Shown: in pieces, positions 1 through 56,512 of the stretch | How positions within the stretch are numbered: the first letter of the stretch is position 1 | Layout of the letters: each line of letters opens with the position of its first letter | NCBI GenBank assembly: GCA_001724265.1 | Contig: MEDY01000035.1 | Location: 62,001-118,512 of the forward strand | From: Rhizaria sp. SCN 62-66 | Taxonomy: Eukaryota | Direction: 5' to 3' | Length of the DNA: 56,512 bases | The notes under the pieces: model-generated | Databases searched by the model: none | What the model saw: only the letters and a program-made list of their open reading frames with translations | What the model was told of the DNA's origin: nothing | Position numbers and translations under genes: made by a program

Positions 1-3000
1 GTCGCCGTCGGGGCTCGCGCGCTGGCGGCAGCTGTACGCAAACGCGCGGTCGCATGTGGTGACGCTGGGCCGTGTCGAGGCCGAGATGGTGCGTGATGTC
101 GGCCGCTTGCACGCGCAGATCTTCTATCTCTCGTGTATCACGTGCTTTGGAGGCGCGCCCTTTGCAGATGGCGCACCGATCCCCGCAAGCGCGTGGTTTC
201 CTGCCCCACCGACGCCGCCCACTCACGCGCATCCACATTCAAGCGTGCACGGGCACGGCCACGCGCTGTCGCCTGTCGATAGCGGTGACCATGCTGCTGC
301 GTCTACCGCCACAATCACGCCGTCGCCGGTGCCGAGCGCGGCCGCGACCGTTGCGACGCTGCAGCCGCCGCAGATGGCGCGTCTGTCGTCGCTGAGCGCG
401 CAGATGGGGCTCGGTCAGGGCGCTGCCACGCCGTTTTCCACCGGCGCGCGCGGCCCCGCTGCCACGGCGGCCGCGCTCTCTGCACAGGCGGCCGCGTACG
501 CTCTCCCACCGGCCGCTTACACCGCGGCTGTCGCGGCCAACGCACCCCCCGTACTCGGCGACGACTCGGCGTCGTCCGGCGTTCTGACGATGCATAAATT
601 AGGAGCGAACGCTGCGACACCGGTGCCCGCGGACGCGACGTTCGAGACTTTGGGCCGCATGACCCCGCTGCAGCAGTACGTCTTTGCTGCCGCGCGCGCT
701 GTCAACGCGGACGCGCCGCCACCGTCGCCCATGGCTGCCGCGGCCGCGGGCGTGCTGACGGCGGACTCGGCGCTCGTGGAGCTGGTCCGTTTCTCGCGCG
801 GCATGGCGCGCTGGCTGTCGTTCACTCCGCAACAGCAGACCGCGTTATTGGCCGTTGCGCACGTGCAGGGCGAAGCCGAGCGCGCTCCGGAGGCGTCGCT
901 GATGGCGCATCCGGCCGACGTCGCCGCTGCGGCGGAGGCGGCGGCCGCGGCGCAGCGTGAGGGCGAGGAAGCGGCCCGCGCTGTGGGGATCCAGTCGCGC
1001 GAGGACGTGACGCCGGAGTTCCTTGTGGAGCTTGTGGCGTCATTCGCGGACTTGGTGCCGAAGCATGAGGCGTGGTTCCAGCGCCGCGTCGCTCTCTACG
1101 CGCCGCCGTCGCACTGGCGTCGTAACTGGATGGCGTACTTGGCTATCGCGGCGACGGGGCTCGGTGTCGGCCTGTGGGCGCACAGTAACCAGGATCGCGT
1201 TGCTGAAGCGACAGCGAGTATGGTGCTGTCGGCGAAGCATTTCTTCTACGAGCACATCCAGGAGCCGATTGAGAATATTACCAAGAAGGTTTTCTCCGCG
1301 TTCTTCAACGACCGTGTGGAGCGCCAGTCTGAGCTGCCCACAGCGGCCACGATCGCCGAGTCCCGCCGTGACCTGCGCCAGATGCTGCTTGATTTCGGGC
1401 GCGATTTCGCGTCGGATATCGCTGAAGCGGAGAAGACGAGCAAGGCAGCGTTTCTCCAGTCGCTGCCGGACCGTGCGGCGCGGGTCGACATGTCTGTCGT
1501 GATGAGCAAGTACACGACTGATATCCAGAAGCCGCTGTCGAACATCACCTCGGGCTCGCTCGTGCGCGGTCTATTGATCCAGGTCCAGAAGGTCAAGGCT
1601 GACGGCGAAGAGGCTATGCTCGACATGGACCAGATTATCGAGCAGAATGAGATCAACTTCAACATGCTTGCCACGATCCCGGCCATCCTCGTCGCCGGCG
1701 GCACGCTACTTGCTGTGAAGCGCGCCACGCAGTCGCTCTGGCGCCGCGCCCCCGCGCCCAAGGTGCTGCTTTTCGAGATGCGCCTTGTGCTCAGCAAGAT
1801 TGAGATGCTGCTCATCGACGTTGCCGCGCCATCCCCCACGCGTGCGACGGGGATGTACACCGAACCGCCCTTCCCACGCCCCGCGCCGCCGGTGCAAACC
1901 GCGGCCGCAGCGGCCGCGGCACAGCTGTCGCGCGCGATGCCTGCGGTGTTGCTGCACCCTCGCGGTCACATGCCTGCGCCCGACGCCGTGCTGCGGGACG
2001 CGTACGCGTTCTCGCGGCCCACTTCGCACATGCACGCTCACGGTCACGGTCATGGTTACGGGCACCCGCAGTCGCAGCAGCCTGGATTTGCGCCGACGCC
2101 GGGGCAAAGCGTGCGTGAGCAGGGGCGTCCTCTGTCGATGTTCCGCTCCTCCGTCGCCGACTCCGCCGACCTCGCCGGTGCCGCTGCCTCCGCCGGCGGC
2201 GCTGTCAATGCCAACGCCAACGCCGGCGCTGGCATAGGTGGCGCTGGTGTTAGCACTGACGTTGCGCCCGACGACGCGGCTGCGCGGACCGTGCGCGGCG
2301 GCCCCGGCCGCTCTGCCGGTCAGACGAGCGCGCACGCAACGCAGGCGGACACCGAGCTGCCGTCGCTGCAGTCGCTCACGCTGGACGTTGTTTCCGCCGC
2401 GCCGACTGTCGCGGTCACACCCGCCAGCGCCGCCGCCCGCGCCGCGCGCGCCGCCGCTCTGCACAACGCAATGCCCGGCTCCGCGCTGCCGCCGACGGGC
2501 CCCCGCGGCTCTGGCGGTGGCGTGACTGGCGCCGGCGCGGGCCCGACCGGTTCCCGCACCCCCGGTGTGGCTGGCAGCGACGTCAGCGCGGCGACGTCGC
2601 CGACGCACTCTGCGGGGTCGTTTGGGTTCAATCTCACGATGCACCACGCAGGCACGGACGCCGACGCGGACGCGCGCTCGCTGCTGAGCGCCAATTACTA
2701 CGCGCACGGTGCCAACGGTGGTGCCAACGGCGCGGGTACAAATGGCGTCGCTGCAGCACCCGGCACGAGCTACTACGAGAGCTGCCACGTCTTCGGCGCA
2801 GCGCCCACGGTCACTGGCCCCCAGCCCTATAACCCGTACCAGCCACAACAGTACCAGAACCAGCAGCAACAGCAGCAGCAGCAGTACCAGCAGCAGTATG
2901 GCGGGGGCGCAGCGGGCGGCGACGCTTTGAGCGCACACGCTGCAGCGCTGCAATCCCCGGCCGCGGGCGCGTACTGGAGCGCACTCCCCGGCGCGCCGCG

Positions 3001-3577
3001 GCAGTCGTTTGCGGCCGAGGCGGCAGCGCTGCATGCACAGGCCCAGGCGCAGGCGCAGGCGCACGCTCAAGCGCAGGCGCAGGCCCACGCGCTGGGGCAG
3101 GCCTATGCACACGGTAACGGTTACATTCACGGTCACGGCCACGGCCACGGTCAGTTTGCATATACGCCGATGTCGCATCACAGCGCTGCTGCTGCCGCCG
3201 GTGGACTGGGGCTTGGCGTCGGCGTGTGCTCTGCGGGCACCGGCGCCTGCTGCGGTGCGTACACCTGCGGCGCTGGCACTGATGTCGGCACTGGCGCTGG
3301 CGTTAATGCTGGCGCTGTGCGGGCGGGGCCGGCGAACGCATTGTGGTCACAAGTGCATCTGAACGACCGCGACACTGGCTACCTGTTGCTGTACGTCTGC
3401 ATTCTGGAGGAGCTTGTGGCGCAGCTGCCACGGAGCATGAAGGAGAGCGTGAAGTTGCCGCTGGCGCGCGCGCTCGCGGGGCTTAAGAGCCATCACTTGA
3501 CTGTGCAGCAAAAGATCATGATTGTGCATCATCTCTACCGTGCTTATGACTTCTTCTCTTACAAGTCACACTATTGA
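1..3577 (+). CDS. NCA2: NCA2/DGS1-family mitochondrial membrane protein (nuclear control of ATPase 2-like), 5'-truncated
   Basis: Frame open from position 2, so the start lies upstream of the window. NCA2-type motifs: PPSHWRRNW + TM segment, EHIQEPI, LVRGLLIQVQKVKADGEEAMLDMDQIIEQNEINFNMLATIPA, and C-terminal LNDRDTGYLLL...QQKIMIVHHLYRAY. Ends TGA at 3575-3577. Confidence 0.85.
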   Translation, partial: SPSGLARWRQLYANARSHVVTLGRVEAEMVRDVGRLHAQIFYLSCITCFGGAPFADGAPIPASAWFPAPPTPPTHAHPHSSVHGHGHALSPVDSGDHAAASTATITPSPVPSAAATVATLQPPQMARLSSLSAQMGLGQGAATPFSTGARGPAATAAALSAQAAAYALPPAAYTAAVAANAPPVLGDDSASSGVLTMHKLGANAATPVPADATFETLGRMTPLQQYVFAAARAVNADAPPPSPMAAAAAGVLTADSALVELVRFSRGMARWLSFTPQQQTALLAVAHVQGEAERAPEASLMAHPADVAAAAEAAAAAQREGEEAARAVGIQSREDVTPEFLVELVASFADLVPKHEAWFQRRVALYAPPSHWRRNWMAYLAIAATGLGVGLWAHSNQDRVAEATASMVLSAKHFFYEHIQEPIENITKKVFSAFFNDRVERQSELPTAATIAESRRDLRQMLLDFGRDFASDIAEAEKTSKAAFLQSLPDRAARVDMSVVMSKYTTDIQKPLSNITSGSLVRGLLIQVQKVKADGEEAMLDMDQIIEQNEINFNMLATIPAILVAGGTLLAVKRATQSLWRRAPAPKVLLFEMRLVLSKIEMLLIDVAAPSPTRATGMYTEPPFPRPAPPVQTAAAAAAAQLSRAMPAVLLHPRGHMPAPDAVLRDAYAFSRPTSHMHAHGHGHGYGHPQSQQPGFAPTPGQSVREQGRPLSMFRSSVADSADLAGAAASAGGAVNANANAGAGIGGAGVSTDVAPDDAAARTVRGGPGRSAGQTSAHATQADTELPSLQSLTLDVVSAAPTVAVTPASAAARAARAAALHNAMPGSALPPTGPRGSGGGVTGAGAGPTGSRTPGVAGSDVSAATSPTHSAGSFGFNLTMHHAGTDADADARSLLSANYYAHGANGGANGAGTNGVAAAPGTSYYESCHVFGAAPTVTGPQPYNPYQPQQYQNQQQQQQQQYQQQYGGGAAGGDALSAHAAALQSPAAGAYWSALPGAPRQSFAAEAAALHAQAQAQAQAHAQAQAQAHALGQAYAHGNGYIHGHGHGHGQFAYTPMSHHSAAAAAGGLGLGVGVCSAGTGACCGAYTCGAGTDVGTGAGVNAGAVRAGPANALWSQVHLNDRDTGYLLLYVCILEELVAQLPRSMKESVKLPLARALAGLKSHHLTVQQKIMIVHHLYRAYDFFSYKSHY

Positions 3578-3641
3578 GCGTAGTCGAGTCAAAACAAGCT
3601 CTGTATTCGTGAACTTTTGTCAGCTCGTATTAACTATTAAT

Positions 3642-4193
3642 TCAGTATTTTCTCTGATATTTATGTTCCGCGCGTCCCGCGCACTCTAATTTATTATGCA
3701 GTTTGTCATCAATACAAATGTTATTGGCTGAATTACACCGCTCACATTCTGTAGAATCGTCTGTTGCATGTATGCACCAAGTTTCTCCGGTTTCATAGTC
3801 GGAAGACATTGTATTGGTGCTATCAAGCTCTTGACATAGCTCGCAAGTACATTCTTCACAAACGGCACCACACCGTCGAGAATGCCGCTTGTAGCGCTCT
3901 TTGAGCATACTAGTAGTTGTTAGTTGGTTGAGAATGTTGTAGGACTTGGAATGATAGGACGTTGTTGATAGGAAGTTATTAAAAACATTGTTTTGTATTT
4001 CAATTTCATAGGGGTTACTAAATTCTTTGACTTTTACGCAGCGACATAAGAAACAACATGACGCTTGTTGGCCCTACATGTTATACTAGATTCTGCTGAG
4101 CTTAACATTGAAGAAACAAAACACAAGGTCCCTCACGATTTCTTGCTTAGATTTATGAGTCACACCAGAAACAAGATCATACATCGCACTCAT
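3642..4193 (-). CDS. Possible small Cys-rich orphan ORF in AT-rich spacer (88 aa standard code; up to 183 aa if TAG is sense)
   Basis: Frame free of TAA/TGA from 4205 down to 3645; TAGs at 4088-4086 and 4076-4074; ATGs at 4193, 4184, 4079 and 3908. Codon usage is unlike neighbouring genes. Confidence 0.25.
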
Positions 4194-4301
4194 ATCGCTC
4201 GTTGTTCATGCACAGCATCGTTAAGCTCCTCAGCGACTTAGCCAGCCACAAGTCAAGTCGTGACAAATCACAACTCGCATTTTTGACTGTAAGCTTCAGA
4301 C

Positions 4302-7079
4302 TCACTTGGGGAAGTCGCGGATGGAGGCCTGCTCCACGACGGGCTCACCGTTGACCTTGTACGTGACCTTGACCTTAATCACCGTCGCCTTCTCAGCAAA
4401 CTGCTCGTTGGTGAGTGTCATACTCTGCGTGACCGCGCCGACCGAGTGCGCCGGCACCGTCTTGCTGCTGGCGGGGCGCAGGTCGCGCTTGATGTGCGGC
4501 GGAACGGCGACGAGCATGTCGAACTCGGTCATCTCAGCGCTGCCAGAGTTGTTGAACGCGGCCGCCACTGTCACCACATTCGGGTTAGCGGTGTTGCGAG
4601 ACTCGGTAAAGACGATCTGCAGCGCGCCGGCGGTCAGCACTGTGCGGGCGGGGAAGGTCTCGACGCCGTTGCTGACGCTCGGGCCAGACGCAGACGTAGA
4701 AGCAGCGCCGGAGCCGAAGTTGAAGACGTCGAAAGACGCCGCGGGGGACGCGGCGGGCGGGGAGGCCGAGGGGGTGGAACCACTGCCCATGCCCATGGAG
4801 CCCATGAGGTCAAGCACGTTCGGCGCCGCAGCAGTGGCGGCGGGCGCGGTGGCAGAACCCATGTGCAACATATCCATGGGGTTCATCATGTGCTGCTGCG
4901 GCTGCTGCTGGACAGGGGCCGCGGCGGGGGCGTCAAAGAGGCCCGAGAGCAGGTCGATCGGACCAGACGCGGCGGCGGCGGCAGCGGGCGCGGGGGCTGC
5001 GGCAGCGGCGGGCGCGGCGGCGGGGGCCTTCTGCTCGGGCTCGGCGGCCGCGGCGCTGGTCGGGGAGGCCGCGCCCGAGGCGTCGCTGCCGCCGTTGAGC
5101 GAGTCATCGTCGCTCTTGCGGAGGCGCGCGAACTGCGGCATGCGGCCGAGCACGTAGGCGTGGATGTCAGAGTGCTCAGGCTTGGCGAGCTCGGTGTACT
5201 CGACGGAGCGCTGCTGGAGCTCGGCCGAAACGGAGCACGCGTGGTGCTGCAGCAGCTGCGTGATCTTGGCGTAGACGTGCTCCAGACCGGCAGTCTTGCC
5301 GGAGCCGAAGCGCTGGTACAGCTTCACCAGCGCGGTCTGCGCGAGCTGCTTCACGGTCTCCGCTGTGACGCCGGAGACGCCGGCGCCGGGGGCAGTGGCG
5401 GAGCCCGAGCCGGCGAGCGCGGTGGGCGCCGCGGAGGCGACGTTGGCGTGGATGAAGGTCTGCGTGACGATCTGGTACTCAAGTGCGGAGAGGACCTCCA
5501 TCTCGGTGGCGGGAGCGAAGGCCGGCTGGGGAGAAGACGGCTCGGCCTGCTTGTTGCTTGCAGCGAGGTCTTCGTTGGCGGCAGCGAGACTTTTGTCCGA
5601 GACGAAATGCTCGCCCAGCTCGCCCAGAGCCCACACGGCGACGGCGGCCAGCGGGTGCTGGTCGCGCGAGACAGGGTTCTGCAGCGCGCGCAGCATCAGC
5701 CGTGCGGCATAGGGCTGGAGGTCCTTGCTGCGGGTGAGGAGCGCGATCAAGTCCACGGGGACGGTCTCGCGAATGAAGGGCCCCGCCGCGGCGAGCACGG
5801 AGACCACGGTCTCGACGTGCCAGCGGCGGGACGGAGCAAACTTCTCGACGACGGTGCAGATCTTGTCGGTCAAATCGGCCTTGAAGTCGGTGTCGCCTGA
5901 GGTGAGCGAGAGATAGTTGAGCAACTCCTTGACGAGCGCACGCACGTTGTTCTTGGTGACGAGCGCGTAGATGAGGTCCAGCGCGCGGCGGCGGATCGAG
6001 ATGTCGGCGTCCTTGAGGCAGTCGACGACGGTGTTGCGGTGGTGCTGCACTGCGTCAGCGTGACGCTCGACGACCTTGCACAGAGTGTTGAGCGCAACGT
6101 AGCGGATGTTGTTGTCGCGGTGCTGGAGGAACTTGCCGAGGAGGTTGACGGCGAGCACGCGGAGCCCGCCCTCGGCCTCGATGGCCATGATCGTTTGCAC
6201 ACACTCGTACAGGATCGCGGTGCCAGTGTTGGTGGAGCCGTCGGTGTTGATGACGACTTGCGCGAGGACTTCGCCCATGTGGTCGCTGGCGCGCTGGTCG
6301 CCGGTGCCAAGCACGCGGAGCAGCTGGATGATCTTGCACTGCAGGAACGGGTCCGTGACGCCGACGACATCGTACTCGGCGACGTAGCCGGCGAGCCAGA
6401 GTGACTTGAGCAGTGCGACGAGGCGCGGGACCGACTCGCGGAAGCGCGGGAGCACGTCGGGACTAATCTTGACCATCTCAATCATCAGCGTGCACGCGCA
6501 GAGGGCGACGGCGTGGTTCTTGTCGCCCAGCAGCGCGGGCGCGAGCTCGGCAAAGTCCTCAGCCAGGTCGGGCACCTTGCGGAGGATGCGGATGGCGCAC
6601 AGAGCGGCCTTGTTGCGGAGCTCGGCGTCGGCGTGGTTGTTGGGACGCAGGAGGTTGGCAACGTCGCTGGCGAGGTCGCGCGCCATGTCGGCGGAACAGA
6701 TGTTGCCGAGGGTGACGAGGGCGAGACCGGCGATGTGGGCGTTTTTGTTCCGGAGATCGTGCTGGATAGAGTTGGTGCCCATCATCAGGAGCTCCTGGTT
6801 CTCGTCCAGCAGCAGCATCAGCGCCAGGTAGCCGATACGCTTCTCCGCAAAGCGAGGGGAGGCGATGAGGCGGAGAGCCTCCATCTGGCCGAAGTGCGCG
6901 GGGTAGCCAAGCATGTGAATGTAGAGCAGCTTGGCGACGTTGCGGTGACGCAGCTCCTCGTCCTTGCTCTTGAACGCGCTGCGGATCTCAGCGCATTCCT
7001 TGGCGATCACATCGCGCTCCTCCGCGGCCGTCTTGCACGCGCGCACGTTGCGGATGAGATCGCGAAGCTTCAACGACAT
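4302..7079 (-). CDS. AP1G1: AP-1 adaptor complex gamma subunit (gamma-adaptin), single coding exon, 925 aa
   Basis: N-terminus MSLKLRDLIRNVRACKTAAEER, VAKLLYIHMLGYPAHFGQME, EKRIGYL, DPFLQCKII, DNNIRYVAL, ELQQRSVEY; low-complexity hinge with IDLL/VLDL; C-terminal GAE ear (LVAVPPHIKRDLRPAS). Ends TGA. Confidence 0.97.
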   Translation of the reverse strand: MSLKLRDLIRNVRACKTAAEERDVIAKECAEIRSAFKSKDEELRHRNVAKLLYIHMLGYPAHFGQMEALRLIASPRFAEKRIGYLALMLLLDENQELLMMGTNSIQHDLRNKNAHIAGLALVTLGNICSADMARDLASDVANLLRPNNHADAELRNKAALCAIRILRKVPDLAEDFAELAPALLGDKNHAVALCACTLMIEMVKISPDVLPRFRESVPRLVALLKSLWLAGYVAEYDVVGVTDPFLQCKIIQLLRVLGTGDQRASDHMGEVLAQVVINTDGSTNTGTAILYECVQTIMAIEAEGGLRVLAVNLLGKFLQHRDNNIRYVALNTLCKVVERHADAVQHHRNTVVDCLKDADISIRRRALDLIYALVTKNNVRALVKELLNYLSLTSGDTDFKADLTDKICTVVEKFAPSRRWHVETVVSVLAAAGPFIRETVPVDLIALLTRSKDLQPYAARLMLRALQNPVSRDQHPLAAVAVWALGELGEHFVSDKSLAAANEDLAASNKQAEPSSPQPAFAPATEMEVLSALEYQIVTQTFIHANVASAAPTALAGSGSATAPGAGVSGVTAETVKQLAQTALVKLYQRFGSGKTAGLEHVYAKITQLLQHHACSVSAELQQRSVEYTELAKPEHSDIHAYVLGRMPQFARLRKSDDDSLNGGSDASGAASPTSAAAAEPEQKAPAAAPAAAAAPAPAAAAAASGPIDLLSGLFDAPAAAPVQQQPQQHMMNPMDMLHMGSATAPAATAAAPNVLDLMGSMGMGSGSTPSASPPAASPAASFDVFNFGSGAASTSASGPSVSNGVETFPARTVLTAGALQIVFTESRNTANPNVVTVAAAFNNSGSAEMTEFDMLVAVPPHIKRDLRPASSKTVPAHSVGAVTQSMTLTNEQFAEKATVIKVKVTYKVNGEPVVEQASIRDFPK

Positions 7080-7628
7080 CTATTCGGGCCACACACATAA
7101 GGATTTCAAACAGGGGACAAACAGGGGAGAGAGTAGGTGGTGAGATGTAAAGTTTGCGGGTATCCGTCTCTTACCAGGCACTAAGCGTCATGTTACATGT
7201 ATGAATAGCGACAGTGACATCCTTAATTTCGCAGACAAAAAATTGTATCATGTAGAGCGACGCCAATACGGAGAAATCCAGCACTCTTTGAGGCCCTCTC
7301 TGAGTCATCTTTAGGCAGTCGTCGCTCGAGCGAAAATGTTTTCGGATTTTTTCGGTCCACACGCTGTTTGACGTGTAGCTTCACATCGAGCAGCCTTCTA
7401 AACACCTGTCCAGTGCATTCAATTGTCCGTCAGTTCAATTGATGACATAGTATGCTAATATCTGTTGTGATGCAATTACTCTTCCTTATTTATATTTTCT
7501 TCTTGTTTTGTTTTGGCTCCTTGGGCGATAGGTAACGGACGCCTCTCAACGGCTAGCATCCACTCCTTTCACACAACCTCTTCTTGGCACGACAGACAGC
7601 TGGGCGTGAGCCCTTCTTCGTGTGACCG

Positions 7629-10600
7629 ATGGCCAACACCACCATCAACGATCTACAACGGTACGTTACGCTATCTCGTTCCTGTACCCAAATATTCGTT
7701 CAGTCCAACTTCAACTTCCTAACTCATCCCTCATCTTATCACCACTCCGACATATCACACTCTGCGACCACACACACGCAGGTCGATAGAGACGGACTTC
7801 TGGCGTCTCGACAAAGACGCCGCGCTATTTGACCGCGCCCGCGCCCGCTTAGAAGCCTCTGTGCAACGCCGCGTCCGTTATGCGACGCAAGGCGTGCACG
7901 TGCCGCCCGCGGGCGCTGCTCTTCTTGCTCCCGGCGACGCCCCCTTAGAGCGCGCGCAACGGCTTGATTTCTCCGCGCGGTACCGCGGCCGGCCATAGGA
8001 AGTCGCCGCGCGGCTGAAGGAAGCGCGCGCGGGCGGAGCGCGGGAACGGCCGTGGCGCTCTGGCATGGCGCAACCACATCCACATTCACATTCGCACACA
8101 CCATCATCGTTGTCATCATCTTCGCACAACAACTCGAGCTACACTCAGCCAGCGAGCTCTCTTATAAGCGCAAGCGTGAGTGCGAGCGCGAGTAGGCCCG
8201 GTAGCGCCGTTACAAGGCCTAGTAGCGCTGTTTCGAGGCCAGATGACGCCACTTCCAGGGCTGGTAACACTGTTGCAGCATTACAGTCGCGGTTGCAATC
8301 GCAGGTGCCATCGCAATCATCTCCAGGCCGTTTCGCTCTGGCTCAAGTCAACAACGCTGCTTCCGCTAACGCGCCGCGCACACGCGACTGGGATGACGAC
8401 AGCTTCACTGGCGACAACAACGACGGCGACGACACCGCAAATCACAGTAGCAAGAACAGGAACAACACTGACGACAACGATAGCAGGCGAGATGGCAGCA
8501 ATGAGCGCGCTGCTGATGCTATACGGGCATCATTGCCCCCGCGTGCACGTTTGCTCTCTGCACTGAAGGCTTCAGCACCGGCCCCACGCATGCCCGCATC
8601 ACACAGCGCGGACGCAATCACCGTGCGCTCTCTGTGGGCTCCCGCACCCGCCGCCGCCGCCGCCGACGCGCTCGAGGCCGCGCGCCGCGTCTGGCTGGAG
8701 CTGCCCCCGGCGCGGCTGCTGCTGCCGACGCGCCCGCAGCCCGCGCCGCCGCGCGCGCTCTCCCCGACCTCCCAGGCGCTTGTCCAGTCGCAGCCGCTGG
8801 CCGCCCGCACCGCGCAGACCGCCGCGTGCGCCGCCGCGCCCCCACTGTCCGCGGCGGCGCTGCACAGGCTGCGGTGCATGGTTGCGCTATGGGGGAGCCG
8901 TCTCGCGGCCGGCGCGCCCGTCCCAGCCTCCACAGCCGCTGCGGAGGCCACGCTGGTCGCCGTGTACGTCCAGCACGCGCCTCAGTCAACCGCGGCGACT
9001 GCAGCGGCCACAACGGCGGCTGCTGCGGCTGCGGCGCGAGCAGCGGTGGCGGTGGCCGTGGCTTCCGGAGCGCTGCCGCAACCTAACTCAGGCGGGAACA
9101 GTACTGGGGAGCTGCCGACGCCGGCTCTGACGCCCGCGCAAGCGCCGGTGGTGTCACCGGCGTCCGCAGGGGGCTTCCTTTCGCGCGGTGTTGCGTCGTC
9201 ACAAACTTCACAAAATGCCCGCTCTGTGATGTCGCCAGCGTCGCCGCTCATGAGCAACAATGCTGCTTATTCCACGGTAACAATGGGCGCTAGTTCGCCG
9301 TTTACGTCCGCATTGCCGTCGCCGTCGGCGGCAGCGCTGCATCTGTCGCCTTTGTCACCCGCCGCCGCGGCTGCGACCCCCGCGACGGCCGCTACAGCCG
9401 CCGCTGCCGCCGTTGCTGCGACGGCCGCCGCGACGGCCGCCGCGGCCGCCGCAGCCGTCGCGCGGCCCCAGCGCGGCCGCACGGCCTGGGGCGCGCGCGG
9501 CTGGCCGCTGCGCGGCTTGGTTACCTGCCTTGGCGGCGGCGCCTGGCAGCTTGGCGAGCGCCGCAAGGACACGCACCTGTTCGGGTACGCGTGGGCTGGC
9601 GCGGAGACGTGGCGCCGTCGGGCTGCGCGCGCGCTCGCGACGCCCGCGCTCGCGGCTGAGGCGGCGGCGCGCGCGGCCAAGGCGTACAAACGCAGAAGCA
9701 GCAACAGCAGCCGCGGTGTCGGCGGCGTCGGCGGCGCAGGGCGCAGTGGCCGGCGGCAGCGAGGCTCTGATGCGACTGCGCACCCGGAAGCCGGGACTCG
9801 CTCTGGAAAGAACTCTCAGTCTGACGCTGCTGATGATGAAATGTCCCGTCCTGGGTTCCGCTCCCGCTCTGGTTCCCGGTCAAAATCCGGCACTCGTTCT
9901 GGCTCCGGTTCGAGCTCGGAGTCTGCTGAGGAGGCTGACTCATCTTCATCTCCCGAAGACGACGATTACGACGACGACGACGGCGAAGGCGGTGAAGACG
10001 GCGACGACGCGCGCGCCGCCGAAGCCATGCTGTTCGACGGTCTCTCCAGCGAGTCTGACCGATCTGACGACGATGTCCCCGGGTTTGACTCCTCCGGCGG
10101 CTCTGAGGCCAGCTCCGACTGCTCCGACGACTGCCACGGCGACAACGACGCCGACGACGCCGATACCGACGCCCAGGAGGCCGCCGCAGGCGCGCGCGCT
10201 GACTGGTACGCCGCGCGGCTGGGCGAATGGCCCGGGTTGGAGCCGCTGCGCCGCCGTGGCCGCCGCCGCGGTCGCGTATGCGCGCCGCCGCTCGCGCCCT
10301 GTCTACTGCACCCGCCTCTGTACGCGTCCACGGCCGCCGCGGTGCTCGCCGCCGCGCCGCTGCCCGCGGGCTCGAGACGGCTGCACACCAGCATCGGCGA
10401 GGTCGCCACTCTTGGTCGGCAGGGCAGCAGTACTGGCGCGCGCGGCGGCCGCAGCGACTTAGACAGCCGGGATAATGACAACGACAACGGCAGCGGCAGC
10501 GACGGCGACGGCGGCGGGAGTCTGCGGCGGCGCGGCGGCGGTGCGAGGCGCGGCGCGCGCGCTGTGACGGCGGCAACAATGGGGCCCGCCGCGCTTGATG

Positions 10601-13600
10601 CCGTCGACACCGCGATGCTGCTGATGTTGCCGCGACGTGCGCGCGCGAGGTACCGCGCCCGGCTGCTGCGCCGTGAGTTGCGCCGCCGCCGCGCCGCGCT
10701 GCAGCAGCAGCGGCGCCAGGAACAGCTGCAGCAGCAGCTTGCGCTGATACAGCAGCAGAAGCAGCAGCCGCAGCGTCTCAAGGGGTCCGCTGCCTTCGCG
10801 CCCGTCGGCTCTCCCACAGCCGCCACGTCAACGGTCGTCTCGACTCCACTCGCCGGTGTCAAGGCAAAGAGCGCTGAATCGACGACAGCGCGCAACCTGG
10901 CGGCGGCGACGGCGCAGCGCGCTCGGCCGCGGCGGGCGCTGAGCTTTGCCGCGCGCTTGCGCGTGCGTGTGCGCGCCGTCTTCGGCCTCGGCGGCACTGA
11001 CGCGGCCGAAGCGTTGGCTACCGCGCTGCAGCGCACCGCCGTCGCCGCTCTGCAGCAGCTGCGCGCGCCCGCGCCCGCGACCGCGACCGAAGCGCTGACC
11101 GTGATCCCCGCGCTGCACGCGCACGACCACGCACACTTACACGGACACGGCCGGCCCCCACCCAGCGCGCGCTTGCCGCCGCTGCGCCACCCCGCGCGCT
11201 GCGGCGGCGAGCTCTGCCGCCAGCTGCTGCAGGTCACGCGCGCCGTGTACCTTAACTTCCTGTGCTTGCGCGAGGCCGGGCTGCGGTTTGTGCCGCCGAC
11301 GCCGCACGCCGCGCGCGGGCTCGCCGGCCGCGCCACGCAGCGTGTTGTCTGGACGGACCGGCCCACGGTCGAGTCGCTCGCCGCGCGCCGTCGCGCAGCC
11401 GCCGCCGCGATCGCCACCGCTGCCGCCGCCACCACCACGAACGCGGTTAATGGCTCTGCGATGGGCAGTCCGATGGCGCCGCCCACAGTGCAAAGACAGG
11501 GCTCTCACTCACGCACTGCTGCTGGAGCTGCCAGTGTTGCTGCCAATAGCGCCACATCCGCTACCGCCGCCGCCGCCGCCGCTGCCGCCGCCGCTGCTGC
11601 TGCTGCTGCTGCTGCTGCTGCAAGTGCGGGAGCACAGGCTGACCGGGGCGGCTCGGCTGCACCTCTGAGGCACTTGCACGAGCTCGTCGCCGCTGCCCAG
11701 GCCGCGCGCGCTGCTGCTGTGGCCGAGGCTGCGTCGCGCCGCGCTGCCTAGGCGGCTGCGATTGTCACCGAGGCCGCGACGGAGGAAGCACTGGCGGCGT
11801 CGCTCGGGCGGTCCGCGGGCGGTGAGCTCGCGTACGTCTCGCGTTTCCCGCACATGCGTGCTCCGGACGCGCTTTTCCTCGCGGTCCCGGGCGCAGCGGC
11901 GGACGCAGTTCCGCCGGAGGAGCTCGTTGTACGCGCCGCCGTGCTCGCGGGCGACGCTACGGCCGACGACGCGCTGGTCACGCCCGCTGTGGCCGTCACT
12001 GGCGGATACGAGCCGACTCCGATGCCCGCGGGGATTGCAGCGCACGTGCGCGAAGTGCTTTCCCGCCCGCGCACGTCGTGCTCGCGCCTCATCAACTACT
12101 CGCTGCCGCCCGGCACTGAGCGGTCGGGCATGCCGCGGTCCACGCTCGGCCGCCCCGCCACTGCGGGGGTCGGGGCGCGGCTCGCGAACCACCACCGGCG
12201 CCGGCTCCGCGCCGCGCAGGCCGCTGGCGAGAACGCGAACGGCGGCAGCGGGAGCGAGGCGGCCGGGCAAGGATGGTCAGCGATTGCAGCCGCGGGCCGG
12301 ACCGGCGCCAGCTCCGTCGCCGCCTCTACTTGGGGCGGGGGCGCGCCGGCGCTGTACGCGGACTCCGAGGCCGCTGCCGAGGCCGCGGCCGGTGACATAG
12401 CTGCGACGATGATCGCAGGTGTCACCCCAGGCGGACCGGGCCGCGCGCCGCCCGCGCACCGCCTCGCGACTGCGGGTGAAGCAGCGGCGGCGCGCGCGCG
12501 TGCGGCCGAGCTTGAGGCGGCGGCGCCGACGCGTGACGTGAGCAAGAACGTGTTCGCGGCCACGCTCGCGGGCGGACGGCTGCCAGTGGCTCAATTCCGC
12601 AGCGGCGTGCTTGTCGCTGACGGCGAGATCGGCGGCGCGCTCGGCTTTATCGACGGCGCGCGTGTCGAGACTTTGCTCACGCCACAGGGCGCTGCGGCTG
12701 CGGGCACGGGCGCTGCTGCCGCGATGACCGCCGTTGCGGCAGCCGCGGCGCACACGGCCGCGTCAGTCGCTGAAGGCGTCGCCGTAACGCACGCAGGCGC
12801 GCGCCTATTAGCAGCGTTCTCTGCCTCTGCCGCGGCGGCCAGCGCGGCTGCGACTGCCGCTGCGAGCGCACGTCGTGCCAACGTCCCAGTCGACGCAGCT
12901 GCAGTGCCATCGCTGCCCGCCGAGGCCGTGTACGCAGTCTCCCAGGGCTTGCCCGTGGGGCAGCCAGATCACGCGCTGTGGCAACGCCAGAACCGGCGCG
13001 GCGCAGCGGGCGGCGCGGTGCCCGGCGCGGCCGCGAGCGCCGCCGCCGCCGCCGCAGCTGCCGCGGCGCGTGGCGTGCGCAGCGCGGATGACGACATGAT
13101 CAGCGCTCATTTCGCACCAGACGACGCGGCGGCAGTTGCGGCAGCGGCGCTGCTGAGCGAGGCCGAAGCCGCGCAGATGCGCCGCGTACACCAGACCACG
13201 AGTACCGTCACGCTCGCACAGTTACGCACGCGCATGCGGCTGCACGCCGCCTCCGACGCGCGCGCACAGCAAGTCGCGCGTTTTTTGCCTGAGGCGCTCA
13301 CTGCGTCGTCGGCGGCTGCCGCGGCTGCGGCTGCGGCGATGGCGGGCAGCGGCGCGCGGCGGGCGCGCAACCGCTCCCGCGCGCGCGCCGCGGCGGCTAC
13401 GGCTGCGGCGGGGCTGACCTCGACTGTGGAGGGCGGTGACAGCGCGGGCGTTGGCAGCATCGAGTCAGCCGCGTTGCTGCAGCTGGGCCGCGCTGCGACG
13501 TCGACGCGGCTCGACGAAGAAGGCGTTGCACAGGTTTCGCGGGCGTTCCGTGCGCTTGACGAACTAGGGCTTGAACATGAAGCCAGCGCGGACGCCAGCG

Positions 13601-14152
13601 CGGTCGAGCGTCGTGAGCGCGTCCTGAAGGAACTTAAGGAGGCGCGCAGTGAGCGATTGCGGTATGAGCGCGCGCGCAGCATCGCAGAGGGCCGTCCGCC
13701 GCCGCGGCACAAGAGATCCGAACCGGTACGTTCTTGTTATCTTTGCTTCATCATGTTAGAAATGGTGGATTCACTTTGTATTTACGCTTTGTCACATCGA
13801 TTTCTCATATTGTCAGATGTTATCTATTCTTTGTTTCGCATTTCTTATTTCATAGGAGTTGCCTCTGGCGCTTACTCGCGGTGAAGGTCCGCCCCTGTCG
13901 TTTACGTCACACTTCACCTTGGCAAACGCACCGTACCGCTCCCAATCCTTCCGCTTCGTCGAGCGCAACCTCGCCGGCGAGGCCGCGGCCACTGCGCGCG
14001 CCGCCGCTGAAGAGGAGCGCGAAGCCTCGGCCGTGTTGCGCGAGGTGAATCTGGTGCCGCCGGAGCACCACACACCGGCGCACGCGACGTCACTGCGCTC
14101 CGCCAGGGGCCGGGGGCTGCCAGCTGCGCCGAGAGGCAGCGGGCTGCTGTGA
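7629..14152 (+). CDS. Large Ala-rich hypothetical protein (~2090 aa), 3 exons, two in-frame TAG codons
   Basis: Exons 7629-7660, 7782-13725, 13856-14152; introns GTACGT...CAG and GTACGT...TAG join in phase (MANTTINDLQ R SIETDFWRLDK...; ...RSEP ELPLALTRG...). Track ORFs 8065..11751 and 11854..13884 share one frame, interrupted only by TAG at 7996-7998 and 11749-11751. Ends TGA. No domain recognised. Confidence 0.7.
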
Positions 14153-14261
14153 CACCGCTGAGCGCCCCCACGGCGCTTCTGACTGCGACTGCGCCACTGC
14201 AACAAACTGCGAATGCGACTGCGCCTGTGCGTGCCACTGTGAGCGTGGCGTTTGCTGTTGC

Positions 14262-14344
<83 letters not shown>

Positions 14345-17300
14345 CGTTGTGGGCTGCCACGGCTGGTGCCAGACATGAGTCCGCGGCTTTTCCCACGGCG
14401 CCTGCGCTTGCGCCTGTGTTTGCGCGTGCTCGTGCGTGTGCACTGACTGTTGCTGTTGTTGGAGTTGTTGTTGTGGAGGCGCTGTTGACTCTGCAATCGC
14501 GGGAGCCCACCGGCCATGTCCGCCGCCACTGTGCGGCCCGCTGCGTTGACTGTAGCCCCCATGGTCGCCGCTGTTAGGCGTGCCTGCGATGTTGCCCATA
14601 CCGTTGCTGTCGTATTCGAGACCGCTGCCATTGCGTTTAGACGCGTAACTCGCCTGAAGACGATCACAATCGCGATCGCGGTTGCTGTGGTTTAGTATAC
14701 TGCGGTTTTGGTCACGGTCACGGTCGTTGCGGTCGCGCGCGCCGTAGATATTGCTTCCGGGAGGGCTATTTATCACTCCCCAGGCTTCACGCGGTGGAGT
14801 CGACGCTGACCACGCAGAACCACTATACTGCGCATTGCTGATGTGTGCGCCGCTACTTTGGGGTGCCCCGTGATGTTGCTGTGCTTCACCGTGCTGCTGT
14901 GCGCCAGCTCCACTGTACGGTGTGCCATCGTACGGTGTCGTTCCAGCGCGGGACACAGTGCTATACGGCGTCTGACTGTGAGCCACGGCATTGTACGGCG
15001 TATGACTCTGCGGTGCACCGTTGTACGGCGTGTGACTGTGTGGCGCAGTCCTGTGTGGCGTGTTGCGATTTGACGCAGCGGCACTATAAGGTGTACTACC
15101 GTTATACGGTGTATTACCGTAAGGTGCGGCGGCATTGTATGGTGTGTCCATGTGTGGCATGTTGCGGGGCGACATACCACTGTGTGCAGACCCGGCGAAC
15201 GCGTGACCTTGTAGCCCAGAGCTTGGGAACGCACGACTCTGAGATCTACTATTTTGGAACGCGAGGCCCTGAAGCCCCGAACCTATGGAGCGCTGTTGCT
15301 GTTGCGTCTGCTGTTGGTAAGGAGTCCGCTGCAGCTGCTGTTGCTGTTGCATTTGCTGCTGATGTTGTGCAGGTTCACTAGGATGACGGCTATTTGCGCT
15401 GTGCTGGCGGGTGTTTGCCGCATTTGCACTGGCGCCACCCTGATGTACCGGTGGCCACATGTTCTCGCTGCCGATGCGGTCATCGCGCTCGTAGATCTTA
15501 GACCCACTGTTCCGATCGTGACTGTGATCGTAGTCCCGGCCATGACTGTGATTGTGCTTGGGTGGCGCCGGTGTCGCATACGTGTCAATATACGGGCTTA
15601 GCACACTCTGACCATTTTTCAGATAGCTGTTGTCGTATAGGGGCTCTTGCTTGATCGTCTTTACCATACCGGCGCTGTGACTGGCGAGATTAGAGCGCTG
15701 ATCGACCGTATCTGCACCCACGTGTCCCTCGAGCACCACACCGTGATCACCTCCGTCATCACTACCGTCGCAGTCCTGATCGCTGTCAACGTCTTCCCCC
15801 TGCGCGCGCAACGCCGCCGTGATCACCCTGCCTGCCGCGGCGCACTCCCCGCGCGCAGTCGCCGGCGCCGGCGCGGGCCCGATCAGCCGCTCCAGCGCGC
15901 GCTGCAGAGTGGCCGTGAGCGCGGCGTTGTTACGCACCGGCCAGAGCCAGCGACCTGTGGCGAGGTCGTAGCCCGCGGCACGGACCGCGGCGGCGGCGCC
16001 GAGGGCGGCGGGGCGGACCGAGTGCGCCGCGGGCAAGGGGGCGCGCTGGGCGACGGCGCACAGCGCGTCGGCCGCGGCGGCGAACGCGATGCTCTCTAGG
16101 GAGCGCACAAAACAACAACGGAGACTGTTGTGAGATGAGATATTTTGAATTACTTAGCACATCGATTATATATTCAAATAAAAAACGTATTTTCTTTCTC
16201 AATAGCGACTGTTTTCTGCTCTTGCATGTGCATATCACCGTACCAGTCTGACTCGCCGTGGCATCAGGTGCACTTAGCGCTGCTGCACGAGGGCTCGCAC
16301 TCGCGCCACCGCCTGAGTCTGAGTCGGCGGGGCTAATCAGTGTAAGCGCCGCAAGTGTGGCCGCCTCAGCCCACGGCCACGCGGCTGAGCGCAAGAAAAG
16401 CGCGTCAAAGCGGCACCGTGCAAACAGCGTGGCCTCGCGCCGCACGAGTAGCCGGCCAAACTCGGCCGCGGCGTCTCGGCGCACCCGCCTCTGAGAGCGC
16501 GCACTATCTGGATCACCAGCCGCACCAGCGTCAGCGCTAGCGCTGGAGCTGGTGCGTTTGTTATTGCCTGTTGGACATTTACGCTCGCGCTCTCGTTCCC
16601 GTTCACGCTCGCGTTGCTCTGCGTCGTCCGCCGCCTGTGCCGCGGCCTCAGCCTCAGCCACCGCCGCCGTGGCCGCCAAGAGCGCGCACACCGACCTCGG
16701 CCCCAGCGTTCCCTGTGCAACCGCTGCTCCCGCGGATCCAGTGTCCGCAGCGCCGGAGACCGTGAAGCCGGTCTGTTGCCCCGTGGTCGCGTCCGAGTCA
16801 GCGACTGCACTAGCGACTGCGGCGACCGCGATACGGTGCCCCGCAGTCCTGTGCCGCGCCGCCGCGACCGTGCGCCACCCGCCGGCGCGGGCCGCCGCGT
16901 CCTCGGCGACCGTGGGTGCGGTGACGGCCACAGCGGCGTCGGGGACGCCGACCAACCGGGCGGCGACGGCGGCGACACGGCCGGCGACGGACTCGAACGC
17001 GGCGCCGCTGGCGAGGACCGTCAGCGCGTCACCGGTCCCCTCATGGGTTCCTCGCTGTGTCCCATGCTGCGCGCCGCCGCCGCCAGTGTTCCTGTCGCTG
17101 TGACAGGAGCCTGTGGTGCGGGTGCTCGCGCTGTTGCTCTTGCGACTTTGCGTGGTGCTGCCGTTTGTGTCGTTAGAGTCTGAGGTGGTGGCCCAGAGCT
17201 GCCACGGCATCTCGACCAGTAAAGGGTGCCTCGGCAGCCCACACGACGGGCCCACTGCCGCAGCCACAGGCACACTTACGCCATTATGGCTGTTGCTCTG

Positions 17301-18633
17301 GCGCGGTGACTGTGCCAGTGCAGCGGGGCAGCACGCGAGACAGACGCGCAACCCAGGCAGAAACGCCGGGCCACGCTCCCCTTGCTGCTGCTGCTGTTGC
17401 TGCTGTTGCTGCTGTTGCTGTTGCTGCGAGTGCTGGAGAGGGCGTGCGAGCGCAGCGGCCTGCGCCAGCGCCGCAGCCGCTGCGCCCTGCGCTGCATCAG
17501 GCGACAGCGACAGCAACAGCGGCGCCGCTGCGTCAGTCCGCGTTGCGGCAGTGCGCGCAAGCATCGCAGCAATCCCACTGCCCGTGGCCGCACCGCCACG
17601 TTTCGTCCCCGCGTTCACTCCAGGAGCTGTGTTGGCTGCATTAGCAGGTGGCGCGGCCAGTGACTGGCGGAGCGCGCTTGAGGCGCGTCCCCTGCGCCAG
17701 CCTGCAGTGCCTGCGGCGGTCGAGGCTCTCGCTGCGATCGCCGACGCTGATGCGGAGGGCAGCACTGATGTTGATACCGACTTTGAGGGGGACAGGATGC
17801 TGCGGGTTGGCGAGACGAGGCCGGAGTCGGGCAGCGGCGCGGCGTCGGCGGGCAGCGGTTGCCAGCGCGTCGGCGAGAGCTGTGCAAGTAATGGGAGCGC
17901 GGCGGCGGCGGCGGGGAGCGAGGCTGCGGGCGGAGTGTGCAAGCGTGAGAGCAGAGAGACGGTCAGGCGGCAGTGACGCGGCTCAAACATCTACGGCATA
18001 AAGTCATAAGGAAAAGATACAAAACACAAGAAAAAACGTGAAAACGCGTTCTTTAAGTGTGCTGACAATGTGGATAAACGAGTCAAAGGGTTCCAAGTCC
18101 AAGAACGTTAGCATCGAGGCACGTACCTTGCTGGATATGAGGAGCGCTGCAAGGATATCAGTCTCTGGGATCGCAAGACGCACGTCGCCCGCCGCTGCGG
18201 CTGCAGCTGCAACAGACGCGCCCTCACCTGGCAGCGCGTCGGGCGCGAGCGCGCGCTGGAGAGCGTCGATGGCAGCGAACTTAAGCAGTTCGAGTGTGTT
18301 GTGCAAGGTTTCGACGCCCTGCTCGTAAAAGACGCAGAGCCGGACGACGAAATCAGTCACAAGCGGCCAGGGCGGCGCGGAAACGTGCTCGATAAGGTCG
18401 ACCCACTGCTGGACGGCGAGCAGCGCGGCAGCGTCGGGCGCGGCGGCGCGGAGGTTGAAGAGCGAGTGCTCCAGTGGCACTCCGGCGAAGCGGGCGCCGG
18501 AGGAGGGCTCGCCCAGCGCGGGCTCGCGCGCGAGGAGCTGGCATTCGGCGTCGCTAAACACTATGCGGAAAGAGTCGTTTGATTGGGTCGAGGGACCAAG
18601 CTCGCGCTTCGGGGGCGCCGTGCTAGGGCGCAT
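14090..18633 (-). CDS. Hypothetical low-complexity protein (~1419 aa), 3 exons, with T-P-Y repeats and polyQ
   Basis: Exons 18633-18127, 17990-16244, 16095-14090; introns GTACGT...TAG (phase 0) and GTACGG...TAG (phase 1) join track ORFs 18004..18657, 15930..17990 and 14090..16108 in frame. Start codon uncertain; an upstream exon is possible. Ends TGA. Confidence 0.65.
14252..14344. repeat. (TTG/CAA)n microsatellite encoding polyglutamine on the minus strand
   Basis: Near-perfect GTT run from 14262 to 14344 with one interruption at 14330; reads as CAA codons in the frame of the 14090 gene. Confidence 0.95.
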
Positions 18634-19363
18634 GCTTCGGGGGCGGTTGGCGCGCAAACGACTTGATGAGGGCTCGAATGGAACTACACCTGCTGTTGTG
18701 CTTTTCCTTATCCGTCAGTCGTTTGTCTGAGAGTAAATTGTAAAATAACAGAAAATATACATTTAAGCGAATATGTTTTGTTGCAATTAGCAGACGGCAG
18801 TGCGGCGAATTATTCGAATTTGAAGTTGTCAATTTATTTTCAAGTTGACAATAGCACTACGTAGCAGGCAGGTGGCTCGAGGCTGGCCCCCGACGTTCGC
18901 AGCGGCTTTGGAGAGCAAACAGGCGTGAATGGTGACGTATACACCGGTGACTGCATGGGAGCGTGCACATACGGCGGTCAAAGTTAGTTAGTTGAAAACC
19001 TTGTACGTATTGCTCTTTAAATCAGTTGCATGACATTTCCAGCGGCGTGTGGAAGGGGGACAAGCTCGTGCGCGCTGACTCAGGTGTCGTCGTCGAGTTG
19101 TGTGATGCAGTATATCACAATCAATCTTAGTATCCGTTTGAGTGATTTATTACAAATTGGAAATATGTTCTATACAAGAAATTATAGGATTGAGATAAAG
19201 TTATCTCACGCCAGCTACTATGACTTGAAGTGATGAATGATCGCGACTGTGAACACATAGTGCTGCGCAGTGCTAGCTCGATCGTTCACGTTATAACGCG
19301 CTATTATCATTATAGTATTCCATACAGTGCCATCTACTGATTCTACATTTGTTGTGTGGTCGT

Positions 19364-20913
19364 TTAAGCGTCGTCCTGAGCGAGGATCTCCTTGACCTGG
19401 CGCATCGTATCCTGCCAGTTGGTCACAGTGTGGCCGATCGTGCCAGTGTGCTCAAAGATCTCGTGGTCGTTGCCGCCCTTGTAGGTGTTGTCGCCGAAAA
19501 AGTGCACCTCGTCGATGCCGTCAGCAGCGAGGAACTGCAGGCAGACTGCAGAATGCGCAATAGCGAAACACAGAAGAATGGAGAAGCAACGATTACAGTA
19601 AGACAGAGGCAAATGCAAGTTAGCAAACAGTTGAAGATGATTATGCGACGAGGTATAAATGAACAAATGAAAAAAAAAGTATCGAAGTAAGAGTGATACG
19701 ACGCACTGGGCAAATCTGAGCGAGAGTTAAACATGAGATCAAGTTGTTTAGAGTGTGGAGTCGTGATATGATTTGAACGTACAGGTCTTGTCCCAGCCGT
19801 TGGGGAAGACGTCGAACGAGATCTCGCCGCCGATCGAGTACGTAAGAGGCAGCTCGGGGAACGCAGCCTTGAAAGCGGCGACGAAGCTGGTGCGGATGTG
19901 GTGCTCCTTGTCATAGGCGTGGAAAGCGTTGCGCTCCTCCTGGGTGCAGTTGCGGCCGATCGGGGAGATGTTCAGCATGCCGTTGCGGAACTCGATGAAC
20001 GTGCCGCTGCAGAGACACAGACAACACGCAATCGTTGTTCGAAGATTTGAGCGGTGCGTGATCGCAAAGGGGAGAGAGTTGGAGATGTACAAGTGAGTGT
20101 AATGAAGATGACGGTTATAAGAAAAGCTATTAAGTGGTGATTCCTTGGTTAAAACAAGAATAAGACACGTATACGCTTTTAAACACGTGGTGCGTTGTTT
20201 CATAGTCGTTTGCGTACCGCTTGATGGGGATATCGAGGTCGGCGATGTAGCGGAGCGCGAAGTTGATCACAGACTTGATGCGGTCCTCGCCCATGAAGTG
20301 CTTGAAAGACTGCTGCCCAATGAGCTTGCCGCCCTTGTAAGCCATAAGGCCGTTCTCGCTGAAGACGTAGTCGAAGTCTTCGAGGAGCTGCGAAGAAGAA
20401 ACAAAGACAGTTGTTGTGCGAGCGAAACAAATCACACCAAAGATGTAGGAGGATAGCGTGAGCCGGCGCCGATTGAGGGGAGATAAATTAAAAGACTTTT
20501 CATTTGTCCATAAATGCCCGAGCCAGTCGAGATGCTAATGACGAGTCATGGAGTTTTTGCTTGTTGAAAAGCAGTGGGGAAGAAGGTAACATACGCTTGA
20601 GCCGAGCTGCTCGGACTGCTTCGAGAGGTCGGAGCCGCCGACAATGCCGATGATGGCCTGGGAAGGCGCAAACAGGAAGCAAAAAAGAAAACAGAGGAAG
20701 CATATAAGCAACTAGTAAATATGATATGGCAAGTATAACACGTTTTGTGCTTGTTTTGAGGCGTACCTTGGTGCGGAGGTCGCGGATGAATGCGTCCATC
20801 TCCTCGGTCACCTTGTTACGGGGAACAGTGAGGGTGCCATCGACATCGAAAAGGAAGATGCGGTTGGGCTTGGCGCGCGCGGCAAGCTTGATCGTATTCT
20901 GGGCAGTGATCAT
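19364..20913 (-). CDS. PMM: Eukaryotic phosphomannomutase (HAD family, PMM/SEC53), 5 coding exons
   Basis: Exons 20913-20767, 20657-20595, 20387-20218, 20006-19783, 19545-19364 splice in phase to give [86 protein letters not shown]. Ends TAA. An acceptor-like CTGCAG just upstream of the ATG leaves the start slightly uncertain. Confidence 0.96.
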
Positions 20914-21347
20914 AACGTCTCTGCAGCGAGGAACACACGTGAAAACATGAGTGGCAACAGGTTTTAACATTAAGGTTGGCGAATGACGTGAGGAGCTGAC
21001 TCATCACGGCTAGTCAAGCGATATAGAGGGTATAAGAAGGATCCTCAAATGCATAATTAACAGGAAATAGAAAAAACAACAGATTAAGGCATATATTATG
21101 CATTGAGCTCGACAGACTGTCCAGTTGGCTCAGTTCACGGTTGACATTTTGAATCGTCAACAGCTTGATGTTTGAGCAGAGGCGACTCAGACTCAGATCC
21201 GGGTAACCACACCTTTCGCCAGCCAAGGGACATGATATATGCTTCTGAAGAACTGTATTTACATCTAACAAGAAATAACGTTTGTTTTGTACATTATTTT
21301 AGATTATTGCGTCTTGAAGTTGTTCCTGACCTTATCTGCGGCGCGTT

Positions 21348-22407
21348 ATGGGCGACTTCCCGGCTGTGCTGCCCTTCGGCTGGCTGCCCGCGCCCTGCTC
21401 CACGCCCTTCACTGCGGCCCACGCGCGCGGCCGCGGCCCCCGCGAGCGGGTTGTGCCGCTTGGCAAAGGCCTTTGGAGCCGCGGCGACCCCACGTAGCTG
21501 CGTCCTGACGCCAGCATAAACCCTGCGTTAACTGCCGCGAACCAGCCACAAATGCAATCACCAGAGTAGCAGTCAGGACAGCAGTCTCAGCCTGAGTCCC
21601 ATGTCCTTCAGTCGCAGCTCTCGCCGCAGTTGCCGACCGTTTCAGCACCTTTGCGCGCGCTCCGGCGGAACCCGCGCGTGTTGGTGTCTATTCCAGCTCA
21701 CACTCTTGACTCGCAGAAGCAGCAGTCGCAAACACCGCAGTCACAAGCAGAGACAGATTCAGAGGAGACTCAACCCGAGGCGCCGTCGACGACGCAGACG
21801 CAGGCACAGGCGCAGGCAGATGCCATGGGCTACAGTGACGTGTTTACGCCGTTGCCCGCGCTTTCGCCAGCGCTCGCGACACGGCTACAGGCGCAGCGGG
21901 AGGCTCAACTGCAACAACAGCAACAACAGCAACAACAGCAACAGCAACAGCAGCAGCTGCAGTCGCAGTCTCAGATCCAGGCACTAACCAAGGGGTTGAA
22001 ATCGAAGACGCGTGTGCAAGCGTACCCCCAGCGCGCGCACACACAGAGCAAGAGCGCGGGTGATGCCAACGCAGCGCGGAATGCTGCGGACGCTGCGGAT
22101 CCCTATGCCAAGCGCTCTCGGGCGGCTGCACGCAGTTCTGCTCCGACTGCGACATCGGCTACGACACAACAATCACAGTCATATCCACCGTCGCAGTTAG
22201 AGCCAGAGTCACAGTCGCGGTCAGAGAGTGTGAGTATTGAGCCTGTGGTGCTGTTGCCAGAGGAAGCAGCATTCCTCGCTCACAGTCACTCTGCAGCCTC
22301 AGCTGATGCTCACAGTCACTCCGATGCCCACAGTCACTCTGTAGCGTATGCTCACAGTCACAGTCACCCAGATGCAACTGACCACAGTCAAACTCCTCCT
22401 CCTCCTC

Positions 22408-22443
<36 letters not shown>

Positions 22444-22988
22444 CTGGCACTGCTGCGCACAGCCACCCCGCTCTGGCGTCATTGCGACTCGCCCTGTGGA
22501 GGCTGCTGTTGCTACGGCGCGGGTGGCTGCCCCGCAGCGGGCTGAAACTCGGCGCGACTTGGGCTCTCTACACTGACGCACCGGCACGCGCGCACGCAGC
22601 TGTTTCGCTCACTTTGCCCTTGACGCTCGCAAGTGATGCTAGTGACCGTGGGCAACGTAGTGACAGTGAGCAGCGCAGTGACTGTGGGCTGCAGACTGAC
22701 TCTGGGCTGCGGCTTGACTGGTTGACCGCACAGACGCGTGGTCGAGTGGCAGGCACCGTGCGCAAACGTGCCGCCGAAGCGTTACTTATGACCACGACAG
22801 AGGCGGATGTAAACGAGGCTATTCCAGACTGCAGGCCTGCTGCTGAGCACCTCGAGACGAGTCCTGAGACACAGTCATCGGCGCACTCGCACTCGCCGTC
22901 GCAGGTTCATCTGCAGACACAGACTCAGGCAGAGGCTCAAGCCGCTGCGCTGGTGCTACTTGTATCGCGCCGTGCACGACTGCGTTGA
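21348..22988 (+). CDS. SEN2: tRNA-splicing endonuclease catalytic subunit, SEN2-like (546 aa), two in-frame TAG codons
   Basis: ATG 21348 is in frame with track ORF 21630..22988. LGKGLWSRGDPT resembles the SEN2 motif FGKGxLSRSEPT; EPVVLLPEEAAFLA resembles LxLxxEEAFFL; RGWLPRSGLKLGATWALY...AHA and RVAGTVRK supply the Tyr/His/Lys catalytic motifs. TAG at 21495-21497 and 21567-21569. Ends TGA. Confidence 0.82.
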
Positions 22989-23444
22989 TATACCATCGCA
23001 ATACTGCCAACTGTGTGAACTTTGACGCTTGCGCGAATACTTACTATCTAGACCACATCAGCTTTTATAGAAACACATTTTGATTTATTTAGCAGTTATC
23101 CATACAATACATAGACTTTTAATCCTTCCTCACACGGTGATACAAGATATAAACGTTTGTATTGTTATATTTGATTACGACCAGTTGCTGCGCATGAGAA
23201 CCGACACACGGCCATCATTGCACGACGTTAGAGAATAAAACAAGAAATGTACTGATCGCGACGACAGGTGTTCAGGGCACAAACAACATATCACCACATC
23301 GGTGCATGGCCCAACGTCCCTTAGTTGCAAAAATGCGCAGTTCGAAGTGAAGCTCATGAGATACTGCACACGCACAGATAAGATAAGATAACGAAGTTAC
23401 ACACGGTCAAAAGCTCAAAGGCGTGGCATTATTTGCATGTGTGT

Positions 23445-24443
23445 TCAGCCAAGAGACGACGACGACGGCGCCGAGCCCTTGCCCGCTTCACTGACGCTGG
23501 CACTGGCACTGGTATTCGCACTGGCACTGCTCACCGTCGCCGTCGCCGCGGTCGCAGCAGAGGCGGCAGTGCCCGGGGTAGCAGCGGTGGCAGCGCCAGT
23601 ACCAGCGGTGCGCTTGGCCAAGTTGCCAAGGCGGCCAAAGCGGCCCCACATGCGCGTCACCATCGCGCGTGCAAACGCGTGGCGGCCTAACATCGTGCCG
23701 CACAGCAGCATCATCGCGCTGTACGACGGCATCATGAGCGCGAAATAGAGCATCCTGTGTAAGATGTCACCGTGGAAGAGAGAGGCTGAGATACCCATGA
23801 CCGTGAGTGCGCCGCGAACAACATAGAGCGCTGAGGAGCCAGTGACGGAGAAGATGACGCAGAGCCATGCCATTTCGCGGATCCAGGCGGGCGACCAGCG
23901 CGGGTGCGAGGGGGCCGGTGCGGACCAGTAGTTCCAGAACAGGCGGGCGCGCTCAGCTAAGGATAAGCCTGAGGCCAGAGCTGGCGCCAGGGTCGGGGCG
24001 GGAGCGGGGGCGACCACGATATCGGCGGTCGCGGCGGCGAGAGGGCTCGCAGCAGCAGCAGCAGCGGGAGCCGCGCTGGCGCTAGAGCTGTTGGCAGGCG
24101 CAGCGGCAGCAGCAGCTGAAGGGGCAGCAGCACCATTCGCAGCGGCAGCAGGGGCGGCGGCAGCGGAGGCAGCCGGAGCAGCGGCGGAGCTAGAGAAACG
24201 CATGCGGAGAGTGCGGAGCGCGGCGGACATGTCTGCAGAGGAAGCGAACCCGTGAGCAACGTTGGCGGCAGCACTGCAATTAGGCTCAGTAGTGCCTTGA
24301 GCAATGCGGCGCGGGACACTGCTCAGAGCGGAGATCAAGGCAGGCGCGGACGAAAAACGCGCGGAGAGGTGGAGAAGAGGAGAGGCAAGACTGGTGCGGC
24401 CAATGAGGCGTGATCCAGAGTTGATGAAGCGCTTTGAGAGCAT
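23445..24443 (-). CDS. DUF6787-like membrane protein with probable mitochondrial presequence
   Basis: ATG 24443 (MLSKRFINSGSRLIGR..., Arg/Ser-rich, lacks acidic residues). Core CVIFSVTGSSALYVVR...LYFALMMPSYSAMMLLCGTMLGRHAF...RMWGRF matches my recollection of the DUF6787 pattern. Ends TGA. Confidence 0.7.
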   Translation of the reverse strand: MLSKRFINSGSRLIGRTSLASPLLHLSARFSSAPALISALSSVPRRIAQGTTEPNCSAAANVAHGFASSADMSAALRTLRMRFSSSAAAPAASAAAAPAAAANGAAAPSAAAAAAPANSSSASAAPAAAAAASPLAAATADIVVAPAPAPTLAPALASGLSLAERARLFWNYWSAPAPSHPRWSPAWIREMAWLCVIFSVTGSSALYVVRGALTVMGISASLFHGDILHRMLYFALMMPSYSAMMLLCGTMLGRHAFARAMVTRMWGRFGRLGNLAKRTAGTGAATAATPGTAASAATAATATVSSASANTSASASVSEAGKGSAPSSSSLG

Positions 24444-25096
24444 ACCGGGCGAGGGCAAGTCAGCTGAGGTCCGGCAATACGAGCGCTGAGACCCAGGTGG
24501 AGTAGAAGATAAATACAGAAGTTTGGAAGTGAGAAAAAAGAGTTATAAAAATAACACAACAAATACAGTAAGAATATCGCAAAAGATGGCGTACTGACGC
24601 CCGGGTAAGGCAGATTATACCCTGCGGAGTTACGTGACCGGGCTGATGGGTGGCCGATCGGTGGGCGACGCAGCGTGCTTTGCCCGACTGGGGCAGCAAC
24701 GATGGCGATTTCTCAGGAGATCTGGCGCGATGGGTTTTGCGCAAAAGAAGCGACTGCGTTGATATTCCACGTGGAATGAGCGGGTGTGTCTTATATATAA
24801 ATACTGAATTGATCTGCGCACGGTGTTATGCCGATATCGCCTTGTTCGACTGCACCCAGATATCTCCTTTAGCTCACCGCGCCAACTCCGCGCTTCCCTC
24901 TTTCCGCTTCTCCGAAAGCAGACTTGCTGCCTTTCCACTCCACCTAGGCCGCCCCAGAGCTTTTTTGCGGCGCGTTTCAGTCTTGTTCGCGCTCTGCGAG
25001 TGCAGACTCCGGTCGTTCGTGGCGTCCGCCTTCCTGGTCCCTGTTCGTTCTGTTCTGCTCTGCTAAGCTCTCTGCTTTCGAGCGCTCTGCTTTGCC

Positions 25097-28000
25097 ATGG
25101 AGCCAAGCACCCGCCGCACGTCGGCCGGCCCCGCGGTTGCTGCGGTTACTGCCTCCGCTCCTGGCGTCTCTGCTGTTGGCGGCGAGCACAGCGTCTCCCC
25201 CACGGGCACGCCGACGACTCGTCTGCGTGCGTTGAAGCAGTTCGACTACGCAACTCTCAAGAAGGGGGTGCACTCCTCGCCCTCGTCATCAGCTGCCGCC
25301 TCCGCCGACTTCGACGCGTCGGTCGCCACGCCTGCTGACTCTGCTGCGACGGCGCCCCGCACGCCCGCCACTGGCTCCCGCACCGTCGGGTCTTCCACGC
25401 GCAGCAGCTCTACCGCTACTGCAGCTGCATCTGCGAGTGCGAGCGTCAAGCCCCGCGCGTCCCCTGCCACTGTCTCTACCTCTAGCTCTAGCTCTGCGAT
25501 ATCAGCCCGCTCCCCTGCCCCGCGCTCTAACACCGCTGCCACCACTGCTACTGCGTCTTCCGCTCGGTCGCCGTTGCCTCGCAGCTCTGCCGCTGGGGCC
25601 GGCTCCACTGCTGCAGCGACTGCGCCCGCGACAGTGGCGGTGACGGTGACGCCCGCGCGCTCGCGCACCTTACTCGGCAGCAGTAGCGCTCATACTAATG
25701 CAACGTCTGCGTCTGCGTCTGCGTCTCGCACTTCGCTCGCGTCCCCTCGCAGCGCTACAACAGCGGGCGCTGGCTCGACTGGAACTGGCGCTGCGGCTGC
25801 GTCGTTGCGATCACCGGCGGCAGCGCGCACCCCCGCCTCCTCACTATCAGGAACCTCTATGCGCTCCCCACGCACTGGCTCTAGCTCCAGTGTGAGTGCG
25901 AGTGCGGGTGCGGGTGCGACGACTGTGCGCTCCCCTGCTGCACCAGTGCGGCCATCGTCACTCAAGTCACCCTCCTCTTCCGCCACCGTCGCGCGCTCCG
26001 GCTCCGGCTCTGGCTCTAGTTCTGGTTCAGGTTCTGCCTCAGGCTCTGGTTCACTGCGGGCGAGTGGGTCACTCAAGTCACCGTCGTCGTCGTCGTCGTC
26101 GGTCATCAAGTCCCCTCGACCCAGCCTCAGCAGCAGCAACAGCATCAGCAGTTCTAGTGCGCCTGTCGCTGCTGCTGCGGCTGCGCGGCGCAGTGGGACC
26201 ACCTCGACCACCGCGTCCGCCACTGCGACCCCCCGCACCGCTTCCACTTCTGCCTCCAAGCCCCTCGTCCCAGCACACGCCTCATCTGGCCATGGTGACG
26301 ACTACGACGATGATGTGCCGCCGCCGCCGCCGTCGCCGCCGCTGCCTCCGCTATCCTGCTCACAGTCCCCCACGGTTCGCCCGCGCTCCCGCCTCTCTCT
26401 AACCGCCGTTTCCACCACAAACGCTAACGCGCACTCGGCGAGCGCTTCAGTCGCCGCGCCGTCCCCGTCAGCCGCTGCGGCCGCGACGGCTGCTCTAGCG
26501 CAGTGGCTCTTTGGCGAAGCCCGCACTCTGCTGTCCGTCCTCACCGCGCCCGCAGACGCGCCGGCAACGCCGCTGCCGCTGCCGCAGGCGCCGCCGCCCG
26601 CCGCGGCCGCCGCGCTCAAGACCAGTCCGGCCGCCGCGGGGGCCTTTCAGGACTACTCCGCAGCGCGCTCTGTCGCTGCGAGGGCGGCGCGGTCACTGGC
26701 GGACCGGGAGAAGCAGCTGAGTGACCGTGAGAGGGCGCTGGGTGACCGCGAGCTGGAGGTGAGTGACCGTGAGCAGAAGCTGGGTGACCGTGAGCGCGCT
26801 CTTAGTGATCGTGAGCAGCTGGTGAGTGACCGTGAGCGTGCGGCTGCTGACAAGGTCGCCGCTGCTGAGACTGCGGCTGCTGCTGCCGAGGCCAAGGCCG
26901 CTGCCGCTGAAGTTAAGGCGACTGCGGTTGCTGCTGCAACCGCTGCTGCTGCTGCTGCGAGCATTGACGACGACGACGCAAGCCTTGGTTTGCCTGAGCC
27001 TCTCAGTCTCGCTGACGCTGACGCTGACGCTGACGCTGACGCCGATGCTTCGACCCCCCGCAAGACCAAGAACCCCTCTGACAAGACTGCTGGCGCTGCT
27101 GGTGCTGCTGCTGGGACTGCGGGTTCGGCGGCGGCACGTGAGGATTCGCCTTTGCTGGCGCCCGCGCCGCCGCTGCTGTCTCCTGCGCTCGGCCCTCTGT
27201 CCCCGCTCAACGCTGCGAGCTCCAGCTCCAGCTCCAGCTCCAACAGCCACCACAGCCGCACCACTGGCAGTAGTGAGAGTGCGGTGACGTCGATTGCCGC
27301 GGCTGAGGTCTTTGGCGCCGACGCCGACTCTAACCCTAGCAACGCACCTCCGTCCCTCCTCACCCCATCCTCGTCATTCGCCAACGCCACCGCTCTCACT
27401 GGCGCTGGCACGGGCAGTAGCTCTAGCCCGTCAGCCTCACCGCCCCCCGGCTCCGCCGCCAGCGCCACGCCGAGCGCGAGTGCGCATTCGGCCGCTGCTA
27501 TGCGTCTGCGCCAGACCCGCACCCGCGGCGCGCACCTGTTTCCTGCCGCCAGTGCGCGTTTGAGCATGTCTCCGCGCGACACGGCCGCGGCGGTGCCGGA
27601 GGAGACGGCGGACCATAATAACAAGGCGGGGGGCATCTCGACGCCCGATGAGATTAACGCTACAACGGCGAGCGCGAGTGCGGCAGTGGCCCCCGGTGCT
27701 GCCGCCGCTGCGCCACACACCCCTGGCAATGGCCTCCGCCGCCGCTTGGGCGCTCCTGGCTCCTCCTCAGCCTCAGCCTCCGCGGCCGCCTCCGCGACTG
27801 CGCTCGCCCCCGGGTCGACCCCCGCCTCGGCTCATAGCAGCAGCCACGGCGGCGGCATGGGTGGACTGGGCGGTGGGGCGAGCGATCTCGAGGCCATGCG
27901 CGCTGCGATCGCCGTAGCCCACGAGACCCAGGCGTTGCGCACCCGCGTCGCGACGCTGGAACACCTGGTGTATTATGGCGCCGTCGCGGAGGGGTTCGAA

Positions 28001-28618
28001 CCGCTGGTGATCCCGGCGCCCCGCAGCGTGCCGGGCGCCGCGGCGGCGGTAATCGGCGCGAACGGACCGCGCTGGCAGCCCAACAGCAGCAGCAACAGCA
28101 ACAGCAGCAATCCGAGTCACGTCGGTTGTGACCGCTGTGGCTACGACAAGAGCGCGAGAGAGAGCAAAGATCATCACAGCAATAGCCACGCGAAGGCTGA
28201 CGCTGAGGACGAGGGCAAAGCGACGACCTGCAGTGCCGGCGCCCGTGCTGGTGCCGGCGCCAGCGGGGTTGCTGAGTCTGAGTCTACGGCTGAGGCTGTG
28301 TCCGCAACGAAGACTGCGACTGAGACTGAGGTTGAGGCTGACTTGGGTCTGTCTGCTGCGCCTAAGCTCTCCACAGACGACGACAACGACGACGACGACG
28401 GTATCGGTCTCGGCGCTGCGCCTGCGCTTGTCGCGACTGATGATGGGGACGAGATCTCACTGGCCGCTGCCCCCGGCCTGGCGACGGAGGACGGTGAGGA
28501 CATGGGCCTCGGCGCTGCGCCTGCGTTGCCGACTGAGGAGGAAGATGATTTGGGTCTTAGCGCGGCGCCGGCGTTGCCGGGGCTTGATGAGGGCGACGAT
28601 GAGAATGCTGAGGTCTGA
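25097..28618 (+). CDS. Ser/Ala/Thr-rich hypothetical protein (1173 aa) with heptad-repeat coiled coil and acidic C-terminal repeats
   Basis: Long ATG-to-TGA ORF with host-like codon usage, flanked by AT-rich spacers; many S-P-R/R-S-P motifs; no recognised domain. Confidence 0.75.
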   Translation: MEPSTRRTSAGPAVAAVTASAPGVSAVGGEHSVSPTGTPTTRLRALKQFDYATLKKGVHSSPSSSAAASADFDASVATPADSAATAPRTPATGSRTVGSSTRSSSTATAAASASASVKPRASPATVSTSSSSSAISARSPAPRSNTAATTATASSARSPLPRSSAAGAGSTAAATAPATVAVTVTPARSRTLLGSSSAHTNATSASASASRTSLASPRSATTAGAGSTGTGAAAASLRSPAAARTPASSLSGTSMRSPRTGSSSSVSASAGAGATTVRSPAAPVRPSSLKSPSSSATVARSGSGSGSSSGSGSASGSGSLRASGSLKSPSSSSSSVIKSPRPSLSSSNSISSSSAPVAAAAAARRSGTTSTTASATATPRTASTSASKPLVPAHASSGHGDDYDDDVPPPPPSPPLPPLSCSQSPTVRPRSRLSLTAVSTTNANAHSASASVAAPSPSAAAAATAALAQWLFGEARTLLSVLTAPADAPATPLPLPQAPPPAAAAALKTSPAAAGAFQDYSAARSVAARAARSLADREKQLSDRERALGDRELEVSDREQKLGDRERALSDREQLVSDRERAAADKVAAAETAAAAAEAKAAAAEVKATAVAAATAAAAAASIDDDDASLGLPEPLSLADADADADADADASTPRKTKNPSDKTAGAAGAAAGTAGSAAAREDSPLLAPAPPLLSPALGPLSPLNAASSSSSSSSNSHHSRTTGSSESAVTSIAAAEVFGADADSNPSNAPPSLLTPSSSFANATALTGAGTGSSSSPSASPPPGSAASATPSASAHSAAAMRLRQTRTRGAHLFPAASARLSMSPRDTAAAVPEETADHNNKAGGISTPDEINATTASASAAVAPGAAAAAPHTPGNGLRRRLGAPGSSSASASAAASATALAPGSTPASAHSSSHGGGMGGLGGGASDLEAMRAAIAVAHETQALRTRVATLEHLVYYGAVAEGFEPLVIPAPRSVPGAAAAVIGANGPRWQPNSSSNSNSSNPSHVGCDRCGYDKSARESKDHHSNSHAKADAEDEGKATTCSAGARAGAGASGVAESESTAEAVSATKTATETEVEADLGLSAAPKLSTDDDNDDDDGIGLGAAPALVATDDGDEISLAAAPGLATEDGEDMGLGAAPALPTEEEDDLGLSAAPALPGLDEGDDENAEV
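26696..26842 (+). repeat. 7 x 21-bp coding tandem repeat, (L/V)(S/G/A)DRE-x-x heptad
   Basis: LADREKQ LSDRERA LGDRELE VSDREQK LGDRERA LSDREQL VSDRERA; DNA core GTGACCGTGAG recurs with a 21-nt period. Confidence 0.9.
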
Positions 28619-29258
28619 AGGATGATCCGTTAATATTTCTGTTGCGAGTGTAATCCGTGAGGTTGTGACGAATGTGAGTGACGCGCCGAAGACGTGTGTC
28701 GACACAGTTAATACTCGTACATACTACGTAACATGTTTTCGCAAGCACTCGTAACTTGACAATAGTAATGGTTGTCACGCCTATTCAGATGTTGTGAAAT
28801 TGTTATGTGTGAAATTGTTATGTAATAATTCATGCGAGGGCCTGCGGGCTGGCTTATTTCATTTGAGATCCGTGCATACATACCGTTAGGAGATTTGTAT
28901 AATACGAGTACGGACGTATGTGTCTTTGACATTGAGAGTATACGCTTAAAATGTACATACATGTATTGTTTTTAGTCAAGGTTAGGTCGCGAGTATTGTC
29001 ATAAGCAGACTTACAATTATGATTGATGTCGTCGGTGCAGCTGGCCATGCTGGGCTACAATGCTTTAATTCCCGCGTTCGCATCCCATTTTTAACCACAA
29101 ACACCTTTGGCTTGCACACGTTGACCTTTCCGCACGATTTAGGCTGAAACGATGAGGTCCGACGAGTTATCGTGACTTGAACTGTGACCGGTGACTCCGA
29201 CATCAAACATGCAACATGTTTACATGCAACATGTTAGCTGTTGTTGTTTCTCAACACT

Positions 29259-30332
29259 TCACCACTGGCGCTGGCGCTGCGACTTCTTGTTCCCAGCCGC
29301 CATCGTCATCTTTCCCGCCCCGACGCCACTGCCGCCCATGCGCGCGTCGAGCTTGTCCATGCGCTCCTCCGCCTTGCGCGCGGCCAATGCAGCACGCCCT
29401 TTCTTACCACCGACATGCGTGGCTCCGCCAGCTGCACTCTGCTGCTGCTGCTGTTGCTGAGTCTGGAGCTGGCCGTGCTGCTTGTTGCGGTTGTTGTGGT
29501 GTCCCTTGGCGTTGTTGTTGCCGGGTAGATGGCGCGAGTGCAGGTCCATGATTCGCTGCGCAAACGCTGCCGAGTCCGCAGACTGCGTGGGGAGCACCAA
29601 GAAGGACTCCTGCTTTGACCCTTCTGCGATGGCGTGCTTAGTGGCCTCGAGCGCGGCGGCCTGGTCGGCGGCGCGCTGGGCCTCGATCTCGTACACGGCA
29701 CCCGCTAGCCCGCCGAAGCCAAACGCGGCGTCGCTGCGGGCGGCGCTGCTGCTGAACGAGCTCGAGCTAGAGGGCGTCCTGAAGGAAGCGACGGCAGGGG
29801 CGTTGTTGGCACTGGCGTTGGCGGCGGCGATGGTGATAAACGACGGCGCGGTGGCGGCGGCGGCGAGGCTCGCGGTGGTCACAGTAGCGCTGGTGTTGAC
29901 CAAACTGCTGCTGTTGTTGGTAGAGTTGCTGGAGGAAGTGGGGTGCGCGGGCGGGGTGTTGGAGACGCCGGAGGACGTGGAAGGGCCAAAGACGGAAGTA
30001 AGGCCGCGTGCGGTGGCGGAGGAAACGCCAGAGGAATGCGCGGAGGTCGGCGCGGGCGACAGGGGAGTCGGCGGAGGCGTCGTGAACGCAGGGGTCGGAC
30101 GCGCCACACCGACGGCACCAGCGCTCGAGCTAGAAGGGACGGGGGCGGCGACAGAGCCTGTCATTGCCATTGCGGTAAACGGGTTCGTCGAGGTGAAGCT
30201 AGGAGACGGCGCGGGGGCAGCAGGAACGGAGGACTGGTGCGAGGCGGCGGTCGCGGGGGAGGAGCCCGAGGCGGGCAAGGGGAAGAGGTTCTTGGTCTTA
30301 AACGCGAACGGGTTCGTCGGCAACGAGGCCAT
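29259..30332 (-). CDS. Hypothetical protein (357 aa); basic C-terminus weakly reminiscent of Alb1/Ecm1-type pre-60S factors
   Basis: ATG-to-TGA ORF between AT-rich spacers; two NPF motifs near the N-terminus; C-terminal KKGRAALAARKAEERMDKLDARM...KKSQRQRQW. The gene call is solid; the family guess is weak. Confidence 0.65.
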   Translation of the reverse strand: MASLPTNPFAFKTKNLFPLPASGSSPATAASHQSSVPAAPAPSPSFTSTNPFTAMAMTGSVAAPVPSSSSAGAVGVARPTPAFTTPPPTPLSPAPTSAHSSGVSSATARGLTSVFGPSTSSGVSNTPPAHPTSSSNSTNNSSSLVNTSATVTTASLAAAATAPSFITIAAANASANNAPAVASFRTPSSSSSFSSSAARSDAAFGFGGLAGAVYEIEAQRAADQAAALEATKHAIAEGSKQESFLVLPTQSADSAAFAQRIMDLHSRHLPGNNNAKGHHNNRNKQHGQLQTQQQQQQQSAAGGATHVGGKKGRAALAARKAEERMDKLDARMGGSGVGAGKMTMAAGNKKSQRQRQW

Positions 30333-30741
30333 TCTGTGCTGTGTCTAGAGTTGTATAGAAATAAAGAAGATATCTTAAGATGAGTACTATACTATACACG
30401 AAAATATTTTCAGTTAACGATCATTGTCGTCCTCGCACAACAAAGTGCGGATTGCGTCCTTCCGCTCCTCTCCTCTCCGCGGTCATCTAAAGTGAGTCCA
30501 CACTGTGACGGAAAAAAATTGTTTGCATCATAGCAGACGTACACCGAAACGGTTGCAGTTAGAAAAAGAGTTATGATATGTATTACGAACCCGCATCACC
30601 GAATCCAAAGTTAATAATATAAAATAAGTCTTGCCTGCGCCACTAGCTTTGACATCAAGCAAGAATAGACACAGCAGGCAGTGCTGCTGTGCCGTGTGTC
30701 ACAGCACTTGCCCAGTGCCGCCGCCACGAATAACCGTCATC

Positions 30742-32074
30742 TTAGACCGCCTTGGTGGCCTCCTCAATCACGCGCAGCAGCGCGATGAGGACGAGGTTGG
30801 CGGGCAAGTTGAGGATCACGTTGCCAAGCACCATGAGATAGGGCAGGTACACAGCGGGGGACCGGTGGTCAGCGATGTGCAGGAAACCGGCCTTGACGTC
30901 CTTCCAGAACGCATACGACGCGTTAATGTTGAGGTAGAGCACGCGGTGCTCCTTCTGGCCCTGCTCGAGCGGCAGCAGGCAGTGGAACGGCGTGGTGAAG
31001 CGCGAGATAACACACAGCGCAGTGCCGACGGCGCACGCAACGAGGAAGGAGTGCTCGGGGAGACGCCACTGCAGCGTGTAGAGCATGGCGGGCAGGAACC
31101 AGAGGTGGTGCGCGGCGGTGATGCGCTTCATGGTGGACGTGGTGGGCCAGACAAGGTAGCCGGCGACGCCGATGGGGAACTTCTTGAACCCCGTCGCGAT
31201 CCAGCCGAGGATGTCAATGTACCAGCAGAGCTGGTCGACGGCGACGAGGGCGCACGAGAGACCGGTGAGAAGCGGGATGTTGAAGAACATACCAATGGAG
31301 GAGAAGAGCATCGAGACGTTGCAGGCCCAGAGCTGCTCATAGAGCACGTGCGAGTCGGAGCCGACCCAGCGGGAGAAAAGCAGGAAGAAGTAGTAGCCGA
31401 GGATGAACCCACCCATGCGCGGGTAGTAGTAGTCGACATGGGGCGCGTACGTGCGCAGGGCGGCATCGGGATCAACCCAAGCCACGAGCTTCAGGGTGAA
31501 GAACGTGATGGCTGCGGTTGTGATGATCGCGGACTAGACAGAGAGAGCAGTGTAACGCAATGAGTAAGACAAGTACGAGCGGATTCAGTGCGAATAGCAG
31601 AGGGAGAGTTTTGTTTAGAAAAGAATGGCGTGGAGGTGTGAGCAAGGGCGTGCAGGCGGTAGATAAGCAAGCGGAGAATAAGATGTGGCAGCCGCATAGC
31701 GTGCAGCATCAGTTGCATCGTGTTTGCGCTGGAGAGCAGCAGAGTGCGCATGCCGCAGATTGATCTGCTCGGACCTGCGTTCGTCAAGACAAGGTCGTTT
31801 GCGCTGTATAGAAGCTCGCAGAAAGTTCCAAGCAGTGCGATAAGGTTAAACGGATCACAAAAGAGTCAAATACAGAACGAGTATGCATGCAATATGATGG
31901 TTGTTGCGTGGTACGTACGGGAAAGGCATCGGAGAACTTGGTGAGCTCGGGCACCCAGCCGCCATCGGCATAACCGTACTTGATATTGGCATTGTCCGCC
32001 TTGCTGTCGGACTTGGCGTTTTTGGGCTCCACGGACTTCTCCGTCTTGGCACCACCACGAGATTTCAGGCTCAT
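30742..32074 (-). CDS. Uncharacterised multi-pass membrane protein, 2 exons (~315 aa)
   Basis: Exons 32074-31919 and 31533-30742 (385-nt intron GTACGT...TAG, phase 0). Several hydrophobic helices; motifs LYEQLWACN, AVDQLCWYID, PIGVAGYLVWP, HHLWFLP, YLNIN. Ends TAA. Confidence 0.8.
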
Positions 32075-33168
32075 GACGCGATATGTTTCAAGAACAAACA
32101 CGTCTTCAAAATTGCCGCTCACTTCACACACACATACACACACATCGCACAGTCTCGGCTCAGCCACCGTCTAAATTTGGTTCGTGGTCCAAATTCAGAC
32201 CGTCAGAAAAAACTGGTTGGTGGATGAGGAGGAGTGACCGTGGGTCGGTCTTTCAGCCAGTCACTTTCTCTCCATCCTGACTCGCTGGTGAGCGGTTGCT
32301 GGCGGGTGGTCGACCGAGGGGACTCGCCTCCGTCTGCCAAGATGCCCTCGGGTCCCTCTGAAAAGACTTCCAGCGCGACGGGTACTGTGTAGATTCTTGG
32401 TCTTATGCCTGATTCGGATTGATTTTAACTGGGGGTATACGATTACGCGTGCTGATTTGCGCACTGGGCTTTAATTCAGGCGTATATACCGCGGCGAGAG
32501 CGCTATTTCGAGCAGAGCCGCTCCCGTGCAACGAGTCTGACGTAGCAACATCTTCGCCATCTACTGTGAGCCAGCTCCTAATGCGAGTGACGCCGCACTG
32601 CGTATATAGCAAGAACATGCTATACAGTCGCAATGTACTTCATTTCCTGCGCGCTTATGCAGGCGGCCATGCGTGGGAGCGTGCCGAACTCAGACCTCAA
32701 AACAGAGTGTGCTCACCAACCCTCTCCTTCTATTTTTATCACGACAACCACTTTCCCTGCCATTATATATGGACGCTAACAATCGCCACACGACTTGTTT
32801 GTCTTTTTTCGTCCCTTTCAATTTACCGTTCATTCTTATTCGTAGTGGATTTTACTGGCTGTAGCGTCTCAAAGCTCCTCATCCACGAACCAGACTCCGA
32901 TTGCGCACGTCTTTCTGCGCCTCAGACTGGCTCCCAGTCCTACTCCGCAGGATTTTCTCTGCATTTCGCAACTCCCCAAGTTGCTCGCGTTGCTGAGCAT
33001 ACTGCTCGCACCCGAGTTTCCTCTCGCACGTTTGTTTCCGCGGCCATCCGCCCCTGACTTCGCCTAGACCCACGCCTGACTCACGTCACGCCATTCCGAG
33101 CATCCTCCTCTCTGTCCCGCGCTGCTCTTTCATCCGACTGTTTATACACGTCTGATAACAAACAGCCG

Positions 33169-36100
33169 ATGTATTCCCGCGCACTGAGTCTCTCCCCATC
33201 TGGTTCGCCATCACTGGTCGCGCCCCCCGCCGGCTCCGCTGGCTCCACCGGCTCTGCCTCCGCCGTGGCGGCCGCCGCCGCCGCCGCGGCCGCCGGCCTC
33301 ACCGGCCTCGCCCCCGCGATGGGCGCCATGGGCCCCGCCCCCGCCCTCGGTGGCGGCCTTGTCAGCGCTGCGACACCCGTCAACACGGCTACCGCGACCG
33401 CGTCATCCTCCTCGAACGCAGGCGGTCTCAACAATCTCAGCGGCGGTCTTCATAGCGGTCTTAACGGCGGCGTTGGTCCGCTCACCCTGCTCGGCCTCGG
33501 CCACGCCGCCGCGTCCGGCTTCGGCTACGCTGGCATGGGGCTCAACACGGCCGTCGCCGGCGTCCCCGGTGCGGGAACCGGTGCCGCTCATGGTCTCACG
33601 GGGCTCGGCTTGGCGCTCACTGGCACAGGGGCACACGGTCCCGGCGGCGGCGGCGGCGGCGGTACACATGCCTCACACGTGCCTGGGAACGCGCACGCGC
33701 ACTTGCTGCAGTCGCAGCACCCGACTGTGCAGGCGCTCGCCGCGCAGCTACGGCTCGCCAATGCGCTGCCCGCCGTCGCCGTCAACGGCGGTGGCCAGTT
33801 GCATCATCACCACAACCCCACTGGTCATCACGGTGCCGCTGGCGGCGCCTCAGCACTCCATGCCGCCGGGCTGCACAGCGCCTCTGGTCTCGCCAACACG
33901 GGACTCACGGGTTCCGGACTCTCGGGTGCTGGGCTACACACCGCAGGGCTCGCAGGCTACGGCGGCGCGCTGGGCGGCCTCGCCGGCCTGGCCGGCTTGA
34001 CCGGCGGGCTAAACGGTGTCATCGGCGCCGGCGCCGGCACCGGCACGGGCGGTGCGAGCGGCTACGGTGCCGTTTCGAACGGCAATGCACTGGCGAACGG
34101 GCTTGGCGCTGGGTCGATCAACGCGCTGACGAGCGGCGTCTTGGGCTCTGCGGGGCTCGGGTCCTCGCTTAATGGCGGCGGCGGGAATGCGCTGGGTAAC
34201 AACCTCAGCAACAGCGCTCTGAACGCCGCGCTGAACTCGTCACTGGCGATGCCGTCGCTGCAGCAGCAGCATCACCAGCAACAGCAGCAGCTGCACCAGC
34301 TCCAGCAGCTTCAACAAGCGCGACAGGCGCAGTTCATCCAGGCGCAGATCTCACAGCTGCAGGCCGCGCAACACGCCAACTCGCAGCTGCAGCTGCAGCT
34401 GCAGATTCAAGCAAACCAAGTGCAAGCGCAGGCCCAGCTCCAGGCGCAAGCCCAAGCCCAGGCTCAGGCGCAGGCGCAAGTTCAAGCTCAAGCTCAGGCT
34501 CAGGCCCAGGCACAGGCGCAGGCGCAAGTGCAGGCTCAGGTGAAGCTGCAGATGCGTGCGCGCGCGCAGGGGCAGACTCACGCCCAGGCGCACGCACTAG
34601 CTCAGGCGCAGGCGCAAGCTCAGGCGCAGGCGGCTCAGGTGGCACAGGCCCAAATCCAGGCTCAGGCTCAGGCGCAGGCGCAGGCATTGCAGCAGGCAAG
34701 TCCGCTCACTCTCGCGGCCCACCTGCAGTCGATGACGCCGGCGCAGCTGCTGGCGTTATCGCAAGCCGCCGCCGCAGCCGCCGCAGCCTCGGGCTCCGGC
34801 GGCGCGGGCGCTGGTGCTGGGGAGTTGGCCACAATGCAGCACCTGCTTGCATCGAGCAACTCCACCGCAGCGGCGCAGTCTGGTTTACCGCTGTCTCAGT
34901 CCGCGCACTCGTCGTTCGCCGCCGGCGCCGCTGACCCCGCGTCGGCCTTCGCGCAGACTGGGCTGGGGGCGAGTTCGCTGCACGCTGGGGCGCCGCCGGG
35001 CAGCGCGGCCGCGAACGCGATGGCGGCCGCGCTGTTGGCGCACTTCGGCGTCAACAACGCCGGCAGCACTGGTGGCGGTGGCTTTGGCGGCGGCGGTGTG
35101 AGCGGCAGCAGCAACGGGACCAACAGTCTTAGTGCCAGTGTGGGTGCGCAGCTCAACGCTGGCGTCGCCTCGCCGGGCACGTCCCCGGCGCTCAGGCCGT
35201 CTGGGAGCGCGTATCACAGTCTGTTTCACGGCGGCAACAGCGCAGCCGTCGCGGCCGCCGCAGCCGCCGCCGTGGCCGCCGCCGCGCATCCTTCATCATC
35301 ATCTTCATCCTCGCTGCTGTCTGGCGGCGCTAATTCAGCTCTGATGCGGCTGCCGCTGGTCACGCCGTCTCCTACCCCTGGTGGCACCGCAAACGCGGCT
35401 ACGACCGCCGCCGCTGCCGCGTCCGGAGCCGGGGGGTCCGGTGTCAGCCCTGTCTACAGCAGCGGCTTTGCCAATAACAACAACAACAACGCGAGCAAGC
35501 ACGCGCTCAACAGCTCCAGCACCAGCACCAGCGGCAGCCTCGTGAGCCGCAACACTGCCTTCAGCTCCTACAACTCCCTATCAAACGAGGCGGGCAGCAC
35601 CCCTCTCCAGGGCTCCGTCGCCGGGTCTCTGTCCGCGTTGTCCGCGGCGAGCGCGTTGGGCGCGCCCCCGACGTTTCACCCAGTGTTCGCGCCCGCCGGC
35701 CTCGCCGCCCCCGCGGCCCCGGCGCCGCCGCCGCCGCCGCAGGCCGCGCTGGTCTCGGCGCTGACCCCGACCGCGGCCGCGCACGCCGTGTGGTGGTTCG
35801 CCTCGATGCTGCGTGCGTCCTCCGCGTCCGCTTCCGCGCTGCTCGCCGACACGGGGCTCCTGTGCGCGCAGCTGTCGGACGACCTACTCGACGCGCGCGC
35901 CCGCTGCCCGGCCCCACGCACCCTGCGCGTGCCCCCGGGCGGCGAGGTGGCTGCGATCCTGCGCCGCGAGCCGCGCAACAAGGTCGCCGGTTTGGGCGGC
36001 CGCGCGCCTGTCACGGGGCCCTGGCACGCACACGCCGTCAACGCCGCACACGCCGCCAGCGCGGCCGCGGCGACGGCGGCGACCGTGGGCGCGTCGGCTG

Positions 36101-39100
36101 TCGCCAGCGCGCAGCCGCTGGCGTCCTCGGCCGGCGGGTCCGGGTCCGCGCCCGTGCTGGCCGGTACGCTGCCGCTGGGGTCCAATGCTGACGCATCCGC
36201 GGGCGGCTCATCATCGTCGCTGCGCGTCTACGGCGGCGCCTCCAACATGCCCGAGGCGCGCGTGCTGTCCCCGTCCGTCCCGCTGCAGCCAGAGTCGGCC
36301 GCCGGGCTGGCCGCGGTGGCGCGGGCCGCGGTGGCGCAGTTCCCGCGCTCGTCGGCGGCCGCCGCGGACCACGCCGAGACGGCGGGGCTCACCGACGGCG
36401 GCGCCGCGATCTCGGCCGCGCTGCTGCCGTTGACGCGGCCTAACTACGGACTCGCGTCGGTCGAGCGCACGCGCGGGCACGGCAGCGCGTACGGCCCCGT
36501 CGGGGGCGGCGTGGGCGCTGGTGTCGGCGCCGGCGGTGACGAGGACGACGACGGGGAGAATGGACCGAACAGCGCGGCCGCCGCGATCGCCGCCGCCGCC
36601 GCCGCGTCGTCGACGACCGTGCTGATCAACTCCGGCGCCGCCGGTGCCGTGTACCTGACGCAGGCCCAGGTCGACGCGCTCGGCTACTTTTACCTGCGCA
36701 CGCCCGCGGCCATGTCCCCGCAGGCGTGGCATCCCGCCGTTGCGTACGGCATGCCGCCCGCGCACGGCCGCGCGTCGCTGCGCCACCCCGCGCTGTCGCT
36801 CGTCTCGCTCTACGGCGGCCGCATGCTCAAGCGCGCCGCCGTCGGGCCGCCGCTCGGCGACCCGCGCGACGCGGCGCTGGTGGCCGCAGGGCGCCACGCC
36901 GGGTACCGCGACGAGCGGCGGCTGCGGGCGCGGCTTGCAGGCGCGGGCGCGAGCGCGCGGCGCAGCGGGCAGCAAGTGCTGAGCGGGGACCCCGCGCTCA
37001 CGCAGAGCTGGCTGCTGTGGCGCGAGCCTTACGTCGACCCCGAGGACGCGGACCTCTACGGCGATGAAGTCAGCCTCGTCACTCCCGGCGCCACCGCTGC
37101 ATCCTCTGGCGCTGAGATTGCCTTGTCATTATCTTCACCCTCATCATCCTCGACTGCGTTGACGACGGCGTCGATGGCGATGCCTGCGAGCGGCCAGCAA
37201 CGGCATATACCGCCGCACATGTTCACATCGCTCTTGCCGCCTGTTGACACCGGCGTGATTTTTTCGGAACACGCCTCGCAGCGGATCTGCAACATCGCAG
37301 CCGCCGCTGCCGCCGGCCCCGGCGCGAGCTTCACTGCCTCCCTGGGTCCGACGCCCTGCGGCGCCACCGCCGCGGCCGTGGCGTCGTCGTGGATTGCGCG
37401 CCGCGGTGGCAAGCTGGGCCCGCCCGTGTGGGACTCGTTCTCGTGCACGCACGGCATCTCGCTCACGGACGCGTCCGCGGGCGTGTCGCCCACCGCGGGC
37501 GGGGTGTTGACGCCCGCGGCGATCACGACTATGTGCAGCATCATCGCGACCGCAGTCCAGCTCCAGACGCCCGAGGAGGCGAGCCCGCCGGCGTCGGGCC
37601 GCGCCGCCGTGGCCGCCGCCGCCGCCGCGACGGCCGCGACGGCCGCCGCCGTGCGGAGTCGCGAGAGCGCCGTGCCGCCGCCGCTGCCGTCTGCGGTCTA
37701 CCCCCCTCTGTGCATCGGCGCCATCGCGGCGGGTGCGCCCGTCTTCACGGCGCCGTCGGCTGAGGCCGCGCTGCTGCTGTCGCGCGCGCCCTGCTTCCTC
37801 CCCACCATCGAAGCCGGCATCGTGGGTACGGCCGACGACATCGAGTTCCTCTCGTTCCTCGCGGGCCGCCTCGCGATGCTGTCGCAGCTGGAGCACATGG
37901 CCGACGCCGCTGAGGCCGGGGCGCCTGCGGGCGTGTTAGACGCCGGCGCCGCGTCGCGCGCCATCCAGCTCGCCACCGCGGCCGGGCTGAGCGCGGTGGT
38001 CGCCGCGCTTATTATGCCAGATGAAGACCCGACCCCGTCACCGCTACCGGTCGCCTCCACGACCGGCTCCGGCTCTGGCTCTGGCTCTGGCTCTGGCTCC
38101 TCGGCTGCTAGCTGCTCTGACTCGAGTGCGACGGTGCTGGTTAAGCTGGAGCCGCGTGCGGACAGCCGCAGCAGCGGCCGCAGCAGCTCCGGCTCAACAG
38201 CGTCAGCGTCTGCGTCTGCGTCTGGTGTCAAGGCAGAGCGTGGTGCGGCAAAGCTTGAGCCGAGCGCGAATGCACGCGCCAACTCCGCCGACAGCAGCAT
38301 CAAGTCCAGCACTGCTGATGCCGCGAACAACATCACAGCAAGCAGCGCCAGCGCCAATTTGAGTGTGAAGGCGCCTGCGAATGCGGCGGGGGCGCGGGCT
38401 AGGACCGAGACTGCGGCGGCGGTGGAGGAGGCGGAGCGCGCGCTGGCGACATCGCGCCGCATGCCGCTGCCGGACAGTCCCAGCGGCGACATCGACAGCG
38501 ACGCCGGCAGCAGTCGCAACAATGCGGTGGCAATGGCTGACGGCGATGACGTTGCAACCAATGACGGTGAGATTGACACTGACGTGTACGCTGCAGCCAA
38601 CGCCGCCGCGGACGACCAGGAAATCGGTGATGGCGTCGACGTTTTTGCGCTGCTGAACAACCTCTCCGCGAACAAGCCCAACGAGAACAACAAGAGGGCC
38701 CACCCTCAGCAGCAACAGCAACAGCAGCAGTTCGAGGAGGGCCTTTCAGCGAACGCCATCAGTATCTCAAGCGCGCACGACACCAGCTTCTCCAAGATCG
38801 CCTCCGTGCCCGTGGCGATGGCGTCACACCGGCGGTACTCCCCCCACAACCAGCAGCAGCAACAGCAGCAACAGCAGCAGAAGCTCGCTGCCCCCGCGCC
38901 GCTGCGGCCGGCGACCGCGTCCATCGCGTCCACGCTTTCCGGCATCTTCTCCGGTCCGGGCGGCGCCGCGGCGGCTGACGGCACCGGGTCCGGCGACTCC
39001 GACCCTGCGACGCGTACCCCCTCATCCGGCTCCACCACGGAGGTCGCCACGCCCGACGCTGTCGCCGCCACCGCCGCCGCCGCCGCTTCTACCGCCACCG

Positions 39101-40095
39101 GCGCCCTTAATGCTGTCGGCCCCCCGCCGCCGCCGCAGCAGCAGCAGACGACGACGACGCGGGGCAGTCGCTCCCGCGTGGGTTTGCTTCGCGCTGTGTC
39201 CGCAGACGCGGCCGAGAGCGGTGGCGGCGGCGCCGGCGGTAGCAGCGGCGGGTCTGGGGCGGCGCAGCGCAAGTACACGGTGAATATGATGTCGCGTGTG
39301 GTGTGGGACGATCCCGCTGCAATCGCCGCCGCAGCCGCGCAGTCCGCCGCACGGATCGCAGCGCACAAGAACGCGACTTACAACAATAGCATTATCATCA
39401 ACAACACATCGAGCAACAACATGAGCAACGCGATCACAAACGCCAACTTCACCTCGAGCGTGAGCGCAGGCTCTAACCCTGCGATGTCGTTGTAGCTGAC
39501 TCGCGGCAACACCGTCCCCTCTTCTTCCGACGCTGCTGCGAACGGTCACGCTCATGTCGGGAGCTCTAGCGCGCGCGTGGGTGCGAATCCGAGTGCGAGT
39601 GCCGCTGGCGGTGCTGTTGTGCCTGCCGTGCTGGCGCTGCCTGCCGCGGCCGAGGCGAGCTCCCCGCCGCTGATGCCGCGCACACTCCCTTGCTCCGCCT
39701 CTCTGGGCTCCGTCTCTCTTGACCTCGACGGCGCACTGCCTTTGGCTGCCGCTACCACTGCTGCCGCTACGGTTGCGGCCGCGCCTGCTGCGGCCGCGCC
39801 TGCTGCGGCTACGGCTGTGACAGTCGCCCCGGCGGTGGTCGAGCCGCTGTTGCGCGACAAACGCAAGAAGTCCTGTCGCCGCTTCTGGGAGGCCGAGCGG
39901 GCCGCTGCTGAAGCCACCAAGGCTGCGCGCGCCGCCGCCGCTGCCGCCACAGCCGCTGCTGCTACAGCCGCGGCGGCCGCCGCGGCAGCGAAGGCAGCAT
40001 ATACTTCACAGAATGCGGGTGCGCCGTCAGTGCCTGCGGTCACTGGTGGGTTTCCCACGTTGCAGCTGCAGTCGAGCCTTATCCAACAGCAACAA

Positions 40096-40138
<43 letters not shown>

Positions 40139-41937
40139 TACAGCAACGGACTCAGTTGTTGCAGCACCAGAGCCATGGAGCGCGGCCTAACTTAACGCTC
40201 GCGCCGCAGAGCGGCACTGGCGCAACCGCGGCCTCCTCCTCCGCTCTCCGTGACACCGACTCTCTTGCGACTGCCTCGATCCCCGCGGGCGCGGCGACTG
40301 GCAAGACTGTGACTGCAGCAGTGGCTTCGGCGGCCGCGGCTGCGCTCATGTTCGCGCCGGTCACTGCGCCTGCCGCCGCCGCCACCTCTTTCGCCGCTCC
40401 AGCTACGACTGCGATGGCGGTTGCTCCAGTTGCTGTTGACGTCTTTGCCGCTGCCAGTGCTGCCGCGCCCGCGCCTGTGTTGTCTCTGCGCCGCCGATTC
40501 GCGTCCGTCTGCGTGTCGCCTGCAGTGCGTTCCACTCTGCCCGGTTTCGGCCTCACCAACGACAGCGACATGGGCAGCTTCAGCGACAGCCACAGCAGCG
40601 GCGGCAGCAGTGGAGTCAGTGGGATCACAATCAGTAGTGGCACCAGCGGCGGCAGCGACATCGATGCCGCCACCGCTTGCGCACCTCATGTAGCAGCAGC
40701 AGCAGCGGGCTATTCTGCTCGCTCTTCCGTTGCGATCGACGGTGCTGGCGACGGTGGCTATGACGACGACAACGACGACGCTGAGAACATGCCTCCCTGG
40801 CCCAACTCTCAGTCTCTGTCGCAGTCGCAATCTCCACCACATTCCGCCTCCGCCTCGGCCTCATCTGCCCACAGTCTCTCCTCGTCTGCGGCGTCCTCTG
40901 CAGTGTCTTCCGCCGCGTCATCGTTCTCGATTCCATCTTCAGCGTCAGCGTCGCGCATCGGTCTCTCACACACTGGCACTGCTCTGCGCTCTGGCACTGG
41001 TGCTGCCCCCCGCTCTGCATCGACGGCCGGTGTCCACCGTACAGCCACAGTCGCGGGCTCAGCCGCAGCCCCGCGCGCGCCGACGGCCACCCGCGCCTCA
41101 GCCGCTGCCGCCGTGACTGCCGCGAACTCGCGCCCTGCGCCTGCGCACGTTGCGTCGTCGGCGTCGAAGCTGCATGCTCACACCGCTGCAGAGCTCGTTG
41201 CTGTGACGCACGCTGGCGCTGGAAGCGTGCCGCCGCCGCCGCTGCCGCTGTTGTTGTCACACAGTGCGGCGCCGCTGGGCCGGTCACGCCGAGTCTACGC
41301 TCCACCCGCGCCCGCGGTCGCGCCCGCGGTCGCAGTCGCGTATCCGATGCGCACTCGCCGGAGCTCCACCACTGCTGCTGCTGCCTCCGCCTCTGCCTCA
41401 GCAGCGAACTCTGACTCTGAATCTGACTCTGATACTGCTGGCGATGATGCTGACGCATGTGAGCTGCCTCGCCCCACTCCAGCCGCTTTGGCGGCAGTCG
41501 ACTCCGCTGTATCTGCGATTGCTCGCAATAATGCGGCTGCAGCTGCAGCGGTGTCTGTGTCGCTGGCACAGCGCCGCAGTCGCCGTGTGCCGCGGACCCC
41601 CGCAGCGACGCGCCTCGTGCGCATGCTCGACAGCAGCAGCGCGACCAATTCCACCGCGAACGCCATCGGGACCACTGCGGCGCACACCAGTGTGCGTCCG
41701 ATGACGGACTCCGACGACGCTGCCGTCACCGAGGCACATGCTGAGACTGAGGCTCATCCGACTCAGGCCTCTCGGACTGGAGCGCCGACGCGGACGCGGA
41801 CGCGCGCTGCTGCCGCTGCTGTTACTGCTGCTGCCGCGGCTGCTGCCGCGGTTGCTGCTGCGGTGGCGGAGGCGCCGACGCCTAGCTCTGCGCTGCAGGC
41901 TCTCGGAGGCCGTCCTCGCGCGCGTCGCATCGCGTAA
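33169..41937 (+). CDS. Giant intronless low-complexity hypothetical protein (~2922 aa), one in-frame TAG
   Basis: Track ORFs 33169..39495 and 39577..41937 share one frame, separated only by TAG 39493-39495; the intervening 27 codons ([27 protein letters not shown]) are open and coding-like. Ends TAA. Confidence 0.7.
34417..34686 (+). repeat. Degenerate hexamer repeat CA(G/A)GCN encoding a Gln-Ala dipeptide tract
   Basis: [19 protein letters not shown]... over about 90 codons inside the 33169 gene. Confidence 0.85.
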
Positions 41938-43204
41938 TCACGCTGCACGGCAACACGCACGCAGTAATAAAAATAATGAGAGCAATTCTCGTCTATGCGA
42001 ATCACCAACTCGAACAGTCTAAATAACCCCAAATCCCTCTTCTTCTTTAGTCTCCCAATCTTTTCTTCGTTTCTTTCGGTCTCTGTCTCCCTGTTTGTGA
42101 TCTGCTCCTGGCTACCTCCTGTCTGTTAAGTCTTTTCTTTGTTGACTCTGTTCGGATCGCTCAGATCTCTTCTCACTCGTGCGCGGTTATCTTCACTCAC
42201 CACGCGACAATTTTCTGTGCTACTCTCTTTCACAGTTTGTCTTTCACACGCTTCTTGTCAACAAACAATGTAGCGTGACGCGTCTCTTTTTCACCGGCGC
42301 ACATCACACGATCCTATCCGCTGCCACGCTGTGTCTGACATAATCCTTCAATGTAACATTTGCCGCCATTCATTACGTCATCATATTTTACGTGTACCGT
42401 TTTCTCTGTCAGTTGCGTTGTTCAGTCCTTCCTATTCCACTGTGTGGCTGTGCCTAAGCGATTCGCTATGCACACTTTCGCCGTTGTCTCATACCCACGC
42501 AATGATACGTTGCTCGTGATGGGTGTTGGACGCAGTGCTGTCATATTTGTCAGTGTTTGGATTTTGTTTGGATTTCGAATGATAGGATACCTAGAATCAA
42601 TAATTACCAATGCTATTACGTAATAAAGCAACAGCAATATTTAAGAACATTTGCTGGTTGGTAATGTACAGTACATACAACACATAGCTCAGTGGTGCCT
42701 CGTCTTTGTTAAAGAGTAAGTCAGAAACCGAGTCAATTTAATCAGTTAGCTTGAGTGTTCGTGTATTCCTCAAATACATTGACTCAAAACATTCTCGCAA
42801 ATGAAGTGTCATCCGAATAATTGCATGTACTGTGATTCAAGCGGCGAATGAAAGAGTAACAAATTTCACGACTACGAACGAGGATTTCAATTATTAGATT
42901 TCAATTATTATTTTTGTATTGTTGTAAATAATGACATGGGGGTGTTTAGTGTAAATAAAATATGTTTGTTTTAAAAAGCGAAAAGACTACAAGAGGGGGG
43001 TTTGTACTGTACTTGACTAGCAATTTTGAAAACAAAGATGCTCCACCTCACTCACACACACTCGATCGCTGCTGAAAATGCTGACGCAGTTGACTTGTCC
43101 CCATTTTTAAAATCCGTTTGCTTGTTTTGCACGAGTACTAAATAACAGTAGCAGTAACAAAGTCACAGAGAGGTTTGGTAGGTAACAACAAGTCGGTCAA
43201 CAAC

Positions 43205-46200
43205 TTAGAACGAGGTGATGGGCTGGAGCAGACCAAAGGCGCTGGTACCGGACGGGATAGGCTTGCCAATGACGATGGCAGACGAGGGCGAGCGGATATC
43301 ATCCGTGTCGCCACGCATGCACGAGTCAAGGATGAACTTCATCGACGTCTCGAACGTCGCCTTCTGCAGCACCGACGCGTGTGAGTCCATACCCATGCGG
43401 TTCATCGGGGTGTATCCGCCCCAGAACGTCATGTAGTCGGCAATCAGCAGCAGGTGACGCGGGTCGACACCGATACCGTAGACGGCGAAGACGCCAGAGA
43501 CTTCCTCTTTGATGGCCGCGCGCGCGGCCTCGACACCGTAGCACTTGAGCAGAGCAGCGATATCGTTCGACTTAATGCGCGCAGAGTCGGCTTCTGGGTG
43601 CTGGAACACTGCGTGGAAGTTGACGCCCGCAGTCTGCACGATGCGCTCCTTGATGCCCTTGACGGAGCGCTCGAGCACGACGGCCTTGGTGATGTTCTTG
43701 GTCTGACGCACGAGGCACTGGTCCATGACCTTCTCGATGAGCGAGAGCATCAGCAGCTTGGGCTGCGACGCCTCCGTCACGATGTTGACTTCGAAGTACT
43801 TGTGGTGTTCCGTGTCAAACTCGACGTTGGAGATGTGCGGGAAGCGGCGCCAGTTGGACGACAGACGGCGGATCAGGGCTTCGAGGCTGTTCTCGTCGGC
43901 CTCGGCGGCCGCAGCAGAGGACTTGCTCGCCTTGGTGAGAGCCGACTTCTTGGACGACTTCTTGGAAGAAGAGCCGTCGTCGTCGTCGCTACTGTCGGAG
44001 CCGGAGCCAGAGCCGTTGTCGCTCGAGCTGTCGTCGTCGGCGTCGGTGGTGGCGGCATTGTCGGCCGCATCAGCGTCCTCAATCTCCTCCTCCTCCTCTT
44101 CCTCCTCTTCGTCGTCGTCGTACGAGACGTGCTCCTGGCCCTTGCGGCTGCGCTTCGAGTCCTTGACACCCTCTTCGTCCTGCTTGTTCGAGCGGCGCTC
44201 AGCGGCAGTGCTGCCGCCCTCGAGCAAAACGTCGTTACCGGCCTCGTCAATGTCGCCGAGGTTCTTGCGCTGCACCAGGGCCATGACGCCCGTGGAGCTG
44301 GACATGGCCACAGAGCGAAGCTTGGTGCGCACAATGGTGTTGAGCTTCGTCGCCATCTGCGTCGACACGCACTGCACTATCGAGCGCATGCCGAGCAGGT
44401 TCTTCTTGGCCCAGGCACTGCTGAGGTCCTTAAGCTGGACACGCACGCGGTACACGCGCTCGCCGTTGACGGCGCCGAGCGACTGGCGCACGTCGATGCG
44501 CTCAATGCACTCGTTGAGCGAGATCCGGTTCAGCTTTGCAGCGAGCATCTCGGCGGCGTCGACGGGCGAGCCGGGCATGATGGGGATCTCCATGATAGGC
44601 GTGGACATGTGGTCAGAGGCCGTCATGATGATCTCACGCAAACGCGGGATACCGAGCGTGACGTTGGCACCACCGTGACCGGCAAGGTGGAACGTGTTGA
44701 GGGTCATCTGCGTCGACGGCTCACCGACGGACTGCGCTGCAAGCACGCCGACGTTCTCGCCAGGAGGCACGAGGCAGCGCGCAAAGTTGAGGTTCATCAT
44801 GTAAGCAAACTTCTCGGGCGTCATCGCGCCAGCGATGCTGTTGCGAAGGAGGTCCATGTTGGCAGCCTGCGTGGCCGCGACGGCCGTCAGCGCCTCGAGC
44901 TGCTGCTGCTGCTGCGCGGTGGCCGACGAACGGGAGACAGCCTTGGTGAGCGACGCGATCTGCGCCGTCGTTTTGGCGTTGTCGGCCTCGAGCGCGAGCA
45001 GCCGGCGCTCCAGAGAGACCTGGGCGCGCGCGGCGTGGCGCAGCGACGAGTCCGGGTCCGCGGAAACGTAGGCCGAGACCGAGTCGTGGAAACGCTCGGC
45101 CACAGCGCCGAGCACGGCACCGGGCGGAAACGCGCTCTCGATGGGGATCATCGTGTCGATCTCGTTGCGGATCGCGCTGATGGCCTCGAACCGCGATTGG
45201 CGCTTGAAGGCAATGCGTGCCTTGAGCTCGGTGACCTTGCTCTCCTTGCCGTCCTTGATCTTGTCGGCCAGAGAGCGGTCCTCCTTGGCGGCCTCGTGTG
45301 CGGAGGCTTCCTCGAGGTCGGCCAGCTCCTTCTGCTTCGCCTGGCGCTCCGACATGTAACGCTCGGCGCTGACGCAGTCGAGGATGTTGGTCGCCGTGCT
45401 GGGGTTGAGCTTGTGCACGAGCGGGCGGTAGTTCTCCGACAGGAACGACAGATTGCCGAGGTATGCAGCCTTGGTGATGTCGATCGAGTCCTCACCGTAG
45501 TGGAACTGGACGACCGAGCCGTCCGAGTCGCGCACAGTCTGGTCGTACTGCACCGTGAGCGACTCAAGGTGTTTGACCAGGCAGCGCTGGAGGTAGCCGG
45601 AACGCGACGTCTTGACGGCGGTATCGACGAGACCTTCACGGCCGGCCATGCAGTTGCCGACGATCATGGGGCGCGACGCATATTCAATCTCCTCGGCAGA
45701 GTTGGAGCTGGAGCTGCAGCGGGCACGGCGGGTGACGATGAGACCGTGCGGGGGCACAGTGACACACCAGACGTCGCCCGTGTAGGCAACGGACTTGACG
45801 TCGGCGCGCGAGAGCACAGGCGCGGCGGCGCGGTCGAGATCAGTGTAGTGCACAGCCCAGGCCTCGGTCTCGGACGACTGGCGGGTGAAGAAGGCCGAGT
45901 AACCGGCGTGGAGGAGCGCGACGATGAGCTCGTCACGCAGCGCCACAGACGCCGTGAAGATGCAGTTGTCGCTGACACTGGAAGAGGAAGAAGAGCCGTT
46001 AGCGGTGCGGAGACCGGTGACGAGAGCGCGGAGCTCCGGCACCGAGAGCGTCGCCCACCACGAGGGCAGCGTCTTCTCAGTCTTGGCACCGCCGAACTCA
46101 GCGGCAAAGACAGCGAGGAGCGCGGGCGCGGTGACCGCCACCACAGTGCGGCCCTCGGACCCAGCCTCAGTGGTGGCGCACTGCAGACCGAGGTCGGCGG

Positions 46201-49200
46201 TGAGCTGGCGCACGTACGCCGCGCCGTCCGCGGTCGTGGCAGTGACCGTGAGTGCAGTCGCAGAGGCAACGCCGGCAGAGAGCCAGTAGCCGACGAACGC
46301 GTTGAAGGCCGTGCGCTGCACGTCGGTGGCGATGTTCAGCCGCGCGTAGACCGCGTCGACGGCGGACGTAGCGGCCGCGACGATGCCGTTCTCGGCGTAG
46401 CCGAACATCTTGAACGACGAAGGCGCATTCGGCTTGAGGAGCTCCTCGGCGGTCACCTTGACCGGGGACGCGGCCTTGTCAGACTGCAGGAAGAGGTCGT
46501 GCTCGCCGGTGACAAGCAGCGACACGCGGTTGCTCTCCTCCGTCGAGTCAGCGCAGGAGTCGGTGGCCCAACGCGCCTGCTCGGCAGCGTGGGTGACCGA
46601 CACCATGGGCTCGCGGGCGGGGTCGTGCGCGCGGCGGACAAAATGCGTCGCGGGCTCGTACGCCAGCACCTTGCCAGCGGGGTCGTAAGAGGCAAAGCGC
46701 AGAGACTCGCCGGCAGCGAGCGCGCGCTCGATGGCGGGGCCGAAGAGGAAACCGCGGTCCGTGAGCACCTGGTGGTCCTCGGCGAAACAGTGGAAGTAAT
46801 ACTCCTGCGGGCGGATACCGGTGAAGAAGCGCTGCGAGATGTAACCACCGGCGCGCGGCTGCGGGTCGTAGCGCGCGAACGAGGGCAGAGTCTTACCGGC
46901 CTGCGTGGTGGGCACACGGCGGCCTTCGAGCTCCTGCTGGCCGAGCAGGCACGAGATCTGCGAGTGGTTCACCATGGAGCCCTTGGCGCCGGACAGAGTC
47001 ATCATAGCCATGTTGTTGCGCGGGAACGGCACGCGCTGGCCACCGGGCAGACAGGCCGAGATGATGGCCGACGTGCAGCCGTTAAGAGCGCCCTTGACGG
47101 CGCCGTCGAGCAGCTCGCCGGCGTTGGCCGTGGCGCCGAAGAAGCGCTGGATGGCCATGTTGACGGCGTTGGACTCGAGCAGATCCTCCTTCTTGGCGAC
47201 CGAGAGACCGGCACACTCGGCGGCGGCGGCGATACCAGCGAGCGCAGAGTCCTTAATGAGGTTCTGGCGCGCCTGGTCGGCCGCGGGCAGCAGCAGCATG
47301 TCGTCCATGCCGCACGTGAAGCCGTCGTACTGGAGCACGCGGGTGAAAAGGCGCGCGAAGATGGTGAGCAAGTCACCCGCGGCCTTGGCGCCGTAGAGCT
47401 CGTACACGGCGTGCACGAGGCCGTACTTGGACGCGCCGAACTGAGCCTTGTCGATAACACCCTGCACGAGCTCGTTGTCGCGGACGATGACGGAGCCGTC
47501 TTCCTCGGCGGCTTTGCCCCACGAGGAGCCGGGCACCTTGGCCTTGACGGGGTTTAGGTTGAGGGCGGGACGGCCGTACGTGACGTGGTCCATGACGCAC
47601 GAGATAACCTGCTTGCCAGTCCACAGCGCGCGCGGCTTGAGGATGGCCGGCACGGGGGTCGCCAGCGGCGCGTTGAGACCGGAGTCGGAGACGCCGAGGT
47701 AGAGGAACTGCTGGAAAAACTCCTTGTTGAGGAAGGCGTCGCGCTGCGTGAGGCGCACGCCGGCGACGACGTGGTCCTGGATGAGGCCGCGGAGCGGGTT
47801 GCCGGACGTCGGCACCGTGTACTGGTTGTCGTTGTTGCAGATGTCGTAGGCCTCAACGCGGGCAAGCTCGTTCTGAGGGAAATGGAGGTTGATCTCATCA
47901 CCGTCGAAGTCGGCGTTGTACGAGTTACAGTTGGCATAATGCATGCGAATCGTCGACTCGTTGTACAGCACGCGCGCGATGTGGGTCATCATCGATGGCT
48001 TGTGCAGCGTCGGCTGGCGGTTCACCAGCAGCACATCACCGGACTTAAGGTGACGCAACACAACCTTGGGTCCCGCGTCGCCGGCGTCGGATGAGTTGAT
48101 CATCTTCTCCACGCCCACGGCGCCCGAGCCACGGCCAGGCTGCGAGGACGCGTCGGCGTTGAGCGTCTTGGCCAGGGCGGTGCGCTGGTTCAGGTCCATC
48201 ATCTTGAGGTCCACGCGGCGGCCGCGCCCGTCGATGATCGAGTTCGCACCTGTAGATCGATTGAGAGAATCAAGAGAGGGAAAAAAGAGTGTTGTGAGTT
48301 AAATGAAAGTTGATTCAAGAGTGCATTATGAACTAGTATTGTTGTTAGAGCAAAAGATCAGACAGACGCCCATGTCTCCACGGGGTACAAGATAAAGAAT
48401 CACAAAGTTTCATATGTCCCTATCTAGAGTATCATCATTAAAAATTGCAAAACAATGAAAAAAGAAACGCAAAATGACAATAGAATGGTGAACGTACCAG
48501 GGTGAACGTCAGGGCCGTTGATGACGGCCTGGCGGAGCTCCTCGACGTTGTAGGGCGTGACAGGCTGGGGATAGGTGAGAACCTTGGCAAAGATCTCCGG
48601 CACGCCGATTTCCTTCGTGTGCAAGTACGGGTCGGGCGAAATAACAGAGCGCGCGGCGAAGTTGACACGCTTACCCATCATGTGCTTACGGAACAGACCC
48701 TGCTTCTTCTCGAGAACCTGCTTGATACCGGCGCCTTCGCTCTTGGAGAGCTGCGAGCCCGTCTTCTCAGAGTCAAACAGCAGGTTCACCTGGTGCTGCA
48801 GCTGCACCCAGGCGTGGATCACCTTGTTGCGCATGTCGTCGCCCATGTTCTCCACGGCAGCAGCGCCGCCCGCGCGCATCGCGGCATCCTTAGCCGAGGC
48901 GCCGGCGCCAGCGGCGACACCGGCGGCGGCAGAGGAAGACGCGGCGGCCGTCTCGGTGACGGTGCGGAGGATCTCGTCGTTGAGGTCGAAGATCTTGCGG
49001 TAGCTGACGTTCATGTCGTTGTCGAAGGCCTCACCGTTGACCATGCGCGGCGGGCGCAGACGCGAGGGCGGCACCAGCAGCAGACGGTGGAAAAAGGCGC
49101 GGTAGTCAGCAGCGTTGAACGAGGGCGACGCGACGGCGTAGGTGGACTCGGGGAAAAAGAGAAGCTTCACGAGGTCGTGCTCCTGCTCCCACAGGTACTG

Positions 49201-50373
49201 CATGTGGCGCTCCACTTCGTTGGGCAGCAGAATGCGCGTCTCGGTTGTCTCCGTCACGGCCACGGACGAGGCCATGACCGCAGACTCCTTGAGGTTCTTG
49301 CCGCTGGGAGGCGCAACCATGCCGTCGTTGTCGTCGTCGTCGTTGTCGTTCTGGCGGCCCGCGGCGTCGTCTTCCGACATGTCCGTCTCGTTGTCGTCGT
49401 CGCTGGCGTCGTCGCTGCCGGACTCGCCGTCCGAACCGCCGCCGCGGCGCTTGGCAGCGGCCTTCTTCTTGGCGGCCGCGGCGGCGGTCTTGGCGCGCTC
49501 CTTGTCGAGCTTCGCCTTGTTGCTGGCGAGACGCTTGTCGAGGTTCTTGCCCGTGACAAAGCCGCTACCGGCGACCTTGCCGTCGGAGTCCGTCATGGGC
49601 GCGGGGCCCGAGAGGACGGACGAGATGACGATGTTGCTGTTCATGTTGGCCTTTTGCGAGGTCGCCGAGGGAACCATGAAGATCTTGGTGAAGCCGTCGC
49701 GACGGAACTTGGGCGAGATGGCCTTGCAGTGGGCGCACTTGACGACGCCACCGCAGGCAAGCATGAAGTTCTTGATGAGCTTGTTGCGGATGTTGACGTC
49801 GTGCATCGAAAGCTTCTTAGAGCCCTTGCGGCGGTCGCACTCGCGTGCGGCCTTGGCGATCTCCTTGTCCAGCGCCTCGAGCAGGGCCTCCATCGAGTCG
49901 TCGATCGCGTTCTCCGAGTCGTCCTTGCGGGTCTTGAGGGCCGTGGCGCGGGCGGAGAAAAGAGACTCGACCTCGAGGGCGCGGGCGATGGAGCCGGCCT
50001 GGATGTAGAGCAGCTGCGCTTCGAGGATCTTCTTCTTCAGCGCCGGGATGCGGAGCTTGTGGCATTTGAAGCACTTGATCTGCAGGAGGCGGTAGAGCTG
50101 GGGGAACATGAAGACGTTGTAGACGGGCACGGCGAGCTGCAGGTGGCCATTGTGACCGGGGCAGTGCTTGTCGCCGAGACCGCATGTGTGGCACTTCTCG
50201 AACATGTCCAGCGCGCCGAACGCGCGATCGTAGAAACCGCCACGCACGGGTTGGCGCAGAGTGTCGAAAGAGAAAGAGTTGGTGATTTGCTTGACGCTGA
50301 GCATCTTGATCTCTTCATCGTTGAAGAAGCCGAAGCCCAGGCCGACGACCTGCTTGTCAATGATTTCCGGCAT
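43205..50373 (-). CDS. RPA1: DNA-directed RNA polymerase I largest subunit (RPA1/A190), 2 exons, intein-containing precursor of 2306 aa
   Basis: Exons 50373-48498 and 48249-43205 (intron GTACGT...CAG, phase 1, giving HP-G-ANSII). Zn clamp CHTC...CPGHNGH, KQGLFRKHMMGKRVNFAARSVISPD, NRQPTLHKPSM, catalytic YNADFDGDEINLH, Pol I-type [36 protein letters not shown], acidic expander-like loop, no CTD. Ends TAA. Confidence 0.98.
45653..46789 (-). mobile_element. Intein (379 aa) with degenerate LAGLIDADG homing endonuclease, in frame within RPA1
   Basis: 1137-nt in-frame insertion between EYYFH and CMAGREG. Block A CFAEDHQVLTDRG, block B LLVTGEHDLF (TxxH), EN-like blocks FVGYWLSAG, LVTGLRTANG and IFTASVALRDELIVALLHAG, block F YTGDVWCVTV, block G PMIVGN followed by Cys+1. 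Confidence 0.95.
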
Positions 50374-50892
50374 CGGGCGCCTCGATCACTACACGGGTCA
50401 GAAAAGCGGGGGGAAACTCTGACGCGAGGGTCTGTACAGCAACAAAGGGCGCGGGCAAGCAAGAATGAAAAAAAAAGGGCACGGGAGGCGTGAGGAAGCG
50501 AAGTGGCAGCGAAGGGTTTCCGACTGGCAAGAGCGTTGCGCGAAAAGAGAAATAGGGACACATATTAAACCCCACACGTGCAGCCATCTTAATAATGAAT
50601 AGAACACGGTGCGGTTAAAGCAAGGCAGCTATTAATTTCCTATTGCAGTGAAGAAAGTGGCCTGTTTGGGACGTTTGCCGAACCAGTCTCGACTCGCTCG
50701 ATCGCGGTGCTTCGGCCCAGACAAAGTTAAGCCGCAGCCAGCCCGACCGGCCCGAGCCGACCGAGCGACCGAATGCCTGACTGAAAAGACATAAAATGAG
50801 TTGAAACGAACTTGAAACTAGAGTGTATTAGATTTATAATCAACTATATAACAATAAAGCAGTGTGATAAATATCAATATTGCAGTGTTATT

Positions 50893-53800
50893 TTAAGGGA
50901 GCCAGTCCTCAAAGAGGGCGAGCAACGCATCGAGCTCGCGCAGGTTGCGAATCTCCGCCACCGCGCTCCGGCCCGCCAGTGGCGCCACGTTGCGGAGCTC
51001 GCGGAACACACCGCACTGCGCAAGACAGTCTGCTGCGCAACCGGGCCCGCACTGGATGAGCGTGCCGTGGGCCACGCGCGATCCCAGAGGCGTCATCGAT
51101 TGAAAAGGCCGCGCGGATACCGCCTTAGCAAGCGGAGGCGTATTCGCAGTCGCAGTGGCTGCAGCTACTGGCAGCGCAATGGATGTTGTCGTAGTATCGC
51201 AGCAGCGGGCAATGTCAGCCGCACAGTCGTACGCATTGGTCCGGTCAGCAAACCACCTGCCCAGAGCCTGCGACTGCGCCTGAGCAGTGACAAGGCAGTA
51301 TCGCGGGCCGCCCAGCGCCGCCACAGCCGCAACAGCCTCTGCAGCGTTCTCGGCTATCGCGCCCACTGACGCGGCCGCCTCTGCAGCCGGTGGTGGAGCT
51401 GCGAGTGCATGTACAGGCAGCGCGGCGATACGTTCACCGGGAAACGCAGGTGCAAGGCCGAGGAGCATTGCCCAGGCAAACGCCCACATCAGCCCGCCGC
51501 GGTCACAACTCTCGCCGTCACAACAGCTGCCGTTGTTGTTAATGTGGTTGTTGTTCTCCTGCTGCTGCGCGACGGTGACTGCAGCAAGATCGACGCGGTC
51601 TTCCTCGAGAGCAAGCGACACAAGCACGGCGCGGGCGGCGCGAACGCCGGGCAGAGCGCGGAGGGCGCGGGCGGAGGCGCGCACGCGGGCGGCCACGGGG
51701 GCGGGAACCAGCCGCGTCAACGCAGCCACGGCCGCAGCGGCAGTGGCAGTGACGTCCGCAGCGGCGGCAGGAGTAGCGTCTGCGTTGGCAGTGTGATTCG
51801 CGCCGGACAGCCACGCCTCAATCGCATTAGTGTTGCTCGCGCCGAGGGAACCTGTCGAACTGGTACCTGCGGAACCTGTGGCACTTGTGGTACTTGTGGT
51901 GCCTGCAGTGCGGAGGCAGTCGTAGAGCAGGCGCGCGCGCAGCAGCTGACGGGCGCGTGCAGCGACAATCTCCCCTTCAGTGCGCTGCACACGGCCACCA
52001 TTACCGACAATATCACAGTCGTCCGCCATAGCGACAGCGGAGGCGGTGGTCGCGACTGAGCTTGCCTCAGATGAGACATCGGCGGCAGAAGGTGGGTCAG
52101 AGGCCAGCAACGCCGCCGCCGAAGCGCTCCAGTTCTCGTGTGCGGCATTAGCGGACTGTGGCAGCGCGAAATGCTCGGTTTCGGCCGCAGTGAAAGGAGA
52201 CCGGCGTCGCAGCCAGTGCGGGAGCGGGGTGACTGAGATGTGCCTGTGCCACAGAGCCGCCCAGCTCGCATCCGGACCCGCCGACTGTGGCTGCTGTGGC
52301 TGTTGATGCTGTTGTGGCTGCTGCGGGGTGGGTGATGGCAAAGTGCGCGGCACAGCGGCGTAGGGAAGCAGCGCGGGCGGCACGTCACAGCAGCGCGCGC
52401 AACCAACGCCACTTTTGCCACAGCTCTCTGTGATGTTTGTCTCAGTCGAAAGGCCAGCGCAGGAGTCACACAGTGAAATCGCGGGCGCAGAGGTCGGCAG
52501 CACAGGCCCGGTCAGCGGGGGACCGAAGATAGCGCGGGCCAGCTCGCTGGCCGCGGCCGCCGCAGCCTCGTACACACGCGCCGCGGGCTCGCTGTCACTC
52601 GAGTCGCCAGCGCCCGTGCCCGAGTCAGAGCCGGAACCGGTGCCGGTGTCGGCGCTGTCGCCGGGACAGTCGAAGCGCAGCGGGAGGGAGGTGAGATCCC
52701 AAACGAGACCGTGTCGCGGCGCCATAGCGAGCTCGAACTCAGTCTGCTGCTGCTGATGCTGCTGTTGCTGCTGTGGGTGCAGTTGTTGAGAGAGAATCGT
52801 TGTGTCGGCGACCCCAAACCCAAAGGCAGGGTTTGCGCCGGTCGCGGGGCCTGCGACTGTGTGCGGCGCAGTGACCGTGAGCACAGAGCCTGCGACTGGA
52901 GGCAACGCCCAGCGCGGCGGCCGTCCCGCCGCGACCCAGTCCTCCGGCGCAGCAACATCATCAGCTCCCGCGGGCGCAGCCGCAACTTCAGCGGTGGCGG
53001 CAGTGGCGCGTGCAGCGGCGGCGTCGGCGCTCGCCTTGCGCGCGCGCGCGGCGTGCACCGCGGCTGCGAGAGCGACAGCCGCCGCGGGGGTTGTCGCCTG
53101 CGCCGCGGCCGCGGCCTAGGCAGCGGCGAGCGCGGCGTCAGCAGCGGCGACGGCGGCGAGTGCGGCGTCAGCAGCGGCGACAGCGGCCAAAACGGCCTCG
53201 TGCGCACTGGCAGACGCTGTAGGGGACGCTGCAGCGGCGCTGCCGGCGCCCATAGGCACAGGCGCAGGCGTAATGTCTCGAGGCGTCAAACCACGAACCG
53301 TGTTTAACTTCGCACTGGAATTGGCCGTGTTTGCGGGGCCGCGCCGGAGCCAGGGCTCCGAGCCCGCCAGCGCCCCCGCGGAGACGGTGGCTGCGAGTGC
53401 GGGTGCGCAGTGCGGCGTCACAACACAGTGCGCGCCGACCGACGGCTGAGGGCGCGGAACATCTGGCCCAGCGCAGTCAACATACTGCTGTTGTTGCTGT
53501 GCGCTGTGGAGTGTGTGGTCGGCGGAGTCAACGGGGCCCGGGACGAGCACGGGCGCGGGCGCGGACTCCGGCCGGTCAGAGAAAAACGCCGGCGTGAACG
53601 ACGCCTCCGTCGAAGTCGCCGCCGCCGCGGCGCCACTCGCTGCCGGACTGGAGGCGTACCCAGCGCGCGCTGCGGCCAGCCCAGACTGCGCCTCGGCCCG
53701 CGCCAGCGCCAGAGCACGCGCGGCGCGTTCGCAGCACGAGTGATCCCGTGAAGAAGCGTCACCGTGCGAGGCCCAGAGGTCGGCCGTGGCAACGCGGCGG

Positions 53801-55077
53801 CGGATCTCCCACGCCAGCGCGTCCCCCCGCCCGCCGCCGAGCGCCGCCAGCGCTGCTGATGGCGCCAGTCGGGCCGCTGCGGCCGCGAGGGCGGTCTGCG
53901 CGGTCTGGAGCACGCCGTGGGCGTGGGCGGCGGCGGTGTACGGCGAGAGCAGAGGGTGGGCGATGGGCACGGCGGCGGGGCCCGAAAGCGGCCCGCCGCG
54001 CGCACTCTGGCCGCAAAAGCGGCAACACGACGCGGCTGACTGCGGCTGGGACTGAGACTGCGTCTGATGTTGCGTGTGGTGTTGTAAGTGCAGAGGCGGT
54101 TCAGGGCCCAATAGCTGGCTCACGGTCACCGCATGCGTGCGGTTCGCAGCGTAGTAATCACAGTCATCGACGGTTAGAGCATCTACCGCAGTCGCAGGCG
54201 TCGTCTCAGAGGCGATATCGGCCTCGGCGAGCGGGAACGGCGTGGCGGCCCAGACCGCAGCCCACACGTGCGGCGGCAGGGGCGGATGAGACTGCAGCGC
54301 ATCGGCGCGCTCGATGCACTCTGACAGCCACGCGCCGCCCGCAGCAGCCGCGGGCGCCGTCGCCAGCGCACTGCCGCCGCCGTCGCCGCGAGCGAGTGTC
54401 GTTTGCGACTCTGAGGGGCGCAGTGAGGCGGCCCAGCGAGCGGACTTCTGCTCGGACCGCCGCAGCTCGACGGCGCGGGCGATGGCGGCGCGTGCGGAAG
54501 ACGGCGGCAGCGCGCGCGGTAGCGCCGTCACGGAGTAGGGGGCCGCAGCAACCGCCGCGGCGGCGGCGGCGCGGGAAGAGGACGAGGAGGACGAGGAGGA
54601 CGAGGCAGAGGCGTAAGCGGTGGCGGAGGCGGCGGCCGTGGCTGGGGAGGTGAGGCGGCGGCGCGCGTTGGCGAGCGGGACCTGTGCGGGGTGCCGCGGC
54701 GGCAGCAAACGCAGGCAAGCGTCGGTGACGGCCGCGGCAGCCGTGGCGGCGGCGGCGGCGTCGGCGGCGGCGGACACGGCAAGGAGCTCGTCCAGCACGA
54801 ATGCCAGCGAAGGGAAAGCTGCGCCGATGGCCACCGCGGCCTGTAACGGGGAGAGCAGGAGCCCCGACAGCGCGGGCGGGCGCGCGCCGGCGTCGCGTAG
54901 CAGCGCAGCGAGCAACGCAAGGAAAGGCGGCAACAGTGTGGGTGCGCCGAGCAGCGTGTGTTCGATGAATCCCGTGAGCGCGGCTGAGAGCGGCTCCAGC
55001 GCAGTCGTCGCGTACGGGTCAGCCGCGTGTGTCAGCGCAGCCGCCGTCTCGCACAAGGATAACAAAAGTGCGTCCAT
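50893..55077 (-). CDS. Ala-rich hypothetical protein (~1394 aa), one in-frame TAG
   Basis: Track ORFs 53116..55077 and 50893..53058 share one frame, separated only by TAG (53118-53116) inside a poly-Ala run ([14 protein letters not shown]). There is no AT-rich spacer between them, and the downstream ORF starts at GTG. Ends TAA. Confidence 0.7.
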
Positions 55078-55770
55078 GTTGGGCGCTGAAAAGGCGCAGC
55101 CAACGAAGTCAGCGGCCGCGGAGGATCGAGGGCGGAACAGTGAGATGACGCGGCACTGAGAGATGTGGCGAAACGCGGGCGGTCTACGGCAAAAATATCA
55201 GGGGATTGATCGTCAATACAAGTGGTTTAACGGTAAGATACGCGATTCAAATCAGGACAAATCATATCTTAATTTTAGTGTCACGGGGATCGATTTGGCT
55301 GAAGATCTTTCAATATCGTCTATCTTGACGGTGGGTCTCGCTGTGGTGTTGGCGGACTCAGGTGTAGATTGGGCGAAGACGAGTTGCTTTATCGACTCTG
55401 CACGATGCGGCAACGACTGTCAGTCCGTTTACGACTTGCTTCTCAGGCTGCACGCATTGTTTGTACTTGTACTTCATTTTAAATCAATCATATACTGCCT
55501 ATTTATCCCCACGTATCCGCTTTCAAATCACTCTCACGATCGTGAATCATGAATGCTTCTGCCCCCTCTATTAGCTCCTCTAGAGCAACCCACGCGACGG
55601 ATAACTGCAACCAGGCAAGCCTCAAAGGTTGTCTTTAGTTCTTAGTCTCTCCCAACGCCGCTTCTTTTGGCGAAAGGCCTCTCTCTGCGCCCAGCTGCAG
55701 GCTCGCTTTTCCACCCTCGTCCTCGTCACTGGCTTGCTTCCCCGCCGCGTCAGCTTCTCCCGTGCGCCCC

Positions 55771-56468
55771 ATGTCGTCCCAGCAGCAGACGACGCAGCCC
55801 GTGGCTCCCCCGCGTCCCTTTGTGGCCCAGGGCGCTGCTGCAAACGCCGGCTTTTCTCCATCGGGCCCCGCGCGTCCCCCGCGCACGATGCTCCCCACGG
55901 CGAGAACGGCCGGCTCCGGCGCTGGCTCAGCCGCGGCGGGCACGGACGCGTCCGCGGGCGAGTTCGACGCCGAGACGACGCTGTTCCTGCGACACGCGCA
56001 CCGCTCTGTTGCGCGTTTCCGCGTCACGAAGCTGTCATCGAAGCCTAACGGCCCGTCGCACGTGCGCGTGCTGGAGATCGACGCCCACGACCGCTGTCTC
56101 CGCATCACCGCCGACCCCTCCGCAGTCAAGCCCGCCCGCGTGGGCGCTGACGCTGACGCCGCGGGCGGCGCCGACGCTGCCGCGGCCGCCGCTGCAGCTG
56201 CTGCGAAGCCCGCGCTGGCGGAAATCAAGCCGCCGCACGTGTACGTCGTGCTTCCGCTCAGCTCCATCTCCCGCATCGACCGCTCCGCGCTCGACCCGAC
56301 CTACCTCTGCGTCGTGCCCACGTTCACGGCCAAGATCCCCGCGCTGTCATTGCACTTCGCGGACCTGGCCTCAGTCAAGCAGGCCGTCGAGCGCATCCAT
56401 GCTCTCGCGCCCGGCGTCATCGAAGCCGTCACCGACGCGGCCGCCGCCGCGGGGCCCGCCGCCGCGGG

Positions 56469-56502
<34 letters not shown>

Positions 56503-56512
56503 GGCACCGGCG
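55771..56512 (+). CDS. 3'-truncated protein with a PH-like beta-rich N-terminal domain
   Basis: Missing from the ORF track because it runs off the window. From ATG 55771: MSSQQQTTQP...VARFRVTKLSSKPNGPSHVRVLEIDAHDRCLRIT...VLPLSSISRIDRSALDPTYLCV...LSLHFADLASVKQAVERIHAL, i.e. strands then a terminal helix. An upstream in-frame ATG at 55549 is reachable only through TAG 55636-55638. Confidence 0.65.

Follow-up and report, generated by a model that had tools for sequence, protein, structure and literature searches.

Does the organism from which contig MEDY01000035.1 derives read UAG as an amino acid, while ending its proteins at UAA and UGA? The window analysed here, a stretch of 56,512 nucleotides of that contig, raises the question because several of its long, GC-rich reading frames are interrupted in frame by TAG. 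The contig has a GC content of 0.65 and belongs to the nuclear genome of a eukaryote as yet unplaced, its sources being bioreactor and wastewater metagenomes. A fungal origin, suggested by an NCA2 gene and by introns of the form GTACGT..CTAAC, was dropped when the AP-1 gamma matches proved not to be fungal: the best named relatives are plants, green algae, a haptophyte and a chromerid (38-53% identity), and there are no fungi among the named matches listed. The following genes matter most to the argument:

4302..7079, minus strand: AP-1 gamma adaptin, intronless, ending in TGA, with no in-frame TAG
7629..14152, plus strand: gene A, coding for an Ala-rich orphan protein some 2,100 aa long (exons 7629-7660, 7782-13725 and 13856-14152)
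19364..20900, minus strand: phosphomannomutase (PMM), with four AT-rich introns, ending in TAA at the homologues' C-terminus
21348..22988, plus strand: tRNA-splicing-endonuclease-like gene, ending in TGA, with a weak match to PF01974
33169..41937, plus strand: g33058, a low-complexity orphan of about 2,920 codons; it ends in TAA, with AT-rich sequence after it
43205..50385, minus strand: RPA1, the largest subunit of RNA polymerase I (exons 48427-50385 and 43208-48298), ending in TAA
50893..55080, minus strand: g50893, an orphan of 1,395 codons; it too ends in TAA, with AT-rich sequence after it

The question of which codons terminate translation can be approached through the genes with recognizable relatives. 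RPA1 carries Pfam Rpb1 domains 1-5 without an in-frame TAG, and its alignment runs to residue 1719 of the 1720 of human RPA1; the TGA of AP-1 gamma coincides with the end of a 63%-identical relative. Judged by where homologous proteins end, these two genes and PMM establish UAA and UGA as real terminators, and some 4,200 conserved codons (AP-1 gamma, RPA1, PMM, DUF6787 and a membrane protein) are free of TAG. An earlier, sequence-only reading of this DNA had counted eight TGA and five TAA among 13 gene ends. Independent gene models give the same tally, with TGA in NCA2, AP-1 gamma, gene A (14150-14152), g14090, the endonuclease-like gene, DUF6787, g25067 and the FG-rich gene at 29259, TAA in PMM, the membrane protein at 30742, g33058, RPA1 and g50893, and TAG in none of the 13, a small sample that depends on the gene models. 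The drop in GC that had been described after the gene ends is also there: at 11 of the 13, GC falls to 0.37-0.50 over the next 150 bases. Three further features were set aside: the TAG-ended plus-strand ORF at 29461-30348 is a mere shadow, antisense to the FG-rich gene on the minus strand, the plus-strand ORF at 30628-31563 is antisense to the membrane-protein gene, and the TAA at 15930 probably lies within an intron-containing gene. Under one alternative splice model for the last intron of gene A (3′ site at 13816), a TAG at 13853 would be that gene's end.

Six TAGs lie in frame within four of the 13 genes, and the peptide contexts first quoted for them, re-read on translations of the window, are correct at all six positions (an asterisk marks the TAG):

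7996..7998, plus strand: codon 83 of gene A, RGRP*EVAARL; uncertain, with an in-frame ATG at 8065
11749..11751, plus strand: gene A, SRRAA*AAAIV; mid-gene, with 1,250 codons before and 710 after
21495..21497, plus strand: near the 5′ end of the endonuclease-like gene, RGDPT*LRP; uncertain, the coding signal being weak
21567..21569, plus strand: near the 5′ end of the same gene, MQSPE*QSGQQ, the TAG being followed by CAG TCA
39493..39495, plus strand: g33058, PAMSL*LTRG; mid-gene, 2,108 codons separating it from the ATG and 813 following
53116..53118, minus strand: g50893; mid-gene, with 653 codons before and 740 after

The claim that these frames hold no internal TAA or TGA was borne out by a count over the coding models, which took in 14 pieces with a total of about 14,640 codons, one 196-codon piece being left out: TAG occurs six times, TAA and TGA not at all. 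Read in their two other frames, the same pieces contain 455 TGA, 92 TAA and 83 TAG. By our arithmetic, six TAGs out of six would arise in unselected sequence with a probability of 0.13^6, about 5e-6; since TGA is the commonest off-frame stop, an in-frame set made up entirely of TAG is unlike unselected sequence. The codon is nevertheless sparse, appearing about once per 2,400 codons.

How firmly these sites are embedded in coding sequence differs among them. Coding potential was scored in 300-base windows with a codon model trained on the TAG-free genes of the window, stops being scored as neutral; one training piece, with 580 of the 7,804 codons, had been taken one base out of frame. The TAG-containing frame scored highest in 16 of 16 windows across 11749, in 20 of 20 across 39493 and in 15 of 16 across 53118. 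These three sites, deep within frames of 1,400-2,960 codons, are the solid ones: the frames are continuous across them, with neither a fall in GC nor a sign of an intron, and the 2,263 codons that follow them in total hold no later stop or frameshift, with coding scores unchanged. At 7996 the score is ambiguous over 7696-8295; a 5′ intron of gene A (7661-7781, AT-rich, GTACGT..CAG), placed after the ATG, joins the long frame in phase. In the endonuclease-like gene, frame 0 scores weakly positive from 21495 on, and 85 codons of open frame without an ATG follow 21567. The TAGs at 7996, 21495 and 21567 may thus lie in 5′ leaders instead of coding sequence, and the proposal that UAG is a sense codon finds its footing in the continuous coding signal at the other three. 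All six TAGs are followed by sequence of GC 0.58-0.82 and sit in surroundings of GC 0.59-0.80 (100 bases to either side), whereas true gene ends, with AT-rich sequence beyond them, look different. The segments around the TAGs are Ala-rich, Q/S-rich or of low entropy, belong to orphan proteins and in no case fall within a conserved domain.

That the TAGs are simply errors of sequencing or assembly is extremely improbable. The coverage of the source is low, and 39493 is seen in one data set, but five of the six TAGs are either seen again in other assemblies or follow from the boundaries of ORFs recorded on four to six contigs from several sources. The TAGs are real letters of the genome, and random errors would not yield TAG every time. 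The comparison with other assemblies used contigs throughout, those of runs X2 and X3 having a word depth of about 5-7; these two runs gave identical tables and are probably one data set. Their DNA contigs show no differences over 5028-8112, around 7996, or over 21091-21903, around 21495 and 21567. At 11749, a contig from a poly-A RNA library of a different study (run X5) spans 11634-11951 with no differences and no gaps, and the ORF that begins at the first ATG after this TAG (11854-13881) is recorded on four contigs. A 653-aa protein ending exactly before the TAG at 53118 is recorded on six contigs from three sources. Exact look-ups in protein records found neither the ORFs flanking 39493, nor the ORF upstream of 11749, nor the ATG-started endonuclease-like ORF. 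The contig comparison also produced many joints and loose ends in GC-rich repeats, which come from other organisms; one of them, at 11744 in run X5, has a depth of 39, about ten times that of the organism. None of them enters the argument.

We also considered whether the TAGs might be removed or altered in RNA, either as parts of unusual in-frame introns or by editing that turns UAG into a sense codon. Three AT-rich introns in the window do have TAG at their 3′ splice sites (13853 and, on the minus strand, 17991 and 31534), the 3′ intron of gene A being placed at 13726-13855, and a 36-base candidate, GTGAGC..CTAAC..TAG at 39460-39495, has a length that is a multiple of three and ends exactly at the TAG at 39493. 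The bounded introns, two in gene A and four in PMM, are nevertheless of another kind: they measure 91-250 bases, have a GC content of 0.41-0.47 where measured, and begin with GTACG[TC] or GTATGT. No intron with a 5′ site of this organism spans 7996, 11749 or 21567, and the candidate introns around 39493 and 53118 show poor 5′ sites, a GC content of 0.53-0.79 (0.71-0.79 at 53118, where most would shift the frame) or frame-shifting lengths. None of the six TAGs, in other words, lies in an AT-rich intron that has the organism's own 5′ site and keeps the frame, and their surroundings score as in-frame coding sequence. A-to-I editing of mRNA, which converts UAG to UGG in filamentous ascomycetes, fits poorly with an organism whose AP-1 gamma relatives are not fungal. 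The X5 contig, moreover, retains the TAG at 11749, the one site covered by the listed RNA pieces, unspliced and unedited, although it may stem from DNA in the RNA library. Removal or alteration in RNA therefore seems very unlikely to us.

The reading to be taken most seriously against a sense codon is that the standard code applies and the TAGs terminate translation, either as recent truncations, most simply from CAG to TAG, or as the ends of adjacent ORFs, in which case the downstream part would be translated from an internal ATG or never be made. With 537 codons, CAG is the commonest one-step precursor of a stop, and TAG would be expected to make up about 64% of new nonsense mutations, an estimate from codon usage with transitions set at twice transversions; six TAGs are thus weak evidence against truncation (0.64^6, about 0.07). 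In-frame ATGs come after every TAG, among them those at 8065, 11854 and 39673, and a recorded protein, P0125, starts 130 codons past the TAG at 53118. All of the TAGs lie in orphan low-complexity proteins, in which truncation is perhaps tolerated, and the statement that TAG never terminates depends on joining the parts of each split frame into a single gene: with the standard code applied, the TAGs are themselves the terminators of six shorter ORFs, 6 of about 19, a normal share. The resemblance to pseudogenes or strain-specific nonsense alleles, with TAG one transition from an abundant CAG in weakly constrained proteins, is real, but the TAGs here number several in 56 kb and are stable across samples, with downstream frames intact and partly conserved. 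Four of 13 genes would have to be truncated within this 56 kb, the truncations being fixed across samples (and, at 11749, in a second study), and the coding signal would have to persist undisturbed beyond the mid-gene TAGs. Separate ORFs, for their part, would be without the AT-rich spacer that marks 11 of 13 real ends, and would share the frame of the upstream ORF at all three solid sites by chance with a probability of 1/27 by our arithmetic. In g50893 the last 295 residues match P0127, a protein of one relative (41% identity, E 2e-19), so the part downstream of the TAG is conserved in another organism and is not decaying sequence. We regard the standard code with truncated genes as unlikely, and the standard code in either form as improbable, though less so than any of the other alternatives to a sense codon.

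A related possibility is that UAG is ambiguous, terminating some genes and being read through in long disordered proteins, perhaps in a context-dependent manner, with a near-cognate tRNA or a weak suppressor decoding it. The rarity of the codon and its confinement to low-entropy, Ala-rich or Q/S-rich segments would suit such leakiness, and 13 ends are too small a set to dismiss TAG terminators elsewhere. One site of the six, 21567 with its TAG CAG TCA, fits stop-CARYYA, a known read-through context motif; the other five have no common downstream context, the base after the TAG being G, G, C, C and G. Leakiness must also be reconciled with the lack of TAG at any of the 13 ends, and with inefficient read-through little of the conserved C-terminal domain of g50893 would be made. 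On balance we consider a leaky UAG quite unlikely.

We suggest, with a modest degree of confidence, that the observations are best explained by translation of UAG, with UAA and UGA as the terminators. Ribosomal read-through of these TAGs, and the means by which it would occur, are what we infer. In such a code a tRNA with a CUA anticodon would decode UAG, and recognition of UAG by eRF1 would be weakened, as in known UAG-only variants. The 56-kb window holds no tRNA gene, no Rfam match and no eRF1 gene. Sparse use in weakly constrained Ala-rich or low-complexity segments of orphan proteins is what would be expected of a young or poorly decoded sense codon. It is conceivable, if doubtful, that this lineage is still in the first steps of capturing UAG, in which the codon has gone from gene ends and has re-entered coding sequence only in disordered linkers.

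Which amino acid would be inserted is a matter of guesswork. Proof of a reassignment normally comes from a single residue that aligns consistently with the codon. Word-indexed, Pfam, PDB and full HMMER searches yielded no homologue spanning any TAG position. Among the four read-through proteins, Pfam returned the weak endonuclease match alone (PF01974, E 1.3e-4, below the curated cut-off), and PDB returned low-complexity or chance matches only, those of g33058 being of low complexity and gene A having none in either collection. Homologue searches with residues 1-500 of gene A, read with TAG as Gln, and with residues 40-1434 of P0004 found no match, and a full HMMER scan with the segment 50896-54495 against 1.84 billion representatives found its own two halves and one C-terminal relative (P0127). 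The earlier preference for Gln is a guess, and Leu, Ala and Ser seem mechanistically just as open. Two of the three solid sites are inside poly-Ala runs with the common context GCTGCC-TAG-GC. On the doubtful reading of an early capture, the residue could accordingly be Ala, Leu or Ser, whose synthetases disregard the anticodon, and not Gln. We know of no nuclear precedent for UAG as Ala. Any change of code would be limited to a narrower lineage, since the RPA1 frame of a distant relative (L002, GC 0.50, RPA1 46% identical) ends at TAG. A metagenome scan with RPA1 also recovered an identical 7.4-kb piece (L001), which stops 354 bases short of the TAG at 53118; the only contig returned by a genome-collection scan with AP-1 gamma (L003) was rejected as unrelated, intron-rich eukaryotic sequence.

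A code of this kind would have company. Changes of UAG alone, with UAA still a stop, are known in just a handful of eukaryotic lineages (PMC5304391, PMC11687900). In the fornicate Iotanema spirale UAG encodes Gln and the stops are UAA and UGA (PMC5304391); our contig resembles it in having UAG alone in frame and UAA and UGA as terminators in the nuclear code of a protist that is not a ciliate, but the Iotanema assignment came from hundreds of alignments together with a change in eRF1, whereas here the TAGs occupy no alignable position, the codon is far rarer and the genome is GC-rich. The rhizarian exLh (Sainouroidea), in which UAG encodes Leu, is likewise a UAG-only case, with UAA and UGA ending 56 and 15 of 71 transcripts, compared with 5 and 8 of 13 genes here; as described in that source, it has 384 in-frame UAGs in 71 genes, conserved ones included and often at conserved Leu positions, (PMC5304391). 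Our six UAGs, by contrast, are spread over 4 of 13 genes and all lie outside conserved domains. Phyllopharyngean ciliates, some of them represented by metagenome-derived genomes, underwent independent changes of UAG to Leu and UAG to Gln and carry suppressor tRNA genes; discovery in environmental assemblies and reassignment of UAG alone are common to both. By that account they prefer UAA as a stop and have identified tRNA(CUA) genes (PMC11687900); our contig is not ciliate-like, with its GC of 0.65, long genes, GTACG introns and both TGA and TAA as stops.

The practical consequence, that standard-code annotation would split such genes, was anticipated from the sequence and has already come about: public collections hold the halves of g50893 as separate proteins (653-aa and 610/721-aa), the 721-aa entry starting at a GTG 19 codons past the TAG. 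If UAG is indeed a sense codon here, the organism would add a new lineage to those with a known but rare variant of the code. UAG-only changes bear on the mechanistic coupling of UAG and UAA, and a further case outside the ciliates would be an independent data point on the onset of stop-codon reassignment. A GC-rich genome in which the reassigned codon is still very rare would be especially informative about how reassignment begins.

The six in-frame TAG codons on which the sequence-only reading based its proposal that UAG is translated lie where it placed them, in the frames and peptide contexts it described:

7996 and 11749, plus strand: gene A, an Ala-rich orphan at 7629-14152
21495 and 21567: an endonuclease-like gene
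39493: the gene at 33169-41937
53118-53116, minus strand: the gene at 50893-55080

With TAG taken as sense, the four frames run from stop to stop for 2,053, 552, 2,959 and 1,434 codons. The accompanying claim that no TAA or TGA interrupts the genes also holds: our coding models contain six in-frame TAGs, 0 TAA and 0 TGA in about 14,640 codons, a total that leaves out one mis-framed piece. Since these pieces contain 92 TAA, 83 TAG and 455 TGA in their other two frames, the TAG-only pattern is unlike unselected sequence of such composition.

The window, with a GC content of 0.49-0.76 per 2 kb across its 56.5 kb, is eukaryotic nuclear DNA. Both strands carry genes, separated by AT-rich spacers, and the following are encoded:

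NCA2-domain protein
AP-1 gamma adaptin
RNA polymerase I largest subunit (RPA1), in two exons
phosphomannomutase (PMM), with four introns
DUF6787 protein
a weak tRNA-splicing-endonuclease match
several long orphan proteins rich in Ala, Ser and Gln

Wherever intron borders could be set, the introns proved AT-rich, with a GC of 0.41-0.47, and opened with GTACG[TC] or GTATGT. The sequence has turned up in metagenomes from bioreactors, wastewater and activated sludge in six studies, and its source is accordingly an uncultured organism. No close named relative of its AP-1 gamma was found; the best named matches, at 38-53% identity, are from land plants, green algae, Emiliania and Vitrella, with no fungi among the named matches listed; identity reaches 63% with an unnamed JGI protein.

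Several observations concern AP-1 gamma and its relatives. In another assembly of this organism the protein lacks 32 residues of an Ala/Pro-rich linker (window ~4920-5020, minus strand) but is otherwise identical; the difference is either allelic or the product of a collapsed repeat. A JGI relative of 1,367 aa (P0021) has its adaptin N-terminal region interrupted midway by an insertion of ~560 residues that begins with C, ends in VGN and is followed by T; from its sequence it looks intein-like. An intron-rich eukaryotic contig (L003, GC 0.53) bearing an AP-1 gamma gene sits inside a MAG labelled Verrucomicrobiaceae, probably through bin contamination. Over 5964-7029, contigs from two runs, X4 and the poly-A RNA library X5, depart from the window at third codon positions, with intervals that are multiples of three, a pattern suggesting that the 2025 samples contain a second, closely related strain or species. 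Long trinucleotide runs at ~14230-14330 and 11551-11633 are places where the assemblies of other sequencing runs break; one is read as poly-Gln in g14090, the convergent neighbor of gene A (the remaining minus-strand frames give poly-Asn and poly-Thr, the opposite strand poly-Val), and a GCN run yields poly-Ala in gene A.

All 13 gene ends in our own models are TGA (eight) or TAA (five), in agreement with the earlier count, and the drop in GC said to follow them was recovered: GC is 0.37-0.50 after 11 of the 13, the two exceptions being the overlapping convergent pair. After the six TAGs it is 0.58-0.82. Judged from alignments, TAA and TGA are genuine terminators, because three conserved genes stop at the ends of their homologues: RPA1 aligns to residue 1719 of the 1720 in the human protein before its TAA, PMM to within two residues of the end of a solved PMM before its TAA, and AP-1 gamma has its TGA at the same place as the end of the 63%-identical relative. 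Two ORFs were rejected, a TAG-ended one on the plus strand at 29461-30348 as the antisense shadow of an FG-rich minus-strand gene and another at 30628-31563 as the antisense of a membrane-protein gene ending in TAA. ORFs 18004-18714, 15930-18107 and 14090-16153 are probably a single intron-containing gene, and in gene A 13726-13855 is most likely spliced, placing the end at TGA 14150-14152. In that model the 3′ ends of gene A and g14090 (TGA 14090-14092) overlap by ~60 bases, the only pair of genes lacking an AT-rich spacer. TAG also serves as the 3′ splice acceptor in three AT-rich introns, at 13853-13855 (plus), 17991-17993 and 31534-31536 (both minus), where reading it as sense makes ORFs seem longer than the real exons.

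The coding signal is clearest at the mid-gene sites. A codon model trained on TAG-free genes of the window (one training piece being out of frame by one base) was used to score 300-base windows in all six frames, and the TAG frame ranked first in 16 of 16 windows at 11749, 20 of 20 at 39493 and 15 of 16 at 53118, with scores alike on either side. No later stop occurs for 710, 813 and 740 codons, respectively, and the final 295 residues downstream of 53118 are 41% identical (E 2e-19) to another organism's protein. Two of these three solid sites fall within poly-Ala runs and have GCTGCC-TAG-GC in common, accounting for two of the three CCTAGG sites in the window; we read this context as a composition effect, one that still leaves Ala, Leu or Ser open. 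Around 7996 none of the frames is clearly ahead, and ATG 8065 follows in frame; ATG 7629 connects in phase to the long frame across an intron at 7661-7781, favoring 7996 as coding. Sites 21495 and 21567 lie within the first 80 codons, where the coding signal is weak, and the 85 open, weakly coding codons past 21567 contain no ATG, an indication that the start of translation lies upstream.

Assembly error is scarcely credible as the explanation, because every TAG other than 39493, the sole site for which no second data set was found, recurs elsewhere. DNA contigs from runs X2 and X3 match the window over 5028-8112 and 21091-21903 with zero differences, thereby reproducing 7996, 21495 and 21567; the tables of the two runs coincide, and both probably represent a single data set, taken from a further sample of the source study or from a sister study. 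The X5 contig, which belongs to a second study's poly-A metatranscriptome, shows zero differences and zero gaps over 11634-11951, so that 11749 is reproduced and, within this contig, unspliced, although the contig may stem from carried-over DNA. In public protein collections, a 653-residue protein ending directly before 53118 is found on six contigs (three sources), the GTG located 19 codons past that TAG opens a 721-residue protein, and the ORF from the first ATG past 11749 is found on four contigs. Splicing or editing of the TAGs in RNA is very unlikely: the RNA-library contig is neither spliced nor edited at 11749, and a scan at each of the six sites found no acceptable GT..AG element spanning a TAG. 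There were no candidates at 7996, 11749 or 21567, and those at 39493 and 53118 were GC-rich, with poor 5′ sites, and in most cases frame-shifting; the neatest, a 36-base GTGAGC..CTAAC..TAG at 39460-39495, is far below the 91-250 bases of the window's introns.

A standard code, with genes truncated or split at the TAGs, has more in its favor, and we still judge it rather unlikely. CAG accounts for 537 codons and by our estimate TAG would make up ~64% of new nonsense mutations, so six of six is only mildly surprising under that code (probability ~0.07); with the TAGs counted as terminators, TAG usage is also ordinary. However, truncation would have to be fixed in four of 13 neighboring genes whose downstream frames are fully intact and partly conserved, and splitting would require adjacent genes that lack a spacer and share one frame by chance. 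Translation of UAG would account for the unbroken frames and coding signal across the TAGs, the conserved domain downstream, the missing gene-end features, the stability of the TAGs from sample to sample and the fact that none of the 13 terminators is TAG. We therefore lean, with some reserve, toward UAG being translated; a leaky or ambiguous form, beside full translation, seems improbable.

That UAG is read as an amino acid is thus the best available reading, whereas the assignment to Gln in the sequence-only reading found no support. Which residue is used cannot be inferred, because three word-indexed searches, one full HMMER scan, Pfam and PDB gave no homologue over any TAG position; none of the TAGs lies within a conserved domain, and ~4,200 conserved codons include none. 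Gln, one transition from CAG, reads naturally at all six sites, as would several other residues. The window contains no tRNA genes and no Rfam matches. In a contig from another metagenome (L002, 8465-13327), an intronless RPA1 from a eukaryote of GC 0.50, 46% identical to that of the window, ends its frame at a TAG nine codons past the end of the alignment. Judging by this one gene end, TAG seems to be a stop codon in that organism, so the change in UAG, if real, would be confined to a narrower lineage.

Nuclear variants affecting UAG only are described for Iotanema spirale (UAG = Gln) and the rhizarian exLh (UAG = Leu), the first evidence given for exLh being 384 in-frame UAGs in 71 genes together with terminators that were only UAA or UGA (PMC5304391), and for several phyllopharyngean ciliates (PMC11687900). 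As far as these accounts describe them, the window shares their UAG-only pattern but differs in that its TAG codon is rare and absent from conserved positions, so the defining alignment test has no position on which to act. We found no report, in the limited part of the literature searched, of a UAG-only code in a wastewater eukaryote or a GC-rich non-ciliate one. The reading is readily testable, since a poly-A RNA library and contigs of 118 kb and 193 kb from the organism, longer than the window, are available in public runs. If true, it would extend a rare type of code change, already known, to a new lineage.

Follow-up and report, generated by a model that had tools for sequence, protein, structure and literature searches.

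The available text of Goodwin et al. (2006; PMC1635734) describes the Cre RPB2 and Pno RPA2 inteins as having Cys1 and a +1 Cys, together with a LAGLIDADG domain and Gly-Asn as the last two residues. Like the element studied here, these are eukaryotic nuclear RNA-polymerase inteins that lie close to the active centre at strongly conserved positions, although they are found in second-largest subunits and are compared here by description rather than by sequence. For Pol I's largest subunit, the accessible part of Gallot-Lavallee et al. (2023; PMC10710043) names RPA1 as a nuclear intein host in Anaeramoeba, a marine anaerobic metamonad in which many inteins are spreading between non-homologous genes. 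The Mja rPol A' intein (named in the available text of PMC1635734; excerpts of PMC2776397 and PMC2988716 speak of 'intein-free mjA'') also resides in the bridge-helix-bearing subunit, but it is archaeal and is not at the site described below, because the archaeal +1 residue is Ala (mjA' H806-A807; PMC2988716).

The DNA analysed, hereafter the window, is a 56,512-nucleotide stretch of a single contig, in which a first-pass annotation had reported a 379-aa in-frame insertion in the Pol I largest subunit. Reverse-complement translation of positions 45653-46789 showed these coordinates to be exact and placed the insert on the minus strand, a point on which the annotation was silent. It comprises 379 residues without a stop, from CFAEDHQVL to RPMIVGN, in frame with both of its flanks (Table 1). 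The plus-strand reading of the same interval is an open frame but meaningless; in DNA of 68% GC, which also carries a 1367-aa antisense ORF, the openness of a frame says little by itself. Homology (E down to 1e-85, the value for an allelic copy) and fold are far beyond chance.

The host had been correctly named as the Pol I largest subunit, since the C-extein is closer to RPA1 (S. pombe and human RPA1, 410 bits each; yeast RPA190, 359 bits) than to RPB1 (206 bits) or RPC1 (188 bits). Pfam Rpb1 domains 1-5 are all present, and host motifs such as NADFDGD and the trigger loop show no damage. In alignments the insert sits between H998 and C999 of S. cerevisiae RPA190 (H1011 and C1012 in S. pombe, H967 and C968 in human), which is the start of the bridge helix, as proposed. 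In every solved Pol I structure these two residues directly follow one another, and removal of the insert restores the canonical host sequence with nothing lost or gained. The +1 Cys is native to Pol I, as had also been claimed: of 105 uninterrupted RPA1s matched by sequence pattern, 101 have Cys here. The alignment with Pol II, Pol III and archaeal chains starts only at the residue after it. The gene model yields a 2306-aa precursor, residues 1113-1491 of which are the intein, a reading frame open over 6918 nt and, minus the intein, a mature RPA1 of 1927 aa, the predicted size. An Rfam search of the window gave no match.

Table 1. Features of the RPA1 locus in the window. Conservation counts for T94, H97, W341 and C342 are among 173 complete inteins.
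Feature	Positions	Strand	Remarks
RPA1 exon 1	48498-50373	minus	ATG at 50373; Rpb1 domain 1 and start of domain 2
Spliceosomal intron	48250-48497	minus	GTACGT...ACAG (GT..AG); 248 nt; AT-rich, about 40% GC
RPA1 exon 2	48249-43208	minus
N-extein part of exon 2	46790-48249	minus	Holds NADFDGD; ends ...RPQEYYFH
Intein, 379 aa	45653-46789	minus	Hint splicing domain split by LAGLIDADG-fold domain
Cys1 codon TGT, N-terminal nucleophile (block A)	46787-46789	minus	Cys in 159/159 aligned relatives
Block B, T94-G-E-H97 (TxxH)	46499-46510	minus	Thr 155/173, His 171/173
LAGLIDADG-fold endonuclease domain	45818-46318	minus	About residues 158-324; I-DmoI Z 11.8
First LAGLIDADG motif, degenerate	46271-46285	minus	W-L-S-A172-G; family W-L-G-D-G
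Second LAGLIDADG motif, degenerate	45995-46009	minus	R-T-A-N264-G; family R-x-A-D-G
Block F, W341-C342	45764-45769	minus	Nearly invariant: Trp 168/173, Cys 172/173
Block G end, G378-N379	45653-45658	minus	Gly-Asn, not His-Asn
+1 Cys codon TGC, first C-extein residue	45650-45652	minus	Yeast RPA190 C999
C-extein	43208-45652	minus	Bridge helix, trigger loop, Rpb1 domain 5
Stop codon of RPA1	43205-43207	minus

The window is a metagenome contig, which raises the question of an assembly chimera. However, contigs from two separate runs (X1, 43000-48387; X4, 45609-46124) cover both junctions without mismatch, and the window's DNA recurs in several independent runs, with three runs holding at least 95% of the sampled words. 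A related-locus search with a single protein returned, from metagenome contigs, only one locus of a second collection (L001), which is 100% identical to the window; in viral contigs it found no related locus, that is, no viral link at a sensitivity that reaches close relatives only. As the same architecture also occurs in a fungal RPA190 (P0006, see below), we regard a chimera as scarcely conceivable. Joints seen in DNA run X1, around 44899-44918 and 49323-49472, were treated as spurious; their sides are 20-27 letters long, and they lie at low-complexity GC-rich repeats.

A further rival reading is removal of the insert from the RNA as an unusual intron, with no protein splicing. The gene does have one spliceosomal intron, and no RNA contigs bridging either intein junction were found. 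On the other hand, a 211-nt contig from a poly-A RNA library matches 46219-46429, inside the intein, at every position, and no joint skipping the insert was present in four runs. The check for retention in mRNA that had been suggested gave a match in the interior and none across the junctions, and it only weakly indicates retention, given that DNA can contaminate an RNA library. The insert DNA starts with TGT and ends with AAC rather than having GT..AG ends, its length is in frame and it is conserved at the protein level over hundreds of relatives. Its GC content and codon usage are exon-like, whereas the real intron is AT-rich. GC3 is 0.855 in the intein versus 0.86-0.89 in the exteins, and the RSCU correlation between intein and exteins (0.951) compares with 0.932 between the two extein halves and 0.451 for the antisense frame. 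The intein has therefore ameliorated to the codon style of its exteins, as noticed in the initial reading, and we judge its removal as an intron to be very improbable.

The elements of a splicing domain listed in the first-pass annotation, namely a Cys start, an Asn end, the host +1 Cys and Hint blocks A, B, F and G, are all present. The C-terminal Asn379 follows a Gly rather than the canonical His, and the block-F Cys (C342) is nearly invariant in the family. Class 3 inteins have a Trp-Cys-Thr triad, use the block-F Cys as nucleophile and lack a nucleophile at position 1. This class was ruled out, since every aligned member has Cys1 and the window intein has Val, not Thr, two positions ahead of its Asn.

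An AlphaFold2 model of the intein, obtained with a 30-row alignment as input, has a pLDDT of 93.0 and a pTM of 0.93. In this model the N- and C-terminal parts of the insert build a horseshoe-shaped Hint splicing fold, and residues 158-324 adopt the LAGLIDADG alpha/beta fold, matching I-DmoI in the structural comparison (Table 1; Foldseek E 1e-5). Every one of the top 13 Foldseek matches in the PDB is an endonuclease-bearing intein (E 2.9e-12 to 4e-7). With VIA-align, 12 endonuclease-bearing inteins scored Z 25.1 to 19.9, including TliVMA (25.1, 316 residues aligned), PI-TkoII (24.7), PI-SceI (22-23) and PI-PfuI (20.2); mini-inteins scored Z 12-16 over about 130-150 aligned residues, and the first 49 of the best 50 matches are inteins or other Hint domains. 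PI-SceI, PI-TkoII and the Tli/Pho VMA inteins (1vde, 2cw7, 7qsu, 7qst) thus share the Hint plus LAGLIDADG architecture at Z 20-25, but they are active nucleases in other hosts and only 11-16% identical to the window intein. Its neighbours in a language-model Atlas carry LAGLIDADG_3, Intein_splicing and Hom_end_hint; as a guide to lineage the Atlas was uninformative, with plants, fungi and arthropods tying at 0.98. The window intein has lost its nuclease residues: Ala172 and Asn264 occupy the columns that we take, from the motifs, to be the catalytic positions closing the two LAGLIDADG helices, where family members have Asp in 81 and 86 of 173 cases, respectively, and acidic residues at both in 60 of 173.

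At E<=1e-3 the intein has relatives in 709 representative clusters, a number that falls to 341 at E<=1e-10. In the 166 family proteins that were fetched, Cys stands at residue 1 in 118 of 129 and Gly at the penultimate position in 133 of 140; the intein ends in Asn (114/140) or Gln (23/140), and the +1 position holds Cys (120/139), Ser (11/139) or Thr (6/139). The -1 residue and the flanks vary while the splicing residues are conserved. The hosts are unrelated and include RPB2, PRP8, family-B DNA polymerases, kinases, CPSase, Ku, topoisomerase, G-alpha and dynein, among others; within second-largest subunits, relatives sit at the EMERD/C and IINPH/..IPSRM sites (slashes mark junctions here and below), and pairs at 60-68% identity occupy different host genes. 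The search for allelic and non-allelic relatives that had been proposed uncovered an allelic copy, in P0006, together with many non-allelic ones. The window intein is one of a large and sequence-divergent family of nuclear inteins from eukaryotes, whose last two residues are Gly-Asn or Gly-Gln.

Searches of Pfam, NCBIfam and PHROGs with the insert returned nothing relevant, and specifically no Intein_splicing, Hint or NCBIfam intein-terminus match. The best phmmer hit in the PDB was to an unrelated protein (E 0.81), a 30-sequence family profile found no PDB match at E<=1, and none of 30 family members matched the Pfam intein families. The first-pass annotation had treated the lack of a Hint HMM match as refuting an intein. 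The match is indeed lacking, but that demand was too strict and is overridden by structure and comparative anatomy; a match to curated profiles bears on detection and not on mechanism.

The same annotation had suggested that RPA1 might be an undescribed intein host. That suggestion does not hold, as RPA1 is already named for Anaeramoeba in the available text of PMC10710043 and public RPA1s carry inteins at four sites in total, the present one among them: beside NADFDGD, just after NADFDGD, within the bridge helix and within the trigger loop. In the main texts searched, no description of the bridge-helix site was found. This site is filled twice more in public data. The first case is P0006, a budding-yeast-like RPA190 with an intein of the same family at the identical point (EYYFH/C...VVGN/CMAGREG). 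Its host is a fungus, with exteins scoring 2217 bits against S. cerevisiae RPA190 and a position inside Fungi in the RPA1 tree. The P0006 intein (456 aa) is the nearest relative of the window intein, at 41% identity over the full length by BLAST and 50.9% (191/375) in a global alignment, in which the Hint part is about 62% and the nuclease part 37% identical. Of the two nuclease acids it retains one (N, D), whereas the window intein has neither. The second case is a protist protein (P0208) with a mini-intein of about 147 aa at exactly the same RPA1 site (EYYHH/CICEGTLVALADG...VIVHN/CMAGREG). This mini-intein has no endonuclease, ends in the canonical His-Asn, matches Pfam Intein_splicing at 3e-5, below the gathering score, and shows no detectable sequence similarity to the window intein. 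Another protein, P0191, was considered as a close strain of the window and rejected, being only about 53% identical overall.

We consider it highly probable that 45653-46789 is a class-1-type intein within a Pol I precursor, an old and fixed resident that has lost its nuclease residues and whose splicing is under selection. The intein would be translated within the 2306-aa largest-subunit chain, where Cys1 would attack the His-Cys peptide bond. The N-extein would then be passed to the native Cys+1, and cyclisation of Asn379 would release the 379-aa intein, leaving an uninterrupted bridge helix in a 1927-aa RPA1. With both catalytic acids replaced, homing would have been lost. Since the nuclease acids are replaced and codon usage is host-like, the intein is probably an old, immobile resident, whose splicing domain is presumably maintained by selection, as Pol I would be disabled by a bridge helix left unspliced.

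Alternatively, the element could be a former intein that no longer splices, either because this RPA1 copy is a pseudogene or a paralogue alongside another Pol I gene, or because the mature protein retains the insert. This reading draws on the already dead homing endonuclease and on the absence of the penultimate His. Against this, the Gly-Asn end is the family norm, and the family-conserved residues C1, T94, H97, W341, C342, G378, N379 and C+1 are all intact. The long frame remains open through undamaged polymerase motifs, and codon usage is optimal. The higher identity to P0006 in the Hint part than in the nuclease part points to selection on splicing. Moreover, catalysis is difficult to imagine with a 379-aa domain sitting within the bridge helix. 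Loss of splicing therefore seems unlikely, and an active class-1-type intein is the reading that we retain. This RPA1 is presumably the organism's only copy; if it is single-copy, rRNA synthesis would depend on protein splicing and all ribosome production in the organism would pass through it.

The exteins of the window and P0006 proteins are only 43.7% identical, compared with about 62% for the Hint parts, and one host is a protist and the other a Dikarya-like fungus. Tentatively, the His-Cys site of RPA1 might be a recurrent landing site, used independently by two unrelated intein lineages in three distant eukaryotes; the pair would then record a horizontal transfer of a nuclear intein between supergroups, and the family, which is invisible to Pfam and the PDB, might mark intein-rich uncultured protists beyond Anaeramoeba, the sole case in print. 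With unrelated inteins at one site and no intein in the window's nearest relatives, the locus offers a tractable case of gain, loss and possible transfer. Because the standard sequence profiles of Pfam, NCBIfam and the PDB miss this large family, surveys that rely on profiles probably undercount nuclear inteins. Inteins tend to occupy the most constrained spots of essential enzymes, here the bridge helix of the rRNA-making polymerase, and the four catalytic-centre sites in RPA1 extend the picture drawn in 2006 for the second-largest subunits.

The insert lies within a minus-strand ORF whose translation reads ...GIRPQEYYFH/CFAEDHQVLTDRGF ... ASRPMIVGN/C-extein (slashes mark intein boundaries throughout). 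The gene model, which includes one upstream intron, gives an RPA1 precursor of 2306 aa with the intein at residues 1113–1491; removal of the insert leaves 1927 aa, the mature length of about 1927 aa predicted by the first-pass annotation. Rpb1 domains 1–5 were located in the exteins with Pfam. Since the C-extein scores higher against RPA1 (S. pombe and human RPA1, 410 bits each; yeast RPA190, 359) than against RPB1 (206) or RPC1 (188), the host is Pol I's largest subunit, as originally assigned. Two GC-rich triplet repeats encode acidic and Ser/Ala-rich low-complexity RPA1 inserts. A 1367-aa ORF antisense to RPA1 was rejected as a gene and is regarded as a by-product of the ∼86% GC3, which also explains the many further long antisense ORFs in the window.

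Features of the RPA1 locus and of the surrounding window
Feature	Coordinates	Strand	Remarks
NCA2 homologue	2-3574	+	ATP synthase regulation
AP-1 gamma adaptin	4305-7079	-	
Nine long ORFs	7999-13881, 29262-31533, 33058-41937, 50893-56511		one of 2145 aa at 33058-39492
ORF covering the intein	43205-48214	-	
Antisense ORF	43454-47557	+	no gene
Intein insert	45653-46789	-	exactly 379 codons
W341-C342	45764-45769		
RPA1 intron	48497-48250	-	248 nt, GT..AG, ∼40% GC versus 62-68% in exons
RPA1 upstream exon	ATG at 50373	-	joined to downstream ORF via the intron
GC-rich triplet repeats	44899-44918, 49323-49472		
X1 contig	43000-48387		crosses junctions
X4 contig	45609-46124		crosses a junction
X5 contig	46219-46429		211 nt, identical, within insert
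X4/X5 contigs, divergent	46799-46949, 47663-48047		N-extein

In the alignment, RPA190 H998, S. pombe H1011, human H967 and Rpb1 816 are the counterparts of the last N-extein residue, and RPA190 C999, S. pombe C1012 and human C968 those of the first C-extein residue. Because these flanking residues adjoin in RPA1 homologues, the insert leaves nothing lost or duplicated, and its removal restores the host sequence. The bridge helix, formed by Rpb1 residues 810–845, is split at this H/C site, in agreement with the initial reading; in PMC2988716, the archaeal equivalents mjA' H806–G813 are among the residues targeted by mutagenesis as the helix's N-terminal portion. We surveyed 121 RPA1s, comprising the best 120 of 2724 matches (including the window protein) and P0006, a budding-yeast-like RPA190. 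An uninterrupted H/C site was recognized by pattern in 105 of the 121, and 101 of these 105 carry Cys at +1, indicating that this residue is native to Pol I, as had been proposed. Inspection of 13 proteins that failed the pattern revealed 11 uninterrupted sites, one intein (in the protist protein P0208) and one case without a clear gene model (P0228). P0227, a surveyed RPA1, has a 16-aa oddity. For Pol II, Pol III and archaeal chains, the alignment starts one residue after the +1 position.

An RNA intron is argued against by the DNA ends of the insert (TGT...AAC) and by its exon-like GC3 (0.855 versus 0.866, 0.886 and 0.860 in extein parts) and codon usage. The RSCU correlation between insert and exteins is 0.951, compared with 0.932 between extein halves and 0.451 for an antisense control, which bears out the GC-rich, extein-like codon style noted at first. 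Removal at the RNA level had been named as a refuting observation; no joint skipping the insert was found in the four sequencing runs examined, and a contig from X5, a poly-A metatranscriptome, lies inside it. This contig only weakly supports retention in RNA, since no RNA contig in the runs examined crosses either intein junction and RNA libraries may contain DNA. That the insert is an assembly artefact was likewise rejected, as contigs of X1 (a DNA run) and X4 cross the junctions, three runs contain at least 95% of the sampled words of the stretch, and a locus in another collection (L001) is 100% identical. X1 joints near both triplet repeats are spurious, the repeats drawing many partial contig matches. 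At two N-extein intervals, X4 and X5 contigs, the latter from poly-A RNA, differ from the window at ∼8–10% of positions, mostly spaced by three bases or multiples of three, which suggests that these samples contain a strain or species closely akin to the window organism's own.

The first-pass annotation had counted the absence of a Hint profile match against an intein, and searches of Pfam, NCBIfam, PHROGs and PDB sequences indeed gave nothing relevant to the insert. A profile of 30 sequences from its family (divergent eukaryotic nuclear inteins) retrieved no PDB chain at E≤1, and Pfam intein families matched 0 of the 30 members. The insert is nevertheless a genuine intein, as first claimed, supported instead by its relatives, boundaries and fold. 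Relatives embedded in unrelated host proteins were recovered in 18 proteins by word-indexed search and in 709 clusters by exhaustive HMMER (341 at E≤1e-10). The 166 fetched proteins yielded 129 projected N-termini, of which 118 begin with Cys; most of the exceptions are projection slips by one residue. Of 140 family inteins, 133 have Gly in the penultimate place, and the last residue is Asn (114) or Gln (23); +1 is Cys in 120 of 139 cases, otherwise Ser (11), Thr (6) or Ala (2), whereas 17 different amino acids occur at −1. In the family HMM alignment of 173 complete inteins, for which counts are approximate by 1–2 because one protein gave two overlapping definitions, T94 is conserved in 155, H97 in 171 and G378 in 159, and at position 379 there are 138 with Asn and 26 with Gln. 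AlphaFold2, run with an alignment, modeled the insert with a pLDDT of 93.0 and a pTM of 0.93. Endonuclease-bearing inteins took the first 13 places in the Foldseek search (E 2.9e-12 to 4e-7), with I-DmoI next. VIA-align gave Z scores of 25.1 for TliVMA (316 residues aligned, rmsd 5.0), 24.7 for PI-TkoII, 21–23 for PI-SceI entries, 20.2 for PI-PfuI, 12–16 for mini-inteins, hedgehog and BIL domains, and 11.8 for I-DmoI over residues 158–324. As a lead only, in a protein-language Atlas the insert adjoins clusters carrying LAGLIDADG_3, Intein_splicing and Hom_end_hint.

At the block F position, which elsewhere is usually Asp, the family has a near-invariant Cys preceded by Trp (C342 in 172 and W341 in 168 of 173). 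With Cys1, Cys+1 and C342, the conserved cysteines at the splice centre number three, and it is conceivable that splicing of these inteins is redox-sensitive.

The LAGLIDADG helices of the window intein read W-L-S-A-G and R-T-A-N-G, compared with family consensuses of W-L-G-D-G and R-x-A-D-G. Just 60 of 173 members have an acidic residue at both positions, so nuclease decay is common in the family; the P0006 intein has lost one acid (N, D). The replaced acids and host-like codon usage point to an intein that has long stayed in place without moving. When the window and P0006 inteins are compared, the Hint parts are 62.3% (81/130) and 62.7% (47/75) identical, compared with 37.1% (63/170) for the nuclease part, indicating selection on splicing rather than homing. 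The window intein is probably splicing-competent and immobile.

P0006, a 2040-aa RPA1 whose exteins score 2217 bits against S. cerevisiae RPA190, 1686 against S. pombe and 1040 against human, carries, at an identical position, an intein of the window's family (EYYFH/CFATDHQVL...VVGN/CMAGREG). P0208 is interrupted at the same point by an unrelated canonical mini-intein (EYYHH/CICEGTLVALADG...VIVHN/CMAGREG). Inteins occur at three further sites among the RPA1s examined: canonical His-Asn inteins at HYAN/CNTYNADFDGD, adjoining the catalytic aspartates, in P0191 and P0242 (Gaertneriomyces semiglobifer, NCBI); inteins of the window's family at HVPQ/SQLARAEAY in P0204 and P0222; and one in the trigger loop (QMTLN/TFHLAGHGG) of P0222. 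P0222, an RPA1 fragment, thus bears two inteins; that in the trigger loop (QMTLN/SLDW...MMYD/TFHLAGHGG) starts with Ser, ends with Asp, has Thr at +1 and matches Pfam Intein_splicing and LAGLIDADG_3.

KOG0214–0216 are second-largest subunits. Under these headings Green 2018 (PMC5784728) lists 21 nuclear 'DdRP' inteins. Goodwin 2006 (PMC1635734) describes seven eukaryotic RNA-polymerase inteins, all in second-largest subunits, with Gly-Asn ends in those of Cre RPB2 and Pno RPA2; inteins of largest subunits had then been recorded in archaea alone (Mja rPol A', Mja rPol A'', Nph rPol A''). RPA1 had been put forward as a possibly undescribed host gene or insertion site. The host is already on record, Gallot-Lavallee 2023 (PMC10710043) naming one RPA1 intein site common to two Anaeramoeba species and noting largest-subunit inteins in Nucleocytoviricota as well; it was the only paper found on RPA1, RPB1 or RPC1 inteins. 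Our literature search found no paper on an RPA190 intein, and among the matches listed for inteins and the bridge helix, none describes an intein in that helix. The main texts searched hold no description of the H/C site, yet public protein sets already contain inteins there that have drawn no comment.

In a quick ML tree (LG+G4, SH-aLRT only) of 36 RPA1s hand-chosen from the matches and the window protein, the latter groups with P0191 and P0194 (support 100; identity ≤58%). This group falls in a clade of 12 rows (support 100) in which Bigelowiella and a EukProt transcriptome alone are named; chytrids, Dikarya, oomycetes and an amoebozoan all branch outside it. As many eukaryotic groups are unsampled, the tree suggests that the host is 'not a fungus' and little more. 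H/C is uninterrupted in P0191 and P0194, the nearest relatives in the tree, so the intein is patchily present. Identity between the window and P0006 is 43.7% for the exteins (677/1550) and 50.9% for the inteins (191/375), a difference that fits either horizontal transfer or strong constraint.

Within the family, 74 intein pairs are at least 55% identical, many at different host sites, which we read as signs of recent non-allelic spread. Inteins 60–68% identical occur among P0010, P0012, P0016–P0018, P0020, P0079, P0114, P0146 and P0166, at different sites of unrelated hosts that include Kae1, alcohol dehydrogenase, a CK1-like kinase and topoisomerase. The pattern resembles a recent non-allelic spread in some uncultured eukaryote, of a kind so far described for Anaeramoeba alone (PMC10710043). 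The P0020 kinase has two inteins, a canonical, Pfam-recognized one (...VVHN/C) and one of the window's family. Very large and invisible to profiles, the wider family is a more interesting lead than the window intein itself.

No second family copy was found in the window, and the neighbouring genes, the NCA2 homologue and AP-1 gamma adaptin, are cellular. In the region at ∼18.6–29.3 kb, third-position GC stays below 0.75 in all ORFs of 150 aa or more. None of the nine long ORFs matches Pfam at E≤1e-5, and in most of them third-position GC is at least 0.75.
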